A DNA stretch of 64,000 bases from a virus (lineage: Duplodnaviria > Caudoviricetes): IMG/VR virus record IMGVR_UViG_3300046804_003398; one strand, written 5' to 3'. Positions 1-64,000 of this stretch are shown in pieces. The translations under genes and the position numbers were made by a program. The notes beneath the pieces were generated by a model. It saw nothing but the letters and a program-made list of their open reading frames with translations. It made no database searches and was not told where the DNA came from. How positions within the stretch are numbered: position 1 is the stretch's first letter; every line of letters begins with the position of its first letter.

Positions 1-624
1 TGCACTTACAATCATACGACGATCATCTGGATTAGTTTTGAGTTTGTCAATTACTTTTTGTAGTTGATCAACTGTTTCTGCCGACCATCCACGAACTTCC
101 ATGAAAGAACCTTTTTCATCTTGTTTGTTATAGCCAATTGGGCATATACGAGCGGGAAAATTTCTCCACATTCCACCATAAGTTCCTTCACCAAGCTCAC
201 CCCATCTATTTGCAAACGATTCGTCAAATTTAATTTTTTCAACAAATTCTTCTTGTGTCAATTTGTTCTCTTGCACCGCTGGAATGTCTCTCTCCATATT
301 TTCTGGAGAAGTATAGAATTTTGCTCTATTTTCCCACCAATCAGAATATTTCTTATATGCCCATTCGTTCCAAATACGAACATTGTTATCAACCAGATAC
401 TTGATGTTGGTATCACCACTGATAAACCACAATAGTTCGTGAACAATTGCTGGCCAATGAACTTTCTTGGTGGTTAATAGAGGAAATGCGTTTAGATCCA
501 CATTGTATTTGGCTTGAGCACCAAAAATACCAATGGTATCTACACCAGTTCGGTTCTTTTTAAGTCTTCCGTTTGTCAAAATATCATTGACAATTCTGAA
601 ATATTCTGTGTCTACTTTGTTCAT
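1..624 (-). CDS. thyA: Thymidylate synthase ThyA, 5' part (runs off the left edge; missing from the ORF track)
   Basis: Manual translation from ATG at 624: MNKVDTEYFRIVNDILTNGRLKKNRTGVDTIG...FPLLTTKKVHWPAIVHELLWFISGDTNIKYL...IWNEW...YGGMWRNF...DQLQKVIDKLKTNPDDRRMIVSA, open to base 1; directly downstream of DHFR. Confidence 0.95.
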   Translation of the reverse strand, partial: MNKVDTEYFRIVNDILTNGRLKKNRTGVDTIGIFGAQAKYNVDLNAFPLLTTKKVHWPAIVHELLWFISGDTNIKYLVDNNVRIWNEWAYKKYSDWWENRAKFYTSPENMERDIPAVQENKLTQEEFVEKIKFDESFANRWGELGEGTYGGMWRNFPARICPIGYNKQDEKGSFMEVRGWSAETVDQLQKVIDKLKTNPDDRRMIVSA

Positions 625-625
625 A

Positions 626-1099
626 TTACTTACTATACTTTATAACTTTGTGTAGGTCAAATTCTTTCACCACTTCTTGCTTGTTATACAAGTGTTCAAA
701 CGTTGGCATAAATGTATCACCCTCATAACTACCATTTACATGCGTAACATAAAATTCTGTAATATATGGTAGTAATCTAACATATGTTTTAGCTCCGCCC
801 GCAACAATTATGTCTGGGTCCAGATCAGATACATCATTGATGATTTTGCCTGACAGACCGTTGTTATTGACAATATACTGGTTGGTTATGTGACTGAGTT
901 CTTCTACTCTACGAGTCAATACTAGAATTTCTCTATTCTTGAGCATAGGAAGAGTATCAAATGTGTTTTTTCCCACAATAAGTTTTTTGCCCATCGTGAA
1001 CTCTTTAAACCACTTGAAGTCTTCTTTTATGGATGGCCATGGCAGTCCACCATTTTTTCCAATAACTCTATTTTGTGCTAACGCAAGTATGGCTTTCAT
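626..1099 (-). CDS. folA: Dihydrofolate reductase
   Basis: AQNRVIGKNGGLPW, EDFKWFKEFT, IVGKNTF, GGAKTY, GDTFMP motifs; adjacent to thyA. Confidence 0.95.
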   Translation of the reverse strand: MKAILALAQNRVIGKNGGLPWPSIKEDFKWFKEFTMGKKLIVGKNTFDTLPMLKNREILVLTRRVEELSHITNQYIVNNNGLSGKIINDVSDLDPDIIVAGGAKTYVRLLPYITEFYVTHVNGSYEGDTFMPTFEHLYNKQEVVKEFDLHKVIKYSK

Positions 1100-1524
1100 T
1101 TAATATAATCTAAGATCATGTTTACTGATTCATCAACTGTATGTTTATCAGTATCAATGTCGAGATAATTGACGAGGGGTGGTTCATAGTAATCCACCAT
1201 TTTACCTTCACGTAGTCGATTACTATGTAAATACACTTCTTTTACCTCATACAACAAATTCTCAGTCTTTAATTCTTCACGCAAATCTCTGAATGGATTG
1301 ACCAATGATACTATGACTGTGATATTATTTTTACAAATCAATCTGGCAAGCATTGAAGCAACTGTGACGTTTCTTCTTCGACCTTCAACACTATAGTCTT
1401 TATTGTCTAATATCTGACGAAGTTCATCACCATCAATAATACTAGAACACGACATATGCTTTTTGAGAGCATATGCCAGTGTTGTTTTTCCAGAGTTTGG
1501 TTGACCTGTAAGTATGATTATCAC
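1096..1524 (-). CDS. Adenylyl-sulfate (APS) kinase-like P-loop kinase
   Basis: LTGQPNSGKTT Walker A, IDGDELR, RRRNV, VIVSLVNPFRDLR, YEPP match the CysC pattern. Confidence 0.75.
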   Translation of the reverse strand: MIIILTGQPNSGKTTLAYALKKHMSCSSIIDGDELRQILDNKDYSVEGRRRNVTVASMLARLICKNNITVIVSLVNPFRDLREELKTENLLYEVKEVYLHSNRLREGKMVDYYEPPLVNYLDIDTDKHTVDESVNMILDYIK

Positions 1525-1525
1525 A

Positions 1526-1996
1526 TCAGAACTTAGTTGTTCGATTATCTAGTTGCGCAATCTTTTCTTGTAAGTTTCTGAGTGTCAACAGAACCGCATC
1601 GAATTCACGTTTGAGCGATTCAACGTCATTTGTCGAAACATGGTGTTCGTGTATGTGTTCCGCATTAAGAGCACATTCAATGTGGTCATATCCAAACAGA
1701 TAGTCGATATCAACGTCATAAGTGTCTTTGCCACAGTGACGGCACTTCCATGCCTTATTTTCAATATTGTCGATTCGATTGATGGTCTTTAGAACCTCAT
1801 CGTCACTGGAACAATTCATGATGTCTACAGACCAATCAACTGGACCATTTTCTTCACGATTTGTGATTGATGGAAACTTGATTGTGAGTTCATGCTGAAT
1901 GACTCTAAGAATCGATTCAATTTGGGTTTCTTGAATTCTGCGCAGTGTTCTCGCACATTCGATGATGGTTTCTGTATGTTTATCTTGGTAGTCCAT
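1526..1996 (-). CDS. Hypothetical protein (CxxC/HxxC, C-terminal coiled coil)
   Basis: 156-aa ORF tightly packed in the operon; CRHC...HIEC. Confidence 0.6.
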   Translation of the reverse strand: MDYQDKHTETIIECARTLRRIQETQIESILRVIQHELTIKFPSITNREENGPVDWSVDIMNCSSDDEVLKTINRIDNIENKAWKCRHCGKDTYDVDIDYLFGYDHIECALNAEHIHEHHVSTNDVESLKREFDAVLLTLRNLQEKIAQLDNRTTKF

Positions 1997-1999
1997 AAT

Positions 2000-2185
2000 T
2001 TATTCTCCTTTTTTGAAACTGTCTTTCATGTCTTTAAGCAAAATGCCAATCGTATCCAAACTGGTTACACGATCCCGATATAATGCTTCGGTCTTTTGCT
2101 TTTCCAAATCTATAAGCTTAATAAGCTCATTGATCTTTTTCATTGTAACTGTAGGCTTTGTTCTTTCAAATTCGCTAGGATTCAT
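2000..2185 (-). CDS. Small hypothetical coiled-coil protein
   Basis: Start chosen at ATG 2185 (MNPSEF), 7 nt after a TATGAT -10 box. Confidence 0.55.
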   Translation of the reverse strand: MNPSEFERTKPTVTMKKINELIKLIDLEKQKTEALYRDRVTSLDTIGILLKDMKDSFKKGE

Positions 2186-2192
2186 AATTAAC

Positions 2193-2220
2193 ATCATACA
2201 AGCACTAGCGAAGCTGTCAA
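2193..2220 (-). promoter_or_regulatory. Sigma70-like promoter TTGACA-16-TATGAT with extended TG
   Basis: Minus strand ttgaca gcttcgctagtgcttg tatgat. Confidence 0.6.
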
Positions 2221-2233
2221 CAAATCTTTTCTG

Positions 2234-3214
2234 CTACCCTGAAATAAATTTATTCATAGCATTAATAGAAGAACCCAAGTCAGGGTAAGCCCATTCATCA
2301 ACTAAATGGTAATCTATCAGCGATACATTTTGTTTACCAACCAAATAATCAGTTGGACCACCATAGTTTGTAGACACAATCTTCTTGTCGTAGTTCATAG
2401 CATCATATAAACTCAACCCAAATCCTTCACCCTTATGAAGACTGACATAACAATCACCTATTGAGTGTATGCTTAAAATGTCTTTATTTGATGAATTATC
2501 AGTTATCACATATATTGACTTAGATAAATTCTTGGTTCGTTTAGACAACTGTGCAATGATATGTCCCTTGTTTTGAACTGAATAATCTTTGTGATGTAAC
2601 TTTAAGACCAATTGTGTATTTGGATTCTTAGTGTTAACAGCGTCAAAACATTCTATTAGATCATTGATTCCCTTACGGTCAGTATATTCAGCAATACTAT
2701 AGTAAGTGAAAATATTATTGGGTATAGGTTTTCCTGTATAATCACGCAGATTGACTGTGGATCTATCTGGAAGAGTTTGATTCATAAATACATGTGGAAA
2801 TACAGTAATAGGAATTGTTACTCCGCATGATTCAAATGCTGTTTTGTTGAAAGACGATGGAACCCACAATTCCGACATCTTGTTAATATCATAAATCCAA
2901 TGATTGGGTATTTTTGAATTTTCCCAAGTGCAGTAACCTACTTGTTTAACTGGAAATGGTTTTTTGGTTCGTTCAGCTATCAATGACCACAGATTTGGTA
3001 AAGTGTGAAATATCTGCATGTCATAATAATCCAACGACTTGATTTTTGAACACACTTTTTTGTCGATTTCACTGTCTTTGTCGATCTGAGAATTATCAAA
3101 GACCAAAGGACTGAACGACACATTGTGACCTTGTTCTGATAGGTATAAAATGTTACCCTTTGCTGCTACTGCATAACCACTTGTGCCATATTGACCTACG
3201 TATTCAATGTTCAT
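2234..3214 (-). CDS. GT-B fold (GT4-like) glycosyltransferase
   Basis: YVGQYGTSGYAVAAKG N-terminus; RKGINDLIECF, DCYVSLHKGEGFGLSLYDAM, TNYGGPTDYL; paralog of 49427..50845 and the N-terminus of 58592..61240. Confidence 0.8.
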   Translation of the reverse strand: MNIEYVGQYGTSGYAVAAKGNILYLSEQGHNVSFSPLVFDNSQIDKDSEIDKKVCSKIKSLDYYDMQIFHTLPNLWSLIAERTKKPFPVKQVGYCTWENSKIPNHWIYDINKMSELWVPSSFNKTAFESCGVTIPITVFPHVFMNQTLPDRSTVNLRDYTGKPIPNNIFTYYSIAEYTDRKGINDLIECFDAVNTKNPNTQLVLKLHHKDYSVQNKGHIIAQLSKRTKNLSKSIYVITDNSSNKDILSIHSIGDCYVSLHKGEGFGLSLYDAMNYDKKIVSTNYGGPTDYLVGKQNVSLIDYHLVDEWAYPDLGSSINAMNKFISG

Positions 3215-3293
3215 ACGTTAATAATATAGGTAATTATAAAAACAAACTATCATATAATTTAAACAATAAAAACATATGTATATACATTAGGTT

Positions 3294-4139
3294 ATGAAAG
3301 GTATTATTCTATCAGGTGGCACGGGTTCAAGGTTATATCCATTAACACAAACCTTGAACAAACAGCTTTTGCCTGTATACGACAAACCGATGATTTATTA
3401 TCCTCTGTCTACCATGATCAACTTTGGTATACGAGAGTTTTGTATAATTTCATCGCCCGATTATATTCTTCACTATGAAAAGTTGTTTGGTGATGGAAGT
3501 CAGTTGGGATTGAGTATAACCTACAAGGTTCAGTATAAACCACGGGGTATCGCTGAATCGTTTTTAATTGCAGACGACTTCATAGGTAATGACTCTGTTG
3601 GGTTGATCTTGGGCGACAACATCATACATGGTGCTGCACATTTAAAATCTGAAACCATCGACGGTGCAGTAATATTTGCTTATCATGTCAACAATCCAAA
3701 TGCGTATGGTGTGGTGGAGTTTGACGAAGATGGTAAGGTCATATCAATCGAAGAAAAGCCAGTGTCACCAAAAAGCAACTATGCTGTTCCTGGCTTATAT
3801 TTTTACGACAACACGGTGGTAGACAAAGCAAGAGGTCTTAAACCATCAAAACGGGGCGAACTGGAAATAACAGACCTTAACAACTTGTATTTGGCAGATG
3901 GTAAGTTAAAGGTTGTCAAATTTGAACGTGGAACTGCGTGGTTGGATGCTGGAACTCCCGAGACACTATTTCAGAGTGGAATGTATGTTCAATCTATTCA
4001 AGAAAGACAAGGAGTCAAAGTGGGTTGTATTGAAGAAGACTGTTACAGAAACAAGTTTATAACACAAGATCAACTTTCAAAAATAGTTGACAAAATGGCA
4101 AACTCAGATTACAAACAATATTTACAAAAACTACTATGA
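3294..4139 (+). CDS. rmlA: Glucose-1-phosphate thymidylyltransferase
   Basis: GIILSGGTGSRLYPLT, KQLLPVYDKPMIYYPLS, LILGDNI, EEKP, RGELEITD, WLDAGT. Confidence 0.95.
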   Translation: MKGIILSGGTGSRLYPLTQTLNKQLLPVYDKPMIYYPLSTMINFGIREFCIISSPDYILHYEKLFGDGSQLGLSITYKVQYKPRGIAESFLIADDFIGNDSVGLILGDNIIHGAAHLKSETIDGAVIFAYHVNNPNAYGVVEFDEDGKVISIEEKPVSPKSNYAVPGLYFYDNTVVDKARGLKPSKRGELEITDLNNLYLADGKLKVVKFERGTAWLDAGTPETLFQSGMYVQSIQERQGVKVGCIEEDCYRNKFITQDQLSKIVDKMANSDYKQYLQKLL

Positions 4140-5002
4140 TTATACTATTTGGAGCCACGGGCTACATCGGAAGTGAATTCAAACGACAATTGGAATTGCA
4201 AAAGATCCCAGTCTTCTTGTGGCCAAATACACACAAAACAACATTTCAAGATTTGGAAAATTGGTATGACGAAGCTGGATATCCATTGATTGGTGGAGTA
4301 ATCAACGCAGCTGGATTCACTGGAAAACCAAACGTAGATGCTTGTGAACTAAACAAAGACGCAACAATTCATGGTAACATCATCTGGCCACAAATACTAA
4401 CCGATTGGTGTATGTTGAATGACATTCCACTGGGTCATGTATCCAGTGGATGTATCTACGAAGGTAGAAGATCTGATGGAAAACCTTTTACCGAAGAAGA
4501 TGCTCCAAACTTCAGTTTTGCTCAAAATAATTGTAGTTTCTATAGTGGAACAAAAGCAATTGCCGAAAACATTGTTAGCAAGTGGGAGAAGTCATACATC
4601 TGGAGATTGAGAATTCCATTTGAAGAAAAAAACAATCCTAGAAACTATTTGTCAAAGATGTTGAACTACAAGAAACTTCTCAACGCAGAAAACTCAATAT
4701 CCAATAAACAAGAGTTTGTGTCTGCTTGTATTGAGACCATGAACAAGAATGTTCCATATGGAATCTACAACGTGACAAACACTGGATTCACTACCACAGA
4801 AGAAGTGGTCAAGATTTTGAAAAACACTATTGCAAAAAACAGAAAGTTTGAGTTTGTAGATGATGAAGAGTTCTACAAGATCTTTGCAAAAACACCTCGT
4901 TCAAATTGTGTGATGAGTAACGAGAAACTTTTATCAACTGGAATCAAGATGCGAACCACCGAGGAAGCATTGAGTTACTGTGTAAAAAACTGGATTGAAT
5001 AA
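4136..5002 (+). CDS. NDP-4-keto-6-deoxyglucose 3,5-epimerase/4-reductase-like SDR (NRS/ER-type RmlD relative)
   Basis: GATGYIG; NAAGFTGKPNVDACE; SSGCIY; FTEEDAPNF; SFYSGTKA (YxxxK); RLRIP; NPRNYLSK; GIYNVTNTG; PRSN. Confidence 0.8.
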   Translation: MIILFGATGYIGSEFKRQLELQKIPVFLWPNTHKTTFQDLENWYDEAGYPLIGGVINAAGFTGKPNVDACELNKDATIHGNIIWPQILTDWCMLNDIPLGHVSSGCIYEGRRSDGKPFTEEDAPNFSFAQNNCSFYSGTKAIAENIVSKWEKSYIWRLRIPFEEKNNPRNYLSKMLNYKKLLNAENSISNKQEFVSACIETMNKNVPYGIYNVTNTGFTTTEEVVKILKNTIAKNRKFEFVDDEEFYKIFAKTPRSNCVMSNEKLLSTGIKMRTTEEALSYCVKNWIE

Positions 5003-5004
5003 GT

Positions 5005-5964
5005 ATGAACATATTAGTTACAGGCGGATGTGGATTTATTGGGTCTCACTTTATAGAAGAAATCATAAACAGACCCGATGTTAAAACTATTGTTAACGTA
5101 GATTGCATGACTTATGCGGCAAACAAAAACTTGCCATTTGAGTCCAATCCAAAGTATATTCACCATCAATTAGACATCAGTAAAGATTCACTTCTCGGAT
5201 TGTTGAAGGGATATGATATTGATAATGTCATTCATTTTGCAGCTGAAAGTCATGTTGACAATAGTATCAGTAATGCTGGTCCATTCATACAAACAAATAT
5301 TATAGGCACCCATAACATTTTGGTGGATTTGTTACAGTGGAAACAACAAAAGAACTTTAGGTTTGTTCATGTATCAACTGACGAAGTATACGGAACGTTA
5401 AACAGCAAAGAATCAGCATTTAGTGTTGATAGTCCGTATCGTCCAAATAGTCCATATGCGGCTAGTAAAGCGGCTAGTGACTTGTTGGTGAGGAGTTACG
5501 TCAGAACATACAAGTTGCCAGCTATTATCACCAACTGTAGCAACAACTATGGTCCTCGACAGTTTCCAGAGAAGATGATTCCATTGTGTATAGAACGTCT
5601 CAAGAACAAACAACCAATTCCTTTGTATGGAACTGGTCAAAACGTAAGAGACTGGATTTACGTAAAAGATCATGTGAGAGCACTATGGACCGTATTACGT
5701 GAGGGTATTATAGGAAAACAGTATTTGATTGGTGGCGATAATGAAGTAACCAATTTTGAACTGATTCATTGCATACGTGATGCCTACAGATCAATTACTG
5801 GTATTGACCCAGAACAATGGGAATGGTTTAAATACGTCGAAGATAGAAAAGGTCATGATCTTCGTTATGCAATTGACACATCCGATTATAAACTTGAATT
5901 CTCACGATTGGAATTAACAGATTTTAATCAAGCGCTTTCTGACACAATCAGGTCATATTTATAA
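5005..5964 (+). CDS. rmlB: dTDP-glucose 4,6-dehydratase
   Basis: VTGGCGFIGS, HFAAESHVDNS, HVSTDEVYG, PNSPYAASKA, SNNYGPRQFPEK, RDWIYVKDH, DRKGHDLRYA. Confidence 0.95.
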   Translation: MNILVTGGCGFIGSHFIEEIINRPDVKTIVNVDCMTYAANKNLPFESNPKYIHHQLDISKDSLLGLLKGYDIDNVIHFAAESHVDNSISNAGPFIQTNIIGTHNILVDLLQWKQQKNFRFVHVSTDEVYGTLNSKESAFSVDSPYRPNSPYAASKAASDLLVRSYVRTYKLPAIITNCSNNYGPRQFPEKMIPLCIERLKNKQPIPLYGTGQNVRDWIYVKDHVRALWTVLREGIIGKQYLIGGDNEVTNFELIHCIRDAYRSITGIDPEQWEWFKYVEDRKGHDLRYAIDTSDYKLEFSRLELTDFNQALSDTIRSYL

Positions 5965-5967
5965 TAT

Positions 5968-6348
5968 GTGGCAATTAGAATTTATTCTAAATTCGCTAAG
6001 GATCTGACACTGATCGAAGAAAAAGCGTGTGCCAAAATGGTATCAAGCGGTGCCATATATAATGTCTATGTGGAGTGCTGTAACCCCGAGAATCCTCCAA
6101 ACAATCAAGTATTTATTGCTAAAGATGGAGATAAGTTTGTTGGGTGGTCAATCATAAAACATGATCGAAAGAAAAAGTGGCAATTCATGGTCTATGTTAA
6201 AACCAGTCATAGACGACAAGGTATAGGAACAAAACTCTACGAACGATCAAGAAAGTTCTTTAGACTAAAAGACAAAGAAATAACCGTGTATAGGACCAAC
6301 AATCCCAATACACGGTTTTTTGATGCGATAAAGAAACCTGAGCTTTAA
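5968..6348 (+). CDS. GNAT-family acetyltransferase
   Basis: VYVKTSHRRQGIGTKL acetyl-CoA motif A; GTG start. Confidence 0.75.
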   Translation: MAIRIYSKFAKDLTLIEEKACAKMVSSGAIYNVYVECCNPENPPNNQVFIAKDGDKFVGWSIIKHDRKKKWQFMVYVKTSHRRQGIGTKLYERSRKFFRLKDKEITVYRTNNPNTRFFDAIKKPEL

Positions 6349-6611
6349 TATCCGTTCTGTCTAAGAAATCCAATACCAAAGCCCAACAATTGAATCTTGA
6401 AACCAAAGTGGATATCAGACTTCACGACGTTCACAGTTGTTGGTGCGTTAAAAGCATAAATAACTGATTCTTGCACATCCATATCTTCACGAAATGGACC
6501 CTTCTCAAAGTATGGATAAAAGAAGGTCAAGCTGAAATAGTCATACCACTGTTTTTCAAAGTTCAATTGAAAACATGGGTATATGATTTTGAATGTTGGT
6601 TTATAACTCAT
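6345..6611 (-). CDS. Hypothetical aromatic-rich protein
   Basis: 88-aa ATG ORF 6 nt after the dCMP deaminase stop; stop overlaps the convergent GNAT stop (TTAA). Confidence 0.55.
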   Translation of the reverse strand: MSYKPTFKIIYPCFQLNFEKQWYDYFSLTFFYPYFEKGPFREDMDVQESVIYAFNAPTTVNVVKSDIHFGFKIQLLGFGIGFLRQNGY

Positions 6612-6617
6612 ATATGA

Positions 6618-7142
6618 TTATATATCAAACTGTTTACCGTCAAAGTATGCTTTACATCCTAAAATTCTATCAATCGTGTGAACTTCTACCCCAGATTCAT
6701 TGAACATTGTGAAAGTAGCATTGTCATGTCCCTTCCATTGTTCTCGTTGTGTTGCATTACACAAATCATTAAATTGTTGATGTATATAAACACGTTTGAT
6801 ACCACTTTGAATGATTCCTCTAGCACAATCAGCACATGGCAAAGCATTGGTATAAAGAATAGCTCCATCCGTATTTATACCATACTTGGCAGCTGCGTAA
6901 ATGGCATTACGTTCACCGTGTTCATACCACTTGTATTTTTCTGGTCGTTCGTGGCGTGACTTATTTTTATCATCTACACCAATAGGAATACCGTTGTATC
7001 CAGTTGAAATGATGCGTTTATCTTTTACAATAAGCGCACCAATCTTGGTCTTGGGATCTTTGGATTTGCTAGCAACCCAATAAACGCCTTGCAAAAACCA
7101 TTCGTTCCAATCTGGCGGTGTAGGAAAGTTATTATCACTCAT
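6618..7142 (-). CDS. dCMP deaminase
   Basis: SKDPKTKIGALIV, STGYNG, HGERNAI, PCADCARGIIQSGI zinc motifs; start placed at ATG 7142. Confidence 0.9.
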   Translation of the reverse strand: MSDNNFPTPPDWNEWFLQGVYWVASKSKDPKTKIGALIVKDKRIISTGYNGIPIGVDDKNKSRHERPEKYKWYEHGERNAIYAAAKYGINTDGAILYTNALPCADCARGIIQSGIKRVYIHQQFNDLCNATQREQWKGHDNATFTMFNESGVEVHTIDRILGCKAYFDGKQFDI

Positions 7143-7174
7143 ACACCCAAATATACACGAACAATTTATGTATG

Positions 7175-7786
7175 TCAATCTTGATCTTTGGGGAGAATTT
7201 TTATAGATCCAATGTAACCATAAACATCATTTCGTGTTGCTGTAGAAAGCACATGATATACATGACCATCACGATTAACAATACGATATGAACATGTAGA
7301 ATTACGTTTGTCTTCTATAGCAGAGTCCCATTCAAGTATTACACGTTCACGATCATCTTCATGGATTATGTTTCTCCAACCATTACCAAGAAAATATGAT
7401 TCACTGTATTTTGTGATTTGACAATACTTTTCATTGACCCAAGTGCATTTGCCTTCGGTATCACACTCAAAAATCGGTTCATCTCTGTTATCAAGAATCC
7501 AACGTTGTCTGTGACATATTTGGTTGGTAATTTTGGTGTTTTCCTCGATTTTTTTATCAATCTTATCTATTTTGTCCTTGATACTTGATCCATGATTAGG
7601 AGTCAGTTCAGAATAAATGAACGATATCATCTTGTGAGTCTTTGAAATACCATCATATTCTTGTTTAATTTTTGAAAACAAATATTTAGTAATCTTGTAT
7701 AAAATTGCAGACACAGCACTTGCTGCTATAATAAATTGAAAATCGAAATATAGATTGGACAAATTAATAGATTTTAAAAATTCCAT
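7175..7786 (-). CDS. Membrane-anchored PAS/PAC-domain protein
   Basis: Hydrophobic FIIAASAVSAILY segment, coiled linker, then IFECDTEGKCTWVNEKYCQIT...FLGNGWRNIIHEDDRERV...YRIVNRDG; no kinase or output domain. Confidence 0.8.
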   Translation of the reverse strand: MEFLKSINLSNLYFDFQFIIAASAVSAILYKITKYLFSKIKQEYDGISKTHKMISFIYSELTPNHGSSIKDKIDKIDKKIEENTKITNQICHRQRWILDNRDEPIFECDTEGKCTWVNEKYCQITKYSESYFLGNGWRNIIHEDDRERVILEWDSAIEDKRNSTCSYRIVNRDGHVYHVLSTATRNDVYGYIGSIKILPKDQD

Positions 7787-7798
7787 ATTTATGTTATA

Positions 7799-7805
7799 AT
7801 AAATA
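7799..7805 (-). promoter_or_regulatory. TATTTAT start-proximal motif (putative late promoter element)
   Basis: 12 nt upstream of the PAS gene ATG; the motif recurs before at least 10 genes. Confidence 0.45.
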
Positions 7806-7825
7806 TTGATCGTTACGCCGTAAAT

Positions 7826-7852
7826 AAAAAAACTCTGAGAGTATCAGAGTTT
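7826..7852 (-). terminator. Intrinsic terminator after 7880..8443
   Basis: AAACTCTGA-TACTC-TCAGAGTTT 9-bp stem running into a T tract on the minus strand. Confidence 0.7.
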
Positions 7853-7879
7853 AGTTACAAAAACGTTGATTTTATTGGT

Positions 7880-8443
7880 TTAATCCCATAATTGTTGATA
7901 GTATTCAGCAAACAACAACATTCCTTTTTTACGTCGTTCTTCTAACTCTTCGGATTTCTTAAGATAATCAGCCCAAGCTTGTTTTTGTTCTGGTGTTTTT
8001 TCACGGTTAATATGTTTCATACATTCTTCCATATTACCAATATCATATGTATACTTAGGAATTGGATTAAACTTTTCTTCATCTTCCATATACTCAAACG
8101 TCCAAATGAGTTCATCCAAAATTTCCTCCCAACGTTCAGGCGTAATATCCGGTGGGTGTGTATGAACATTAATCTTCTTGAAGTGTTTCAGTCTGGGTAG
8201 AATAAACTTTGTAAATGTATAATCCAAACTCCAACATTCACTATCACTAACACCATAACGCATGCGTTGATAGGTGCTAATAATCCAACGTTTTACGTCA
8301 TAATACTTGTAGTAGATACGCCATCCATAAGCAACATGGTCCAATATCCAATCACCATATTTGTTGGTTTTATACCATGGCTCCAACGATGTATCCTCAG
8401 CTTTCTCTAGGCTCTCATTAATTTTTTTGACATCAAAGTTCAT
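7880..8443 (-). CDS. Hypothetical phage protein
   Basis: 187-aa ORF with its own promoter and terminator; ECWSLDYTF..FILPRLKHFK, WEEILDELIW..E. Confidence 0.75.
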   Translation of the reverse strand: MNFDVKKINESLEKAEDTSLEPWYKTNKYGDWILDHVAYGWRIYYKYYDVKRWIISTYQRMRYGVSDSECWSLDYTFTKFILPRLKHFKKINVHTHPPDITPERWEEILDELIWTFEYMEDEEKFNPIPKYTYDIGNMEECMKHINREKTPEQKQAWADYLKKSEELEERRKKGMLLFAEYYQQLWD

Positions 8444-8454
8444 ATTATTGTTTA

Positions 8455-8482
8455 ATTATCACAGACGAAATAAAAAAGTCAA
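8455..8482 (-). promoter_or_regulatory. Sigma70-like promoter TTGACT-16-GATAAT
   Basis: Minus strand, 11 nt upstream of ATG 8443. Confidence 0.5.
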
Positions 8483-8540
8483 CACTAAAGTTTTGTTTTT
8501 ACTTTCCTTCAAATGCGTGTTACTATTTATACACAGATAT

Positions 8541-8729
8541 ATGGAGAATTTTGGTGGGAAGATTCGTGGAATAAGGTTCTTGATCAAAGATGCGAAAACA
8601 ATTCGTATCTGGAAACCTGCGGACATGCCATTAGAAGATTTCAGACCACAATGTGACCTTGTAGTCAAGTATATCATTGACGAAGGATTTTACAACAAAA
8701 AGAGTTGTAAAGTTGAAATTGTCTTTTGA
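8541..8729 (+). CDS. Small hypothetical protein (62 aa)
   Basis: MENFGGKIRGIRFLIKD...KVEIVF; TATTTATA at 8524-8531; 4 nt before ppa. Confidence 0.6.
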   Translation: MENFGGKIRGIRFLIKDAKTIRIWKPADMPLEDFRPQCDLVVKYIIDEGFYNKKSCKVEIVF

Positions 8730-8733
8730 AGTT

Positions 8734-9267
8734 ATGCAAAATTTGTTACATCTAAATCAACACAAAGAGTTTCCAGAAATCATCAACACGATTGTAGAAA
8801 TTCCAAAAGACACAAACACCAAGTATGAATATGATCCAGTGAGTGGATTGATGAAGCTAGACAGATGTTTAATCAGTTCACTACAATATCCTGCAAACTA
8901 TGGATTCATACCCAATACAAAAGCAGAAGATGGTGATCCAGTAGATGTTTTGATTTTTAACAGTGCTCCTTTGCACCCACTAACATTGGTTGAGGTAAGA
9001 GTTCTTGGCGCATTGGTCACTTATGATCATGGTAAGAAAGACTACAAAGTAATAGGAGTTCCACTATTCAATCCAAACAATTACCAAGATATTGATGATA
9101 TTGATCCAATGTTCTTGACGGTTGCTGAAGAATTCTTTAGAATATACAAGAAGGTTAACCGAAAGCCAAACCCAATAAAAATCAAAGGTTGGATCGACAA
9201 CAAAAAAGCAAAACAATACCTACGAGAGACTTTTATTGGGTCGGCAAATCCCCAAACTTCAAAATAG
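8734..9267 (+). CDS. ppa: Inorganic pyrophosphatase (family I)
   Basis: VEIPKDTNTKYEYD, LDRCL, YPANYGFIPNT, EDGDPVDVL, DYKVIGV, FFRIYK. Confidence 0.9.
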   Translation: MQNLLHLNQHKEFPEIINTIVEIPKDTNTKYEYDPVSGLMKLDRCLISSLQYPANYGFIPNTKAEDGDPVDVLIFNSAPLHPLTLVEVRVLGALVTYDHGKKDYKVIGVPLFNPNNYQDIDDIDPMFLTVAEEFFRIYKKVNRKPNPIKIKGWIDNKKAKQYLRETFIGSANPQTSK

Positions 9268-9700
9268 ACTTTCCCTTCATCAACTGTTCTACAGTGTCTA
9301 ACATCTTGGGATTTGTATCTCTAATTTCATTTTCCAGTTCATCAAGCAAATCTGTGATATGATTTGCACTAGCATTTTCTAAAAGCATTCTTGTTTTGAT
9401 GACATAGTGATTATCTACGTTTTTTGAATCTTTTAGTTTGTATACTTTGGTTAATAAGCCAAATGACGGATCTGGAATGTCATCATTTTCAAGTGATTTG
9501 AAATAATCAAAACCCTGGGTATCTTTCAACTCAAACATATCAACACAATCCAGATGTTCGTAGTTGCCAAATATGTGTTCTATACACAACGTGGCTGCTT
9601 CTATGAGTTGATACTCCTTGTTAATGGATTCTTTTGACTTTTCCAAATCCACTTTACACTTCCAATTTGATCCCTCAACAATATATGTTTCGGTTCTCAT
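9233..9700 (-). CDS. Hypothetical protein, apparent paralog of 17642..18016
   Basis: 155-aa ORF; shares W...V, EA.T..IE and T..LL.NA motifs. Confidence 0.65.
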   Translation of the reverse strand: MRTETYIVEGSNWKCKVDLEKSKESINKEYQLIEAATLCIEHIFGNYEHLDCVDMFELKDTQGFDYFKSLENDDIPDPSFGLLTKVYKLKDSKNVDNHYVIKTRMLLENASANHITDLLDELENEIRDTNPKMLDTVEQLMKGKSILKFGDLPTQ

Positions 9701-9703
9701 TCA

Positions 9704-10498
9704 TCAATAAATATCAGCAGGTCTTGGTTCAGCCTCGTTATAGAAGATAATATTCTCAGGTTCTTTTGTTGGTGCTGGTCTTGACAAAAAGTCAAAACTA
9801 TAACTATACTTGCCAATGTGTGCCAATCGAATAGTTGTATCGCAGTAAATGGTGACACCAGACTTCTTGGCTCTGTGACAAAAAGCAAAATCTTCACCCA
9901 CATAGTCCTCACCGATAATCATAGGCAAAAACCATGGGTGAACTGTATATTGACCTCCCCAGATTTTCACCGGATTCATATCATACTGTATCTTGATATT
10001 TTCGTAAACACTCACATGTGTATACATAAACCCAGTAGCCGCATATTCAACTTCATAAAGAGCACCATGTCTACCAAATAAAATCTTATCATAACCATCA
10101 AGAAACTTTGTGGTCAACGCAGGCCATCCTTTTACAGTATATGCTCCCGTCACAAATGGATAAGCTCCACCAAAAATTATATTTCGATTGATGATCTTGT
10201 ATATGTCGGTTGGATGAAAAGCAATATCACTGTCGATCCAAAATAGATGTTCATAATCTTCATCAATTGCTTGTTGTGCCATTACACATCGACCTTGATC
10301 AATAGCACTAAATCCATATTTTCTGTATACCTTTATGCCATCTTTTTCAAGTTGTCTCAGTGATTCATCGCAGGCGGGTTCTATATGTGAACCAACGGGC
10401 ACCAAAATAATAGTTTTTCGCTTTACTTCATCAGTCAAAATATGTTCGTTTGGCACAGACACAATACCGACGACCTTCGGTTCTTTAGTAAACATCAT
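9704..10498 (-). CDS. GT-A fold (GT2-like) glycosyltransferase
   Basis: IDQGRCVMAQQA, LFWIDSDIAF (DxD), ATGFMY, GEDFAFCHRA, DTTIRLAHIG. Confidence 0.75.
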   Translation of the reverse strand: MMFTKEPKVVGIVSVPNEHILTDEVKRKTIILVPVGSHIEPACDESLRQLEKDGIKVYRKYGFSAIDQGRCVMAQQAIDEDYEHLFWIDSDIAFHPTDIYKIINRNIIFGGAYPFVTGAYTVKGWPALTTKFLDGYDKILFGRHGALYEVEYAATGFMYTHVSVYENIKIQYDMNPVKIWGGQYTVHPWFLPMIIGEDYVGEDFAFCHRAKKSGVTIYCDTTIRLAHIGKYSYSFDFLSRPAPTKEPENIIFYNEAEPRPADIY

Positions 10499-10565
10499 AT
10501 GAAATATATAATGTTGATATGATTCTTTTGGGTTATTTTAATTGAGTCAGACATATTTATAAGAT

Positions 10566-10931
10566 ATGTTAGTCACATCTCTATTAACCATACATAACCA
10601 ACTTAAAATTTATCATTGGCAAACCAAAGGTAAAGGTAGCTACGCTCAACATCAAGCACTAGGTGGTGCATACGACGCATTCACAGAGTCAATTGACGAG
10701 TTTGTTGAAGTGTTTATGGGTAAGTATGGTAGAGTTCAAGGACCATTTCAAATTGAGTTGTCAAACTATGAAGGTAAAAATGTCGAAGCATTCGTAAACA
10801 AATCAGTGGATTATCTAATTAACGATCTTCCAAAAGAATTGGATGCCAAAAAAGACACAGATCTTCTCAATATTCGTGATGAAATGTTGGGTGAATTAAA
10901 TAAACTCAAGTATCTACTAACATTGGAATAG
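10566..10931 (+). CDS. Ferritin/Dps-like four-helix protein (resembles the phage DUF5856 family)
   Basis: QLKIYHWQT, HQALGGAYD, IDEFVEVFMG, LNIRDEMLGELNKLKYLLTL; TATTTATA at 10554-10561. Confidence 0.7.
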   Translation: MLVTSLLTIHNQLKIYHWQTKGKGSYAQHQALGGAYDAFTESIDEFVEVFMGKYGRVQGPFQIELSNYEGKNVEAFVNKSVDYLINDLPKELDAKKDTDLLNIRDEMLGELNKLKYLLTLE

Positions 10932-10932
10932 C

Positions 10933-11403
10933 ATGCCTTACGAATATAATGCTACTGTTACCCAAGTTGTTGATGGAGATACAATCGTTGTTGATATTGA
11001 CTTGGGATTTAATGTAAAGTTTCAAAACCAAAAAGTTAGACTATTGGGTATTGATACTCCAGAAAGTAGAACCACTGACAAAGTTGAAAAACAATTTGGA
11101 CTAGCAAGCAAAGATTTTGTCAAGAAGTTCATAACCGATTGCAAAAATGAAGTGATTGTAAGAACTCATATTTCGAGTGATACAGACGCAGATGGTAGAG
11201 AAAAGTTTGGTAGACTACTTGGAGAAATAATCAATCCTACTACCAAAACTGTATTGAATGACGAACTGATTGCTAAAAACTATGCAGTCAAGTATATGGG
11301 TGAAAATAAAAGCCTTGTATCTGAACAACACAAGGCTAATCGCAAAATATTGATTGATCGTGGTGAAATCAAACTCACCTACGAACAAGCTGGTTTAAAG
11401 TAA
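10933..11403 (+). CDS. Thermonuclease (staphylococcal nuclease-like)
   Basis: VVDGDTI, VRLLGIDTPESR, KFGRLLG. Confidence 0.85.
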   Translation: MPYEYNATVTQVVDGDTIVVDIDLGFNVKFQNQKVRLLGIDTPESRTTDKVEKQFGLASKDFVKKFITDCKNEVIVRTHISSDTDADGREKFGRLLGEIINPTTKTVLNDELIAKNYAVKYMGENKSLVSEQHKANRKILIDRGEIKLTYEQAGLK

Positions 11404-11405
11404 TA

Positions 11406-11501
11406 TTACTTCTTGGTAGTTGTATAATACTTTTGTTGTGGAGTTGACGTTCCAATCGGAGGATTAGATGTCGTCTTGATAGTTGTTGTTTGAGTTGCCA
11501 T
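11406..11501 (-). CDS. 31-aa Thr-rich micro-ORF (MATQTTTIKTTSNPPIGTSTPQQKYYTTTKK)
   Basis: Fills the gap exactly (stop 2 nt from the thermonuclease stop); TATTTAT overlaps its ATG; below the ORF-track cutoff. Confidence 0.5.
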   Translation of the reverse strand: MATQTTTIKTTSNPPIGTSTPQQKYYTTTKK

Positions 11502-11566
11502 AAATAGTTATTTGGTTAAAAACCCACACATAACAGTAACGTATGGATATTTATAAGTATTAGTCT

Positions 11567-11956
11567 ATGAACCCTAATTTGAAACTTATAGTTGCTAAAT
11601 TCATGAAGTTTGTCAACGATGAACTCAACATCAACCAACCATTCAGAGTTAAATTAGCAACATCCCGTGACCAAGATCTTAGAACCTATGCTTATTACAA
11701 CAAAGCTGATGGAACAATCAAGGTGTTTGTTGCAAATAGAGGTGTTGCAGACGTATTGAGAAGCATAGCACATGAATTGGTGCATCATCTTCAAAACCAA
11801 AGACAAGAGTTAGATGTAAATCACCCAGACGTTGGTGGCAAAATTGAAGATGAAGCAAATGCGGTGGCAGGTCAATTGGTTAAGAAGTTTGGTTATGCTA
11901 ATCCAAATTTAGCCATTTATTCTAAAAACTTTGATATTGACACACAACAACCATAG
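11567..11956 (+). CDS. HEXXH zinc-metallopeptidase-like protein
   Basis: LRSIAHELVHHLQ followed by IEDEANA; TATTTATA at 11548-11555. Confidence 0.7.
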   Translation: MNPNLKLIVAKFMKFVNDELNINQPFRVKLATSRDQDLRTYAYYNKADGTIKVFVANRGVADVLRSIAHELVHHLQNQRQELDVNHPDVGGKIEDEANAVAGQLVKKFGYANPNLAIYSKNFDIDTQQP

Positions 11957-11972
11957 TGTATCATATGGATAT

Positions 11973-12200
11973 ATGACATTATATCCAAATAAACAACTCC
12001 ACGTAAAAGTCGAAGACGTTCAAGCAGTATTTAGGAAATACAACATTGTTTCTGAACATCCGATTGATTATCTTAACTTTGTAGACGATATTCATCGTAT
12101 TAGTTGTGTCACATATACTCAAGTAGTTGACACCAGCTCAATTCCCCAATATAGTTTCAATTCAAATGAACAAGGAACTACAGTCATATCTCATAAATAA
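11973..12200 (+). CDS. Possible small hypothetical protein
   Basis: ATG 11973 after a TATAT run; 3' end overlaps the next promoter and gene. Confidence 0.35.
   Translation: MTLYPNKQLHVKVEDVQAVFRKYNIVSEHPIDYLNFVDDIHRISCVTYTQVVDTSSIPQYSFNSNEQGTTVISHK
12127..12155 (+). promoter_or_regulatory. Sigma70 promoter TTGACA-17-TATAGT
   Basis: Near-consensus boxes 10 nt upstream of ATG 12166. Confidence 0.7.
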
Positions 12201-12666
12201 GTTTCCTAAACTCTATACAGAGGGTAGAGAAAATACTCCGTTTTCACTATTTCAATTTGAATGTGATGACGGATGGTTTAGAATCATTTTGTGGTTGAGC
12301 AGATACTTACAAAGTTATATTGATCAACAAAATAAATATTCATCGAAGTATCCAGACAAATATTTGCCAGTCAAGCAAATCAAAGTGCTTCAAGTAAAAG
12401 AGAAGTTTGGAACACTTAGATACTACGTCGAAGGTGGTAATGAAAATACTCAAAATGTAATTTCATTTGTTGAATATATCAGTGGGTATATTTGTGAAAC
12501 TACCGGCAAAACCGAAGATGTTGGATTCAATAAAAAGGGGTGGATCAAAACACAACATATCAGTCTTGCTATAAACAGAGATTTTAATTATGTTGATGAT
12601 GAAGAATTGCGTCAAATAATTAACAAACAAATGGAATTTAAGTTTGACGAAGATACCAAACGATGA
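12166..12666 (+). CDS. Hypothetical phage protein
   Basis: FECDDGWF...QVKEKFGTLRYY...ICETTGK. Confidence 0.75.
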   Translation: MNKELQSYLINKFPKLYTEGRENTPFSLFQFECDDGWFRIILWLSRYLQSYIDQQNKYSSKYPDKYLPVKQIKVLQVKEKFGTLRYYVEGGNENTQNVISFVEYISGYICETTGKTEDVGFNKKGWIKTQHISLAINRDFNYVDDEELRQIINKQMEFKFDEDTKR

Positions 12667-12683
12667 TATGTATTGTATAAGTT

Positions 12684-13298
12684 ATGTATCAATACAAAAA
12701 CCAAAGACCAACTGGCTCAGACTTTGACGACGAAGAAATTATCATAACAAAACCCACTCGGGGACAAAGCCAAGTTCATGGCAACGAAATATACTTCTAC
12801 AGTGATGTCTCACTTGGAAGTATTTTTTCTTTGAACAAAGCTATCTCAGACCTTGAGAAACAAATGTTGATCGCCCAAATTCAATTGGGTATGCCAAAAC
12901 CACCACACGTTAAACTATTCATCAATAGCGACGGCGGTGAAATATTCAGTGCTTTTACAACTGTAGACAGAATTAGCACTTGTAAAGTTCCAATTCATAC
13001 ATACGTTGAAGGTATTGCAGCCAGTGCTGCAACGTTAATCAGTGTATGTGGCAAACGTAGATTTATTGGCAAGACGGGTGTAATGTTGGTTCACCAATTG
13101 AGAAGTTGGTGTGGTGGAACTCACGAAAACTTCAAGGATGAAGCTAAGAACCTTGAGATGTTATCAGATAAAATCCAAAAGATATATCTGGAACATACCA
13201 AGTTTACCAAGGCTGATCTTGATGAAATTCTAAAGCATGACATTTATTTGAGTGCTGAAGAGTGTGTCAAGTATGGATTGGTAGATGAAATCCTGTAA
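12684..13298 (+). CDS. ClpP-like serine protease subunit
   Basis: LFINSDGGEI, GIAASAAT (Ser), MLVHQ (His), HDIYLSAEECVKYGLVDEI (Asp). Confidence 0.9.
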   Translation: MYQYKNQRPTGSDFDDEEIIITKPTRGQSQVHGNEIYFYSDVSLGSIFSLNKAISDLEKQMLIAQIQLGMPKPPHVKLFINSDGGEIFSAFTTVDRISTCKVPIHTYVEGIAASAATLISVCGKRRFIGKTGVMLVHQLRSWCGGTHENFKDEAKNLEMLSDKIQKIYLEHTKFTKADLDEILKHDIYLSAEECVKYGLVDEIL

Positions 13299-13316
13299 TA
13301 GATAATTAACTCACCC

Positions 13317-13381
13317 AAACCCTTCTTCTGTTCCGTTGACTACTTATTAGTATGGGTAAGCAACGATCAAAAGAAGGGTTT
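13317..13381 (+). promoter_or_regulatory. mRNA hairpin occluding the start of the GIY-YIG-type nuclease gene
   Basis: AAACCCTTCTT(13317-27)/AAGAAGGGTTT(13371-81) perfect 11 bp; CGTTG/CAACG; TACTTA/TGGGTA around the ATG at 13352. Confidence 0.65.
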
Positions 13382-13681
13382 ATTTATATCATTAGCAATA
13401 GTGCTTTCCCCAATTTTTACAAGATTGGGGTTACTAATGATATAAAGAGTCGTTTGCGCACCTATCAAACCTCATCACCCCATAGGGATTATCGTATAGA
13501 ATATTACATACAGCACCCAGATTGTTATGGGGCAGAGCAAAAGATCAAAGAAATGATGAGGCATTTTGCTTTAGAAATTCGAAATGAATGGTTTAAAATC
13601 GACTTAAATATAGCAAAAACCAGACTGGATGAAACTTTAGATCCAGAAGAAAAATTTCCTATTGACATTTATAATAAGTGA
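13352..13681 (+). CDS. GIY-YIG superfamily (T5orf172-like) endonuclease
   Basis: GFIYIISNSAFPNFYKIGVT, SRLRTYQTSSP, AEQKI, NEWFKI. Confidence 0.85.
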   Translation: MGKQRSKEGFIYIISNSAFPNFYKIGVTNDIKSRLRTYQTSSPHRDYRIEYYIQHPDCYGAEQKIKEMMRHFALEIRNEWFKIDLNIAKTRLDETLDPEEKFPIDIYNK

Positions 13682-13689
13682 GGTATCAT
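13662..13689 (+). promoter_or_regulatory. Sigma70-like promoter TTGACA-16-TATCAT
   Basis: 10 nt upstream of the HNH ATG 13700. Confidence 0.55.
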
Positions 13690-13699
13690 AGATAAAGTT

Positions 13700-14344
13700 A
13701 TGAACAATGTTGCGAACAAGTTAATCTGTCTGAATCTTAATGCTAACTGGCAGCCAGTTGGTTTCAAGACCGTCAAGGATGCTATCGTGGATCTTTGTGG
13801 TTCTGACACCAATGGAAAGCCCTCTTCGTTGGCATTGGATATTGACTATGAAATCGACGAAAACGGTGAGCCAATCTTGACCGAGGCAAAGAGCATGAAT
13901 CCTGTGTCATGGTCTGATTGGATGAATCTTCCAGTTCGTAATTGGGATTTGAGCATCAATACCCCAACTAGGATGATTCGTGTTCCTACCGTGATCATCG
14001 CTACTAACTTCAACAAGATGCCTGTCAAGAGCTTCAAAGGTAAGCCTTCAAAGGATGCAATTTACAACCGTGATGGTGGTATTTGTCAATACACTGGTAA
14101 GAAGGTTGACCGTCATACTGCTACCGTGGACCACGTTGTTCCTCGTAGTAAGGGTGGTGAAGACTCTTGGACCAATCTTGTGTTGTGTTCCAAGGATGTC
14201 AACGCTAAAAAGGGTAATCGTATGAATAGTGAAGTGGGATTGAAGTTGCTCAAGCAACCCGTGGTTCCACAGCCTGTTCCTATGTATGCTCTTATCACAG
14301 ACGCTAAGCACATTGACTGGAATCACTTTTTGATCAAAACTTGA
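13700..14344 (+). CDS. HNH endonuclease (McrA-like)
   Basis: LNLNANWQP, IYNRDGGICQYTG, TVDHVVPRSKGGEDSWTNLV, NAKKGNR. Confidence 0.9.
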   Translation: MNNVANKLICLNLNANWQPVGFKTVKDAIVDLCGSDTNGKPSSLALDIDYEIDENGEPILTEAKSMNPVSWSDWMNLPVRNWDLSINTPTRMIRVPTVIIATNFNKMPVKSFKGKPSKDAIYNRDGGICQYTGKKVDRHTATVDHVVPRSKGGEDSWTNLVLCSKDVNAKKGNRMNSEVGLKLLKQPVVPQPVPMYALITDAKHIDWNHFLIKT

Positions 14345-14389
14345 TGTTGATTTGAATTTAAATTTGATGATGATCGTATATATGATAAT

Positions 14390-14566
14390 ATGCCTTCATC
14401 GAGAAAAGAAAAATATCTGATCAATATTGCCGGTCAAGAAGTGGAATTATCAAAGGATTGCGTCAACTTTTACTTGAAAGAAACAAGGAGACGTGCGCCG
14501 ACAAAAAAATCGATGGAGAAGTTTTTCAGTAACTTGGTCAAATACTTTACTGAGAATGTTTCTTAG
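14390..14566 (+). CDS. 58-aa hypothetical protein (not in the ORF track)
   Basis: MPSSRKEKYLINIAGQEVELSKDCVNFYLKETRRRAPTKKSMEKFFSNLVKYFTENVS; fills the gap; TTAG overlap with the convergent gene. Confidence 0.6.
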   Translation: MPSSRKEKYLINIAGQEVELSKDCVNFYLKETRRRAPTKKSMEKFFSNLVKYFTENVS

Positions 14567-14976
14567 AAGAGATTGAAAGGCGCACGTCTCCACTTATTGT
14601 TTAGATACAAATACAAAAAGTTGTCGTCGGTCCTTAACTCTCCCTCAACACCATAATCACTGCTGCTGAATGGTGCTGGCACATTGCCATTTGGATTTAT
14701 AAACAACGAGTCGAACGAACCAGTTTGACCTTGTAGGTCTTGAACGTAAGAGGGTTGACCACTGTTTCCACCCAAGTTTGATACACCATCAACATATAGA
14801 CCAGAAGCAGATATGACGCTACCAGAAATGTTATATGGTGGCAAATTTCTACTTCCAACCAAAACACCCTCGTTATTTGTCTGAACTATCAAATTAGATC
14901 CAGAAACAACACGTTCTAAGAACCTCGTATTGTTTGGATCTCTCTGTTGAAATACTACGTCATATTTGTTTGGCAT
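14563..14976 (-). CDS. Probable virion (tail/fibre-associated) protein
   Basis: Gly/Ser/Asn-rich beta-like sequence ending GELRTDDNFLYLYLNNKWRR; two TATTTAT copies upstream (14987-14999). Confidence 0.5.
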   Translation of the reverse strand: MPNKYDVVFQQRDPNNTRFLERVVSGSNLIVQTNNEGVLVGSRNLPPYNISGSVISASGLYVDGVSNLGGNSGQPSYVQDLQGQTGSFDSLFINPNGNVPAPFSSSDYGVEGELRTDDNFLYLYLNNKWRRAPFNLF

Positions 14977-14986
14977 ATCTCAAGTA

Positions 14987-15059
14987 ATAAATATAAATAT
15001 CTCGGTCCAACTATATTCACGAAAATAAACGACGTTAATTGTGGATTTTCATATTTATA
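14987..15059. promoter_or_regulatory. Back-to-back TATTTAT motifs driving divergent genes
   Basis: Minus-strand copies at 14987-14999 before 14976; plus-strand TATTTATA at 15052-15059 before 15066. Confidence 0.5.
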
Positions 15060-15065
15060 TTAAAC

Positions 15066-15668
15066 ATGGATATCTACTCCAAATACGAAAAACAAATCAA
15101 TGAAACCTACAGAGGTGGATTGAAAGCCTGGTTTGGTAAAGGACCAGTAGGCAGTTCAACTGGTGGTGGATGGGATCGTTATGATTCTACTGGAAAAAAA
15201 GCAGGCAAGTGTGGTGATGCCAAAAAAGGAAGTAGCTATAGCGCATGTTTGGGTAAGAAGTATGCGGCTAGACTAAGAGCAAAAGGTGGTAAGAAAGCAA
15301 TTGCTAATTGGGTCAAACGTAAAAAGTCAGCTCAAAGATCTGCTGGTAGAGGTGAAAAGGGTAGTGGAGGTAAAGGTAAATCTCCAGTCAGAGTCAGTTA
15401 TAACACCAAAGAATGTTTGAGTGAAATATTCATCATACAACACGCTCAAGAACTAAAACAAGATTTGGTTAACTTTCTAAAAAGTGAGTTTCAAAAAGGT
15501 GCTATAGCACCAATTCATTCTGGACCAAGCACAACTGAGTTCAACCCAACAGATTGGTTAGAACCTATGGCAGATGACTTGGTAAACAAGCTGGTTAAGT
15601 ATTTTCAAGTGTTGAGAGGTCAGACTGAAAAGGATATGTATTCGCCTGTTCCTCTTGAACAAGATTGA
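15066..15668 (+). CDS. Basic Gly/Lys-rich putative head-internal protein
   Basis: INE-TYRGGLKAWFGKG..GGGWDRY..CG..CL..NWVKRK basic module, then LSE and an acidic tail. Confidence 0.6.
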   Translation: MDIYSKYEKQINETYRGGLKAWFGKGPVGSSTGGGWDRYDSTGKKAGKCGDAKKGSSYSACLGKKYAARLRAKGGKKAIANWVKRKKSAQRSAGRGEKGSGGKGKSPVRVSYNTKECLSEIFIIQHAQELKQDLVNFLKSEFQKGAIAPIHSGPSTTEFNPTDWLEPMADDLVNKLVKYFQVLRGQTEKDMYSPVPLEQD

Positions 15669-15739
15669 TTAACACATGTAAATTATAATATCAATAGTTC
15701 TTGATTTATGCCTATTTATATGGTAAACACTATTGTATT

Positions 15740-16042
15740 ATGAAGCGTTACTATATAAAAGATGATATAAATAAGAAACTTGTATTCAAGCAAACAGTTC
15801 CCGAAGTTGTTTCGTATCTTGAAACGTTGTGTCAGAAAATTCACCGCCAAAGTCGTCAAAACTATATGGTTGAGATGGTCAGTTTGGGACATGGATATGA
15901 TGACAATCAAGGTGCATACTTTACCGAATTGATGGCCAAAAACGTTGATATTGGTATTGTTACAAAGGATGGTAGACTAAAACGTTGTAATATTCACGAA
16001 TACGCTCGTAATCAGAAATTCAAGACCGAAATGGGTGATTGA
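15740..16042 (+). CDS. Hypothetical protein
   Basis: ATG 15740, TATTTATA at 15713-15720; abuts the helicase. Confidence 0.65.
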   Translation: MKRYYIKDDINKKLVFKQTVPEVVSYLETLCQKIHRQSRQNYMVEMVSLGHGYDDNQGAYFTELMAKNVDIGIVTKDGRLKRCNIHEYARNQKFKTEMGD

Positions 16043-16044
16043 TT

Positions 16045-17661
16045 ATGATTAATTTGGATATCAAGTGGTCAGATCCAATTAAGATAGAAGAAGGTGACAA
16101 AGTTTACTACGTTCGTGAATGGGTCATACCTGCGCAATATCGACCTCATTTCTTTTCATGGTGGAAGGCAAACAAGTTCACAATGAAAGAACGTGGATTT
16201 GCTGTGGTGAAACGTGATTTGGATTGGGTGTTGTTGGAAGTTCAAGATGATCCAAAAGAGTTTTTCAACAAAAAAGAAAAGTCATCCTCAAAGAAAGTAG
16301 AACCACTTCCAAACTATGACGTAAAACATTCAGATGGGTTGCGTCCATGGCAAGTCACCGCAGTTGGTAAGTTGGTATCATCAATTAAAAAGTGGGGTGC
16401 GGGTGTTGATGGCAGTGATGTTGGCGTAGGCAAAACATACACTGCGTGTGGTGTGGCAAGAGAACTAGACATGGACATATTGGTTGTATGTCCTAAAGCA
16501 GTTAAGGAAAGTTGGAAAAGAGTCATCAAGAACCACTTTAAGATGTGGGGTAGATGTATAGGCATTATCAATTATGAATCTCTACGCATAGGAAAAACCG
16601 ACAGTCTAATTGCTTCTTATGTAAAACGTAGAGATACTCGTCGTAAAGAGTTTGTGTGGAAAATCCCCAAGTCCACTTTGATTGTTTGGGATGAAGCACA
16701 AAAGTTGAAGAATGCCAAAACCAAGAACAGTGAAACGTGTTTGGCTGCATTAAAAGCTGGATACAAAATGTTGTTTTGCAGTGCTACCATGGCAACCAAT
16801 CCTCTTGAGTTGCGAACTGTAGGACAAGGTATACAGTTGTTCAAAGGTAGTCAACAATATTACACTTGGTTGTATGAACATGGTGTTGTAAAAGGTCGTT
16901 TTGGTATGGAGTTCACTGGTGACAAAAAAGCATTGATGAAACTTCATGAAGACATATTTGTGAATCGTGGTGTAAGATTGACCCGTGATACAATTCCAAA
17001 CTTCCCAGAAAGTCAAATATCTGCCGAAACATACGAGATGGATAAGGAAGATGTTGACAAGATCAATAACGTTTATGACGAAATGCGTTTGGAGTTATTG
17101 AAGATTGAGAAGTTGCTTAAGAAAGATAAGGGTCAAACCAAGATGACTGCTATTCTTAGGGCAAGACAAAAGGTCGAGATGTTCAAGGTTCCGTTGATCA
17201 TCGAAATGGCAGAAGAAGCAATTGAAAACGGTATGAGTGTTGCTATATTCTGTAACTTCACTGAGACCATCAATGCACTAAGTGACCGATTGAATACAAA
17301 GTGTATTGTCAATGGTGTTGTAAGTGACAAAAAACGTCAACAAGCCGTTGATGATTTTCAAGCAGACAAACAACGAATAATTTTGATCAATATTGCGGCT
17401 GGTGGAGCTGGATTGAGTTTGCATGATTTGAATGGTAATTATCCCAGAATCTCTCTCATATGTCCTTCATATTCCGCAGTTTTGATGCGCCAGTCTACTG
17501 GTCGAGTTTGGCGTGATAGTGCCAAGACAAAGAGTATACAAAAGATTGTATTCGTCGCAAACACTATCGAAGAAGAAGTATGTAAAATCGTGAATCAAAA
17601 GTTAGAAAACCTTGATTTATTGAACGATGGAGATTTAAATTATGTCAAAAAAGAAGAGTAG
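16045..17661 (+). CDS. SF2 (SNF2-like) helicase/translocase
   Basis: LRPWQ, DVGVGKT (Walker A), WDEAQKLKN (II), CSAT (III), AGGAGLSL, QSTGRVWR (VI). Confidence 0.9.
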   Translation: MINLDIKWSDPIKIEEGDKVYYVREWVIPAQYRPHFFSWWKANKFTMKERGFAVVKRDLDWVLLEVQDDPKEFFNKKEKSSSKKVEPLPNYDVKHSDGLRPWQVTAVGKLVSSIKKWGAGVDGSDVGVGKTYTACGVARELDMDILVVCPKAVKESWKRVIKNHFKMWGRCIGIINYESLRIGKTDSLIASYVKRRDTRRKEFVWKIPKSTLIVWDEAQKLKNAKTKNSETCLAALKAGYKMLFCSATMATNPLELRTVGQGIQLFKGSQQYYTWLYEHGVVKGRFGMEFTGDKKALMKLHEDIFVNRGVRLTRDTIPNFPESQISAETYEMDKEDVDKINNVYDEMRLELLKIEKLLKKDKGQTKMTAILRARQKVEMFKVPLIIEMAEEAIENGMSVAIFCNFTETINALSDRLNTKCIVNGVVSDKKRQQAVDDFQADKQRIILINIAAGGAGLSLHDLNGNYPRISLICPSYSAVLMRQSTGRVWRDSAKTKSIQKIVFVANTIEEEVCKIVNQKLENLDLLNDGDLNYVKKEE

Positions 17662-18016
17662 TATCAAACAATATAAAGTATTGACTGCCGATTGGTCTTC
17701 TATTGTAGAGGTCGATAGCAGTATATTTGACGATGGTTATGTTGAAGCATGCACACAAGCAATCGAACAAAAGATAAGATTTGCAAATGCTCCAGTAAAG
17801 ATATTTCAATCTGGACCACATAACTTGTTTGTAAATCCAATCATGGTGTGTCATAACCTATCAAATCCAAAAGAAAAAGAACGATACATCAATACATACA
17901 AGATTTTACAAAACGCTGGTATGCCCAAAAGAGCAGAAAACCTACGAGAAGTGTTTCTGAAAAACGTAGAAGTGGATCTGGCTTATGAACCCCTATCAGC
18001 ATCTCTAAAATCATGA
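17642..18016 (+). CDS. Hypothetical protein, apparent paralog of 9233..9700
   Basis: Coupled by overlaps on both sides. Confidence 0.65.
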   Translation: MSKKKSSIKQYKVLTADWSSIVEVDSSIFDDGYVEACTQAIEQKIRFANAPVKIFQSGPHNLFVNPIMVCHNLSNPKEKERYINTYKILQNAGMPKRAENLREVFLKNVEVDLAYEPLSASLKS

Positions 18017-18777
18017 ATGCGGAACAATTTGACATAAAAGACATCAACAGTAAGTTACAAGAACTTGAGTCACTAAAGGCTAAGGTAGAAGAGTTATATT
18101 CTCTCAATAAAATCGGTGATGACGTAAGAAAAGAACTAGACCAATACAAAGTTCTACGAGACCGAGGAGTTGAAATACCACACTTAGACAAAGAGTTCAG
18201 TGATCAATTATATCCAAAACGAGGTGCCAATGGTCCCAAGACTAGACCTCTTATGCAAAGTGAAGTGTGTGAAGCATTGGAAAAATCTTCATCGGCACGA
18301 AAGGCAGCAAAACGATTGGGTGTGAGTTATCCAACATTCAAGAAGTATGCCAAGTTATATGGAATTCACAAAACTCCAGGCTGGCCTATAAAGAAGAAAG
18401 ATCCATCAGATACAACCCGAAAACATCGTGGTCCAATAGATCCATACAAAGGTAAGTATCCAGTCACAGAAATCGTAAAAGGTTTGTATCCAGAGTTTCC
18501 AGTTCATAGACTCAAAGACAAACTGATACGTGCTGGTCTCAAAAAACCAGAATGTGAACAGTGTGGCTTTGGTGAACGAAGACTCACAGATGGTAAGTTA
18601 CCGTTGTTGTTGAATTTTGAGGATGGTAATAATAAAAACCACAAGTTGGAAAACATGAGATTGTTGTGTTACAACTGCACATTTACATCGGGTAAGGGAT
18701 ACATAAACCGTGGACCAAAAGCATTTGATCCAGATATTCTACAAGACAGTAAGAAGATACTCAAACAAAGATTTTAA
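18013..18777 (+). CDS. HTH plus degenerate HNH-fold DNA-binding protein
   Basis: SSARKAAKRLGVSYPTFKKYAK HTH; CEQC...LLLNFEDGNNKNHKLENMRLLCYNCT. Confidence 0.7.
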   Translation: MNAEQFDIKDINSKLQELESLKAKVEELYSLNKIGDDVRKELDQYKVLRDRGVEIPHLDKEFSDQLYPKRGANGPKTRPLMQSEVCEALEKSSSARKAAKRLGVSYPTFKKYAKLYGIHKTPGWPIKKKDPSDTTRKHRGPIDPYKGKYPVTEIVKGLYPEFPVHRLKDKLIRAGLKKPECEQCGFGERRLTDGKLPLLLNFEDGNNKNHKLENMRLLCYNCTFTSGKGYINRGPKAFDPDILQDSKKILKQRF

Positions 18778-18778
18778 C

Positions 18779-19270
18779 ATGAATGACTTTGGACACATAT
18801 TATCTAAACATGGAGTTTTAGTAGCATTCAATATTGCTAAAAAAGTCAAACAGTCCGACATCAACAAAATCAGAAAGAAGTTGAAAGAGACATGTGCGAC
18901 CGAAGAAGAACTCAATGAACAGCTTGAAAAGTTGATTGTGCTCCAAATTAAAAATTCACTACATAACCAAGAAATCCCAGGTATCATCAGTAAACAAACT
19001 GGTAAAAAACTAGAAGACCCATTCGCACATATACCTGCAATATTAAAACAAAAGATATTGAGAATGGTTCTTCATTTCAGTGAAATCATTGACCGTGAAA
19101 AATTTAACAAGGAACTATTATTGATAGTTTCTCAGTTATTGTTGGCTCAAAATAAAATTACACAAAATGATATAATTGAGTTCAACAAAAAATATAAATT
19201 AAAGTCATTCGTTGACGAAGACTATTTAGATAATGAAGAGGACGACGACGACGAAAACGATCAACCTTGA
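18779..19270 (+). CDS. Hypothetical protein with acidic tail
   Basis: ATG 1 nt after the previous stop; ends EEDDDDENDQP. Confidence 0.65.
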   Translation: MNDFGHILSKHGVLVAFNIAKKVKQSDINKIRKKLKETCATEEELNEQLEKLIVLQIKNSLHNQEIPGIISKQTGKKLEDPFAHIPAILKQKILRMVLHFSEIIDREKFNKELLLIVSQLLLAQNKITQNDIIEFNKKYKLKSFVDEDYLDNEEDDDDENDQP

Positions 19271-19279
19271 ATTAGTTTT

Positions 19280-20419
19280 ATGGAAATATACAACATCTCA
19301 GACGCTAAAAAATTTATGAACGATAAGAAAACTGTTTTTGTGACCGGCGTTACTGGTCAAGACGGCAGCCACATGGTAGACTATTTGTTGAAAAATACAG
19401 ACTATACCATCTTTGGCGGTGCACGACGATTGAGTATCAAGAATCATGATAACCTCAAACATCTCGAAAATAATCCAAGATTCCAATTGATCAACTTTGA
19501 TTTGAGTGATGCACACAGTATCTCCAAGACGATTGAACAAATCAAGCCAGATTATTTTATCAACCTCGCGGCACAAACCTTCGTTGGTTCAAGTTGGGAC
19601 TTTCCAGCACAAACTTGGGAATGTAACACAACGGGTATTATTCACATCCTAGAAGCTATTCGTCAACACAAGCCAACATGTAGATTCTACAACGCTGGTT
19701 CGTCAGAAGAATATGGCAACGTAGCTTACACACCACAAGATGAAGAACATCCAGCTCGTCCTCGTAGTCCATACGGTGCAAGTAAGAGTGCTGCTCGTCA
19801 ATTGGTAAAGGTCTACAGAGAGTCTTACAATCTATATGCTGTTCAAGGATTGTTGTTCAACCATGAAGGAACTCGTCGTGGCGAAGAGTTTGTTACTCGT
19901 AAAATCACCAAGGGTGTCGCACGAATCAAGCAAGCACTTGTGAATGGCAAGACATTTGAAGCAATCGAACTTGGTAACGTGTATGCAAAACGTGACTGGA
20001 GTGATGCCGAAGACTTTGTTGACGGTATTTGGCGAATGTTGAATCAAGAAAAGTATCGTGTTGACTTTGATAGCAACATGAAACTTCAAGAGTATGTGTT
20101 GTCAAGCAACGAAACTCACACTATTAAGGAGTTTGTTGAGTTGGCATTCAAGTATGCTGGTATCGAAGGTGGATGGCATGGTAATGGAACTGGTGAAGAG
20201 TTTAGTCTCACACCAACAACTGTTGACAAGTTTGATGCTGCTTCAAGTATTCTTGTAAGGATCAATCCAAAGTTCTATCGTCCAGCTGAAGTGGATCTGT
20301 TGTTGGGAAATAGTAACTTGGCACGTAAAGATCTTCAATGGTCACCAAAGACCTCATTTAACCAATTGGTAGAGAAGATGGTTAGAAATGACTTGAGTTT
20401 ATTGGGTTTGACCGTATAA
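19280..20419 (+). CDS. gmd: GDP-mannose 4,6-dehydratase
   Basis: VTGVTGQDGS, NLAAQTFV, AGSSEEYG, PRSPYGASK, LFNHE, FVTRKIT, AKRDW, FYRPAEVDLLLG. Confidence 0.95.
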   Translation: MEIYNISDAKKFMNDKKTVFVTGVTGQDGSHMVDYLLKNTDYTIFGGARRLSIKNHDNLKHLENNPRFQLINFDLSDAHSISKTIEQIKPDYFINLAAQTFVGSSWDFPAQTWECNTTGIIHILEAIRQHKPTCRFYNAGSSEEYGNVAYTPQDEEHPARPRSPYGASKSAARQLVKVYRESYNLYAVQGLLFNHEGTRRGEEFVTRKITKGVARIKQALVNGKTFEAIELGNVYAKRDWSDAEDFVDGIWRMLNQEKYRVDFDSNMKLQEYVLSSNETHTIKEFVELAFKYAGIEGGWHGNGTGEEFSLTPTTVDKFDAASSILVRINPKFYRPAEVDLLLGNSNLARKDLQWSPKTSFNQLVEKMVRNDLSLLGLTV

Positions 20420-20429
20420 TTATAGGTAT

Positions 20430-20831
20430 ATGAGCGAAAGCTATACACTATACAACGAAACGGTAATGGATCACTTTATCAACCCACGTAACATGGGTGA
20501 TATAAAAGACGCAGATGCCATTGGTGAAGTGGGTGCTGCGGCTTGTGGTGATATCATGAAAATCAGTCTGAAAATCGACGATGTTACTGGAACGGTAACT
20601 GATGCACGATTCAAGACGTTTGGTTGTGGTAGTGCTATAGCTGCTTCATCTATGGCTACTGAACTCATCAAAGGAAAGTCGATTGACGAATTACAAAAGA
20701 CTTTTTCAAACGATGACATTGTGAATGCTTTGGGAGGTCTACCACCTGTCAAAATTCACTGTTCAGTGTTGGCTCATGAAGCATTAAGTGCCGCTTTAGA
20801 AGATTACAAAAGAAAAAAAGGAATAAAATAG
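20430..20831 (+). CDS. iscU: Fe-S cluster scaffold IscU/NifU
   Basis: DHFINPRNMG, ACGDIM, FKTFGCGSAIAASS, PPVKIHCSVLA (3 Cys, Asp and His intact). Confidence 0.95.
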   Translation: MSESYTLYNETVMDHFINPRNMGDIKDADAIGEVGAAACGDIMKISLKIDDVTGTVTDARFKTFGCGSAIAASSMATELIKGKSIDELQKTFSNDDIVNALGGLPPVKIHCSVLAHEALSAALEDYKRKKGIK

Positions 20832-20834
20832 TTT

Positions 20835-21116
20835 ATGTTTAACAACAAAATTGAAGGCATGAATATGCCAGCTCCAAAGCAAAACTTTGGAATCAAAGAT
20901 ACAACCGCCGTTGACTGTCCAGAGTGTCACAACACTGTGTTTCAAAATGGTGTTATATTTCGTAAGGTAAGCAAGATTCTTGCTGGAACTGATAAGGACG
21001 GATTAGTTCCCATCAACGTGCCATACTGTGTAAACTGTTTGGAACCACTACAAGAGTTGCTTCCTATTGAACTCAGAAAGTCAAAGATTCAGTTTCTCGA
21101 CTCAGAAAGCTGTTAA
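20835..21116 (+). CDS. Zinc-ribbon hypothetical protein
   Basis: CPEC...CVNC. Confidence 0.7.
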   Translation: MFNNKIEGMNMPAPKQNFGIKDTTAVDCPECHNTVFQNGVIFRKVSKILAGTDKDGLVPINVPYCVNCLEPLQELLPIELRKSKIQFLDSESC

Positions 21117-21787
21117 TACTTCTTGATAAAAACAATACTTTTGTAGAAATGGATAAATTCAATGAGTTTATCCATTTTTGTCATTTTATCATGTTCACAA
21201 CAACCGCTAGCATCACGTTTTATACAACCATGAAGTTCACCAGAAAAACAATATCCATGTGAATTTACATAGTCCACCAATTCTTTTGTATAGTTAATAA
21301 ACTCGGGTGTGTTATTAATACTATGAACTTCCTTGAGATACGATGTGTGTAAGTCTTCAACCACATAAATACCACCATCTCGCAATAATGGAAATAGTGT
21401 ATCAAAGGTTATCTTGGTGTAAGAGTCTATGTGTGAACCATCATCGATGATAATATCAAACGGTCCATATTTTGAATTGAGTTCTTGTAGCAACTGTGTA
21501 TCACGTTGATCTCCCTTTACAATGGTTATACGATCATTTGGTGGATACGCATAATGTTTTATGTCATGGTCCATACAAACAAACCTACCATTGGTAAAAT
21601 ACTTGGACCACATTTGAATAGATTGACCAGAAGCCAATCCTATTTCCAACACATTGATTGGATCATCACGTAGTTCTTGAAAATAACGGTGATATAACTT
21701 ATTGAAGTTATGACCAAATTTGGACTTATCAGTGGTAAAGTTGTTTCCTTCGGCGAGTTTATCAAGTGGGCAATCAGTCTTATCCAT
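21113..21787 (-). CDS. Class I SAM methyltransferase (MycE/TylE-like sugar O-methyltransferase)
   Basis: TDKS, VLEIG, GDQRD, FDIIIDDGSH, GGIYVVEDLHTSY. Confidence 0.85.
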   Translation of the reverse strand: MDKTDCPLDKLAEGNNFTTDKSKFGHNFNKLYHRYFQELRDDPINVLEIGLASGQSIQMWSKYFTNGRFVCMDHDIKHYAYPPNDRITIVKGDQRDTQLLQELNSKYGPFDIIIDDGSHIDSYTKITFDTLFPLLRDGGIYVVEDLHTSYLKEVHSINNTPEFINYTKELVDYVNSHGYCFSGELHGCIKRDASGCCEHDKMTKMDKLIEFIHFYKSIVFIKKY

Positions 21788-22136
21788 ATAACATCGATTT
21801 ATCTACCCTATAACTAGGAGTTTCTGTTTCTCTAACTCCCATTTTTGACTTTAAAAACATAAGAGCTGCTCTAGGACTCATGGTTCCACAATTAAATCCA
21901 AGAATACCATATTGTTGACAAAACTCCTCCAATGCCTTTACGTCATCAGTATTGTGTTGTTTAATAGTTGGTTCCTGGTCCGTAAAGGGGTCTTCCTGAC
22001 GTTTTTTCCTACTCAACATGGTTTGATAGGGGTCGAACCCACTATTGTTGGATTTAGCCATTACTCGGGTTTGCATCGCACCCATATTTGCCAAATTTGC
22101 AAACATACTAGAGTTCATTGATGGCCAGTCGTCCAT
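21780..22136 (-). CDS. Hypothetical protein
   Basis: 118-aa ORF in the late-type operon, 3 nt after the lysozyme polyprotein. Confidence 0.6.
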   Translation of the reverse strand: MDDWPSMNSSMFANLANMGAMQTRVMAKSNNSGFDPYQTMLSRKKRQEDPFTDQEPTIKQHNTDDVKALEEFCQQYGILGFNCGTMSPRAALMFLKSKMGVRETETPSYRVDKSMLYG

Positions 22137-22139
22137 ATA

Positions 22140-24359
22140 TCAACCAATTGCGTAGTTAAACCCAAAGTATTCGTTCTTATTTTTTGCGTATTGAGCAAAT
22201 GCTACTGCATTTGTTTTCATTCGTCGTTGAATTTGAGATGGACCACTTTTTGCATTTTGGTGATTCAAGTATTCTCTCGCAGCATTAGTCCAATCGCCAC
22301 TGTTCATCAATCCAATTGTTTTTGGTCCAATATCTCCTCTATACAACGCATTTATAATTGCGTTTTTGACATATGTTGGTAGACTTGTAAAATTACTAAT
22401 TTTCTTGGATGCTAATTTTTCTTTGGTCTTAACATCCACGTTAAACAACTTTTCAATTTGATCGTCTGTAAGTTTTTGTTGACCATTTAATACTTTATCA
22501 TAATCTACAGTATTTCCGAACAAAGCCTTAAATAATTGACGGTCTTGTTGACTATTATTTAGATAGTGACCAATTCCAATCGTAGGCAAACCAGCACTAT
22601 CTTTATAGACAGTATCTTTTTTGCCTTCCCAATGACCTATATAATCACTTGTTTTTTTGTTCAACAAAGAGGCCTCTGAATTTTTTATAGAGGTTTGTGT
22701 TATCGCAGGTTTGCCGGCGACTTTCGAGGCAGCAGCTTGTAACTTATCGCCTCCAGCCAAAGCCCCCAATCCAATTGCTCCGGCAGCAACCCAGTCTTTC
22801 CAACCTTCTTCAAGTTCTTTTGCAATTCTCACTTCGTCCAGCTTTCTACCTTCTGGACCAAAGTGATCTAGGTGGTGATACACATCGTCCAAGTATTCAC
22901 CGGCCAAGTTCAACTTAGCTTTCACCCAATCTTCCAACTCAGAATTTGGTTGCAACATCGACTCCAACTCTTTTGCGTCATTGTTGATTTGTTTCAATGC
23001 TCCCATAGCCATGCTACTATTGAACTCTTTCAACAACTGATTGGTAACTTCTTTATACACTTCTCTCACTGGTTTACTCTTTGTGTGTTTACCAGCTTTT
23101 CTTAACTGTCTAGCTCTACAATGAGCCTTTTGACCAAATCCCTTTGGATTGCTACAGTCTATGCTTCTCTTATACTTCATAGACCATTTCTCACTGATTT
23201 GATCAATTGGAGTTCCAGCCTCCTTTTCGTCTTGATAAAATTTCAAATAATCTCTGACTGTAGCTACATAATCACAAGCATGATTCAACTTAGCCTTTAC
23301 CCAGTCTTCCAAGTTATCATTTACATCAAACATCGATTGTAGTTCATCACTATATTTGATGATCTTATTCACATCACTTTGTGCCATCTCAGCATTTTCA
23401 TTTAACGAAGAATCTGTCCAGTTCTTGACATCAAGTTTTCCCTTTTGGTGTAATTTAGTCAAATCTGAATAATGAAACGAATACTTGTATAAGTCTTTCA
23501 ACCTCTTGGTCAATTCTGGAAATTGTTTGCCCAAACCAATCAACACTGTATCCACAGAACTTTGAGTCACTATATCTTTTGCTGGCGTTTTGGCTTTACC
23601 GAGAAGTTTAATCTTCTCCAACTTGGATATCAACTTCAAAGCATAGTTTTTATAAGCTTGATATGATTGATAGTTGGTCATAGCTACGTCGTTTGATTCA
23701 GTCATATTTCTAAGTTTTTGTAATGCTTTTGCGTAACCAGCTGGTAACTCTGATGCTCTCATGTGTGCTGTTTTTACGAACTCTTTTTCTTTCTTGGACA
23801 ACTTTGGTTTTTCAGATGATATCTTTGGACTAAATCCACTTACCAACTGAAACTCACTTGATGGACCAGTTCCGGCCATACCCATTTGAATATATGTGGC
23901 ACTAGATGGAAACTTGGTGAGATACTCCTTGAGTGCGTCATATTGATTTTGTGTAATGGCTGTATTCCATATACCCACAAAATAGTAATTCTTGTTGTGC
24001 AGATTCACAAGCCATGCACGACCACTCAAACATGTTTTTCTCAAAAATACCATGTCATCTTGATCCGCATACTTTTCTTTTCTTATGTCTTGTAGTTCTT
24101 TACTACTTGCCAAAACAGTTTCTTTATGATCCGATCCTTGACCACCTTTTAAGATCAATTTTTTATCACCGTCTGCATAAATGATAAAAGCATAACCATT
24201 TTCTTCGGTTGCTTGATACACCGTCTCAAACTTCTTCAATCCCAAAGAAAATGCTTTAAGGTTAAAACCCCGAGCAGATGGTGGTGTCCCCAGCCTGTCG
24301 CCGAAGCCACTCACCATATACTCGGAGTTTCCTATTTTGATCGGATATGCTTTGTCCAT
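22140..24359 (-). CDS. Modular head-type polyprotein with C-terminal T4-type (GH24) lysozyme
   Basis: WEGKKDTVYKDSAGLPTIGIGH has the E/D(+9)/T(+15) spacing of T4 lysozyme; two LEDWVKAKLN repeats; KWSMKYKRSIDCSNPKGFGQKAHC module. Confidence 0.8.
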   Translation of the reverse strand: MDKAYPIKIGNSEYMVSGFGDRLGTPPSARGFNLKAFSLGLKKFETVYQATEENGYAFIIYADGDKKLILKGGQGSDHKETVLASSKELQDIRKEKYADQDDMVFLRKTCLSGRAWLVNLHNKNYYFVGIWNTAITQNQYDALKEYLTKFPSSATYIQMGMAGTGPSSEFQLVSGFSPKISSEKPKLSKKEKEFVKTAHMRASELPAGYAKALQKLRNMTESNDVAMTNYQSYQAYKNYALKLISKLEKIKLLGKAKTPAKDIVTQSSVDTVLIGLGKQFPELTKRLKDLYKYSFHYSDLTKLHQKGKLDVKNWTDSSLNENAEMAQSDVNKIIKYSDELQSMFDVNDNLEDWVKAKLNHACDYVATVRDYLKFYQDEKEAGTPIDQISEKWSMKYKRSIDCSNPKGFGQKAHCRARQLRKAGKHTKSKPVREVYKEVTNQLLKEFNSSMAMGALKQINNDAKELESMLQPNSELEDWVKAKLNLAGEYLDDVYHHLDHFGPEGRKLDEVRIAKELEEGWKDWVAAGAIGLGALAGGDKLQAAASKVAGKPAITQTSIKNSEASLLNKKTSDYIGHWEGKKDTVYKDSAGLPTIGIGHYLNNSQQDRQLFKALFGNTVDYDKVLNGQQKLTDDQIEKLFNVDVKTKEKLASKKISNFTSLPTYVKNAIINALYRGDIGPKTIGLMNSGDWTNAAREYLNHQNAKSGPSQIQRRMKTNAVAFAQYAKNKNEYFGFNYAIG
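22909..23312 (-). repeat. Intragenic duplicated ~50-aa module (LEDWVKAKLN)
   Basis: MAQSDVNKIIKYSDELQSMF..NDNLEDWVKAKLNHACDYV vs MAMGALKQINNDAKELESML..NSELEDWVKAKLNLAGEYL; DNA cores at 23284-23312 and 22909-22936. Confidence 0.8.
24265..24330 (-). other. GC-rich 66-nt rod-like RNA hairpin within codons ~10-32 of the lysozyme polyprotein
   Basis: AAACUCCGAGUAUAUGGUG/CACCAUCUGCUCGGGGUUU (18 of 19 paired), GUG/CAC, CUUCGGC/GCUGGGG, loop GACAG; 5 G-U pairs valid only on the mRNA strand. Confidence 0.7.
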
Positions 24360-24360
24360 A

Positions 24361-25665
24361 TTACTTCTTCTTCTTGAACTTACTCAAGGTCATTGCCAAT
24401 CGAGCACGTTGACCCAACTTGCCACCCTTCTTTGCGGCAGCTGCCAACTTAGCCTTTGGAATTTTTTCACCTTGTGGAACGTCCAATTGCTTGTGTAGAG
24501 CACCTTTCTTGGCTGGCTTGATTGCGTTCTTGATCCACTTCTTCTTGGTCTCTTCAATTTCCTTGGATTGTTCAAAGGTAATTTCACCAAGAGCTTCTTC
24601 ATCAGCACCTTCATCACCAGTGTCAGTGGACATTTGGGTCGCAGGAGTTTGTTCAGTTTCGTCACCACCAGTTTCTACTTCACTGTCAGATGGTGGTAGT
24701 TGATCAGCATCTTGAGTTGGAGCAGATGCTTGTGGTTCATCACTTGGTGGCAACTCGTTTCCTTCTGGAGCAAGTTGAGTCATCAAAAGATCATGCAACT
24801 TTTGTGCTAGATCTTTGTCAAGTGTGATAGTTACTGATTCTTGGTCAGCACCAACTTCTACTGGTTCGTCACCACCCTCTTGTTCACGAAGGTGCTTACG
24901 AATGATTTTCTTGATTGATTCTTTTAATTGTTTTTCTTTCATAGAGTAATGTTTGTTTTCTGCATATCCGACAAAATCGTATCCACTTCCGTATGTTCCA
25001 AGACCTTCAGGCGATGCTTCGGCTGGACTTGGACCATCGAAAACTTGTGAGACAACACTTTCACTTGGTGTTGATTCTTCGCTCATTCTCCAACCACCAC
25101 CTTTGGATTTATACCATCTAGCTGCCCAACCATTTGCATAGGCACTTGGATAAACATCAAACTTGGATCTAGCAGCTGCTTTTGCTCTTGCCCACAAAGC
25201 TGGATTTGTTGGTTTTGGTTTTTTCTTCTTACTGGCTTCTTGTAGTTGTATGTCGATGGTTTTATTGTGTTTACCTTCTCCATCAAAAGGATTGTTTGAT
25301 TTGTCAATTATTGGTGTGCTAGCTCTACCATCAACTTGACCATCTGATGTTCCACCAATACTACCTTTTACATTGCCTGGTCCTACACCATCTTCACCAA
25401 CTCTGGCTGGATCATTGAAACTTTGATCTGGGTCACCCAAACCAGAACTAGCAGATCCACCAAATTCGTCAGCCAAACCAGCCTTGATTAATTTGGTATA
25501 ATATTCAGGATCTTCGGTCAAATGATCCAATGCAATTTCTTGAGCAATCTTAGGATCATTGGTATGTTCCATTTCGACTTGAATACCAACACTGAGTTGA
25601 GTTGGATCAACGTCACCTGGATTGGTTAAATCACCTTTACCGCCTCCTAAATAGTTTATCTTCAT
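24361..25665 (-). CDS. Modular head-type polyprotein (DUF5661-like, DUF5872-like, acidic linker, basic C-terminal peptide)
   Basis: GIQVEMEHTNDPKIAQEIALDHLTEDPEYYTKL; NPALWARAKAAARSKFDVYPSAYA..WYKSKGGGW; KKWIKNAIK...GALHKQL..KIPKAKLAAAAKKGGKLGQRARLA. Confidence 0.7.
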   Translation of the reverse strand: MKINYLGGGKGDLTNPGDVDPTQLSVGIQVEMEHTNDPKIAQEIALDHLTEDPEYYTKLIKAGLADEFGGSASSGLGDPDQSFNDPARVGEDGVGPGNVKGSIGGTSDGQVDGRASTPIIDKSNNPFDGEGKHNKTIDIQLQEASKKKKPKPTNPALWARAKAAARSKFDVYPSAYANGWAARWYKSKGGGWRMSEESTPSESVVSQVFDGPSPAEASPEGLGTYGSGYDFVGYAENKHYSMKEKQLKESIKKIIRKHLREQEGGDEPVEVGADQESVTITLDKDLAQKLHDLLMTQLAPEGNELPPSDEPQASAPTQDADQLPPSDSEVETGGDETEQTPATQMSTDTGDEGADEEALGEITFEQSKEIEETKKKWIKNAIKPAKKGALHKQLDVPQGEKIPKAKLAAAAKKGGKLGQRARLAMTLSKFKKKK

Positions 25666-25868
25666 TTCTTTAAACCTTGTTGAAATTTTTGAAATCCTTT
25701 GCCACTGTCATATCCATAATCAATCATCCATCTACGTCCATGCATTGCTGGATGACCAATGATAGGATCATTTAGTTTTCCTTGTTGACCGATATAAGAC
25801 CAGTCGGCTGGCAACTTAGAAGGAGTCCTATATTGAGGCTTCTGTGAGTTGGCAAAGTTATTACTCAT
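25662..25868 (-). CDS. Small hypothetical protein
   Basis: 68 aa; TATTTAT at 25873-25879; ATGA overlap with the next gene. Confidence 0.6.
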   Translation of the reverse strand: MSNNFANSQKPQYRTPSKLPADWSYIGQQGKLNDPIIGHPAMHGRRWMIDYGYDSGKGFQKFQQGLKK

Positions 25869-25883
25869 GTTAATAAATATAAA

Positions 25884-26432
25884 TTAGACCTGATAAATCC
25901 AACAAGTATCCTTAATAGTTATTCTATCTTTTGGAAACAGTTCATCTATAGCCTTAATGACACCCGCATGTTCTGGGTTGGTTGGGTCGTCCAAATTATA
26001 GTCATGACCCGCAAGAATACCCCCTTTTTTCACTTTTGGTAACCATGTGTCTATGTCGAGAGTGATACATTCATACAAATGACAAGCATCAATAAACACA
26101 AAGTCCAATGAATTATTCTCAAAATGTTCAGATCCTTCAACCGATGATCCACGAATATGTTTATATAAGTTAGGATTCTTGAGAAAACCATCCATATTAC
26201 CACGATATATTTGATATATTTCTTCCGCTGGCCAACTGTCCACAGACGTTAGTTGAATGTTTTTCTTGGAATTGATTATTTCCACAAGCATATAAGCCGC
26301 AGATCGTCCTTTCCACGATCCAATTTCAACAAACTTGCTGTTGTCTTTTGCTTGTTCAACAATCATTTTGTAAACGGAGGGATAGTTGAACCAATTTTCT
26401 CCGAAACTAACGTTAGTATATACATGTTCCAT
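25884..26432 (-). CDS. Class I SAM methyltransferase (Methyltransf_24-like)
   Basis: FVEIGSWKGRSA, LDFVFIDACHLYE, KKGGILAGHDY. Confidence 0.85.
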   Translation of the reverse strand: MEHVYTNVSFGENWFNYPSVYKMIVEQAKDNSKFVEIGSWKGRSAAYMLVEIINSKKNIQLTSVDSWPAEEIYQIYRGNMDGFLKNPNLYKHIRGSSVEGSEHFENNSLDFVFIDACHLYECITLDIDTWLPKVKKGGILAGHDYNLDDPTNPEHAGVIKAIDELFPKDRITIKDTCWIYQV

Positions 26433-26491
26433 AACTCAAAAAATATCAATTATACGGGTATATAATACATATGTATGCTTCGGTAAATCAT

Positions 26492-27940
26492 ATGAAAATT
26501 ACTCTAATTATACCTCCTTCACCATTTCTACTTGATGAACGAGTGTTTCCAAGTCTTGGGTTGTTAAAAATAGCGTCAGTATTAAAATCCAAATACGATG
26601 TAAGTGTTTTGGACTTGAGTGGTATTAAAAATTACTTAGACGCATGTGAACATTATTTGCAAAATACAACCGACACAGTTTTCGGCATCACTGCTACCAC
26701 ACCTCAATTACCACATTCAATCAAGATCAAAGATTTAATCAAAAAATACAACAGTAATGCCAGAGTAATATTGGGTGGACCACACGTTACATTGATATAT
26801 TCCGCATTCAAGAGTAATCCAAATAAACGATCTACAGTAAACAAAGAAGCACTAGAACATCACTTTGATTGTTTGGTGAGTGGAGATGGAGAAAAGGCTA
26901 TATTTCCAGCTATCGAAACAGATACTAGATTTGTAGACGGTGATGATCCAAAGCAATCATTCTTTCTAACCAACGAAGATTATGAAAAGTTACCATATCC
27001 ATCCAGAGATTTGATCGACTTACATTCATATCATTATGCAATTGATAAAAAATCTGCAACAAGTATCATCGCACAACTTGGATGTCCATTCAATTGTGGT
27101 TTTTGTGGTGGTAGATTAAGCAATTCTCTACGCAGAATAAGAACTCGTAGTGGCAGTAACATTTTGAACGAAATCGAATATCTTCATAAAGAGTATGGAT
27201 ATGAAGGATTCATGTTCTATGACGACGAATTGAATGTAAACAAACAGTTTGAGAATCTATTGAACGACCTAATTGACCTACAAAAAAGATTGGGTGTGGA
27301 TTTCAGATTCAGAGGATTTGTCAAGAGTGAACTATTCACTGACTCACAAGCAAAGTTGATGTATGAAGCTGGGTTCAGATGGATATTGTGTGGATTTGAA
27401 GCTGGCAATGATCGTATTCTTGAAAATATTAACAAGAAGGCTACTTACGATGATAACGTGCGAGTCATTGAAAAGTGTAAGAAGTATGGATTGAAAATCA
27501 AGTCACTGATGAGTGTTGGACATCCCGGCGAAAGTGAACAAACCATCAACGACATATCCAACTTCTTGATCAAAAATGAGACGGATGATTTTGATTGTAG
27601 TGTGATTACTCCATACCCAGGAACTCCATACTATGACAAATCACTTCACATTGGAAATGATATTTACAAGTATACTGTGCCTAAGTCTGGTGACTCACTA
27701 TATTCCAAGAGTATCGATTACAGTGTGACCAGTAACTTTTATAAAGGTATTCCAGGCCAAAACTACGAAAGTTATGTTTACACCGATTACCTTAGTTCTA
27801 CAGAAATTGTCACATTACGTGATAAATTGGAAGCAGATGTTAGAAACAAATTGAAGATTCCATTCAATGCTTCAACTGCGGCAATATTGTATGAACACAG
27901 TATGGGACAGTCACTACCTAACTTTGTTTTGAAAAGTTAA
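26492..27940 (+). CDS. Cobalamin-binding radical SAM enzyme (class B-like), copy 1
   Basis: PSLGLLKIAS, GITATTPQ, ILGGPH, GDGE, LGCPFNCGFC, FYDDELN, GFEAGND, TPYPGT. Confidence 0.9.
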   Translation: MKITLIIPPSPFLLDERVFPSLGLLKIASVLKSKYDVSVLDLSGIKNYLDACEHYLQNTTDTVFGITATTPQLPHSIKIKDLIKKYNSNARVILGGPHVTLIYSAFKSNPNKRSTVNKEALEHHFDCLVSGDGEKAIFPAIETDTRFVDGDDPKQSFFLTNEDYEKLPYPSRDLIDLHSYHYAIDKKSATSIIAQLGCPFNCGFCGGRLSNSLRRIRTRSGSNILNEIEYLHKEYGYEGFMFYDDELNVNKQFENLLNDLIDLQKRLGVDFRFRGFVKSELFTDSQAKLMYEAGFRWILCGFEAGNDRILENINKKATYDDNVRVIEKCKKYGLKIKSLMSVGHPGESEQTINDISNFLIKNETDDFDCSVITPYPGTPYYDKSLHIGNDIYKYTVPKSGDSLYSKSIDYSVTSNFYKGIPGQNYESYVYTDYLSSTEIVTLRDKLEADVRNKLKIPFNASTAAILYEHSMGQSLPNFVLKS

Positions 27941-28446
27941 TTGTAGTAGTCACCACGTTTCAAAGCATACTTGCGTGCTTTTAGAATCGTCATAACTTCC
28001 ATGAGAGCTTCATCCTTTTCATCTGGATATACGCCCAACATATGGAGTTTGCTGTAATACTTTGGATCTTTCTTTAGATTCTTGACCACAGCAGATTTTG
28101 CCACTTGACGATCCTTCAATACCAACTTCTTCATTTCATAATCAATACCCATGATAACTTCGTCTGGAGTTACTTTGTATTTGATTTGTTCTACGTCTTT
28201 AACATAATCCCAAGGATCTTGACCATTGTAAGGTGCGAATGGAGCAACCTTTGAAATCGAATCTTTTGAACTAACAGTCAACTTGCTTTTGTCATCCAAC
28301 GTTCCAAACTTGCTTGGGTCTTGTGTGACATCTGGACTACTGAACGTGTCAAAATCAGATGCACCAGTTATAGCTCCTCCTTGACCATAAGGAAGCCCTT
28401 GCATCATTCTATCGCCAGTATCTCCCACTTCGTTGATTTTTGACAT
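27937..28446 (-). CDS. Hypothetical protein with a degenerate DUF5661-like module
   Basis: GIDYEMKK...VVKNLKKDPKYYSKL resembles GIQVEMEH...DHLTEDPEYYTKL; TATTTATA at 28452-28459. Confidence 0.6.
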   Translation of the reverse strand: MSKINEVGDTGDRMMQGLPYGQGGAITGASDFDTFSSPDVTQDPSKFGTLDDKSKLTVSSKDSISKVAPFAPYNGQDPWDYVKDVEQIKYKVTPDEVIMGIDYEMKKLVLKDRQVAKSAVVKNLKKDPKYYSKLHMLGVYPDEKDEALMEVMTILKARKYALKRGDYYN

Positions 28447-28493
28447 ATGTATATAAATATGAACAATTACACAAACTCACCATAAAAAGATGA

Positions 28494-29924
28494 TCAGAAG
28501 AAGTTTGGTGATTGACCCATACTATGTTCGTATAACAAACTGTTTGTATTCAATTCTTTTTTGATACCCAACTCACTCAACACCGTGGTTTCCAACCAGT
28601 CTCTATAATACACCAATTGTTCACGGCTCAAATAATCCGTATAAACAAATGAGGTATACTGTCCCGGCACACCCTTGTAATATTCATACTCTTTAAAATT
28701 GTCTACCTCCACAGAATACAGACTATCGCCATTTACAGTATATTTCCAAATATTGTTATCAGTCAACACCGCATCGTCATAGTATTTGCTACCTGGTATC
28801 ACGGTAATTATCGTTACATCAAATTCGTCTGGTTTAACTGACAATAACCAATCATAGGTTTCTTTAACGGTTTGTTCAGACTCGCCTGGATGTCCGATAC
28901 TCATAAGAGCTTTAACACCAATACCATACTTTCTAGCGATTTCTATACATTTGGTATTCTCGGACTTGGTGGCTTTCTTGTTGATATTTTTCAAGATAAC
29001 GTCACTACCAGATTCAAATCCTACCAACAACTTCTTGAATCCAGCCTTAGCCATCAATTCTGCTTGAATCTCATTGAACAATTCTGCTTTGACACAACCT
29101 CTAAACAAAAACTCTACATTGTTTTGTCGTTGATACTCAATTAATTTCTTCAACAACTCATACACAGACGTTCCAACGTTCAATTCATCATCATAAAACA
29201 TAAATGCTCTGACATCATATGTTTTGTATAGTTGATCAATTTCGTTGATGATATTGTCTACGGTTCTGTTTCTAATCTTTCTGAATGTTGGGCTGTTTCG
29301 TCCACTACAAAATCCACAGTTAAAAGGACAACCAAGTTGACCTATCAAACTCAATCCCCTTTTTCCGTTGATGGTAAACTTGTAACTATTAACGTCGATG
29401 AGATGTCGAGCTGGCAACGGAAGTTCATCAAACTTTTTATCGGTCAAAAACAAATCCGAAGTTACATTATCTGCATCAACGTATTTTTCACCTTCTATAG
29501 CCTTGAACACAGCCAATTCACCATCACCACAAACTACTCGGTCAAACTCTTTCATTATGTTGTTCATTGCTTTTGTAGCACGACCAACAAAGTTCTTGGA
29601 TTGTTCTTTTTTGTAAGCAGAGTTTATCAGTGTAACATGTGGACCACCAAGAATCACAGGTATGTTAAATTCTTTTATTATCTGATTGATCAACACTACA
29701 TTTGGCAATTGAGGTGTCGTAGCAGTAATACCCACCAGATCAACTTGATTGGTGCCTAGATATTCTTTTATTGTATGTAGATATCCTCGGTCTCCCGACA
29801 AGTCCATGACATTTACATCATGATATGGCTCCAAAGCGGCAGCAACCTTAAGGATGCCCAATGACATAAAAACCTTTTCATCCAACAAAAATGGTGATGG
29901 AGGAATTATTAGTGTTATTTTCAC
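28494..29924 (-). CDS. Cobalamin-binding radical SAM enzyme, copy 2
   Basis: MSLGILKVAA, GITATTPQ, ILGGPH, LGCPFNCGFC, FYDDELN, GFESGSD; GTG start. Confidence 0.9.
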   Translation of the reverse strand: MKITLIIPPSPFLLDEKVFMSLGILKVAAALEPYHDVNVMDLSGDRGYLHTIKEYLGTNQVDLVGITATTPQLPNVVLINQIIKEFNIPVILGGPHVTLINSAYKKEQSKNFVGRATKAMNNIMKEFDRVVCGDGELAVFKAIEGEKYVDADNVTSDLFLTDKKFDELPLPARHLIDVNSYKFTINGKRGLSLIGQLGCPFNCGFCSGRNSPTFRKIRNRTVDNIINEIDQLYKTYDVRAFMFYDDELNVGTSVYELLKKLIEYQRQNNVEFLFRGCVKAELFNEIQAELMAKAGFKKLLVGFESGSDVILKNINKKATKSENTKCIEIARKYGIGVKALMSIGHPGESEQTVKETYDWLLSVKPDEFDVTIITVIPGSKYYDDAVLTDNNIWKYTVNGDSLYSVEVDNFKEYEYYKGVPGQYTSFVYTDYLSREQLVYYRDWLETTVLSELGIKKELNTNSLLYEHSMGQSPNFF

Positions 29925-31291
29925 TTGAATTTTTTACTAAAATATGTGTGCCACTTCATCAAATCATCTTGAGACAACGCATCAGTGTATACTGTAGGAT
30001 TGTAGTGTTGACCTGGCGCAGCATTGTGAAAATGAACTTCTTCAGTCCAATCAATACCTATGTCATACAACTTGTCACCGTTCTCTGGAACTGTATACAC
30101 CCACACTCCTTTGTCGTTCTGAATTGCGTTATCAAAGTATACTGATGATGGCAAACATTCAATTATTGTAAAGTTTACGTCGCTCAATTTTACTTGATCC
30201 AACCATGCTTCGGTCTCTGCTAATGTTTCTGGTGTTTCACCTGGGTGACCCAAAGACATGATTGACTTAGAATACATACCAAACTCATGCACCCATTCAA
30301 CAACCTTGGTGTTAATTTCTTTGGTTGCCTTTTTATTCATGTTCTTCAATATTCGTTCAGAACCAGATTCAGCACCAGTAGCAATCACTTTGAATCCAGT
30401 ATCAGACATTGCTTTCATTTGTTCTCTGGTGCATAAGTTTGCTTTTACAAATGCTCTGAACTTAAAGGCTACACCCAACTCCATTTGAACGTCTTTGAGT
30501 TGATCCAACAACGTATTCAAGTTTGGATCAACGTTTAGTTCGTCGTCATAAAAAGTAAAATAAGTGTAACCATATGTTTTGTGTAGATGTTTGATTTCTT
30601 CTACGATCTTGAAGTTGGAGGTTCTACGTAGAGTTCTTCCATATTTGTCCATACGACTAGCACAGAATCTACATGAATATGGACATCCACGTTGAGACAT
30701 GATATTGATTGCATTATTCTCTTTGATCGTAACCATACCCAAATTATATGAATAACTGTCCACATCAATCAAATGTCGTGCGGGAAATGGAATAGTGTCC
30801 AAATAGTCATCTTCAACATAATATGGCGATAGTTTATGAGTAGCATCAATCAACTTTGGACTGTCTGGTTCAGCGGCTTTAAGTATTGCTTTTTCAGCAT
30901 CACCCATGACCAACACATCGTATGTATCATTCAAGTCACGTATGAGTTTTTCACATCTAACCGATTGTCTTCTTGATGCTTGAAATGCGTGGGTTACATG
31001 TGGTCCTCCGCCAATAACTCGGATCTTGGGATATTCTTTTCTGATTTCGTGAACCAGTCTACGACCCAATGGAACTTGACTACTTGTAAGACCAATACCA
31101 ACAACATCTGTTTTTAACTCAGACAATTGATCCAATGCTTTTGTTATATAATCTTTATCACCGGCAAGATCTAGTATCTTACAGTCTCTACCAGCATGTT
31201 CAATTGAAGCACCCAGATACAACAGACCAAGAGGCATAAGTGCTTTTTCATCGGTCAAGAATGGTGCTGGTAGGTTTACTAGAGGTATCAT
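29921..31291 (-). CDS. Cobalamin-binding radical SAM enzyme, copy 3
   Basis: MPLGLLYLGA, IGGGPH, RGCPYSCRFC, FYDDELN, GAESGSE, LGHPGET. Confidence 0.9.
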   Translation of the reverse strand: MIPLVNLPAPFLTDEKALMPLGLLYLGASIEHAGRDCKILDLAGDKDYITKALDQLSELKTDVVGIGLTSSQVPLGRRLVHEIRKEYPKIRVIGGGPHVTHAFQASRRQSVRCEKLIRDLNDTYDVLVMGDAEKAILKAAEPDSPKLIDATHKLSPYYVEDDYLDTIPFPARHLIDVDSYSYNLGMVTIKENNAINIMSQRGCPYSCRFCASRMDKYGRTLRRTSNFKIVEEIKHLHKTYGYTYFTFYDDELNVDPNLNTLLDQLKDVQMELGVAFKFRAFVKANLCTREQMKAMSDTGFKVIATGAESGSERILKNMNKKATKEINTKVVEWVHEFGMYSKSIMSLGHPGETPETLAETEAWLDQVKLSDVNFTIIECLPSSVYFDNAIQNDKGVWVYTVPENGDKLYDIGIDWTEEVHFHNAAPGQHYNPTVYTDALSQDDLMKWHTYFSKKFK

Positions 31292-31338
31292 ATGTTTACG
31301 ACCACAAATTATCTTTGTTAATAATATATATCTAACGT

Positions 31339-32031
31339 ATGGATGCTATATATCAATGTTATAAAGATAATGATAAGGTAGAATTTGTTCTTGACAATTT
31401 CTTTAAGAATGGCGGCGACAAAGTTTATCTATGTTCAGACCAAGGTGAGGATTTTGGATATCTTTGGGAACGTTATCCAGACCGAGTAATTTATAAAAGA
31501 AATGATGAAAAGAGTTGGTCTGGCAAAGACGGTTTTGAGTCAAAATCAAAAGCACTGTATTGGTTGACATGGTTCACAGAAGCCTGTAGAAGACTAACAT
31601 CAGATCATTTTATACTATTGGAAGACGACATTGAGTTGCGGGGTGACATAAATACTATACCAATTCAGTATGAAATCATGGGTCCACCAAAAAATATACA
31701 CAACACATTTGGTCAGTCCATACAAGATTACATGTATGACATAGATCAACAAAACATACCCATGACGTTTTATGCAGGTTGTGGTGGAACAATCATGAAC
31801 AGAAAAGTGATTGCCAAAGGAGAATTTGTATATATTCTCAACAACCACTATGAATGGATGACCGCAATTGAACAAAAAGCAAAATATTCAGATGCAATTC
31901 TAACAATATTGTTTAGATTGTCGGGTTATCAATCTGGAGAAAATGTTGAATACACTGAACCATTTGTAAACGAAAATTGGGCAACTTCCTCTCACAAAAT
32001 ACTTCATCATAAAAAGTATTACAACGGTTAG
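31339..32031 (+). CDS. GT-A fold glycosyltransferase-like protein
   Basis: HFILLEDDIEL, GCGGTI, YSDAILT. Confidence 0.55.
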   Translation: MDAIYQCYKDNDKVEFVLDNFFKNGGDKVYLCSDQGEDFGYLWERYPDRVIYKRNDEKSWSGKDGFESKSKALYWLTWFTEACRRLTSDHFILLEDDIELRGDINTIPIQYEIMGPPKNIHNTFGQSIQDYMYDIDQQNIPMTFYAGCGGTIMNRKVIAKGEFVYILNNHYEWMTAIEQKAKYSDAILTILFRLSGYQSGENVEYTEPFVNENWATSSHKILHHKKYYNG

Positions 32032-32702
32032 GACAGTGAAAAGTTGTTTTGATGAACAATCTTTGGTTTTACATCAGGTCTACTGTGCCATTTTTCTGGA
32101 TCTGGATACGCATAACCAGATGACAACAATTTAACGGGTTTGTTCAAGAGAAATTTGTTCATATAAGATTCATCAAACCACTTAGCAATGTATCGAATCT
32201 TAAGATCTTGTTTTATCATCTCGTTAATCTCAGTCGCCATCTCCAACACACTGTTTGTATATCCACCAAAGAAACAAGCTTGTAGATAATGGTTATTGCC
32301 ACTGTCCAACACATACGCCGTCGATGATGGGTTGGTATCATACTGTTCACTATTGTATGATTGCCATGGATGTTTTGTTACAACGATTGGAGTATCTGTG
32401 GTTGGAAATACTTCCTCGTCTATATCATCAACAACAATACAATCGCCATCGATAAAGTATAACAAATCAAAATTTCTAAGTATGTGTTGTTTTTGAACCA
32501 GTAGATTAAACTTCATTAATGTTATCAATGGAGATGGTAAATGTGATGTATGAAACACCTCACTGTGTGACGATAAAGCATCAGTGTATACAAAATTGTG
32601 AACAGAGTATTTTGTTAAAAAATGTGTATCTATTGATTTACGTAATGCCGGGTATTTGTCCCAATAAGCATCTGTGGAAATTGTGCATATAGCAATTTTC
32701 AT
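32028..32702 (-). CDS. GT6-family (ABO/alpha-1,3-Gal-T-like) glycosyltransferase
   Basis: AICTISTDAY, FVYTD, LMKFNLL, YFIDGD, KHPW, YLQACFFGG, WFDESYMNKF. Confidence 0.85.
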   Translation of the reverse strand: MKIAICTISTDAYWDKYPALRKSIDTHFLTKYSVHNFVYTDALSSHSEVFHTSHLPSPLITLMKFNLLVQKQHILRNFDLLYFIDGDCIVVDDIDEEVFPTTDTPIVVTKHPWQSYNSEQYDTNPSSTAYVLDSGNNHYLQACFFGGYTNSVLEMATEINEMIKQDLKIRYIAKWFDESYMNKFLLNKPVKLLSSGYAYPDPEKWHSRPDVKPKIVHQNNFSLS

Positions 32703-32772
32703 ATTATAATTTTGATTATCAATTTTTGATTGCCGACTTATTGATACATATATACTGGTATTTCACAATAAC

Positions 32773-33711
32773 ATGAAAGTCAAACTTCTTACATATAATA
32801 ATAGAGCAGGCATCGTGATTGATGCGATGTTGTTACAAAACTTGATTCAAAAAAACGTAGCAGAAAATACCGACATTTTGTTCATAGAACATTTGGGTAA
32901 AAATTGGGCGGTTCCAAATTATGTTGCTGATGAAACAGGTGATGTTGGTATTTGGATTCAGAACCCAAGATATGATTATCTTCATAATTTCAAGAAAAAC
33001 ATTTGGTTTGTGAATGAAGAGTGGGCTGGCGCTGATGACTTGAAGAAGATTGATCAATTTGACTATATCGTTGTAAAGACTGAATACGCAAGGAAGTTGT
33101 TGGAACCCATAAGACCAGACGTTGTGTGTTTGCCATTAATATCTTATGATTTTTACGACCCATCTATTGTAAAGGAACAAAAGTTTCTTCACTTCAACGG
33201 TAGAGCAATTCAAAAGAACACTGAAGCTATAATGCGTCAAAAGATTCCCATGACTGTTGTGGACACTACAAAACGATTTGTTGCGCCTGGGAACGTAGAC
33301 TACATCACACAATACATGATTAAACGTGATATTAAGAAGATGTTGAACCGTCACTCTGTTCACATATGTCCAAGTTTATACGAAAGTTGGGGACACTATT
33401 TGTATGAAGGATTGTCAACTGGCGCCGAAATCATCTGTAGTGACATACCATCGTTTTCAGAACATTTGGACCCATCACTTGTAAGAATAATCCCTACCGT
33501 CGAAAAGATAGATTTGGACTATCATTATTGTAAAGACAACCTTGAGGGAACATTTCCTCTACGTAAAGCATTCTTTCTTGATGAAGAGAAACTTACAAAC
33601 GCTCTTGAAAACTTTGAACCAATTGGTAGAGAACAAGAACGTCGAGATATGTTCCATGATATTATGTTGAAGAATTCCAATCGACTGATAGACTTTTTTA
33701 AGAACATATGA
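32773..33711 (+). CDS. GT-B (GT4-like) glycosyltransferase
   Basis: FLHFNGRAIQKNT, HICPSLYESWGHYLYEGLSTGAEIICSD. Confidence 0.75.
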   Translation: MKVKLLTYNNRAGIVIDAMLLQNLIQKNVAENTDILFIEHLGKNWAVPNYVADETGDVGIWIQNPRYDYLHNFKKNIWFVNEEWAGADDLKKIDQFDYIVVKTEYARKLLEPIRPDVVCLPLISYDFYDPSIVKEQKFLHFNGRAIQKNTEAIMRQKIPMTVVDTTKRFVAPGNVDYITQYMIKRDIKKMLNRHSVHICPSLYESWGHYLYEGLSTGAEIICSDIPSFSEHLDPSLVRIIPTVEKIDLDYHYCKDNLEGTFPLRKAFFLDEEKLTNALENFEPIGREQERRDMFHDIMLKNSNRLIDFFKNI

Positions 33712-34415
33712 AGTTGTGTTACATGTATGATGATGGTTTTTTGCCATTGAGAACTCATTTTCTTGACAATCTAAAAGATACCTTTGAATTGATTGAAAAG
33801 AAGTTAGATACTCCAAAGTTTGAAACAGACTTTCATCAACATAGATTGTTTGGTGGTGGTATTCAAGTTTGGAAAGACAAAGTAAAGTTCTTGTTGGAAA
33901 CCATAGACATATGTGACCCAAACGAATACTTTGTATATTCCGATGTTGATGTGGTATTTTTCAAACCAATCATACCCATATTGAATGAAGTTCTTAACAA
34001 TAAAGATGTGGTGTTCATTAGAGAAATACCACATGGATCTTTGCCACAACAAGGTGGTGATGTAGCAGGTCATTGCAACTTTGGTTTTTGTGTGATCAAG
34101 GCTTGTGATAAATCCAAAAGGTTCTTTCAAGATGTGTTACACATGATTGAGAACACAAAGAACTTCGTAGACTCACATGATCATGCTTTGTGGCCTGATG
34201 GTCTTATGGATCAAACGTGCGTCAACAGAATATTGTTCTCAAATCCAGACTATGATCTTGATTGGGGAACTTTACCTCTTACATTTACAACAACAGCATA
34301 TGAGACATACAATATGATTAACAAAGATACTGTCGCATATCACGCAACATGTGTGATTGAGGTGAACAAAAAGATTGAACTGTTGAACTTGTTTAAACAA
34401 AAGGTGACGGAATGA
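33708..34415 (+). CDS. Nucleotide-diphospho-sugar transferase (GT77-like), copy 1
   Basis: WKDKVKFLL, FVYSDVDVVFF, CNFGFCVIK, DQTCVN, YHATC. Confidence 0.75.
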   Translation: MKLCYMYDDGFLPLRTHFLDNLKDTFELIEKKLDTPKFETDFHQHRLFGGGIQVWKDKVKFLLETIDICDPNEYFVYSDVDVVFFKPIIPILNEVLNNKDVVFIREIPHGSLPQQGGDVAGHCNFGFCVIKACDKSKRFFQDVLHMIENTKNFVDSHDHALWPDGLMDQTCVNRILFSNPDYDLDWGTLPLTFTTTAYETYNMINKDTVAYHATCVIEVNKKIELLNLFKQKVTE

Positions 34416-35131
34416 ATTTATACTACATGTCAGATCCACTATTTGAGGATCTAAAACAAAACTTCATCAACAGTATAAAAGACAAAGAAAACTTCAATCT
34501 GATTGAAATACCAATTGATACTCCTCAATTTGATGAAGAATGTCCAGAACATTGTAAGTTTGGTGGCGGATTCAATACTTGGCAATCAAAGTTGTCTGGG
34601 ATGATTAATGGTATAAATCAAACCAAAGAAGGTGAATATTTTGTATTTTCAGATGTAGACGTAGTTGTGTATAGACCACTACTATCCGCAATCAATCAAG
34701 TGATCAAAGATCAAGATGTAGTATTTCTACGAGAGTTTTTTGACGATCAAGAAAAACAACGATTGAAAGAATATTACGACAAAACACTTGATGGAAATTA
34801 TGACATGCAGTTAGGAAACATCAATATTGGTTTTAACTTGATAAGATCGTGTGATAAAACACATCGATTCTTTTCAGACATATTAAAGATGATCGTGGAT
34901 ACAGGTTTGTTGGAACAAAGTTTGATCAACAAAACTTTATATTCTCCAAACGATTATGATTTGAAATGGGATTTGTTTCCACCTGAATTCTTTTCAACAT
35001 CAGTTGGATTACATCACATACACAATGAAATAAAAGATGTGGTGTTATATCACGCAAACTGTGCGGTCAAAAAACAAACAAAGCTAGAATACATGTATCA
35101 CATTGATAATGTAATCAACCGACGTTTGTAA
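34412..35131 (+). CDS. Nucleotide-diphospho-sugar transferase (GT77-like), copy 2
   Basis: Tandem paralog: WQSKL, FVFSDVDVVVY, INIGFNLIR, EQSLIN, YHANC. Confidence 0.75.
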   Translation: MNLYYMSDPLFEDLKQNFINSIKDKENFNLIEIPIDTPQFDEECPEHCKFGGGFNTWQSKLSGMINGINQTKEGEYFVFSDVDVVVYRPLLSAINQVIKDQDVVFLREFFDDQEKQRLKEYYDKTLDGNYDMQLGNINIGFNLIRSCDKTHRFFSDILKMIVDTGLLEQSLINKTLYSPNDYDLKWDLFPPEFFSTSVGLHHIHNEIKDVVLYHANCAVKKQTKLEYMYHIDNVINRRL

Positions 35132-36209
35132 ATCGGTGCATAGCTTGTCCGATTGCCTGGTGCATATCAAAATACTGATAACATGCCAATCGACCACCCA
35201 GTATCATATTTGGAAAATGTTCTGCACATTCATTCTTATAATGTGTGTATAGACTGTGGTTTTTTTCGTCATTGATTGGGTAATATTTTTCCAACGATCT
35301 ATTCCATGTCTGAGGATACTCACGGGTGATTATAGTGGTCTTCGATTGTGTTTGTTCAAAGTGTTTATGTTCTACTATACGAGTGTATGGAACACTTTGT
35401 TCAGTATAGTTCATTATGGCATTACCTTGATAATCAGAATCAAATACTTCTGATATGTCGAATCTAAGACTTCTGTATTCCAACTCACCCTTGTTATATC
35501 CAAACAGTTCATCCAACGCACCAGTGTATACCACTTTGTTTGCTTTACTAGACCAATACTCAAGGTCTTTTAGAAAGTCTACACCAGTTTCAATTGGTAT
35601 GTCTTTCATCATGTTTTTTATCATCTGAGTATATCCTCCAATCGGAATACCTTGATATGTGTCGTTGTAATAGTTATCGTCATACGTCAGTCTGATTGGC
35701 AAACGTTTGATGATAAACGATGGCAATTCTTTTGGATCTCTACCCCATTGTTTTGTGGTGTATCCTTTTATAAACGTATGATACAAGTCTTCACCCACTT
35801 GACTCAGAATCCACTCTTCCAAGTTCTGTGGGTTCTCAATTTTAACTCGCACAGATTCTAGTTTACTTTTTGCTTCACTTGGTGTTTGACATCCCCACAG
35901 TTGGTAAAGAGTAAACATATTAATTGGAAACGAATATATGTTATTCTTGTATTTCACCTTTGGTCTGTTGACAAAGTTGTTGAACGTTGCAAACTTGTTG
36001 ACGTAATCCCATATTTCTTTATTTGATGTATGAAATATGTGCGGACCATACACATGAACGTTGATGTTCTGTATTCTGTCGGTGTAACAATTACCAGCAA
36101 CGTGTGGTCTTTTTTCCAAGATCAAACACGATTTACCGGCTTCTTTTGCGAGATTGGCAAACGTGGCACCAAACAAACCACTGCCAACAATCAAATAATC
36201 ATACTTCAT
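35115..36209 (-). CDS. glf: UDP-galactopyranose mutase
   Basis: YDYLIVGSGLFGA, HVYGPHIFHT, GYTTKQWG, YQGIPIGGYT, YTRIVEHKHF, YYPIND, GRLACYQYFDMHQAI. Confidence 0.95.
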   Translation of the reverse strand: MKYDYLIVGSGLFGATFANLAKEAGKSCLILEKRPHVAGNCYTDRIQNINVHVYGPHIFHTSNKEIWDYVNKFATFNNFVNRPKVKYKNNIYSFPINMFTLYQLWGCQTPSEAKSKLESVRVKIENPQNLEEWILSQVGEDLYHTFIKGYTTKQWGRDPKELPSFIIKRLPIRLTYDDNYYNDTYQGIPIGGYTQMIKNMMKDIPIETGVDFLKDLEYWSSKANKVVYTGALDELFGYNKGELEYRSLRFDISEVFDSDYQGNAIMNYTEQSVPYTRIVEHKHFEQTQSKTTIITREYPQTWNRSLEKYYPINDEKNHSLYTHYKNECAEHFPNMILGGRLACYQYFDMHQAIGQAMHRFTNVG

Positions 36210-36951
36210 GGAATTTATATTCTAGTCTATCTGAGAAAGTGGGAGGCATGTAGTTTGTAAATTCATGACTCTTGTAAATTTCTTCGTTGTATGATGCTCC
36301 CAACACACCAATATGATTTAACCTAGAAAGTCTTGGAGTCACCGTTTTAATTTTATCCAAATAATGAGGAAGTAGATGTTCAGAAAAACACCATACATGT
36401 GGCCATTTCTTCATACAATCAAACCACATTTTTCTGGTGCAAAGATACCCCCATGTAGCAAAGTAAACCATGCCTGTTCTAACCGGATGAAAGTTGTTTT
36501 TGATTTCCAACACATCTTTACCATCGTCACTTTGTGGAGGATCAACCAAGTTGTCTTTGTTCAAGTAAGTCAAAATCGTATTGTTATCATAATACTGTGA
36601 GTTGACATAGAACTTGGTAATGTCATACATGTCATTAGACATCACACAATCATCCTCGGTGTAAATCACATGTTCCAAGTTTAGTATCTCAAAACTGTAG
36701 TAGAGTGTCATGTATTGGTTCAACAACAGTCCATATTTGTATGGATTAACCATTATGCGTATGTTTGGATACAATCTCAACTTTGTGAGTAGATCAAAAT
36801 TCATTGCGTCTGGTTCAACCAAAAACACGAAATTCATTTTGTCAAAATCACGTTGTGCCAAACAAGAATTTATGTATGTTTGAAAATATTCAAGACGATG
36901 TGGCTTTCCTAAATAAACTGGGGCAACTATGGTAACATCATTCATACTCAT
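36199..36951 (-). CDS. GT-A fold glycosyltransferase-like protein
   Basis: FVFLVEP, VIYTEDDCV, TWGY, PRLSRLNHIG. Confidence 0.6.
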   Translation of the reverse strand: MSMNDVTIVAPVYLGKPHRLEYFQTYINSCLAQRDFDKMNFVFLVEPDAMNFDLLTKLRLYPNIRIMVNPYKYGLLLNQYMTLYYSFEILNLEHVIYTEDDCVMSNDMYDITKFYVNSQYYDNNTILTYLNKDNLVDPPQSDDGKDVLEIKNNFHPVRTGMVYFATWGYLCTRKMWFDCMKKWPHVWCFSEHLLPHYLDKIKTVTPRLSRLNHIGVLGASYNEEIYKSHEFTNYMPPTFSDRLEYKFHEV

Positions 36952-37011
36952 ATATATCTACGTCGATTATTATACATTGCGCAATACAAGACAAAACTCT
37001 ATATATAATTA

Positions 37012-37836
37012 ATGAAACTAATCACGTTCATCAACTTTGCTTATATAGATATTTGTTATAATTTGTATCTTCAACTCAAACGGTTTTCCCGTCATACCGA
37101 TCTGGTTGTGTTTTGCACCGATGAGAATACATATAACTCAATGACATCCAAAAATCTGGAATGTGACATACAACTATACAAACCAGTTTTGTTTGCAAAC
37201 ATATCGGATAAACTAAAACGTCATTTGGATAACACCGATCTCGCCGCAACATATAAACGAAGCGAATCATACTCAGTATATCAGTTTTTAAAGCATGATG
37301 TAGTTTACCAAACACTGTTGAACAATGATCGGGTGTGTCTGATTGATTCAGATTTGATAATCTTCGAAGATTTTGTTGATGAATTGATATACTGGATGGA
37401 TAACGACAACAAGTTTTATCATACAGAACCAGCTACATTTGGATTCAAGTATTATTTGCAAATAAGAACCGGCGTCGATCCACTCAAAAAAGAACATTTA
37501 TATCAATGGATTGGACGAGAGAAAACCATAAATACTGGGTTCATGTATGTTAGACGATCTGATGCTTCGTTTCATCACATCCAAAACTACAGTAATCTAT
37601 TTCTGCCACATTTTGACCACTTGAATAATTTGGATGAACATATAATGACCGAGTATTTCAGAAACATCATTGAGAATACGGTTGATATAAAAGATCAAAT
37701 TAACCTACTAAGTGATGTAGGGGTAAATTATACCTACGAACAAGTGTTGAGAATCAAACCAAAAACATATCACCCAACATTCACTGGTGACAAAATTGAG
37801 TTCATGAAAAACTGCAATCAGTGGTTTGTCGAATAA
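37012..37836 (+). CDS. Nucleotide-diphospho-sugar transferase (GT77-like), copy 3
   Basis: LVVFCTD, FLKHDVV, LIDSDLIIF, INTGFMYVR, DEH; TTGCGC-17-TATATA upstream. Confidence 0.7.
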   Translation: MKLITFINFAYIDICYNLYLQLKRFSRHTDLVVFCTDENTYNSMTSKNLECDIQLYKPVLFANISDKLKRHLDNTDLAATYKRSESYSVYQFLKHDVVYQTLLNNDRVCLIDSDLIIFEDFVDELIYWMDNDNKFYHTEPATFGFKYYLQIRTGVDPLKKEHLYQWIGREKTINTGFMYVRRSDASFHHIQNYSNLFLPHFDHLNNLDEHIMTEYFRNIIENTVDIKDQINLLSDVGVNYTYEQVLRIKPKTYHPTFTGDKIEFMKNCNQWFVE

Positions 37837-38396
37837 TTCCAAATCAACGGCCAAAGTCTTTCATATACCCAAGGAGTTGTTGGCAGATTGTTTGTAAACA
37901 CATCATACGAATGTTTCCACCAATCCAAACTCTTTGAAAGGATTTTGTGTTTTGGAACGATGTATTGTGCTCCGGCGGAAAACGTGAATGTAGTGGTTTT
38001 ATCAAATGTGCAGTTCTCAAACAAAAGCTTTGAGATTTTGATCATAGGTAGAAAACATCCATGGCCTGGTCCACCGTCATAATTTTTTGTTACTGGACCC
38101 CAATTGCTGCCCAACCAAACAACGTCATCGACATCACGTTTTTCATCAATCAATTTCAATACATCCCAACAATGATCAAATGGATCGCCTTGAAGAAACA
38201 CAAGTTCGTCGCTCAAGTTGTGATAATTGTTGACGATGTGATACAACATACTGTCTGCTTCTCGACCGACGTTTGGCAATGTTTTAAACTCATACGGCAA
38301 CAACGGAAACCCTTTGTTGTAAATAACCACATCATCCTTGACTTTTTCAACCCAACTCAAGTTTTCGTCAAATCTGGTTATTACCAAAGTCCGCAT
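37818..38396 (-). CDS. DUF3431-like protein (putative glycosyltransferase)
   Basis: LVITRFDENLSW, IYNKG, LPNVGREAD..LYHIVNNY, FLQGDPFDH, AGAQYIV, ERLW. Confidence 0.8.
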   Translation of the reverse strand: MRTLVITRFDENLSWVEKVKDDVVIYNKGFPLLPYEFKTLPNVGREADSMLYHIVNNYHNLSDELVFLQGDPFDHCWDVLKLIDEKRDVDDVVWLGSNWGPVTKNYDGGPGHGCFLPMIKISKLLFENCTFDKTTTFTFSAGAQYIVPKHKILSKSLDWWKHSYDVFTNNLPTTPWVYERLWPLIWNYSTNH

Positions 38397-38397
38397 T

Positions 38398-39291
38398 TTA
38401 GTGGATGATGAACGGTTGATTCTTAATTCTTTCAACAAAAGTCAATTTGTCGATGCTCATCTTTACAGCAGAACAATCATTTAATCCACCATAAATGTGA
38501 ATCGACTTGTCATCTGTTACAACATTCATTGGAAAGATCACTTCATATTTGATTGCATTTCTATGAGTTGTGTTTCTCCATGACCACAGACGATTCAATA
38601 CATAGGAACTTGAATAGTTTCTATCTGATACCAATAATGGATTTAGACAGTATCCGACTGGTGTAACGTCATTCTTCACTTTCATAACACCAATGAAGTA
38701 TCTCATTATTGCTGGTCCAAAGTAAACATAACTATGATACAACAAGAACTTTTCACCATGAACATCAAATACGTTGGTGCTTAATCCTGGGTTACCATAC
38801 TTCTCAATCCATGGCTTCCAGTTGATTTTCTTGACAAATACTTCTTGTTCAGACGAATCCATTATTGTGTATGGATTAACGTGGTAGATTATGTAGTTGT
38901 TGTGAAACTGCCAATGTTTCTCAAAATGTGCTCGACGGGTTATGTAGTGGTAGAGTTTCTTTGTTTCAAGATTGTATCTCTTGAAATGAACACCCTCAAG
39001 TTTGGCAAGATCTTCAATATCAAATTTGGCAACACATACACCAATGTTTTTGTCATCGATCCATCTTGCATCTTCAAAACTGTAGTGATACTCTTCATCC
39101 GCATAATTTTGAAGTATGATCGCACCGTCTTGATCAACAATATCACAAGCATGAAAGTCTCTGCTTATTTTGTGTTCTTTACGAAATATGGTTCGACCGT
39201 TCAAGTGCGAACAGTTAAAATAATTGTTGGTGCCGTCAAACTGTTTCAACAATTCAACTTCAAGTTCCTCAAATGCAAAAATTGGACTCAT
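38398..39291 (-). CDS. Beta-propeller glycoside hydrolase/phosphorylase-like (GH130/DUF377-like) protein
   Basis: SFEDARW, EKHWQF, LLYHS, VIFPMNVV..D..IHIYGGLND. Confidence 0.6.
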   Translation of the reverse strand: MSPIFAFEELEVELLKQFDGTNNYFNCSHLNGRTIFRKEHKISRDFHACDIVDQDGAIILQNYADEEYHYSFEDARWIDDKNIGVCVAKFDIEDLAKLEGVHFKRYNLETKKLYHYITRRAHFEKHWQFHNNYIIYHVNPYTIMDSSEQEVFVKKINWKPWIEKYGNPGLSTNVFDVHGEKFLLYHSYVYFGPAIMRYFIGVMKVKNDVTPVGYCLNPLLVSDRNYSSSYVLNRLWSWRNTTHRNAIKYEVIFPMNVVTDDKSIHIYGGLNDCSAVKMSIDKLTFVERIKNQPFIIH

Positions 39292-39292
39292 A

Positions 39293-40438
39293 TCAATTTA
39301 ATCTATGGTGATGTTTAACGTATTTGTATGTAAAACGTATATACTTACTCATATTAAACTCCGATTTGACTCGTTCATAACCATAGTATTTAACTAGTAA
39401 GTATACATAGTTTTTCAAAGACTTTCTGTGTTTTATATATTGTTCAAACCCAAGAATATCAATATATTGTTGTTTGAATGTTTTTATAAATGCGAGTCCC
39501 AAAATATATGTTGATAAATGATGAGCATAGTGACCATGATCATTTGATGCAAATAATAACCGTTCATATCTTTCTCGGTTGTCATGGTCATTATGTTCTA
39601 GGTATTGAAACAGTGCGGTATTGAAATAATGAATGTATTGGTCCCCGTCCTTGTGTTTATTGTAAAACTCATGTATTTTATTCATACCTTGAAACCGCCA
39701 ATAGTCGGCATATGAATTTTCTTGATAAAACTCCAGTCTTATTTCTGGATGTAAATAACACATCATGGAGAAAAACTCAAATGTATCAAAATTAACTTCT
39801 CGTCTGAATGTAAGTTGTGGACAGTCAAATGGTGGCGTAAACTTGATATCTTTGTCAAACTTCATATAGTCAACAGACCACCAATCCCAATGTTCTTGTA
39901 TTGACTTGTTGAAGAACATAACACTTTCTTTGCCTGGTCCATCAACATCTGGAACATATGGAAACACTTTGAGTCTGTCAAATAAATCAAAGTTGTTTGG
40001 AGTAATGTTGTTCATACCACACACAATATGAACTTGATTGAGTTTATCAAACCAACTATAAAACAGTTCTCTATCAAAAACAAATGCGTCCTCTTCAAAG
40101 ACAACCATGTGAGGTTCGTTTGATAAAGTCAACAATACATCCATACAAAACCCATGAGTAGCCCATAATAAAGTTCCCCACCAGGCTTTGTAATGTGCTT
40201 CGATCACTACAATTTCTTTGAATAAATGTTGATACGACTGTATGATCTTGTATGAAGAATTTACAATGTAGTCAAATTGTTCGTTGGATATATACTCTCG
40301 TTGGGGATTTAGACAGATGTATAGCTTGTATTGAGGACACAACTTACTAAGTCTGTCTAACGATGCTATCAATGTAATAGGATTACCAAGTGTGGTCAAT
40401 CCTACAGATCTGGACTCATTCGTATCAACATGGTTCAT
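39293..40438 (-). CDS. GT-A-like protein, paralog family A member 1
   Basis: HGFCMD, VVFEEDAF, FDTFEFFS, YIHYFN; close paralog of 41625..42755. Confidence 0.6.
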   Translation of the reverse strand: MNHVDTNESRSVGLTTLGNPITLIASLDRLSKLCPQYKLYICLNPQREYISNEQFDYIVNSSYKIIQSYQHLFKEIVVIEAHYKAWWGTLLWATHGFCMDVLLTLSNEPHMVVFEEDAFVFDRELFYSWFDKLNQVHIVCGMNNITPNNFDLFDRLKVFPYVPDVDGPGKESVMFFNKSIQEHWDWWSVDYMKFDKDIKFTPPFDCPQLTFRREVNFDTFEFFSMMCYLHPEIRLEFYQENSYADYWRFQGMNKIHEFYNKHKDGDQYIHYFNTALFQYLEHNDHDNRERYERLLFASNDHGHYAHHLSTYILGLAFIKTFKQQYIDILGFEQYIKHRKSLKNYVYLLVKYYGYERVKSEFNMSKYIRFTYKYVKHHHRLN

Positions 40439-40941
40439 GAATACCACAACACCGTTGCCTCATTCTCCTTTGACTCGGCAATAACAGTTTGGTCTGGTTT
40501 CTTGATCTTATACGGAAACAGTCCCATGTCAGCTCTAATGCTGAATTGACGGGTGTCTTGTTCACCACCCCACTTTTTTGATTTATCACATATACCTTCA
40601 GGACGAATTCCATCCACTGGTTCTGGCAAATAATATGGCCAAAATTCAGCCTTGTTGGCAATTACAATTTCATGATGACCTCTTGGTCTAGGACTGTAAT
40701 TAAGACTGGAAAGTATTTGTTCTGCCTTTGACCAATCGGTAACGTTCAGAAAACATATATCAAACTCATATGTTCCTACCTTGGATAAGTCATTTTCTAC
40801 ATACACATTGGTGAAAAGTTGTTTCCACATTTGTGACGACAATTTTCCAGTGTCATTTATTTCCAAAACTACGAGGTTTGCTACATCTTTGTAGTTTGCG
40901 TATACCTTGTAGATATCAAAGAATAATCTTGGGCTGTTCAT
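40435..40941 (-). CDS. Hypothetical protein (possibly degenerate methyltransferase fold)
   Basis: 168 aa, overlap-coupled on both sides; VVLEI and FDICFL are only weak MTase-like motifs. Confidence 0.5.
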   Translation of the reverse strand: MNSPRLFFDIYKVYANYKDVANLVVLEINDTGKLSSQMWKQLFTNVYVENDLSKVGTYEFDICFLNVTDWSKAEQILSSLNYSPRPRGHHEIVIANKAEFWPYYLPEPVDGIRPEGICDKSKKWGGEQDTRQFSIRADMGLFPYKIKKPDQTVIAESKENEATVLWYS

Positions 40942-41608
40942 TTTTTTTATAACAAATTGTTAGTGATGGGTAATTTTCTATCACAAAGAAATCATAAAGT
41001 CGAGTCATTTCTTCTTTTTCAAGAATTGGAGCAATAGGAACACAGTCATAGTCAATCATCCACGGAATGTTGTCTCTGGACTTGCTTCCACCTTCAAATA
41101 AAATGATGCCGTCATCTTTCATCTTGGAATGATACTCCAATAACAACTTCTCGATTTTATCGCCTGTGTTTGAAATATCAATGTGGAGAAGGTCAATAGA
41201 CTTGTCATCAAAATTTAGATCTAAATTCAGTGCGTCACCTTTGTGAAGATATACACACTTGTCCATACCCCACTTTTCCAATTTAGACTTGATATCATCA
41301 TATCTAGCATGATTATACGGATAGTCTTCAAACAGATCAATAGCAATAATCTTACCTTTTCTGTTTTCAACACACCCTCTTGCAAAACTAAACAATGAGT
41401 AACCTTCCAAAATTCCCATCTCAACAATTAAGTCTGGTTTTTTGTTGATTACTAGTTGATAGAATTTGACCCAGTAGTTGTGTTTTTGATAAGACGATTT
41501 GAGTGACTTGACAAAAGTAAAAAACATTGCTGCAAACGCAGATGCACTGGCACTTACAGCATATTCTTTATAGTCAAAAATTAGATTCAAAATATAACTC
41601 GCTTCCAT
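40916..41608 (-). CDS. Class I SAM methyltransferase (Methyltransf_24-like)
   Basis: IVEMGILEGYS, IIAIDLFE, IDLLHIDISN, GIILFEGG. Confidence 0.8.
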   Translation of the reverse strand: MEASYILNLIFDYKEYAVSASASAFAAMFFTFVKSLKSSYQKHNYWVKFYQLVINKKPDLIVEMGILEGYSLFSFARGCVENRKGKIIAIDLFEDYPYNHARYDDIKSKLEKWGMDKCVYLHKGDALNLDLNFDDKSIDLLHIDISNTGDKIEKLLLEYHSKMKDDGIILFEGGSKSRDNIPWMIDYDCVPIAPILEKEEMTRLYDFFVIENYPSLTICYKKNEQPKIIL

Positions 41609-41624
41609 AAAAATATATAGATTT

Positions 41625-42755
41625 TTATACTACCTCACTACTTAAATGGTGAATTTTTCTTGCGTGTCTACATGCAAATTTAAAATACAAGTGCATCTTG
41701 AACTTTTTCTTGATTGTATAATAACCAAAATAGTCAAACAACATCATTATAGCATTCTTGAGTGATTGTTTATGACGTTTGTATTCTTCAATACCACATA
41801 TTTGGATATAACGCTTTTTGATGGTCAACATTATCGAATAATGAATCAAGAACGTAGACATATGATACATAAATTGACCAAAGTGGGGAGCGTCATGAAC
41901 CATGTCATAGTAAAACTTTTTGTTTCCTTTATCGTGGTAATCCAAGTATTGAAACAATGCACCATTGAAATAATGGATGTATGGTGGTGGAGAAGCATGT
42001 TTTCTGAAGAACTCATCAATATTCCCCCTACCTTCAGAAACCCAGTAATCAAAGTTGTGTTCTTCATAAACACTCTTTTTGATATTTTTGTTCATCCAAC
42101 AATTGAGTGAGAAAAACTCAAATGTGTCAAAGTGTATTTCTTCATTAAACTTCAACTCCAAACACTCGTTGGGTCTATATACAAATTGATTGTCCCACTT
42201 CACGTAATCAAACGCAGGCCAATCATACAGTTCCAATATGTCTCGTCTAACAAAGAATATACTTTCCTTACCAGGCATGTTGACCGCACCATGGAATATA
42301 CCAAGTTTACTAAAGAGTTGACCAAAATTATTTGGGTTCTGAGGAGCAACTACACAGTGAAGATGGTTATCTTTAAGTTGATTGAACCAATTATCAAATG
42401 TTACTTTGTCGGTCAAATATGCATCCTCTTCAAAGAATACCATTTCATCTTCGGTGGTCAATGTAAAGAGTGTATCCAAACAAAGACCATGTGACATCCA
42501 ATCTTTAGCAGTATTTTCAATAATCAATAACTCTGAGAAATACTTTTCGTAGTATTGACATATCTTGTATGCCTGTTCAGTGAGATGCTTTATATTCTCA
42601 CGGTTGTTGCATTCTCTGGCAATATTCAACATTACATAAATCTTGTAACCCTTGCAAATTCTCTTAAATTTTTCTAGTGAGGCAATTAGAGTGAGTGGAT
42701 TACCAATGGATGTTATACCTACTGTTCTTGTTTTTTGTTTTACATCTTCGTTCAT
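41625..42755 (-). CDS. GT-A-like protein, family A member 2
   Basis: GNPLTLIASL, HGLCLD, FFEEDAY, PGKES, FDTFEFFS, YIHYFN. Confidence 0.6.
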   Translation of the reverse strand: MNEDVKQKTRTVGITSIGNPLTLIASLEKFKRICKGYKIYVMLNIARECNNRENIKHLTEQAYKICQYYEKYFSELLIIENTAKDWMSHGLCLDTLFTLTTEDEMVFFEEDAYLTDKVTFDNWFNQLKDNHLHCVVAPQNPNNFGQLFSKLGIFHGAVNMPGKESIFFVRRDILELYDWPAFDYVKWDNQFVYRPNECLELKFNEEIHFDTFEFFSLNCWMNKNIKKSVYEEHNFDYWVSEGRGNIDEFFRKHASPPPYIHYFNGALFQYLDYHDKGNKKFYYDMVHDAPHFGQFMYHMSTFLIHYSIMLTIKKRYIQICGIEEYKRHKQSLKNAIMMLFDYFGYYTIKKKFKMHLYFKFACRHARKIHHLSSEVV

Positions 42756-43756
42756 AACAAATTAGATCTGTGAAATTCTTTAAACTTGGTCAGATATTCA
42801 TCAAACAATTCTTTGGAAATATCTGTGTCATTCCGAATTCTGTCTATATAAGTAGTATATGCAGAATAACTTGAATCGATTTGAATTAATTTTTCCAAAA
42901 CAATTGTAAACCACGCCAACAATCGTTGTGATTCGGGTTTATTATGATGAACATACACACGATTGTCGATGATATAATCTATCATCTTTACAGTTTCACC
43001 AAAATTTCTGATATGGTAGTATTCGCCTATTTTTGTGGCGTGTTCATCACATCTTTCATCATCTGAATTTCTGTATATTTGAATTTTTTGGTGTTCAGGT
43101 GGAATCCATACATTACACCTATAGTCCAACAATTCTTTGAACTTCACATCTGGAGTATACTTCAAAACATTCCTAGAAAATATTTCCATCGATTCGTGTG
43201 AACAATATTCATCTGTTGTGCCACAGTGTTTCATCCAAAATTTTTTAGTGCAACCAAACAACGTTGCTGCAAAACGTCCTCTTCCACCACGATATTCATT
43301 TGGAGCAAATATAGGTGAAGTATACATGAAATTAAGATATGGGTCTTCTGGAAAATGTCCCTTTTGCCAAATGTGAAAGTAAGTTGGAGTTATTGTGCAA
43401 CCACTATCCAAGTTTGATACAATGTCATACTCATCCAAGTATTTAAACATACGACTAAAAACATCATAGTCATATACCATCAAATCACTATCCATTACTA
43501 CAAATTTATCATCATCATTGAGTTGACTAATCGCAATTTGCAAATTTTCTTGATGACATTCATATGTAGATATGTAACTGATTGTTTTGCCTTTTACATT
43601 GTCTACACGCTTTTCCCAACCCATGTGTGTTCCAATAAAAATAAAGTTGTCAACAGGAAACTTCGATATGTTAGCCAGAATATATTCATGCAACATTGAA
43701 CCGAGTTTATGGTCAACCAACGAGTATTTTATAAATGGAATTATTAAAACGTTCAT
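42752..43756 (-). CDS. GT-A-like protein, family A member 3
   Basis: HQENLQ, FVVMDSDLMV, FAATLFGC, YYHIRN. Confidence 0.55.
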   Translation of the reverse strand: MNVLIIPFIKYSLVDHKLGSMLHEYILANISKFPVDNFIFIGTHMGWEKRVDNVKGKTISYISTYECHQENLQIAISQLNDDDKFVVMDSDLMVYDYDVFSRMFKYLDEYDIVSNLDSGCTITPTYFHIWQKGHFPEDPYLNFMYTSPIFAPNEYRGGRGRFAATLFGCTKKFWMKHCGTTDEYCSHESMEIFSRNVLKYTPDVKFKELLDYRCNVWIPPEHQKIQIYRNSDDERCDEHATKIGEYYHIRNFGETVKMIDYIIDNRVYVHHNKPESQRLLAWFTIVLEKLIQIDSSYSAYTTYIDRIRNDTDISKELFDEYLTKFKEFHRSNLL

Positions 43757-44634
43757 GAGTTTAAAATTCGTTTAGATACTTCTAACCAGTCTGGAAACAA
43801 AGCAACGCTGGTCTTCATACAATAATCATAAAACATACGATATGCCATAGTATCTCTGGCAACTCTGTTATGTTCATACATCGTATGGAAATCATGAGTT
43901 ATACCCGCAATATGATAATACCACACATCATCCATTCTGTTAAGTAACAATAACTGTTCACCGTCATCTTGAATAACGTCCATCAATTGTGCAGATACCA
44001 AATCAAAGTGATCATAAAAATGTGGAAATGGAACTTCCTCTGTGATAATTTTGTTTTCTTTGTAGAACTTCACTCTATCTTTTGAATCTACATGTTGCAA
44101 TCCATCTTTATTGAATCGTAACTTCTTGTTGTAATCCACCCCAAATAACTCCTTCACCCTCGCGTCAACAGGCGCTCCGAACTTTGGATACTTTATTTGA
44201 GACAACAGTGACTTCTTACATCCCCAAAAACAAGGCCACAATCTGAGTCCACTAAGGTTTGCGTCCAACATGGAAAACAACGAATAATTCTTGTTGAGAA
44301 TGAGGTCTACTATTTTTTCCCAATCACCAATAAAATCAGGCTCCATTGAGAAAATATAATCGCCAGTTGAACGATTTAAAACCTCTTGAACACATTCATC
44401 TCGCCAATCTGTGTCCATCGCGCCTGACATTCTACAATAAATGACTTCACACTTGTCTTTAAGATCATTTTCGACGAACGTGGTGTATGGTCTCCACTTT
44501 TCGTTAAAGACTTGTGAGTAAGAAAATATGTAAAATACCTTATTGAACCTAGTATGGTATCTGTGTATAAAGTCTCTAATAATAGGACTGTCAAAGTTAG
44601 GCGCTGCTATAACAAACAAATCTACTTTGTTCAT
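43753..44634 (-). CDS. GT-A-like protein, family A member 4
   Basis: DWRDEC, YIFSMEPDF, LWPCFWGC, DHFDLVS, YYHIAG. Confidence 0.55.
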   Translation of the reverse strand: MNKVDLFVIAAPNFDSPIIRDFIHRYHTRFNKVFYIFSYSQVFNEKWRPYTTFVENDLKDKCEVIYCRMSGAMDTDWRDECVQEVLNRSTGDYIFSMEPDFIGDWEKIVDLILNKNYSLFSMLDANLSGLRLWPCFWGCKKSLLSQIKYPKFGAPVDARVKELFGVDYNKKLRFNKDGLQHVDSKDRVKFYKENKIITEEVPFPHFYDHFDLVSAQLMDVIQDDGEQLLLLNRMDDVWYYHIAGITHDFHTMYEHNRVARDTMAYRMFYDYCMKTSVALFPDWLEVSKRILNS

Positions 44635-45812
44635 AGTATCTTTTTGGCAATCAGACCATATTTTTCAGTTGAAATTCCGTCACTGAGTTGATGAATATTG
44701 TATGACCTCAATATTGAAATCATATCATTTTCACTTTCATACATTTCAATCGTGCGTCCAAGATTTTCTTCATACAAATCATAAAACTCAAAATCCTTTG
44801 GATCTTTAATTGCGTGAAGCATTTCTCTCAACAACAAACATCTACGATATGGTTCCACTATTTCCAAATTGTTCCAAGTGGTTGGCTCTTTAAGTTTTTG
44901 AGCACGCATAGATGGAATGTATGAGTGTTCATATAGTTTACCAGTATATGGTTTCCAGAATCTATTGGATATCACTGTGGACATCGAACCTACGTGAAAA
45001 TCGACTGATGTGTCTGTAATATCATCCAATAGTTCGTTATCATGCAAACTCGAATGATATGTTCTTCTAATATGTTTGTCATTAATATTTTCAGGCGTAT
45101 TAGACAACAATCGAACTTTCTTTACCTCTGGGTTGTTGTATAGCTCAAATGAATAGTTTACAAATGTATCACCGCTACACTCTCTATCCAAAACAAGTTC
45201 TTTATCGCCCATCTTAATCACAGATCCAGATGGCCATGTAGTTGAATGAAACTGTCTTGACGAGTTAACCATGAATTTCTTCTTAGCCAAAAATAGAGTT
45301 GGCCAAAAACTAATAGCAGAATCATCTGGTCTAATTTCTGTATCAATTTGTAGTCCAGGTCTATTCTTGACCATAGGACATAGAGAATCTAACAAATATG
45401 GTGTGGCTGATCCTCTACCTACACCTAATATGTCATAACCATTATTGAAGAAATCATCTACATGTTTGTTTAAAAGATGAGGATTGATAATATAATCATC
45501 TTCTTCCATCAACAACACGTTTTCTTGAATATCAGGTTCATACTTGTTCAACATCAAGTCAATGTTCAATCCGTGTTGTGCTACGAGGTATTCAAAGTTG
45601 TCACGAACATTTGGAAACTTTCTATACAATCTACCCAAATAGTTCTTAATAAAAATGAACTCCAGTGGGTCGAGTCGTCCCATACAATCCACCGATATAA
45701 ACATATTGGTGAAGATGCTACTATACTTCTGCAGATTGGTTAACCAACAATACATGATTAGTGGTTCACCCGTTGCCGGAAGTAATAGCGATATTTTTCG
45801 TTCGTTGTTCAT
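44631..45812 (-). CDS. GT-A-like protein, family A member 5
   Basis: HGLNID, VLLMEEDDYI, FWPTLFLA, GDTFVNYS, FHVGSMS. Confidence 0.6.
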   Translation of the reverse strand: MNNERKISLLLPATGEPLIMYCWLTNLQKYSSIFTNMFISVDCMGRLDPLEFIFIKNYLGRLYRKFPNVRDNFEYLVAQHGLNIDLMLNKYEPDIQENVLLMEEDDYIINPHLLNKHVDDFFNNGYDILGVGRGSATPYLLDSLCPMVKNRPGLQIDTEIRPDDSAISFWPTLFLAKKKFMVNSSRQFHSTTWPSGSVIKMGDKELVLDRECSGDTFVNYSFELYNNPEVKKVRLLSNTPENINDKHIRRTYHSSLHDNELLDDITDTSVDFHVGSMSTVISNRFWKPYTGKLYEHSYIPSMRAQKLKEPTTWNNLEIVEPYRRCLLLREMLHAIKDPKDFEFYDLYEENLGRTIEMYESENDMISILRSYNIHQLSDGISTEKYGLIAKKIL

Positions 45813-46804
45813 ACTAGATTTGCCAAAAATGACTTAATTTGTAGAAATTCATAGTCAAAGTCACTGACTTGCTTGAACTTCTTCATAACATAATTACTGA
45901 CTTCTTCGTAATTTTCCGTCATTTCTCTGATTTTAAATTCGATTTCTTTTTGTGTCTTGCCATTTACATCAATAATCGTTTTACCATCTTCAAACATTAA
46001 TGATGCGGTATTACCAATCCAACCATTCCAATCAACACCCATGTGTGTAGAATCAACAATTACAGGTTTACCACATGCGAATGCATTGTGAACGTTGTGA
46101 CCATAACCTTCATCAACCACCTTACAGTGAAACAAAAATCCTAGATTCTTGATGAAGTCAGACATTTCATCTTCACCGTTGGGTATGTAACCATCACGAT
46201 TACCCGCACCATGAGCTTTGAACGTGTAGTCTGGCATAGCCTTTTCCAAACCATAAAACAACTCAGGCATTTGCATGAAGTGTTGAAGATTGGCTACAGA
46301 CTTTCTATTACAGTCCAACTTTTGTGTGAACTTCTTGGTATCAAACTCTTGATGGTAAAACACTTTGTTCTTACAATTATGGTTTACATAACATGGCCAA
46401 GAGCTAGACAGTAGGTTTTCAAAGGTAGTAGGTTGACACCATAGAGGTATGTTATTACCAATTTGGAAAATCAACTTACACTTGAGATTGTATTGCTTGA
46501 TTAAAGTTTGCCATGTGACATAATTTTCAAGCAACGTGCATACTACAATGTCATAGTAATTATCCTTGAACTTATCAAACTCACCAGACTTCAAGTTAGG
46601 CATGTATTTTTTGAAATACAAGTTGTCGAATTCGGGTGTGATCGTATAACGTCCAACTTCAGCTGCGTAGGAACTATACAATGAACCCTCATAATACCAG
46701 TCCCAACCATCTGGTATTTCAAGATCGTATTTTAGTCGTTCATGAAATAGGATGTAAATGGATCTGAGTAAGGATAAGTGGTGATAATCAGCTAAAACTT
46801 TCAT
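45809..46804 (-). CDS. GT-B-like glycosyltransferase, family B member 1
   Basis: MKVLADYHH, HQEFD, FLFHCK..EGYGHNVHNAFACGKPVI. Confidence 0.65.
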   Translation of the reverse strand: MKVLADYHHLSLLRSIYILFHERLKYDLEIPDGWDWYYEGSLYSSYAAEVGRYTITPEFDNLYFKKYMPNLKSGEFDKFKDNYYDIVVCTLLENYVTWQTLIKQYNLKCKLIFQIGNNIPLWCQPTTFENLLSSSWPCYVNHNCKNKVFYHQEFDTKKFTQKLDCNRKSVANLQHFMQMPELFYGLEKAMPDYTFKAHGAGNRDGYIPNGEDEMSDFIKNLGFLFHCKVVDEGYGHNVHNAFACGKPVIVDSTHMGVDWNGWIGNTASLMFEDGKTIIDVNGKTQKEIEFKIREMTENYEEVSNYVMKKFKQVSDFDYEFLQIKSFLANLV

Positions 46805-47958
46805 ATTAGTCTTTCAATAAATACTCGGATCTTCTGATATTCTTCATCAAAGTCCACAACTTCTTTAAATTTATTCATTGCGTTCTCTTGCATCATTGGA
46901 TAGTTATCCGCACACCACTTCAACCTATTGACCACACTGTCATAATTATACTTACCCCAGTCAATAAAGGTTGGTTTGGTTCCATAGTTCTCAACATCCA
47001 ACAACAACTGTGATGTAAACCATTCTTCTGGATTACCACCACTAGACATATGACTACTATCAGTAATCAAAGGTGTTCCTACAGCATAAGCTTGATGAAT
47101 ATTGTAACCATATCCATCGCCAACTGGCTTAACGTGATATATGAATCCAGACTCGTTCATTACTCTAGCAATGTCATAGTCAGTCTTTAACTCACCATCA
47201 CGATTGCCGACACCATATGCCTTGATAGTCCAATCTGGTAAACGACGTTCAAGTTCATACAAACCACCCAAAGTATTACAGTTGTGACGAATGTTACTGA
47301 TACTCTTGATGTTTTTGATACTGTTATTGTTCTTGAAGATATTCAAATCAAATTCTGGATGGAAGTATACCATGTTACACTTCTTACCATTACGTCTATT
47401 CTGGAATACCTTATGCATACCCTTATACAAGTCTTTCTTCTGGAACTTCTTGTAAAGCGCAGTCATTGTCAATCCGTGTATATCCTCACCCGCAACAAAC
47501 GTGTAAGTTGTGGAATTCAAGAAGTTAGGAACATTTGTAGTAATATTACCCCAATTGTTACCCGCTTCAAAAATAAACTTGGCTTGAGGTTGATGATCCT
47601 TAAGCAACTTCATGAACACAGGAATGTGTGCTGGAACCGTTGCAATAATAATATCAAATTTTGTTTGACAGAATTTTTCAAAGTCAATTCCCTTATAAGG
47701 CAATTTGCCATCATTTGAATTAACAGATACAGTTCCATCTTCATTGTCTGTGAACGTTTGTAGTCCATCATTACCAAATTGATTGACCAAAAACTGTTCT
47801 GCTACCAGTTCAATGTTTGCGTCAACAATTCGCCAATATCCTTGTTTGTAATAGTCCATTCCATAAGGAACATAGAGTTCTGCACCCATTCTTTTTTCGA
47901 ATAGGTGACACATTGAATTAACTAAATCTCTGTGGTGAAAATCACAAAATACTTTCAT
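46801..47958 (-). CDS. GT-B-like glycosyltransferase, family B member 2
   Basis: MKVFCDFHH, HPEFD, FIYHVK..DGYGYNIHQAYAVGTPLI. Confidence 0.65.
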   Translation of the reverse strand: MKVFCDFHHRDLVNSMCHLFEKRMGAELYVPYGMDYYKQGYWRIVDANIELVAEQFLVNQFGNDGLQTFTDNEDGTVSVNSNDGKLPYKGIDFEKFCQTKFDIIIATVPAHIPVFMKLLKDHQPQAKFIFEAGNNWGNITTNVPNFLNSTTYTFVAGEDIHGLTMTALYKKFQKKDLYKGMHKVFQNRRNGKKCNMVYFHPEFDLNIFKNNNSIKNIKSISNIRHNCNTLGGLYELERRLPDWTIKAYGVGNRDGELKTDYDIARVMNESGFIYHVKPVGDGYGYNIHQAYAVGTPLITDSSHMSSGGNPEEWFTSQLLLDVENYGTKPTFIDWGKYNYDSVVNRLKWCADNYPMMQENAMNKFKEVVDFDEEYQKIRVFIERLI

Positions 47959-48992
47959 AGTTTATCTAAAAATTCTTTCCATTGAGGTTTGATAGATTCT
48001 GCATCAAAATATGCGATAGCAGCTTTTCTTCCGTTTTCGCTAATCATCTTTCTGCAATTTGCATTCATCATTACTTCACGAATACATTCCTTGATTTCAG
48101 CAACGTTATTGCAACAGAATCCGTTTTCGCCATGTTTGATCAAACTGCTAACTTCGTATGGGAACTTACCAACTTTACTTGCAAGTTCATCACCCAAAGC
48201 AACCACGGGAATTCCGCTCATCCACGCTTCCATGAAGTTGAGTGTATAAGATGCTGGCCAAGTTCCACTATACAAATAGACCTTGTTCTTTGACAGTTCA
48301 ACCAACTGATCTTTGTAGTCCAACTCGCCACAATCCATAGGGGCAGCTTGGTTACCTGGACCAAACAATTTGAAATTAAAGTCTTTAGCAACATGACGAA
48401 TCAAATCATAACGACAATGATCTCCTCTACCAACAACGTTCTGACCAAACGTCATCACATAATTTTGATCGCCAACGTATGGTAGATAATCATCCTTATA
48501 CTTGGCAAATCGAATCATCGCATCTTCACCACAGTAGTTTGTAAGTTCACGTTCCTTTGGACTATAACGAACAATCTTCAAACCCTCGGCGCGATACTTT
48601 TGCATCTTGGCTTCAACATCAGCAGTTGATTGGCCGATTGTTCTCCAAATAACGTTTTTGTGTTTGATACGATCCCAGTTTTGTTCAATGAACCTAGGAA
48701 GGTGCATGATCATGATAGTATCAAATGAGTCAATCATAGCATCAGTCAACAGATTGTTATACTGTTCAGGCTTAACATCTGAATTGTGTGAATTGACATG
48801 ACACATATCATAAAACTTTTGAAGATAGTCTGGCTTGTCTTCAATGTTCAGTGGTGGTCGCCTGTTTACAACAGGATTTTTTGGACGATGATATGCATCG
48901 TTTGTGAATACATCATATCCCAACTCATTAAGAAGCCTAAGTTCGTCGTATTCAAGGACGCAATGGCAACAAAGGTATAGTAACTTTTTCAT
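47955..48992 (-). CDS. GT-B (GT4-like) glycosyltransferase
   Basis: KVYLYSG..ASYTLNFMEAWMSGIPVV, LIKHGENGF. Confidence 0.75.
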   Translation of the reverse strand: MKKLLYLCCHCVLEYDELRLLNELGYDVFTNDAYHRPKNPVVNRRPPLNIEDKPDYLQKFYDMCHVNSHNSDVKPEQYNNLLTDAMIDSFDTIMIMHLPRFIEQNWDRIKHKNVIWRTIGQSTADVEAKMQKYRAEGLKIVRYSPKERELTNYCGEDAMIRFAKYKDDYLPYVGDQNYVMTFGQNVVGRGDHCRYDLIRHVAKDFNFKLFGPGNQAAPMDCGELDYKDQLVELSKNKVYLYSGTWPASYTLNFMEAWMSGIPVVALGDELASKVGKFPYEVSSLIKHGENGFCCNNVAEIKECIREVMMNANCRKMISENGRKAAIAYFDAESIKPQWKEFLDKL

Positions 48993-48996
48993 TATT

Positions 48997-49422
48997 TTAT
49001 AGACAGGCTAAACTTGGATGTTCACAGACTTGAGAGAAACACAGTCCAAGTGAACGTGTTTCATTCTCAGGCATATACGGATCTGTCTCAATTGTCAAGT
49101 CTTTAGTGCCAACAGTATTGATGATAAATATATATGGTTTATTTGGGGTCAATTTGTGCTTAAAGTCGATTCTATCATTGTGTATATGAATCTCTCTGCC
49201 CACTGGACAAACTAATTTAACTCTCAAGGCTGAGATGTTATCATATGTAATTACTGTTTTTGGAAAAGACCATCTGAACTTGTTTCCGTCGAGATCTTTT
49301 TCGACTTCGTGCCAGTCTGTTCCACTCAGTGATAATGTGCTAGCACTATTGAATGCTCTCACACCTAGAATATTCTTGATTCTGTTCCAAAATGATTGAT
49401 TGATTATAATTGCGTCATCCAT
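48997..49422 (-). CDS. Small beta-sandwich (carbohydrate-binding-like) protein, copy 1
   Basis: WHEVE..GNKFRWS...ETRSLGL; paralog of 50847..51281. Confidence 0.55.
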   Translation of the reverse strand: MDDAIIINQSFWNRIKNILGVRAFNSASTLSLSGTDWHEVEKDLDGNKFRWSFPKTVITYDNISALRVKLVCPVGREIHIHNDRIDFKHKLTPNKPYIFIINTVGTKDLTIETDPYMPENETRSLGLCFSQVCEHPSLACL

Positions 49423-49426
49423 AACA

Positions 49427-50845
49427 TTATTTGACTTTTGATTCCATTAAAGCATAAGTATGTTCCAAATCTGGATATGCCCACTCTTGGTCACTGGTAT
49501 AATTAGAACTGAATGTTTCCATACCTTGAATTGATCCAATTTTATATTTCACTAAACCTGGGTGGTCTTTTCCAAGAAAGTCGATATGACCACTATATCC
49601 CGTAGCAATAACATCTTTCTTTAGATGAAATGCTTCAAAGATGGTCAGCCCAAATCCCTCTGATTTAGTCAAACTTACATAACAGTCACCAAAACTGTGC
49701 AAACTTAACATTTCTCGTTCATTAAGATTCATCAACAACAAGTGTATACTCTTACCAATCTTATCAGTCAACACACTCAATTTGTTTACGATATAATTGA
49801 TGTTGTTTAGAGTATAGTCTTTGTAGTGAACCTTCAATAGTAACTGAGTGTTTGGATAGGTATCGTTGAGTTTATCAAATACTTTAACAAGCTCTTCGAT
49901 ACTCTTACGTGCAGTCAACTCACCGATGCTATAAAACGTATATTTGGTCTTACTTAGTTCTGTTCCAAAACAGTCTGTGATATTGATCTTTCTCTTTTCA
50001 AGAAGTTTTTGATCAAACCAAACGTGTGGCACAACTTCAACCTTGGATTTTACACCACAGTTTTCATACACTTGCTTGTTGTATACAGATGGAACCCAAA
50101 CCTCGGGCAACATGTTGATACAGTCCACCCACTTTGGAGGAAGTTTGCTGCTTTCCCAAGCACAATATCCTACAACACGTTTATACTTGGAACATTCATA
50201 TTTTCTTATGAACTCTGGCCAAAGATCGGGAGTAGAATGTAACGTGATTTGATCTTTACCCATCAAAGGTCTATTCATTGCACTTTCAGCAAGAGCGTTG
50301 ACATAGTTTGTAGTGTCAAGTTTACTACTATCAAACCTTAGTGTATGCCAACAAATAGGAACACCCTTTGTAACATACTCCGCAACGTAGCCTTTTGCAG
50401 CAGTTGCATATCCAGAAGTTCCATATTGTCCAACGTAATAGACCGAATCTACAACGTTCAACTCAATATTGGATCTATTGAACAACTTGATTAGTGAAAT
50501 CTTCTTTAGAGTTTCTTTACGAGGAAAATCGTATTTTGGATATACGATAATGTTACAGAATATCTTTTCTTTCTCAAATACATTCAGAGTTCTATTGACT
50601 ACAAAACGTAGGAATTTGTTTTCTTCAAAGCTACTATTGACGAATACAAACGTTTTACCAAGTTTCTTGATCAGTTCGTTGTAGATACCGATGCCGTTCA
50701 AGGCTTCCAGATCATCGATCAAATAGATTTCAATGTCCTTCTCTGACTTCAAACTATCAAGAACCGTTTTGTCCTTTGAAATCAATACCAAAGAACTACT
50801 GTGATCTCTTAGAAAGTCAACGTTGTTCTGATTGTATTTTTCCAT
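49427..50845 (-). CDS. GT-B (GT4-like) glycosyltransferase with N-terminal extension
   Basis: YVGQYGTSGYATAAKG, WESSKLP, WVPS, RKSIEEL, DCYVSLTKSEGFGLTIFEA. Confidence 0.85.
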   Translation of the reverse strand: MEKYNQNNVDFLRDHSSSLVLISKDKTVLDSLKSEKDIEIYLIDDLEALNGIGIYNELIKKLGKTFVFVNSSFEENKFLRFVVNRTLNVFEKEKIFCNIIVYPKYDFPRKETLKKISLIKLFNRSNIELNVVDSVYYVGQYGTSGYATAAKGYVAEYVTKGVPICWHTLRFDSSKLDTTNYVNALAESAMNRPLMGKDQITLHSTPDLWPEFIRKYECSKYKRVVGYCAWESSKLPPKWVDCINMLPEVWVPSVYNKQVYENCGVKSKVEVVPHVWFDQKLLEKRKINITDCFGTELSKTKYTFYSIGELTARKSIEELVKVFDKLNDTYPNTQLLLKVHYKDYTLNNINYIVNKLSVLTDKIGKSIHLLLMNLNEREMLSLHSFGDCYVSLTKSEGFGLTIFEAFHLKKDVIATGYSGHIDFLGKDHPGLVKYKIGSIQGMETFSSNYTSDQEWAYPDLEHTYALMESKVK

Positions 50846-50846
50846 C

Positions 50847-51281
50847 TTAGTTTAAGATTATTGTATCTTCTGATGTAATAGAATAATATTGTGCTCCCAA
50901 TGAACGAGTATCACTATCTGGATTAAATGGATCAATCCGAATAGTTACATCGGTAGCATCGTAGGTAGACACAATCACCTTGTATTCTTCACCAGGCTCA
51001 AGTCTAAAAGTATGATCCACTTCCTTGGTCTTAAATGAAATTTCTCTGCCAATTGGATCGGAAAATACAAAAACCACCTTGTCTACGTTCTGTATGTTTA
51101 CTTTTGTGAGTGGATGAGACCACCTAAATGGTTTGTCGTTTGCTTGTTCAAGACCATACCAAAGTTCTTGTTCTCTTTGAATTTTTTGTTCGGTGTTGAT
51201 TCTTGAAATTTTCTTAGTCAACTTCTTTAATGATGCGACATACTTTAGATAAAATGGTTGTTTTATTGTTATAACTTTCAT
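50847..51281 (-). CDS. Small beta-sandwich (carbohydrate-binding-like) protein, copy 2
   Basis: WYGLE..NDKPFRWS...DTRSLGA. Confidence 0.55.
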   Translation of the reverse strand: MKVITIKQPFYLKYVASLKKLTKKISRINTEQKIQREQELWYGLEQANDKPFRWSHPLTKVNIQNVDKVVFVFSDPIGREISFKTKEVDHTFRLEPGEEYKVIVSTYDATDVTIRIDPFNPDSDTRSLGAQYYSITSEDTIILN

Positions 51282-51390
51282 AGTAGTTTCTGTTCAATCA
51301 TATCATAACTAGAACACATGTCAATTTGTGTAATTATTATATTTTGATCGTGTTAGTCTTATAATCAGACTACTAAATATATATTGTTGA

Positions 51391-51864
51391 ATGAAATTTA
51401 TCAGTCACAGAGGAAACACCAATGGTAGACACAAAATCTACGAAAACTCTCCATCCACTATTAACAGTGTTATATTGATGGGGTATAGTGTAGAAGTGGA
51501 TATTTGGTATAAAGACGACACCTTGTTTTTGGGACATGATGAACCAGTATGGGAAATTGATGACCAGTTTCTAAAACAACATTATACCAATCTATTGATT
51601 CATTGTAAAGATGATGCATCATTGTTCAAGTTGAGTTCGATTCCAATCTTGGAGTTATTCACACATTCGGATGACAAATTTACTCTGTCTAGTAAAAACA
51701 AAATTCTCATACATCCCCACACAATTACTACTTATAGAAAAGGTATATTGATTATGCCTGAACTGTCTCACTACACAGTTGAAGAAATATTGCAATTCGA
51801 CGGAATCGTGAGCGACAACATTAAATTTTATGAAGATTGTTATAACACTATCAGGAAACAGTGA
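51391..51864 (+). CDS. Glycerophosphodiester phosphodiesterase-like (PLC-like TIM barrel) protein
   Basis: ISHRGN, ENSP, GYSVEVDIW, LGHD, IHCK. Confidence 0.75.
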   Translation: MKFISHRGNTNGRHKIYENSPSTINSVILMGYSVEVDIWYKDDTLFLGHDEPVWEIDDQFLKQHYTNLLIHCKDDASLFKLSSIPILELFTHSDDKFTLSSKNKILIHPHTITTYRKGILIMPELSHYTVEEILQFDGIVSDNIKFYEDCYNTIRKQ

Positions 51865-52645
51865 ACGTTTTACATCCAAAGGATATCCAATTAAGTCATT
51901 GATAAAGATTGATGGCAAGAAGATATTGGATTACGTCTTGGACATGTTTCCAACTGTAAAAGACGATGACTTTTTGTTTATAGTCAGACGAGATGATTTG
52001 TCTGCTAATGCAATTGAGTCTGTAATATTTGAATCCAAAAAGTCAAAGATTGTAGCAATTGACAAAAACAGTCTCGGACCAGTTTATTCCATTTCAAATG
52101 CATTTGATCAAATTCCCGACGATGAAGAAGTGATTGTTAGTTACTGTGACTTGACTCAAAATTGGGACTTTACAGATTTTCTAAAACACTGTAGAGAGTC
52201 AAATTCAGATGGTTGTATAGTAACTCATGTTGGATTTGTTCCACATAAACTGTATAACAAGTCATTTGCGTTCTTGACTGTCAGTGATGACGGAACAGTA
52301 ACCTATGTTCATGAAAAGAAGCCTATGGAACTTGTAAAACCAAATGAGCCCGCTTCAAATGGCATCTACTATTTCAAGTCTGGTAAGATCATGAAACATT
52401 ATTTCAATCGTTTGATGAATGAGAAAATCTGTGTAAATGGTGAATATTATGTTACCGTTCCTTACAATTTGATGATCAATGACGGACTCAAAGTAACACA
52501 TTATGTGGCAAACAAATATGCTTGTCTTGGAACTCCAGTAGATGTCGAATGTTTCAGAGCATGGAAGTATATTATCGAAAACAACAACATCAAAGATAGT
52601 TCAATCAAAGACACATACGAGTTTTGGAAGAACTATTTTAGTTGA
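51830..52645 (+). CDS. Sugar/polyol-phosphate nucleotidyltransferase
   Basis: LSGNSERF..KGYPIKSLI, GPVYS, VSYCD, EKKP, ASNGIYYF, GEYYV, LGTP. Confidence 0.85.
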   Translation: MKIVITLSGNSERFTSKGYPIKSLIKIDGKKILDYVLDMFPTVKDDDFLFIVRRDDLSANAIESVIFESKKSKIVAIDKNSLGPVYSISNAFDQIPDDEEVIVSYCDLTQNWDFTDFLKHCRESNSDGCIVTHVGFVPHKLYNKSFAFLTVSDDGTVTYVHEKKPMELVKPNEPASNGIYYFKSGKIMKHYFNRLMNEKICVNGEYYVTVPYNLMINDGLKVTHYVANKYACLGTPVDVECFRAWKYIIENNNIKDSSIKDTYEFWKNYFS

Positions 52646-53420
52646 CGCACAAATACTTTCTTACAACATCTTCACATTTTGTCTTGGCTAGCTCTAAATC
52701 GCCAGTTTTGATATACTCTTCGTAATCAATCATACATCTATTAGTTTCGTAATTTTTACAAAGTGGGTGTATATTCAATGTATTGTATGTCAACCTACTC
52801 AAATACTCTTGATCTACATTTGGCAACTTTTCTTTAGGAGCAAAAAAACAATCGTGGACTTTAGTTTTTGACCACTCGCCAATATAAATCAACAAGTAAT
52901 CATGTTTATTGGCCACCATTGTCAACGCTTTAACCGATGATCCCCAGATTGCGTCACAATTCCAAATTCTATTCGGATCGTTTTCAAATGCAATTGCAAC
53001 ATCGTGTGGAAGTGCAGGATTATATTCACAAGTTACAAGTGATGGTCGATACACATCTAATAACTTATCCATCAACCAAATGTCTGTAGAATCAACATCT
53101 ATAGACAAGTATCCAAGTGACTTTGGAACGGAGTATTTGTCAAATATTGACACTATATTTTCTGTGGTCAAATAGTGTTGATACAAGTTAATATCAGGGT
53201 TGTGATGTCCTCCGTCCAAGTATAAGTTTTTCCACCCATGTTTTTTTACCAATATGTGTGTATTTCCGTTGTAATCAATATTGTCTGAACTATATCCAAA
53301 CTCCACACAAAACTTCTGATCATCTGGTATCTGTAGATTGTCAATTATGTATTGTATAACATAAGTTGAAGACTCTACACGTTCATAATTAGAAATATTT
53401 TTAATCCACTCTGATTGCAT
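52638..53420 (-). CDS. FkbM-like SAM methyltransferase
   Basis: FCVEFG, GWKNLYLDG, TTENI, LSIDVDSTDIW, CEYN. Confidence 0.75.
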   Translation of the reverse strand: MQSEWIKNISNYERVESSTYVIQYIIDNLQIPDDQKFCVEFGYSSDNIDYNGNTHILVKKHGWKNLYLDGGHHNPDINLYQHYLTTENIVSIFDKYSVPKSLGYLSIDVDSTDIWLMDKLLDVYRPSLVTCEYNPALPHDVAIAFENDPNRIWNCDAIWGSSVKALTMVANKHDYLLIYIGEWSKTKVHDCFFAPKEKLPNVDQEYLSRLTYNTLNIHPLCKNYETNRCMIDYEEYIKTGDLELAKTKCEDVVRKYLCVN

Positions 53421-53424
53421 ATAT

Positions 53425-54543
53425 GTGTTTTACGATAATATGTATCATGTGAGCCTCAGTATGTTTCATTTATATAAAGACAATAAGATTGTAAGAAATA
53501 TTAGAGATTTGTCAAAATACGACAATTCTACGTTCATTTTCAAAAAACATGTTGAGTTTGATGAACGAGTTAGTTTTTATAGAAATTGTGAAGTAAAACC
53601 TTTCTTTTTTTACATACCATATTTTAACGGAAAAATACTCAGAGATTGTGGCGGCGCTTTTGAAAATGACGAACGTGTTAATCTGAATATTGTTCGTGAA
53701 CCGAAACCACCCATAATCATATCCGACCCAGTGTTTTATTTGGATGATGCGTGGGGTGGAAACTTTCATCATTGGTTCTGGGAATATGCTCCAAAAATCA
53801 TGCGGTTTATCAAGTTGAAGGAACACATTCCAAACTTAAAGTTGTTGATAAACTTGAAGATATTGTCACAAGACGAGTTGAAACAAATATTGGGTCGTTA
53901 TGCAGATGATGTGATATACATGGACCCATACCTAGAACAGTCATATCAATGTGATCAACTATACATTGCCAATCCAACTTCATGTTGGAAACCAAATTAT
54001 TTTTGTGAAGAAATACGCACGGATCTTTTTAAACTGTTGATCGACACTTTTTATGATCCATCATATGATTGGCCACACACCAAAATTTATATTTCTAGGT
54101 ATAACAACTGTTTGGTTCACAATGCTACAAGAAAAGTGTTGAATATTTTAGAGGTCCACAGATTTTTTGAACATTTTGGTTATAAGCCAATATTCACAGA
54201 CAAACTGAACTTCAAAGACAGAGTAAACATATTTCAAAGAGCTACGCATATATGTTGTGAACACGGTGGTGGGGCCAATCACATATTCTTGACAAAAGAA
54301 CATACCAAGATGGGTATAATCAATTTTCCAAATTTAGAGTTTAATGACCAATGGTTGGAATATAATAAATTCAATCGAACCGTCATTCAATTAGAAAATA
54401 TTGGACAATATATGGAAGACAGATTTATATGTAAGTATCCAACTGTCGAACCTATAAACTATAAAATACAAGATGCATCTAAACCATGGTGTCTTGATCT
54501 CTATCAATTAGAAACCGCACTTAAACGTTACGCATTTTTATGA
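53425..54543 (+). CDS. GT61-family (DUF563-like) glycosyltransferase
   Basis: NFHHWFWEYAPKI, KIYISR, RKVLN, FQRATHICCEHGGGANHIF. Confidence 0.75.
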   Translation: MFYDNMYHVSLSMFHLYKDNKIVRNIRDLSKYDNSTFIFKKHVEFDERVSFYRNCEVKPFFFYIPYFNGKILRDCGGAFENDERVNLNIVREPKPPIIISDPVFYLDDAWGGNFHHWFWEYAPKIMRFIKLKEHIPNLKLLINLKILSQDELKQILGRYADDVIYMDPYLEQSYQCDQLYIANPTSCWKPNYFCEEIRTDLFKLLIDTFYDPSYDWPHTKIYISRYNNCLVHNATRKVLNILEVHRFFEHFGYKPIFTDKLNFKDRVNIFQRATHICCEHGGGANHIFLTKEHTKMGIINFPNLEFNDQWLEYNKFNRTVIQLENIGQYMEDRFICKYPTVEPINYKIQDASKPWCLDLYQLETALKRYAFL

Positions 54544-55208
54544 AATTTACACAAACAGACTATTTTTTGAACGTTGAAAACCTCACGATCAATACCGATG
54601 TTGAAGGAACACATCGTAGATTCAGAACCATATTTGAAGCACTCGAAAAATTAAATCTACCAGAATATCACATCATTGAAACTGGATGTGCTCGTTGGAA
54701 TAAAAACTGGAAAGGTGAAGGTCAATTTACATTGATCGCCGATGAATTTGTCAATTATTACAAAGGTCATCTCTACTCAGTCAACATAAACCCAAATGAT
54801 GTCAATGCTGCAAGAAGTTATGTGGGTGACAATGCTACAATAGAATTGGATGATAGTGTAAACTTCCTCAAGAACTTCAAAGACTTGGAAAAGATATCGT
54901 TGTTTTATCTTGATTCAATGGATTTAGAGTGGGGTAATCCATGGCCTTCAGAAGAACATCATCTTAAGGAGTTCTGCACAATATTCTCAAGAAGAACCTC
55001 TGCCAACTTTTATCTTGCTATAGACGATTGTAACATAAACTTCTGTGGCAAGGTGATTGGTAAAGGACAACAAATCAAGAGGATGTTGGATGGTCTTGGT
55101 ATCAAACCAATATTAGATGAATATCAAATAATGTATTTCATTGATCAATCAACATTTGATACAATAAAATCACACCTGATTAAATTGGATTACTTCCATT
55201 ATCTCTGA
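54540..55208 (+). CDS. Class I methyltransferase-like protein
   Basis: IIETGCAR, GQFT, DSVNFL, FYLDSMD, HHLKEF, AIDD, GKG. Confidence 0.7.
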   Translation: MKFTQTDYFLNVENLTINTDVEGTHRRFRTIFEALEKLNLPEYHIIETGCARWNKNWKGEGQFTLIADEFVNYYKGHLYSVNINPNDVNAARSYVGDNATIELDDSVNFLKNFKDLEKISLFYLDSMDLEWGNPWPSEEHHLKEFCTIFSRRTSANFYLAIDDCNINFCGKVIGKGQQIKRMLDGLGIKPILDEYQIMYFIDQSTFDTIKSHLIKLDYFHYL

Positions 55209-55983
55209 CAAACTGTAGAACATCATCATTGTTCATCTTGAGGTTGCTCTGTATAATCCAGAACGCATCTGTTTTTCTTAATTGAGATTCGTGTTCGTCT
55301 GGATTCCAAAGACCACTACAAAAAGTCTTTGTAACATCATCGGCATACAAATACTTGCCATTGACATGTAAGTAATAGTGCATGTATTCTGTTCCAATAT
55401 TACCCAATACAAAGTCTTTGACAAACGTTGGGTGATTTGTTTCCAGATTGTCTAACAGCTGTTTTACTTCATCAGTAATCATCAACGCCGGAGTTACACC
55501 ATAATGGAACTTCCACAAGACAGTCTTTGGATCTCTGTTGATATATCCAAGCGTATCATACAACCATTTTACATGACAACAAGTATCATATTGTGATCTA
55601 TCTAAATGTTGTGATGCATCATAGATGAACAAAATAATCTCACCGTCTTCATTGAAGAACTCGTTGAAATCAAACTTTCGATTCACATATAAATCACTAT
55701 CCAACAACAAATAATGTGTGGTCTGTATTTGTCGTGCTATATACAGCTTCAATAAGCATTGTTTGAAGTAACCAGAACAACGTGTTGGCGTTACAACCAC
55801 ATCATGGTCCAATACTACAGTGTATGTATCATCCAATTGTAATGAGTCACACATCTTAGGTATGATAACAATCTTGGGACAGTTGGTAAATTTCAACGAT
55901 GGCGCCAAGACTTTATTGAACCGTTCAACATCATAATCCGACTTGGTGTTGATTGGTATTACTATAGAAAATGTGTGATTCAT
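55180..55983 (-). CDS. GT-A-like protein (DUF6492-like)
   Basis: GYFKQCLLKL, YLLLDSDLY, GVTP, TEYMHY. Confidence 0.65.
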   Translation of the reverse strand: MNHTFSIVIPINTKSDYDVERFNKVLAPSLKFTNCPKIVIIPKMCDSLQLDDTYTVVLDHDVVVTPTRCSGYFKQCLLKLYIARQIQTTHYLLLDSDLYVNRKFDFNEFFNEDGEIILFIYDASQHLDRSQYDTCCHVKWLYDTLGYINRDPKTVLWKFHYGVTPALMITDEVKQLLDNLETNHPTFVKDFVLGNIGTEYMHYYLHVNGKYLYADDVTKTFCSGLWNPDEHESQLRKTDAFWIIQSNLKMNNDDVLQFVRDNGSNPI

Positions 55984-57122
55984 AATAAATTGAGTCTAAT
56001 CGAAATAGTATCATATACCACTCTACGTATGTTTTCAATTGTAAAATGTGACTCAGACAATTTATACATTTCATCTCTAACCGATTCAAACTTATCTAAA
56101 TTGTTATTTACATCGTTTATCTTCTCAACCAAATCACTTAGATCTTTTTTAATTTTGATATAGTGTTTGTCTGGAACCAGTTGATGTTCAGCATATGACC
56201 ACACTGGATGATCTGTAGAGAATATGATTCTGTTTGTTTGAATCAAATGTGGCACTCGACCACTAAATCCACCAGCACCAACCTCAATCAGATAGTCAAA
56301 GTCTTTTACTTGATCTTCAAATGTGACATATTCAGAGTATGTGAACTCTGGTGAAATGTCTTTTTCTGGCGATTGATGTTTTATCCAATGTTTGGCATCA
56401 ATCAAATCTGGATATTTCTGTGACAATTTTACCAACGATTTTCTTTGAGCACAGTTAAGAGATCCTCGCCAACCAACCTTTTGTTGCAATCCCTTGTTAT
56501 GTTTAGCATACTCACGTTTGTATTTGGTGAGATTATTAAAATTGACTCCAAGAAAATCACTATAAGCACATGTTGGTAATATGGATAATGTGTTATTGAC
56601 CAACAGACCACGTTTGTAATATTGTGGATCGGTCAACTGTTTGACATCTGGTAGAAACTCTCGTTGGTTATAAGCGCCTAGATCAACTTCGTGTTGTTCA
56701 AATTCATAATTGTAATATGCGGTTGAAAACACAGGAATTTTGATATTATCCAACATGTGTTTGGTAGGACCAGAATCATGTAGAACTATCTGAATCCAGT
56801 CAAAATTCTTGAAGTTATACTCCGCGTCAACATCGTTTAATAACTTGATGGTTGCGAATGGTCTGTCATCATTGTAATGACCATAATCCATTTTACCATT
56901 GTGTTTTCTTACAAATAACGTTGACGCTTGATAATATTGTGGGTATGGTGTCCCCCAATAATAAGGGTAATCACTTTCTTTCATTCCCCATCCAATATCA
57001 TCAAGAGTATTATATGATTTATTGATGCTATAGTCTTTGCACAGATCGGCGTTACCGTGCCATCGTGATGGGTGTGAATTGATATAAATTACCTCAGACA
57101 TACTATCAACCTCGGAACTCAC
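55980..57122 (-). CDS. GT90-family (CAP10-like) glycosyltransferase
   Basis: KVGWRGS, EDQVKDFDYLIEVGAGGFSGRVPHL, PDKHYIKIKKDLSDLVEKI. Confidence 0.75.
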   Translation of the reverse strand: MSSEVDSMSEVIYINSHPSRWHGNADLCKDYSINKSYNTLDDIGWGMKESDYPYYWGTPYPQYYQASTLFVRKHNGKMDYGHYNDDRPFATIKLLNDVDAEYNFKNFDWIQIVLHDSGPTKHMLDNIKIPVFSTAYYNYEFEQHEVDLGAYNQREFLPDVKQLTDPQYYKRGLLVNNTLSILPTCAYSDFLGVNFNNLTKYKREYAKHNKGLQQKVGWRGSLNCAQRKSLVKLSQKYPDLIDAKHWIKHQSPEKDISPEFTYSEYVTFEDQVKDFDYLIEVGAGGFSGRVPHLIQTNRIIFSTDHPVWSYAEHQLVPDKHYIKIKKDLSDLVEKINDVNNNLDKFESVRDEMYKLSESHFTIENIRRVVYDTISIRLNLL

Positions 57123-58167
57123 TTAAATTACCAAAGTCTATAAGATCATAATTCAGATCTTGTCTAATAACATTCAAGAATTCGCCATGTTCTGGATGAC
57201 TTGGATCAAATATGTTGTGTTTGTTAAACTCATCTGGAGAATATGTTCCCCAATTTACAATCCTTGATAGATAACAATAGAAACTATGTGATCTTGCTAT
57301 GTCCACAAACAGTGGTATTTCTTTGTAATTCTTCTGTTGACATACAAAGTCCAATCTAACCCAATGCAACTTACCTTTGTCAAATAGTGTTTCAACAAAG
57401 TCCAAGTTACGCATCAACTTCTTCCAATCACCACCTTTTCTAGTGTAATTGTAAGTTTCTTCGGTTCCAGCATCCAAACTGATTATTGTGCTGATTCGAT
57501 TGTTGTGAATCTTGTTCATCTTATCCCAGTTTTCTTCTGTGAATAGAACACCGTTTGTTTGAAGTTGGAACTCTACCAATGGATTCTTTACACCTTCAAA
57601 TGAAGTCAAAAACTCCCAAAACAACCTACTAGCAAATGGATCTCCAGACCCAGTAACATTGATTGTGGTTCTTACCTTACATGTATAAAGATACTCAATC
57701 AACTTTTCTTGAAATTGAACCTTGGTGTAATACTCGTTGCCCACACTCTTTTCATTCAAGAAAACAAAATTCTCACGACAACTTGGACATCTCAAATTGC
57801 AACTTCTATCATAACATAGATTGATGAAGTTTGGATTGGATGAAATCAGTTGTTTTTCTTCATAGATTTTCTTTTTGTCCGCACCATGTTTTCCAGCCAA
57901 AACATCTTCTACGTTTGGCAATGAATCATTTTGAATCATCGGACATTGAGTTCTATTGCAATACTTATAACTTCCGTCCAGAATTGATTCTCTAAACCTT
58001 TGAGCTTTTTCTCCATTCCATCTATTCTCAAATCCTTCTGAAATTCTTACTTTGCCAAAGTTATACTGATTGACCCAGTTTGGACAACACGGATACATGT
58101 TGGTATCATCTTGGATCTCCATGAAGTCCCAAGGTCTAAAACACATCTTTTTGGTCAAGTCTTTCAT
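57106..58167 (-). CDS. Radical SAM protein with twitch/SPASM-like Cys cluster
   Basis: CFRPW...YPCC...CNRTQCP; CNLRCPSC; GSGDPF; QTNG; SLDAGT. Confidence 0.85.
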   Translation of the reverse strand: MKDLTKKMCFRPWDFMEIQDDTNMYPCCPNWVNQYNFGKVRISEGFENRWNGEKAQRFRESILDGSYKYCNRTQCPMIQNDSLPNVEDVLAGKHGADKKKIYEEKQLISSNPNFINLCYDRSCNLRCPSCRENFVFLNEKSVGNEYYTKVQFQEKLIEYLYTCKVRTTINVTGSGDPFASRLFWEFLTSFEGVKNPLVEFQLQTNGVLFTEENWDKMNKIHNNRISTIISLDAGTEETYNYTRKGGDWKKLMRNLDFVETLFDKGKLHWVRLDFVCQQKNYKEIPLFVDIARSHSFYCYLSRIVNWGTYSPDEFNKHNIFDPSHPEHGEFLNVIRQDLNYDLIDFGNLSEFRG

Positions 58168-58595
58168 TATTGTCCTCCGTTAATAACTTTATCTTCAGCA
58201 CTCATACGATGTTTGTTTTGTTCAAATAACTTGTATAACTTATGAAGGTCTGAGTCTGGTGATAAAACCGTCCAGATATTATTTTCTGCATTTTCACACA
58301 CAATAATACTTTCAATTTTTACTTTGGCAACTTTTTTATCCAGAATGTCAAATACGTCATTTGCGTTGGACTTTAACTTAAGAACTTCTGGTCCATTTTT
58401 TACATTCACTGTAACCGTATTGGTGTAGAGTGTATGTAGATCCAATGGTGCTTCTTTCCAACATTTATCTTGATCGGAATAAAACACGATCAAGTCATCT
58501 GTCAATTGAACAACGTCAAGTTTGTTTATGTGTTTGATTGTTGATACGGGAACGGTATAAACAATATTGTTATAGTAGACTTCTTTAATATTCAT
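58167..58595 (-). CDS. Hypothetical protein
   Basis: 142 aa, overlap-coupled in the operon. Confidence 0.6.
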   Translation of the reverse strand: MNIKEVYYNNIVYTVPVSTIKHINKLDVVQLTDDLIVFYSDQDKCWKEAPLDLHTLYTNTVTVNVKNGPEVLKLKSNANDVFDILDKKVAKVKIESIIVCENAENNIWTVLSPDSDLHKLYKLFEQNKHRMSAEDKVINGGQ

Positions 58596-61240
58596 AGACT
58601 TTTATAAATCTTAGAATTGACCATACTTTCTAAGAAATGACCAATTTCAACTTTGTATCTCATAGTTTTCAGATAAAGATGTGCTCTCCTAATGAGGTCC
58701 AAATCTTTAAGCTTTTCTTCCAGATCAAACTGACTATCAATATATAGTGGATATCCTTCACCCAAGTATTCGACAACAGCGGGCAAACGATTTATAAATA
58801 TTGGAGTCGCTCTGGCCATACATTCAATGATACCATTGTTTGCACTACTATCGTATAGATCCAAATAAACGACATTCTCTGTCAAAATCTTATCATATTC
58901 ATCGTTTGGCAAAAAGTCAAGGATTTTAACAGAGTTACGTTGTTCATCAGTGATGTATTGATTACTGACAAGAGACTCTATTTTTTCTAATCTGAAAATG
59001 GTGTCTTTACACTTATTGTTTGGAAGCAATCTGACCTTTTGATAACCGTGCGCTCTAACAGTATATAACGCATTCAATTTACGTAACCACCAGCCAATCG
59101 TAATAAGCTTTTTCTCTTGATTCTTTGCAAACCTTTCAAAATCAAATTGTAACTCTGGAATTTCAGTTGGATGATATAGTGACTCAACTGGAATAAAAGG
59201 TATGTATTGACGTATCACCTTGGCATGATATTCGGATAAAGTATAGATACCCTTACATCTTCTAAGACTGTCTAGGAAGTATGGATCTTGCAATATGATG
59301 TTACTGAATGCATTGTTGTCACTAAACCACGGTGGCATGTTTGGAGGATTGTGAATAAACCCAATCCAACTCTTGTTGTAAGGAATAGTCTTTTGAAGAA
59401 TACATTCTGTCTTTCTCCAACTAAAATTGTTCTCTATAAACCCATCACAATAAACGCCACTGTTGCTATTGAGAGCGGCCATGTTGTGCAACACATAATT
59501 CCATCCAGATCTATGTGAATAGAAAGACAATTGTCTACCAAGATTGATCTTCTTTGGATACTTGTTATTATCAGTCAACTCTTTGAACTTGATGATGATG
59601 TCACCATACTCACCCTTGTTCAAGACATTTGACTTCTCTATAACAAATCCAGTTTCTACCAATACACGTTCGTTGAAATTGGTATCTTTGAATAACAACC
59701 TGCTGGTATTGTTCTTGATACCATTGACATAAACGTCTACAATCTTGATGCCATACCGATTGTTGCCAGATCGGTTTATAAATGACCCGTCGAATGTAAC
59801 ATCACAGTTGATCTTGACATTCTTTTCTTCTTTGGAAATTATCTTCAATGAGTGTTGACCACGTTTCATCGAATATACATGATCAACTTCATTTATAGTA
59901 AACGTCACATTGACATCGGTAATTGATTCCAATACAACTTCAAATTTGTATACATCGGGCCCAATTACAATTTCAGCTTCTTTGTCTGACCAAATACCAT
60001 TGACCAACGATTCATTGTGCCATCCATTTTTAAAGTAAATTGGAAACAATGAAGACTCTTCCGTTTGTGACGTATTTGGTTGATACAATTCTACTGGGTC
60101 CAAATATACGCATTTTCTAATATTTGTGTAGTATGCGTTCTTGAGACTGTTGCACAAATCTTCGTATGACGGATCAACACTCTTGGTGTTCATATTGATC
60201 CACATCAACATTGATGTATCTATGTTTTTGTCATAACTACTGATATATGTTGTGTTGTAATTAACCTCAAACAATCTAGGATAGTTTGTAAGGTAATCTG
60301 TCATACCGCCGTGTAAAGGACTTACAATATCTTTATTCTTAGTCTTTGCGGTGTAACATGGTATATTGAATCCTTCACCTCTTGATACGTTAACATAAAT
60401 GTCAGTGTCATCATGTAGACTCTGAATTTTGTCAAAGCTCAACCTTTCGCTTATTACTACAATAGGAGCATAAGCAAAGTCTTTGTCCCGATTCTTGATC
60501 TTTTTGAGTATGATCTCTTGTATATGTTTCTCAATGGTCTTAACATTATTAAGGTTATCAGTGAACTTACATATCAATAATGTTTCGTCATCAAAAGCAA
60601 ATGAATCCAAATATGCTTCGATCAAAAATCCCGTGTTCTTTCTGGATACCAATGACGATACATTCAGAAACTTGACTCTCTTGGCAAACCGTTGATAGTT
60701 TATTGGAACCGGACTGAATATTCTGGCATTTTCAAATAAGTCAACTATATTGTGACGTTTATAGTGAACGGGTGGTATGGTGTGTGGTTCCACTATAATA
60801 TCCTTCTTGATGCCTGAATTTACAAACACCTCTTTACACCATTGTGAAGGCACGCTTACTACATTTACGATACTGTCATTTATCGATTTTACCCACTTGT
60901 CTGGAAGCGGATCAAAGTCCCATACAGTTCTGCCAGTAATTTTTTTGTTACCAATCCAATCTTTGTGTGACTCAATAACTTGATTCCAGATGTCGGGTGT
61001 AAAATGAATCACCACTTCCGAATCACTCAACTTTTCTTTCTTTGAAAATACTGGAAGCTTCTTTAAGTTGTTGTGAAAATACTTATAAAACTCAGTGTCG
61101 TCTTTTACTGGTTCTCCAGACAATGTAGCAAAATAAACTTCATGACCGTTTTGTAATAGGTCATAAATGTATCCCTTGGCCGCATTAGCATACCCACTCG
61201 CACCATCCGCACCGAAATAAACAACTTTCTTGTTACTCAT
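58592..61240 (-). CDS. Three-domain glycosyltransferase (GT4-like, beta-sandwich, second GT-B-like domain)
   Basis: GASGYANAAKG..RGEGFNIP; FKNGWHNE..IWS..RYGI; HRSGWNYV..WIGFIHNP..DSSANNGIIECMARATP; TATTTAT at 61247-61253. Confidence 0.8.
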   Translation of the reverse strand: MSNKKVVYFGADGASGYANAAKGYIYDLLQNGHEVYFATLSGEPVKDDTEFYKYFHNNLKKLPVFSKKEKLSDSEVVIHFTPDIWNQVIESHKDWIGNKKITGRTVWDFDPLPDKWVKSINDSIVNVVSVPSQWCKEVFVNSGIKKDIIVEPHTIPPVHYKRHNIVDLFENARIFSPVPINYQRFAKRVKFLNVSSLVSRKNTGFLIEAYLDSFAFDDETLLICKFTDNLNNVKTIEKHIQEIILKKIKNRDKDFAYAPIVVISERLSFDKIQSLHDDTDIYVNVSRGEGFNIPCYTAKTKNKDIVSPLHGGMTDYLTNYPRLFEVNYNTTYISSYDKNIDTSMLMWINMNTKSVDPSYEDLCNSLKNAYYTNIRKCVYLDPVELYQPNTSQTEESSLFPIYFKNGWHNESLVNGIWSDKEAEIVIGPDVYKFEVVLESITDVNVTFTINEVDHVYSMKRGQHSLKIISKEEKNVKINCDVTFDGSFINRSGNNRYGIKIVDVYVNGIKNNTSRLLFKDTNFNERVLVETGFVIEKSNVLNKGEYGDIIIKFKELTDNNKYPKKINLGRQLSFYSHRSGWNYVLHNMAALNSNSGVYCDGFIENNFSWRKTECILQKTIPYNKSWIGFIHNPPNMPPWFSDNNAFSNIILQDPYFLDSLRRCKGIYTLSEYHAKVIRQYIPFIPVESLYHPTEIPELQFDFERFAKNQEKKLITIGWWLRKLNALYTVRAHGYQKVRLLPNNKCKDTIFRLEKIESLVSNQYITDEQRNSVKILDFLPNDEYDKILTENVVYLDLYDSSANNGIIECMARATPIFINRLPAVVEYLGEGYPLYIDSQFDLEEKLKDLDLIRRAHLYLKTMRYKVEIGHFLESMVNSKIYKSL

Positions 61241-61284
61241 TTGGTAATAAATAGTCCGAGTGGGTATTTGCCTACTTTTTACAA

Positions 61285-62244
61285 TTACTTAGATATGACC
61301 TTTATGATCTTGGCAATACAAGCCATGAACGTAATCTCTTTATCAATAACCAATGCATTTTGGTATAGACTTTCTGAGATATCTACAATCACACTAATTG
61401 TATGACCATTATCATACTCAATAGCCTTGTTATATAACTCAGAATACAGTTCGTCAAAATGTTTGATACCTGCATCATTGATCAACTGTCTAATCTCAGT
61501 AAATGCCTTCTTGTTGGTCTTGGCAGTCTTAAGAATAGAAATCATCTTGTTCTTTACATCCGCATTGGCAGACTGTAACTTGACCAACTCCAATTTTCCA
61601 CTGGTAGAACTCTGTTGAACAACATTGACGATCTTACGAATATCTGGATAATACTCTTTGACCACAGTTGCCACAGTTGGCATTTCAAATGTGATATTCT
61701 CCTTTGTAAGGATCTTCACGATATACATCGCAACATCCTTCATCGTAGGAGGTTCCAACTTGAACACTTGAGTCCTACTGAACAACGGTTCAATGATCTT
61801 ATCAATATAGTTACAAGTAAGAATAAATCGAGTCGTCTTACTGTAGGTCTCCATCAAGTTACGAAGTGATGCCTGAGAGTTTGTAGACATATAGTCAGAC
61901 TCGTCCAGAATCACAATCTTAAGATCGTTGAAACCCATCGTTGATGCGAACGGTTTGATCTTATCACGAACAAAGTCAACACCAGTATTATCTGATGCGT
62001 TGACATACATCACATCACACGGAATATTCTTGGTAATAATCTTTGCAAGTGTGGTCTTACCAGTTCCTGCATTACCATGAAACAACAAATGTCCAGGCAC
62101 ATTCTTCTTGGTGATATAATCAGTGATGATCGATCTGACTCGTTCATCACAAATATAGTCTTCCAAAGTGTCTGGACGATACTTTTCAGCCCAAACACCA
62201 TGGTCAGAAACTTGAGGTTGTTCTGTTTCAGTAAAGAAACTCAT
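61285..62244 (-). CDS. Clamp loader AAA+ subunit (T4 gp44/RFC-like)
   Basis: WAEKYRP, GNAGTGKTT, NASD, ILDESD, QASLRNLME, RFILTCNY, PDIRK. Confidence 0.95.
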   Translation of the reverse strand: MSFFTETEQPQVSDHGVWAEKYRPDTLEDYICDERVRSIITDYITKKNVPGHLLFHGNAGTGKTTLAKIITKNIPCDVMYVNASDNTGVDFVRDKIKPFASTMGFNDLKIVILDESDYMSTNSQASLRNLMETYSKTTRFILTCNYIDKIIEPLFSRTQVFKLEPPTMKDVAMYIVKILTKENITFEMPTVATVVKEYYPDIRKIVNVVQQSSTSGKLELVKLQSANADVKNKMISILKTAKTNKKAFTEIRQLINDAGIKHFDELYSELYNKAIEYDNGHTISVIVDISESLYQNALVIDKEITFMACIAKIIKVISK

Positions 62245-62252
62245 AATTTATA

Positions 62253-62990
62253 TTAGTCGATATTCTTGAATTCGATCAGGAAGTAATTGCTATTAAACAT
62301 TGCATTATCAAATTCAACGTTCGCAATACCTGCATCACTGATCTTCAATACAGCATTATCACAGTCTGTATTGGATGTCAAGATCTCCTTCAAATACTTC
62401 GCACTGAAATGAAGAGTCTTTCCAATCTTGTCCTTACCTGCAACCGGCTTGACCTCAATATTGATACGATTACTGTTTACATTACTGAATCCAAGGGTCA
62501 TCTTGATCTTACCCTTCTTGTCTGTGGTCAAAGTGAAAATATCAACATCACTCAACGCACTCTTTGCCTTGACAAATGTGGTCACAAACTCCTTGGTCAA
62601 CGGAATTTCCAAGTTGAACGGAGGCAACTTCTTGAGTTCAGCCGCTTTTGGAATCACACTCAAATCGGCCGTAACATACTGAACATCGGTTTCGGCACTT
62701 GCCAACACCAAAGATGTAACCTTATCGTTGGTCTTTGTTGGAGAAATAGTCAACTCATCAGCCAAGACAGTCAACATCTTCTTCAACTTAGCTGTGTCAT
62801 TAACACCAATCTCCATGTCTTCCAATCCATCATTTGTCTTGATAGTGACAAATCCCAACACGTTCTTGTCATCGCTAATTGCAGATGTCTTGATGTTTGT
62901 ATCTTTTGCGTTTACTACCCACTTTACCGACTCAATAGTTCCGTTAAGTGAATACTTGTCAATGAATGTATTTAATGTTTCTTTCTTCAT
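62253..62990 (-). CDS. DNA polymerase sliding clamp (gp45-like)
   Basis: 245 aa between clamp loader and polymerase; FSAKYLKEIL, LKISDAGIANVEF. Confidence 0.8.
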   Translation of the reverse strand: MKKETLNTFIDKYSLNGTIESVKWVVNAKDTNIKTSAISDDKNVLGFVTIKTNDGLEDMEIGVNDTAKLKKMLTVLADELTISPTKTNDKVTSLVLASAETDVQYVTADLSVIPKAAELKKLPPFNLEIPLTKEFVTTFVKAKSALSDVDIFTLTTDKKGKIKMTLGFSNVNSNRINIEVKPVAGKDKIGKTLHFSAKYLKEILTSNTDCDNAVLKISDAGIANVEFDNAMFNSNYFLIEFKNID

Positions 62991-62998
62991 ACTTGTTT

Positions 62999-63027
62999 AT
63001 GCTACTATGTTGTTTTGTTACTGTCAA
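62999..63027 (-). promoter_or_regulatory. Sigma70-like promoter TTGACA-17-TAGCAT
   Basis: 8 nt upstream of the sliding clamp ATG. Confidence 0.6.
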
Positions 63028-63440
63028 ACCGTTTCAAAAAATTCTTCTGGGATAATACTAACATTAGTCTTTTCTTTAATACACCGACTATGTGTATCGT
63101 TATCCATAAAGAAAAGATCTGTTGGAGATATGTAAAAGTGATTGATCAAATAATCAGCATATGCTACACTTCTCATTTGATAATACACCTTCACATTGTT
63201 TTGTAGTGTTCTAAACTCTATGTAATAGACTTTTGGATCACTTAATCTGTATAACTGAGACTTGGGTATATACAATTCGTGGTCGCATATCTGATTCTTA
63301 GTAAATTCAACATACGGTCCACGTTGTCCTATTACAACACGTTGATATTGTGTTGCAATAGGTGTGTTTGATATACAGTCAAATAAAGGTAACTTGGTTC
63401 CCTCTAAGGGGATATTCAATAGTTTTTCGTAGGAACTCAT
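63024..63440 (-). CDS. Hypothetical protein
   Basis: RVVIGQRGPYVEF...YYIEFRT...YYQMRSVAYADY...YISP. Confidence 0.7.
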   Translation of the reverse strand: MSSYEKLLNIPLEGTKLPLFDCISNTPIATQYQRVVIGQRGPYVEFTKNQICDHELYIPKSQLYRLSDPKVYYIEFRTLQNNVKVYYQMRSVAYADYLINHFYISPTDLFFMDNDTHSRCIKEKTNVSIIPEEFFETV

Positions 63441-63446
63441 TGATCA

Positions 63447-63475
63447 ATACTATCAAGTGATTGACAAAATATCAA
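63447..63475 (-). promoter_or_regulatory. Sigma70-like promoter TTGATA-17-TAGTAT
   Basis: 6 nt upstream of ATG 63440. Confidence 0.55.
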
Positions 63476-63488
63476 CCTATAAGAAGTA

Positions 63489-64000
63489 TCAGAAACTAAA
63501 GAACTCACCAAGCTTTTTATCAGTCTGATTTGGATAATCCCAATTCAGAATGTTATAGAAATCCAAAAGTTTACCTTTCAACTCTTGTTCATACATTGCA
63601 TTTCTATCAACATACTGATTGACAAAATCCATAATGCGATCTGGATCAGTTCCGTCTGCTTTCAAAGCAATACAGTCAGAACCATACTCGTTATTCTTCA
63701 AATATACCCACTTGATCTTTTGACCATGGAAAATCGGAGGAACAATCTTATCCAATTCCCAATGTTGCAACAGATCGTTGTAAAACAAAGCAGCCTTTGC
63801 CTGTGCAGTGGTTCCTTTGATATATTTGAACTTACTGCGAGTCTTCGGATTATAATCAGTCTTGGTTTCACCACCACTCTTAAATTTGACACTGGTATTC
63901 TTTGCAATTTCAATAACAGATGATTCTACCAAATTGGTTTCCAAGAACTTCAAGATATTTTGATCAATGATTTCTTTATCAGTCTTACGAAGAATATCAT
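63489..64000 (-). CDS. Family B DNA polymerase, C-terminal end (enters from the right edge)
   Basis: Frame open to the window edge (DILRKTDKEIIDQNILKF...); IAKNTSVK, KGTTAQAKAALFYNDLL, GQKIKWVYLKNNEYG; upstream of clamp and loader. Confidence 0.85.
   Translation of the reverse strand, partial: DILRKTDKEIIDQNILKFLETNLVESSVIEIAKNTSVKFKSGGETKTDYNPKTRSKFKYIKGTTAQAKAALFYNDLLQHWELDKIVPPIFHGQKIKWVYLKNNEYGSDCIALKADGTDPDRIMDFVNQYVDRNAMYEQELKGKLLDFYNILNWDYPNQTDKKLGEFFSF

Follow-up and report, generated by a model that had tools for sequence, protein, structure and literature searches.

Why do the first codons of a phage lysozyme gene fold, as mRNA, into one very stable hairpin, and what might such a structure do there? 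The stretch of viral DNA that was analyzed, 64,000 nt in length and referred to here as the window, has a gene content that fits a T4-related jumbo phage, and the hairpin lies just inside the second of two adjacent genes on its minus strand. The features on which the analysis turns are as follows.

24361..25665, minus strand: upstream gene encoding a 434-aa DUF5661 protein, the same neighbor in most relatives.

24357..24363, minus strand: stop-start junction TAA-T-ATG, without a Shine-Dalgarno sequence.

22140..24359, minus strand: lysozyme-fusion gene hosting the hairpin, encoding 739 aa with a conserved N-terminal domain, helical repeats, and a C-terminal GH24 lysozyme.

24265..24330, minus strand: RNA hairpin of 66 nt and 28 pairs, defined by its fold and the one site in the window found by covariance model R1.

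24278..24317, minus strand: hairpin core (alignment columns 14–53), in which the Met15-Val16 codons pair with the Pro26-Pro27-Ser28 codons, together with the inner stem and loop.

The stop codon of the DUF5661 gene and the ATG of the lysozyme-fusion gene (at 24359) are separated by 1 nt; in most other lineages the lysozyme gene starts with TTG, 1–15 nt past the upstream stop. Shine-Dalgarno-like motifs were found for only 4 of the 76 ORFs in the window. At the C-terminus of the fusion protein, residues 576–713 comprise a GH24 phage lysozyme domain (PF00959), which also belongs to phrog_7 (endolysin). The conserved N-terminal domain, consisting of the first 120–180 residues, has no Pfam family, no PDB sequence match, and no Atlas hit, and its AlphaFold model (pLDDT 70) gave no structural match. 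A blastn search of GenBank phages with the two-gene region returned no match.

The preliminary description of this locus, which was made from the letters of the window, had drawn the hairpin over 66 nt, and the segment folds exactly as drawn, with 23 Watson-Crick and 5 G-U pairs, two 1×1 internal loops, one bulged A, and a terminal loop of 5 nt. Within the host ORF it begins at the third base of codon 10 and ends at the second base of codon 32 (nt +30 to +95 from the A of the ATG). Its minimum free energy is −40.7 kcal/mol (z = −8.09), and none of 200 dinucleotide shuffles was equally stable. The description had also held that the G-U wobbles work on the coding strand only, which was borne out: the antisense RNA folds at only −22.8 kcal/mol. 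For the sense strand, DNA parameters yield a fold of only −18.3 kcal/mol. When the segment was folded in a 221-nt context, the stem was unchanged, and the start region of the host gene lay outside it and unpaired. Among 25,574 overlapping 70-nt segments covering both strands of the window (mean −9.8 kcal/mol, standard deviation 3.7 kcal/mol), the hairpin was the most stable at −40.8 kcal/mol, with the runner-up at −27.8 kcal/mol. A whole-genome fold scan of a 304-kb relative identified numerous stems with energies between −34 and −43 kcal/mol, most of them in an apparent RNA-gene region, among which the lysozyme hairpin ranked about 14th; its outlier status is therefore specific to the lower-GC genome of the window.

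The GC content of the hairpin is 0.58 and that of the remaining ORF 0.37, in agreement with the GC-rich segment first noticed, and the six codons that had been called rare elsewhere are so: across the 76 ORFs of the window (20,086 codons), TCC, GGC, AGG, CTG, GGG, and CGG account for 0.08, 0.11, 0.06, 0.07, 0.04, and 0.02 of their synonymous classes, or 2–11% each. Seven of the 23 codons in the hairpin are of these six types, which are largely the G+C-rich codons that pairing requires. The encoded peptide, V-S-G-F-G ... T-P-P, has Gly and Pro residues, whose codons are by nature complementary. The peptide was held constant in two null models, the second of which also fixed the GC content. When synonymous codons were resampled by the gene's own codon usage, which preserves the amino acids, the controls averaged −13.4 ± 3.1 kcal/mol, placing the hairpin far below the codon-preserving controls that had been proposed as a check (z = −8.8; 0 of 300). 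When synonymous codons were instead chosen uniformly under the constraint of the observed GC count, the controls averaged −18.1 ± 3.1 kcal/mol (z = −7.2; 0 of 300). The rejection of both nulls implies that codon choice is bent towards pairing.

Using residues 1–180 as a protein query, we identified 39 homologs with 52–96% identity in freshwater and marine metagenomes, some of them on contigs of 100–305 kb. DNA retrieved from 45 loci yielded 26 distinct 66-nt segments, which were aligned without gaps. The hairpin occurs at the same place but with a different sequence in about eight lineages, the stems of the other lineages having 19–24 pairs; every lineage with a hairpin retains the core columns 14–53, and the register of the inner stem differs by one position from lineage to lineage. 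Against codon-resampled controls, 14 of the 26 segments were more stable than all 300, and four more were more stable than at least 295. The GC-matched null gave z-scores of −3.0 to −7.6 in 12 of the 14 sequences to which it was applied, the two not reaching significance being L005 and L013. The sense strand folds more stably than the antisense strand in each of the 22 sequences that bear a hairpin, the means being −29.0 and −19.4 kcal/mol, respectively.

The hairpin is absent or weak in L005/L027, in L013, and in four distant, A+T-richer homologs (L039–L042). One of the latter, L042, has the same gene junction, yet no significant hairpin. In two others, L040 and L041, a small ORF lies between the DUF5661 and lysozyme genes, and a weak candidate stem (−19.4 kcal/mol) was found in L040 and none in L041. 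In a protein tree of the residues that follow the hairpin, the terminal clades are well supported and the backbone is unresolved; lineages with strong, weak, and no hairpins are scattered across it.

Covariation in homologous genes, a further check suggested in the preliminary description, was found, with compensatory double changes at seven pairs. In the 12 sequences that share the register of the window, 88.7% of cells pair, compared with 38–46% when the partners are slid by 1–3 columns; seven pairs have changed on both sides (1 of 500 shuffles), in a total of 15 cells (0 of 500). Nine sequences have a second register in which the helix is shifted by one, and here 89.5% of cells pair, compared with 44–52% after sliding; within this set of nine, four sequences have C-G at pair 25-42 and another four have U-A. 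Examples of paired changes, with their effects on the protein, are given below.

Pair 22-46, U-A to C-G or A-U: third positions of Ser17 and Thr25.

Pair 31-37, C-G to U-A: synonymous, in Gly20 and Arg22.

Pair 15-52, U-A to C-G: Met15 to Thr, with a synonymous change in Pro27.

Pair 26-42, to U-A: Pro19 to Ser, with Gly24 to Glu.

Pair 3-64, A-U to G-C: Asn11 to Gly, with a synonymous change in Gly31.

Some pairs of the stem are maintained via paired amino-acid replacements on both arms. When the arms were swapped between eight lineage representatives, a comparison that does not depend on register, the chimeric stems averaged −22.4 ± 1.7 kcal/mol, compared with −28.8 kcal/mol for the native combinations (0 of 5000 permutations).

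Synonymous diversity is not reduced in the hairpin codons (0.43, compared with 0.41 elsewhere), which, given the null models and the arm swaps, we read as turnover with compensation and not as absence of selection. RNAalifold recovered almost no consensus over all 26 sequences because the register differs between lineages and the four distant sequences lack the stem. Synonymous turnover combined with register slip indicates selection for a stable stem at this place rather than for a site that a protein recognizes by its sequence; the trait that is kept is stability at a fixed position, not a particular sequence. Selection on RNA structure, which the preliminary description had suspected from codon choice, is thus upheld by the codon-level nulls, the compensatory changes, and the co-evolution of the arms in homologs, and there is strong support that it acts on the RNA of the sense strand. 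The hairpin is a real, single-copy, gene-specific mRNA element.

Does it belong to a known class? Rfam returned no matches at gathering thresholds for the whole window, and between 24000 and 24600 only chance-level matches of at most 17 bits (cut-offs, 39–104 bits), so the surmise that the element is an unrecognized cis-acting RNA stands in as far as it matches no Rfam family. Covariance model R1, built from 12 sequences, identified one site in the window and one each in the related 304-kb and 173-kb records, and a dispersed palindromic repeat of the REP type was rejected on this basis. We also rejected a −1 frameshift stimulator, which would be expected to have a slippery heptamer 5–9 nt upstream and an alternative-frame ORF downstream: no X XXY YYZ heptamer precedes the stem, the peptide is conserved in frame, and there is no other minus-strand ORF of at least 50 aa within 22140–24359.

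Two further precedents are also distinct from the hairpin. In T4, the genes e (lysozyme), soc, 49, and I-TevI carry inhibitory stem-loops at their translation initiation regions; the Shine-Dalgarno sequence, the AUG, or both are enclosed in these stems, and the 5′ arm houses a late promoter, transcripts from which do not include the stem in the gene e type (PMC3014915). The hairpin resembles that of gene e in that, in a T4-related phage, the sense strand of a lysozyme-domain gene forms a 5′-terminal stem that plausibly keeps a wall-degrading protein low. In contrast to gene e, the start codon here is unpaired and 30 nt outside the stem (ATG at 24359, stem 24330–24265), and the late promoter TATAAATA, which has 12 matches in the window, has none between 21000 and 27000 and thus none in the module; an initiation stem of this type was rejected. 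Ribosome termination structures, the second precedent, are likewise stable structures downstream of a stop codon, with the effect of reducing expression of the next gene, but their signal is centered about 9 nt past the stop and is depleted at gene spacings below 25 nt (10.1101/2020.02.10.941153). With a spacing of 1 nt between the genes and a stem that starts 31 nt past the stop, the hairpin does not fit this class, which was rejected as well.

The hairpin is therefore uncatalogued but of a kind already known, namely the cis-acting mRNA stems found at cistron boundaries or in 5′ coding regions; what is unusual is that it is maintained partly by paired amino-acid replacements. Functional RNA structures within coding regions are hard to prove, and few have been documented in phages. 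The present case is unusually clean, with extreme z-scores under codon-preserving nulls, compensatory changes in several lineages, and strict sense-strand polarity, and it could seed a new RNA family. It is placed between two conserved genes of an abundant, uncultured group of freshwater and marine jumbo phages, and it gives experimental access to how such phages set the dose of a lysozyme-bearing protein when their hosts apparently manage without Shine-Dalgarno-based initiation.

Our preferred reading, which we hold tentatively, is that the hairpin is a processing or stability element at a cistron boundary that would lower lysozyme output relative to the upstream gene. A cis-acting stem at the border of the DUF5661 and lysozyme-fusion genes would give the two halves of a polycistronic message different fates, either by blocking 3′-to-5′ exonucleases or by being cut by a double-strand-specific RNase of the host; by either route the upstream message would end in a protective stem, while full-length lysozyme message and protein would be kept low. 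We infer in this way an effect on mRNA processing or stability and on the ratio of expression of the two genes. Several aspects of the arrangement are consistent with such a role. Because the genes are spaced by 1 nt, the structure must be encoded in the first codons of the downstream gene. The distance from the DUF5661 stop to the stem is about 30 nt in the window and about 30–45 nt across lineages, so that ribosomes finishing the DUF5661 gene do not melt the stem, and since the downstream gene seems weakly initiated (TTG in most lineages), the stem would mostly stay folded. Selection for stability over sequence also fits a nuclease barrier or a dsRNA cleavage site better than it fits a sequence-specific operator.

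Intercistronic stabilizing hairpins or processing sites are found in several polycistronic mRNAs, among them the RNase III sites of the T7 early region, the REP hairpins of malEFG, and the puf operon. As in these systems, a stable stem close behind a stop codon can set unequal stability of neighboring cistrons. Those stems, however, are located in intergenic spacers, and REP elements are multi-copy, whereas the stem described here is single-copy and encoded within a conserved protein segment, and it evolves under two constraints as a result. Closest in position is the hairpin at nt 21–95 of the E. coli betT coding region, which is cleaved by RNase III, as are further hairpins of this kind in bdm, proU, and mltD (PMC4067347). 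The phage hairpin is likewise a long imperfect stem at nearly the same place (nt 30–95, 28 pairs), and it would be predicted to lower the mRNA of its host gene; it differs from betT in lying 30 nt past the stop codon of an upstream cistron, whose 3′ end it could stabilize, and in being a putative RNase III site. Substrates of RNase III have about two helical turns (at least 20 bp) of mostly continuous dsRNA, a length that the 28 pairs provide. A search of two related records (173–304 kb) for a phage-encoded RNase III found none, and cleavage would thus need a host enzyme. If the boundary element does no more than fine-tune mRNA decay, it would be a good example of a known principle and not a new mechanism.

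Among the distant homologs described above, L042, which retains the junction without a significant hairpin, speaks against a boundary element, as may L040/L041, which, with their inserted small ORF, have no clearly relocated hairpin behind the DUF5661 gene.

The main rival of the boundary element, in our estimate somewhat unlikely, is a translational brake, in which the stem and rare codons would slow or limit ribosomes within the first 32 codons and so throttle a potentially harmful wall-degrading protein while leaving the fate of the mRNA unchanged. The location of the stem at +30 to +95 of the ORF, the seven of 23 codons of rare types, and the weak TTG start in most lineages are what such a brake might look like, and according to a preprint, distal genes of E. 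coli operons are expressed less when a stable structure lies just past a stop codon (10.1101/2020.02.10.941153). On the other hand, the start region is unpaired, so that initiation should not be blocked, and the rare codons are mostly those demanded by pairing and do not count separately. Translating ribosomes unwind such stems at modest cost.

We consider it unlikely that the hairpin is a dedicated signal for the dose or timing of a virion-associated wall-degrading protein, read by a specific nuclease or RNA-binding protein of phage or host or released as a small RNA, with pairing having driven the amino-acid replacements. If true, a phage structural-type gene would provide a clear example from nature of protein sequence giving way to RNA structure. 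A related and doubtful possibility is an operator for an RNA-binding protein, for instance in autogenous control by either of the encoded proteins, or a small, stable RNA released from the message by excision. The hairpin is single-copy and gene-specific, as an operator would be, and T4-type phages use RNA operators for gp32, gp43, and RegA (PMC3014915); against this, the loop and stem sequences vary by lineage, the register slips, and the conserved Asp21 codon accounts for any conserved unpaired motif that could be identified.

That the hairpin has no function is in our view very unlikely. It could in principle be a by-product of a Gly/Pro-rich peptide in which GGN pairs with NCC, the outcome of template-switch "correction" of a quasi-palindrome, or a hairpin acting at the DNA level: the peptide V-G/S-G-P-G ... 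T-P-P has built-in complementarity, the most distant homologs lack the hairpin, and template switching can both create and maintain hairpins (PMC8794818). Nulls that preserve peptide and GC content are nevertheless rejected in the window (z of −7 to −9) and in eleven further sequences (z of −3 to −7.6; L005 and L013 not significant), and a DNA-level structure is opposed by the low stability obtained with DNA parameters. Wherever the pairing departs from Watson-Crick, it is G-U on the sense strand, with the antisense strand weaker by about 10 kcal/mol, and a neutral template-switch origin is disfavored because such consistent polarity is not expected from a DNA-templated process.

A leaky intrinsic transcription terminator after the DUF5661 gene is highly improbable: the stem is G+C-rich and is followed by UUUU in the window, but a terminator scan does not call it, the run contains only 2–3 U in close relatives, the stems of other lineages end well before any U, and canonical stem-plus-T-run terminators are used elsewhere in the genome of a relative. 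Least probable is the start-site switch or mask of the preliminary description, in which the stem would hide the in-frame AUG of Met15, with AGGA ahead of it, and choose between two protein isoforms; both motifs were confirmed, the ATG at 24317 as codon 15 within the stem and the AGGA at 24333–24330, 12 nt upstream, but the reading is largely refuted by the comparative sequences, in which codon 15 is not ATG in 9 of the 26 distinct segments (Thr, Ile, Leu, or Lys), strong-hairpin lineages among them (ACG-GTT in L006 and L044, ATA in L022), the AGGA is not conserved, Shine-Dalgarno-like motifs are as scarce as noted above, and residues 1–14 are conserved as protein.

In most lineages, the lysozyme-fusion gene begins with a TTG codon that lies directly 3' of an in-frame stop and just upstream of the hairpin (homologous loci L005, L007, L006, L013, L017, L036, L043 and others); an ATG start is found in the window's clade only. 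As a consequence, gene callers often mis-start such genes at Met15, the in-frame ATG codon within the hairpin. Of the 76 window ORFs of at least 100 aa, only 4 carry a Shine-Dalgarno-like motif at a distance of up to 18 nt from the start codon, a scarcity that suggests a host with SD-independent initiation, such as a member of the Bacteroidota or cyanobacteria.

A recurrent word, TATTTAT(A/T), was found on the coding strand 12-23 nt 5' of the start codon in 9/76 window ORFs, compared with about 0.6 expected from the density of the motif. Examples in the window are as follows.

5956-5963, TATTTAT(A/T)
10554-10561, TATTTAT(A/T)
11548-11555, TATTTAT(A/T)
14992-14999, TATTTAT(A/T)
28452-28459, TATTTAT(A/T)

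In reverse complement, it reads as the late-promoter word of T4, and it may be a phage promoter element; no copy precedes the DUF5661 gene or the lysozyme gene of the window.

The conserved N-terminal domain is common to relatives of the lysozyme-fusion protein, and the wall-hydrolase domain fused to it varies (homologues P0025, P0030 and P0038; loci L041 and L043) among the following.

GH24 lysozyme (PF00959)
Hydrolase_2 (PF07486)
Destabilase (PF05497)

Together with homologue lengths ranging from 412 to 968 aa, these differing hydrolase domains indicate catalytic-domain swapping among the homologues. On the contig of one relative (that of homologue P0029), an IS605-type TnpB/Cas12f-like gene (389 aa) is positioned directly 3' of the lysozyme-fusion gene.

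Other stable local folds were observed in the window and in G001, the 304-kb record of a related phage (L058/L059). The second most stable in the window is at 13316-13385, with values of -27.8 (+) and -27.1 (-). In G001, the segment 212056-212122 (+), antisense to the DUF5661 gene, forms a stem of -37.5 kcal/mol; its source is a repetitive coding stretch rich in Pro and Glu, and the stem is probably incidental. At ~107-117 kb of the same record, local folds of very high stability (-36 to -43 kcal/mol) are densely clustered, in what is probably the tRNA/ncRNA region of that relative.

Follow-up and report, generated by a model that had tools for sequence, protein, structure and literature searches.

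Positions 31339-61240 of the 64,000-nucleotide stretch of viral DNA analysed here (the window; record IMGVR_UViG_3300046804_003398) are best explained as the main portion of a hypervariable island for glycan assembly carried by an uncultured jumbo phage from freshwater. This region comprises 33 consecutive open reading frames (ORFs) placed back to back with almost no non-coding DNA, as the first-pass annotation had described. The span given there is a real gene run but a truncated one; the functional slot extends from 25666 to 61284 and also takes in three B12-radical SAM genes and one further methyltransferase. The slot is conserved, with a clamp-loader gene on one side and a DUF5661 gene on the other. 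The right anchor is a gp44-type clamp-loader ATPase (61285-62244, minus strand; Pfam AAA, DNA_pol3_delta2 and Gp44_lid) that is 66-72% identical among clade members with differing islands. The left anchor encodes a 434-aa DUF5661 protein (24361-25665, minus strand; Pfam E 5e-12), and this gene adjoins the islands in all relatives examined. The flanks (the clamp loader, a phage-lysozyme protein and, in relatives, polB) agree with the tailed-phage origin proposed earlier, and the lysozyme-domain protein is the only head or tail gene that the island adjoins. We are confident that this is a genuine glycan island within a conserved, variable slot.

Slot size varies across nine related phages, at 1.7, 11.3, 13.7, 17.2, 17.6, 18.5, 28.0, 31.8 and 35.6 kb. 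Together these slots hold 189 ORFs that group into 73 families, almost all of them connected with glycans. Only four enzyme families are common to every filled slot: the GT4 family of 49427 and the N-terminal domain of 58592 and the family of 32773 (each in 8 of 8 filled slots), and the families of 38398 and 36199 (each in 7 of 7 fully sequenced filled slots). The variable families in relatives include GT25, GT17, GT10 and GT32-like transferases, methyltransferases, epimerases, an acyltransferase and a cytidylyltransferase. Alleles are swapped even between strains: the flanks of the window and of G002 are 99-100% identical, yet the genes at 39293 and 44631 are only 69-70% identical, and 39293 has three alleles.

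Approximately 20 of the 33 island ORFs are glycosyltransferase-like by Pfam, PHROG, AF2/Foldseek or language-model features, close to the 21 first counted, with strong evidence for nine, moderate evidence for seven and weak evidence for four. Among the remaining ORFs are glf, a methyltransferase, the nucleotidyltransferase and the SPASM/radical SAM enzyme; across the island, 13 ORFs are weakly assigned or without assignment. The calls at 36199, 37012, 38398, 39293, 41625, 44631 and 58592 concern ORFs negative in Pfam at the threshold used. Earlier calls of GT6, GT61, GT90, DUF3431, DUF6492, GT4-like, glf and radical SAM genes were borne out by firm Pfam matches, defined as E <= 1e-8. Other calls stood only in part. 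Two of three supposed GT77-like genes match Pfam Nucleotid_trans, while the third is below threshold. In the proposed five-member GT-A family, 39293, 41625 and 44631 are linked (hhalign 46-66%), but for 42752 and 43753, both from rare families, there is no Pfam or PDB match. The count of three or four methyltransferases inside 31339-61240 was not supported, with one firm (40916) and one faint (40435). The TATTTAT motif, to which significance had been attached, is not enriched in the window, with 10 and 19 copies per strand against approximately 22 per strand expected from base composition, and the promoter-motif argument for the acceptor is weak.

The region begins with an unassigned 230-aa ORF (31339-32031, plus strand) that forms a divergent pair with a B12-radical SAM gene, a pairing also found in L008 (55% identity), followed by a GT6 transferase (32028-32702, minus; Pfam E 1e-18) that G001 lacks. 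The core GT4-like transferase present in every filled slot (32773-33711, plus) has a weaker Pfam GT1 match (E 1.4e-5). It is followed by the two paralogous GT77-like genes (33708-34415 and 34412-35131, both plus; Nucleotid_trans E 1e-8 and 2e-11), a UDP-galactopyranose mutase, glf (35115-36209, minus; Pfam GLF E 2e-74), and the core GNT-I/MGAT2-like GT-A enzyme (36199-36951, minus), assigned by Atlas language-model features (0.98, 217 shared, in phage clusters). A 274-aa ORF with a faint GT77-like signal (37012-37836, plus; Nucleotid_trans E 0.012) and a DUF3431 protein (37818-38438, minus; Pfam E 5.6e-10) precede the fourth core family. This last protein (38398-39291, minus), earlier called GH130-like, was modelled by AF2 as a five-bladed propeller with the fold of mannoside phosphorylases and GT108 (pLDDT 91, pTM 0.90), and Foldseek matched it to the beta-1,2-mannobiose phosphorylase 5b0q (E 2e-8, TM 0.58) and also to Leishmania MPT, which bears out the call. 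Its AFDB and BFVD matches, in giant viruses and in cells, are recurrently fused to glycan-synthesis domains and thus fit a synthetic role. It probably acts as a mannosyl-transferring enzyme, a reaction direction that we infer.

The minus-strand segment 39293-45812 is an expansion of the window's own lineage. It holds a GT2-like gene (39293-40447; Atlas GT-A-like language-model features 0.97), a 168-aa ORF with a faint methyltransferase signal (40435-40941), a Methyltransf_24 gene (40916-41608; Pfam E <= 1e-8), a second GT2-like gene 39% identical to 39293 (41625-42755), two members of rare families (42752-43756, with an invariant DSD, and 43753-44634) and a third GT2-like gene (44631-45812; 0.96 for the same features). 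Three GT-B (GT4-like) genes follow on the same strand (45809-46804, 46801-47958 and 47955-48992), with weak Pfam GT1 matches for the first and third; they are 92-95% conserved in G001, and 45809 and 46801 are paralogous, in agreement with the GT-B paralogs noted previously. The core GT4 enzyme (49427-50845, minus; 472 aa with a 130-aa N-terminal extension; Pfam GT1 E 2.8e-9) is flanked by two small paralogues (48997-49422 and 50847-51281, both minus).

On the plus strand, a 157-aa PHROG 34507 protein (starting at 51391) is paired with a MobA/IspD-like nucleotidyltransferase (51830-52645; NTP_transf_3, Pfam E <= 1e-8), and the same pair was found again in other viral contigs. The nucleotidyltransferase of a suggested nucleotidyltransferase/GDPD pair was thereby upheld, but its supposed partner, a strain-specific 260-aa ORF (52638-53420, minus), has no Pfam, PHROG or PDB match and is missing from G001, G002 and one river RNA-library contig. 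Beyond it lie a GT61-like transferase (53425-54543, plus; Glyco_transf_61 E 3e-12), a 222-aa PHROG 24975 ORF (54540-55208, plus) and a putative transferase of the DUF6492 type (55180-55983, minus; Pfam E 2e-15), the latter two lacking in G001, and then a GT90-like transferase (55980-57122, minus; Glyco_transf_90 E 6.5e-11). A radical SAM enzyme (57106-58167, minus) carries its SPASM domain (residues 9-75) N-terminal to the radical SAM core (122-256), and the adjoining 142-aa ORF (58167-58595, minus) has no Pfam or PHROG match and a G001 orthologue 61% identical to it. The last gene (58592-61240, minus) encodes an 882-aa double glycosyltransferase composed of a GT4-like domain (1-330; PHROG glycosyltransferase, E 3e-17), a beta-sandwich and a second GT-B domain (approximately 540-882); its AF2 model (pLDDT 85) matched SenB, GlgM, SdgB and OtsA in Foldseek at E ~1e-8. 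The C-terminal GT-B module, for which Pfam has no entry, is widespread and occurs elsewhere in fusions with GT4, GT25, GT2, sulfotransferase and radical SAM domains. Contigs from river RNA libraries, in which DNA carry-over is possible, span most of 42-62 kb.

The left extension, assigned by Pfam, contains a Methyltransf_24 gene (25884-26432) and three B12-binding radical SAM paralogues (26471-27940, plus; 28494-29924 and 29921-31291, minus), with a conserved 169-aa gene at 27937-28446; none of the three paralogues is in G001 and one copy is kept in L008. Pfam also supported the sugar-supply genes reported elsewhere in the window: rmlA-like (3294-4139), RmlD/NRS-ER-like (4136-5002), a dTDP-glucose-type 4,6-dehydratase (5005-5964) and a GDP-mannose 4,6-dehydratase, GMD (from 19280, within 19280-20831, plus; E 5e-102), which shares that interval and strand with a NifU/IscU-like Fe-S scaffold gene (E 9e-48). 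A GT4 gene (2234-3214, minus), a GNAT gene (5968-6348) and an inorganic pyrophosphatase gene (8677-9267) were likewise assigned by Pfam.

A Kyte-Doolittle scan found no transmembrane segment in the 79 window ORFs, barring one marginal value of 1.61 inside a GT-B protein; none of the island proteins starts with a signal-peptide-like stretch, and there is no multi-pass membrane protein among the 189 slot proteins. A flippase, a polymerase, an ABC exporter and a priming transferase are all lacking, both in the island and among those 189 proteins of nine phages, so the scan and the family searches agree with the first-pass annotation on this point. Its proposal that a glycan is built in the cytoplasm also fits a locus made up of soluble glycosyltransferases, NDP-sugar enzymes, methyltransferase and radical SAM enzymes. 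It is very likely that assembly is soluble and cytoplasmic and that the island encodes no export machinery.

Under the mechanism we propose, the rmlA, rmlB, RmlD-like, GMD, glf and IspD-like nucleotidyltransferase products would feed approximately 20 soluble transferases, with the pyrophosphatase pulling the NDP-sugar reactions forward. The transferases would lengthen one or a few acceptors stepwise, sugar by sugar, in the cytoplasm, with no phage-encoded lipid-carrier priming, flipping or polymerising step. Two GT4-type enzymes, the GNT-I-like GT-A and the GH130-like propeller would build a conserved inner part. A variable outer part, continually reshuffled by recombination, would come from the transferases, methyltransferases and radical SAM enzymes that are particular to each lineage. 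That the 33-38 genes serve a single product is assumed. By analogy, our preferred candidate acceptor is the phage's own virion proteins, a proposal we hold tentatively. The proposed analogue is the chloroviruses, with capsid glycans of conserved core and variable periphery. In chloroviruses, soluble viral glycosyltransferases, some of them multidomain, make a conserved core of five sugars that these viruses have in common (PMC7826918), glycan clusters are clade-specific in Megavirinae (PMC10117803), and glycosylation of mycobacteriophage capsid and tail tube is cited in PMC12619734. Neither the window nor the 17-24 kb by which relatives extend beyond it contains a Ser/Thr/Pro-rich candidate acceptor.

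Remodelling of the host envelope is a doubtful alternative. Soluble phage transferases would act on undecaprenyl-phosphate-linked intermediates or LPS core at the inner membrane face, and host flippase, ABC transporter and ligase would export the altered glycan, which would hide receptors over a long latent period (superinfection exclusion). Such a route through host undecaprenyl phosphate and host exporters likewise needs soluble glycosyltransferases, the missing export genes are compatible with borrowing host machinery, and O-antigen loci show the same combination of families (GT2, GT4, GT25, rml, gmd, glf, methyltransferases). ABC-transporter-dependent O-polysaccharide pathways (WbdA, WbdD) have large multi-glycosyltransferase fusions and methyl capping, which favours this alternative. 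The first-pass background, which linked large soluble sets to chloroviruses and mimiviruses, did not cover all precedents: the cyanomyophages P-SSM2 and S-SSM7 have large clusters of soluble 'LPS' genes of putative function (PMC3037559) and pelagimyophages have GT-rich hypervariable islands, also of putative function (PMC7029224), and both are usually read as host-surface conversion by O-chain alteration (PMC7029224, PMC3037559). However, the 73 slot families, for all their heavy gene flux, include no priming transferase, flippase, polymerase, exporter, GtrA/GtrB or membrane acyltransferase, and a glycan from approximately 20 foreign transferases would need to suit host-specific export and ligation. 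None of 50,697 GenBank phages carries the core families, nor did a pattern scan of 185,579 prokaryote genomes find them, and they therefore do not resemble recent loans from host LPS loci. Strain-level allele swapping is easier to explain if the phage itself bears the glycan.

It is unlikely that the slot has simply accumulated sugar genes that act independently on a range of targets (various virion proteins, host molecules or soluble metabolites) and that in part are decaying or serve as neutral 'stuffer' DNA, an idea raised for cyanophage LPS clusters (PMC3037559). One relative has an almost empty slot (1.7 kb), which is therefore dispensable, 36 of the 73 families are confined to one of the nine slots, and the island's genes form at least six transcription blocks spread over the two strands. 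Nevertheless, all ORFs are intact and densely packed (coding fraction 0.92-0.99 in fully sequenced filled slots), the four core families are retained across 40-70% protein divergence, the supply genes fit the transferase set, and transcripts, or at least RNA-library contigs, span the region. DNA hypermodification, with the transferases glycosylating hydroxymethylated or hydroxylated pyrimidines to evade nucleases, is highly improbable. Some phage glycosyltransferases are known to attach mono- to trisaccharides to 5hmC or 5hoC, one phage glf having been proposed as the Galf source for DNA (bioRxiv 10.1101/2023.12.21.572611; PMC13326640), and the edge of the window carries a gene of the thymidylate synthase family. 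This ThyA-like gene, however, adjoins DHFR and dCMP deaminase genes, an ordinary dTMP route; known DNA-glycosylation clusters have one to three transferases against approximately 20 here; and the 59 of 79 window ORFs scanned with Pfam include no TET/5mYOX enzyme or DNA cytosine methyltransferase. We know of no precedent on DNA for O-methylation, radical SAM tailoring or GH130-like chemistry.

Large phage 'LPS' clusters have been published previously; what is new is the conserved slot, its size range, the four-family core and the allele swapping. Bacterial surface sugars are varied much as this slot is, which keeps four core enzymes and swaps the rest. The locus is thus a phage-autonomous, cytoplasmic, diversifying glycan assembly locus, and if virion proteins were the acceptor it might be a 'serotype' locus of the particle surface.

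Tracts of 'LPS-like' genes spanning tens of kilobases have been known from some aquatic myophages since 2005-2010, with three candidate purposes: stuffer DNA, conversion of the host surface and decoration of the virion. The locus described here sharpens that question, as all of its genes occupy one conserved slot (25666-61284) between a DUF5661 gene (24361-25665) and a gp44-type clamp-loader gene to the right of the island (61285-62244). The main new result is that relatives of this freshwater jumbo phage keep the slot and fill it with variable islands. The window has a GC content of 36%, and megablast searches in 12-kb pieces found no match to it among GenBank phages. Among named phages, its clamp loader comes closest to those of an uncultured 484-kb phage (46% identity), Microcystis phage Mel-JY01 (40%) and PA5oct-like jumbo phages (38%).

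Distant members of the clade, with clamp loaders 66-72% identical, have the same neighbours with different islands between them. On one side the clamp loader is still accompanied by polB and two small genes, and on the other the DUF5661 protein by lysozyme-domain proteins. Measured from contig coordinates, the slots of nine phages are 1.7, 11.3, 13.7, 17.2, 17.6, 18.5, 28.0, 31.8 and 35.6 kb long, the largest being that of the window. The 1.7-kb slot (L107/L153, IMGVR_UViG_3300021092_002038; clamp loader 52% identical) holds two small ORFs, and since it is nearly empty, the island is accessory. The 189 slot ORFs fall into 73 families; the enzyme families that recur throughout are just four. 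Two of them, the GT4 of 49427 (ORFs are named by start coordinate), which is also the N-terminus of 58592, and the GT4-like 32773, were found in every one of the eight filled slots; the other two, the GH130-like 38398 and the GNT-I-like GT-A 36199, were found in all seven that are fully sequenced, the eighth having an 8-kb sequence gap. Families confined to the relatives are again glycan genes, including GT25, GT17, GT10, GT32-like and many methyltransferase genes, as well as epimerases, dehydratases, a hexapeptide acyltransferase and a cytidylyltransferase. The families of 38398, 36199 and 37818 (DUF3431) had no tblastn match in 50,697 GenBank phage records. A scan of 185,579 prokaryote genomes found no relative of 38398, although with two peptide patterns only its sensitivity was limited and the result is weak evidence of absence.

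The same island was found on two IMG/VR contigs, G001 and G002. G002 is about 99% identical to the window and lacks 52638. The more diverged G001 is without the three B12 enzymes, 31339 and the GT6 gene, and has 4.5 kb of other genes in place of 52638-55983. The window and G002 share 99-100% identity in their flanking proteins, but 39293 and 44631 are just 69-70% identical, and 39293 occurs as three alleles. Judged from the sequences compared, divergent alleles between identical flanks are the pattern of a recombining antigen locus. The 260-aa ORF 52638-53420 is strain-specific, being missing from both contigs, and its initial labelling as a GDPD found no support. The stretch was detected in freshwater, river, lake and some marine-labelled runs, and contigs of four river RNA libraries, in which DNA carry-over is possible, cover most of 42-62 kb at 90-99% identity, leaving parts such as 52.7-54.7 kb uncovered. 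One of these contigs joins across 52638 as G002 does; it skips 813 nt and has 12 other letters there instead.

The first-pass annotation described 33 consecutive genes, and 33 tightly packed ORFs on both strands were indeed found at 31339-61240. Pfam agreed with most of its gene calls, with matches to GT6, UDP-galactopyranose mutase, DUF3431, Methyltransf_24, GT1/GT4 domains, two paralogous Nucleotid_trans (GT77-like) proteins, GT61, DUF6492, GT90, a MobA/IspD-like nucleotidyltransferase and a SPASM/radical SAM enzyme. Our tally of about 20 GT-like genes (9 strong, 7 moderate, 4 weak) is close to the roughly 21 counted previously, and the three or four methyltransferases are reduced to a single firm one within 31339-61240. 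Eighteen island ORFs had no Pfam match, and nearly all of these had no match in a PHROG scan either. After all searches, nine ORFs (31339, 40435, 43753, 48997, 50847, 51391, 52638, 54540 and 58167) are without an assignment. Of the proposed five-member GT-A family, 39293, 41625 and 44631 were linked by hhalign with shallow, three-orthologue alignments, and 42752 and 43753 fall in rare families. All-against-all phmmer at E <= 1 gave mostly noise, single-sequence PDB searches with 44631, 42752, 52638 and 38398 were uninformative, and profile searches with A1, A2, A4 and A5 against PDB sequences returned noise only.

The absence of multi-pass membrane products also held, as a hydropathy scan of all 79 window ORFs detected no transmembrane segment; this is a cruder method than TMHMM, and its outcome was uniform. 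No island protein has a signal-peptide-like N-terminus, and none of the 189 slot proteins of the nine phages is a multi-pass membrane protein. GtrA, GtrB and membrane Gtr(type) had no Pfam match and no membrane protein in the window, and no transmembrane protein of the initiating phosphoglycosyl transferase, flippase/polymerase or ABC exporter kind was found among the 79 window and 189 slot ORFs.

The 882-aa protein (58592-61240) begins with a GT4-like domain that has paralogues in 2234-3214 and at the C-terminal end of 49427-50845. Its residues 330-882 are predicted to form a beta-sandwich and then a second GT-B domain (pLDDT 85), the latter matching SenB, GlgM, SdgB and OtsA in structure comparison (E about 1e-8). 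A faint sequence link joins the protein to PBCV-1 B736L (E 0.13). Residues from about 540 to 882 constitute a GT-B module of about 340 aa that has no Pfam model and is present, 42-58% conserved, in more than 200 metagenomic proteins, fused to GT4, GT25, GT2, sulfotransferase or radical SAM domains, or alone or duplicated. For 38398-39291, a five-bladed propeller was predicted (pLDDT 91, pTM 0.90) that matches the beta-1,2-mannoside phosphorylase (GH130) 5b0q (Foldseek E 2e-8, TM 0.58) and the Leishmania GDP-Man mannosyltransferase MPT-1 (6q4w, E 4e-6). The protein had no Pfam match even at E 10, Glyco_hydro_130 included, and its profile found no PDB chain. The earlier designation 'GH130-like' thus stands for the modelled GH130/GT108 fold, and these sequence searches did not support membership of the sequence family. 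The propeller fold recurs elsewhere, in giant viruses and cells, in fusions with pyruvyl-, fucosyl-, LicD-type and GT1 domains, and for that reason a synthetic role is favoured for 38398. The 295-aa family comprises more than 150 metagenomic clusters (44-91% identity), all annotated 'hypothetical' and without a Pfam model.

In the ESM Atlas, GT-A-like features were scored at 0.96-0.98 for the ORFs 39293, 44631 and 36199; 41625 is a paralogue of 39293 (39% identity), and 37012 has a sub-threshold GT77-like match. Rare families are represented by 42752, with 23 representatives in 1.8 billion clusters and an invariant DSD motif, and by 43753, with 22 homologues; neither had a Pfam or PDB match. 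In the radical SAM enzyme (57106-58167), SPASM (residues 9-75) precedes the radical SAM core (122-256) instead of following it as it usually does, and a SPASM protein also lies within one relative's slot.

To the left of 31339 are three B12-binding radical SAM genes (26471-31291), a Methyltransf_24 gene, a conserved 169-aa gene (27937-28446) and the DUF5661 gene, with a 739-aa phage-lysozyme-domain protein left of the island. The three B12-binding paralogues share 39-52% identity, and the distant relative L008 keeps one copy, which forms a divergent pair with a 31339-like gene. The 169-aa protein is faintly similar to the DUF5661 protein; the two bracket the slot's insertion points in all relatives, and there are short segments with matches in cyanophages and huge phages. 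Upstream of 24361, a gap of 218 nt is non-coding. GMD lies further left, together with a NifU/IscU-like Fe-S scaffold (20430-20831) and an SNF2-type helicase, and beyond those are rmlA, RmlD-like and rmlB-like genes, a GNAT, a further GT4 and an inorganic pyrophosphatase (8677-9267). The Fe-S scaffold beside GMD is a plausible helper for the four radical SAM enzymes, as is the pyrophosphatase for NDP-sugar synthesis. Among the sugar-supply genes are also a PAS-domain protein (7175-7786), a staphylococcal-nuclease homologue (10933-11403), a ClpP-like protease (12684-13298) and an HNH endonuclease (13700-14344). At the far left (1-1099 and 6618-7178), a ThyA-family gene, which may encode a true thymidylate synthase or a hydroxymethylase, adjoins DHFR and dCMP deaminase genes; it is cut by the window edge, and the visible part does not include its specificity residues.

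The motif TATTTAT, previously taken as a late or head-gene signal, is not enriched in the window, which has no head gene for comparison. TATTTAT(A) occurs upstream of 58592, 24361, 27937, 14563, 10566 and 11567, and TATATA(T/A)-type motifs precede several island operons (intergenic regions 31292-31338, 36952-37011, 51282-51390 and 26433-26470, for example). From sequence, the two motifs could represent two promoter classes.

The closest published kind consists of the cyanomyophage 'LPS' clusters and the GT-rich hypervariable islands of pelagimyophages, which were overlooked when small gtrABC cassettes were initially set against giant viruses, and the function of which was never tested (PMC3037559, PMC7029224). 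The clusters of P-SSM2 and S-SSM7 were said to make up 72-85% of the extra genome size, and their function was called unknown (PMC3037559). Like this phage, cyanomyophages (P-SSM2, S-SSM7, S-SM2) and pelagimyophages are large aquatic phages of myovirus type with tens of kilobases of soluble GT and deoxysugar genes whose content varies between relatives; the flanks here are syntenic. The present locus differs from these precedents in lineage, position, gene families, core-plus-periphery organization and radical SAM tailoring. Its clamp loader is at most 46% identical to that of any GenBank phage, and it lies between clamp loader and DUF5661 rather than in a tail-fibre host-recognition cluster (HRC) or the hli03/phoH regions. 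The published clusters gave no megablast match, nor a tblastn match for 38398, 36199 or 37818, and unlike them the locus has a defined four-enzyme core, a swappable periphery, and B12 and SPASM radical SAM enzymes.

Chloroviruses (PBCV-1 A064R, A111/114R, A075L) and Megavirinae share with this phage virus-encoded soluble GTs, some multidomain, their own NDP-sugars (rhamnose, GDP-mannose-derived) and methylated sugars. Soluble virus-encoded transferases with their own sugar-nucleotide supply are a feature of virus-autonomous virion glycosylation of the chlorovirus, mimivirus and mycobacteriophage type, and both are present here. Chlorovirus capsid glycans are made with multidomain soluble GTs and share a core of five sugars that is conserved (PMC7826918), and in both virus groups a conserved core glycan carries strain-specific decoration (PMC7826918, PMC10117803). 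Giant-virus glycan enzymes also use the GH130-like propeller fold of 38398. However, those are eukaryotic viruses with glycans solved on known proteins, whereas this is a tailed phage, and the glycosylation genes scattered in PBCV-1 are here clustered in one slot. Passages in PMC12619734 and PMC11256854 describe mycobacteriophages of the Che8, Corndog and Myrna type in which cytoplasmic phage transferases, with methyltransferases in some, decorate capsid and tail-tube subunits, using two to four genes as against 33-38 here. The 'Moraphage' lineage was described as being without much replication machinery (PMC12619734), unlike this phage. Bacterial O-antigen and capsule loci resemble the island in having a conserved slot, variable transferases, allele replacement by recombination and rml/gmd/glf supply, but they encode an initiating phosphoglycosyl transferase and Wzx, Wzy, Wzz or Wzm/Wzt, none of which the island has, nor any membrane protein. 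The gtrABC cassettes are likewise phage-encoded sugar modification systems, but they comprise three membrane proteins of temperate phages acting in the periplasm, features not found here.

The glycan would be built stepwise in the cytoplasm by the phage autonomously, its inner part being conserved and its outer part variable, methylated and radical-SAM-tailored. As its acceptor we tentatively favour virion proteins, at somewhat short of an even chance, because no lipid-linked or export component was ever acquired despite extensive gene flux, because strain-level allele swapping suggests that the phage itself bears the variable structure, and because the architecture parallels chlorovirus capsid glycans (PMC7826918) and the clade-specific clusters of Megavirinae (PMC10117803). 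Neither the window nor the additional DNA of G001 and G002 was found to contain mucin-like Ser/Thr/Pro tracts, which would be acceptor candidates. Alteration of the host surface glycan by the island is a serious rival, if a rather unlikely one; the island has the enzyme families of O-antigen loci, the phage would have to contribute no more than soluble GTs to this route, and pelagimyophage islands have been read in this way in print (PMC7029224).

Sugar hypermodification of phage DNA places a base-activating enzyme (dCMP/dUMP hydroxymethylase, 5hoC synthase, or MT with TET/5mYOX) beside one to three DNA GTs. No TET-like Pfam match was found among the 59 of 79 window ORFs scanned. Although a link between glf of phages and Galf on DNA has been drawn (PMC13326640), the number and kind of the island enzymes make DNA a most improbable target of the transferases. 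That the island is a mixed bag of unrelated functions is improbable as well, if less so. Extending the favoured virion-protein acceptor to the clade, its freshwater tailed phages may coat their own particles with a methylated heteroglycan, the four-enzyme core making the inner part and the recombining outer set the particle 'serotype'. This would make the clamp-loader-to-DUF5661 slot the first phage-virion serotype locus, a case of convergence with the capsid glycans of chloroviruses and the O-antigen loci of bacteria; we regard the proposal as possible, with the balance of chances against it.

The minimal four-enzyme core can be expressed and assayed, which provides a tractable handle on an old question, and the locus contains enzyme families that have no Pfam model, namely the 295-aa GH130-like family, the 340-aa GT-B module and the families of 42752 and 43753. 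Reshuffling of the periphery occurs even among near-identical strains, as is characteristic of surface antigens that evolve under diversifying selection, and no membrane step was acquired among the 73 families of the nine slots. Should the product be on the particle, phage virions would have glycan serotypes, with consequences for adsorption, aggregation, grazing and decay in lakes, as well as for phage-surface engineering.
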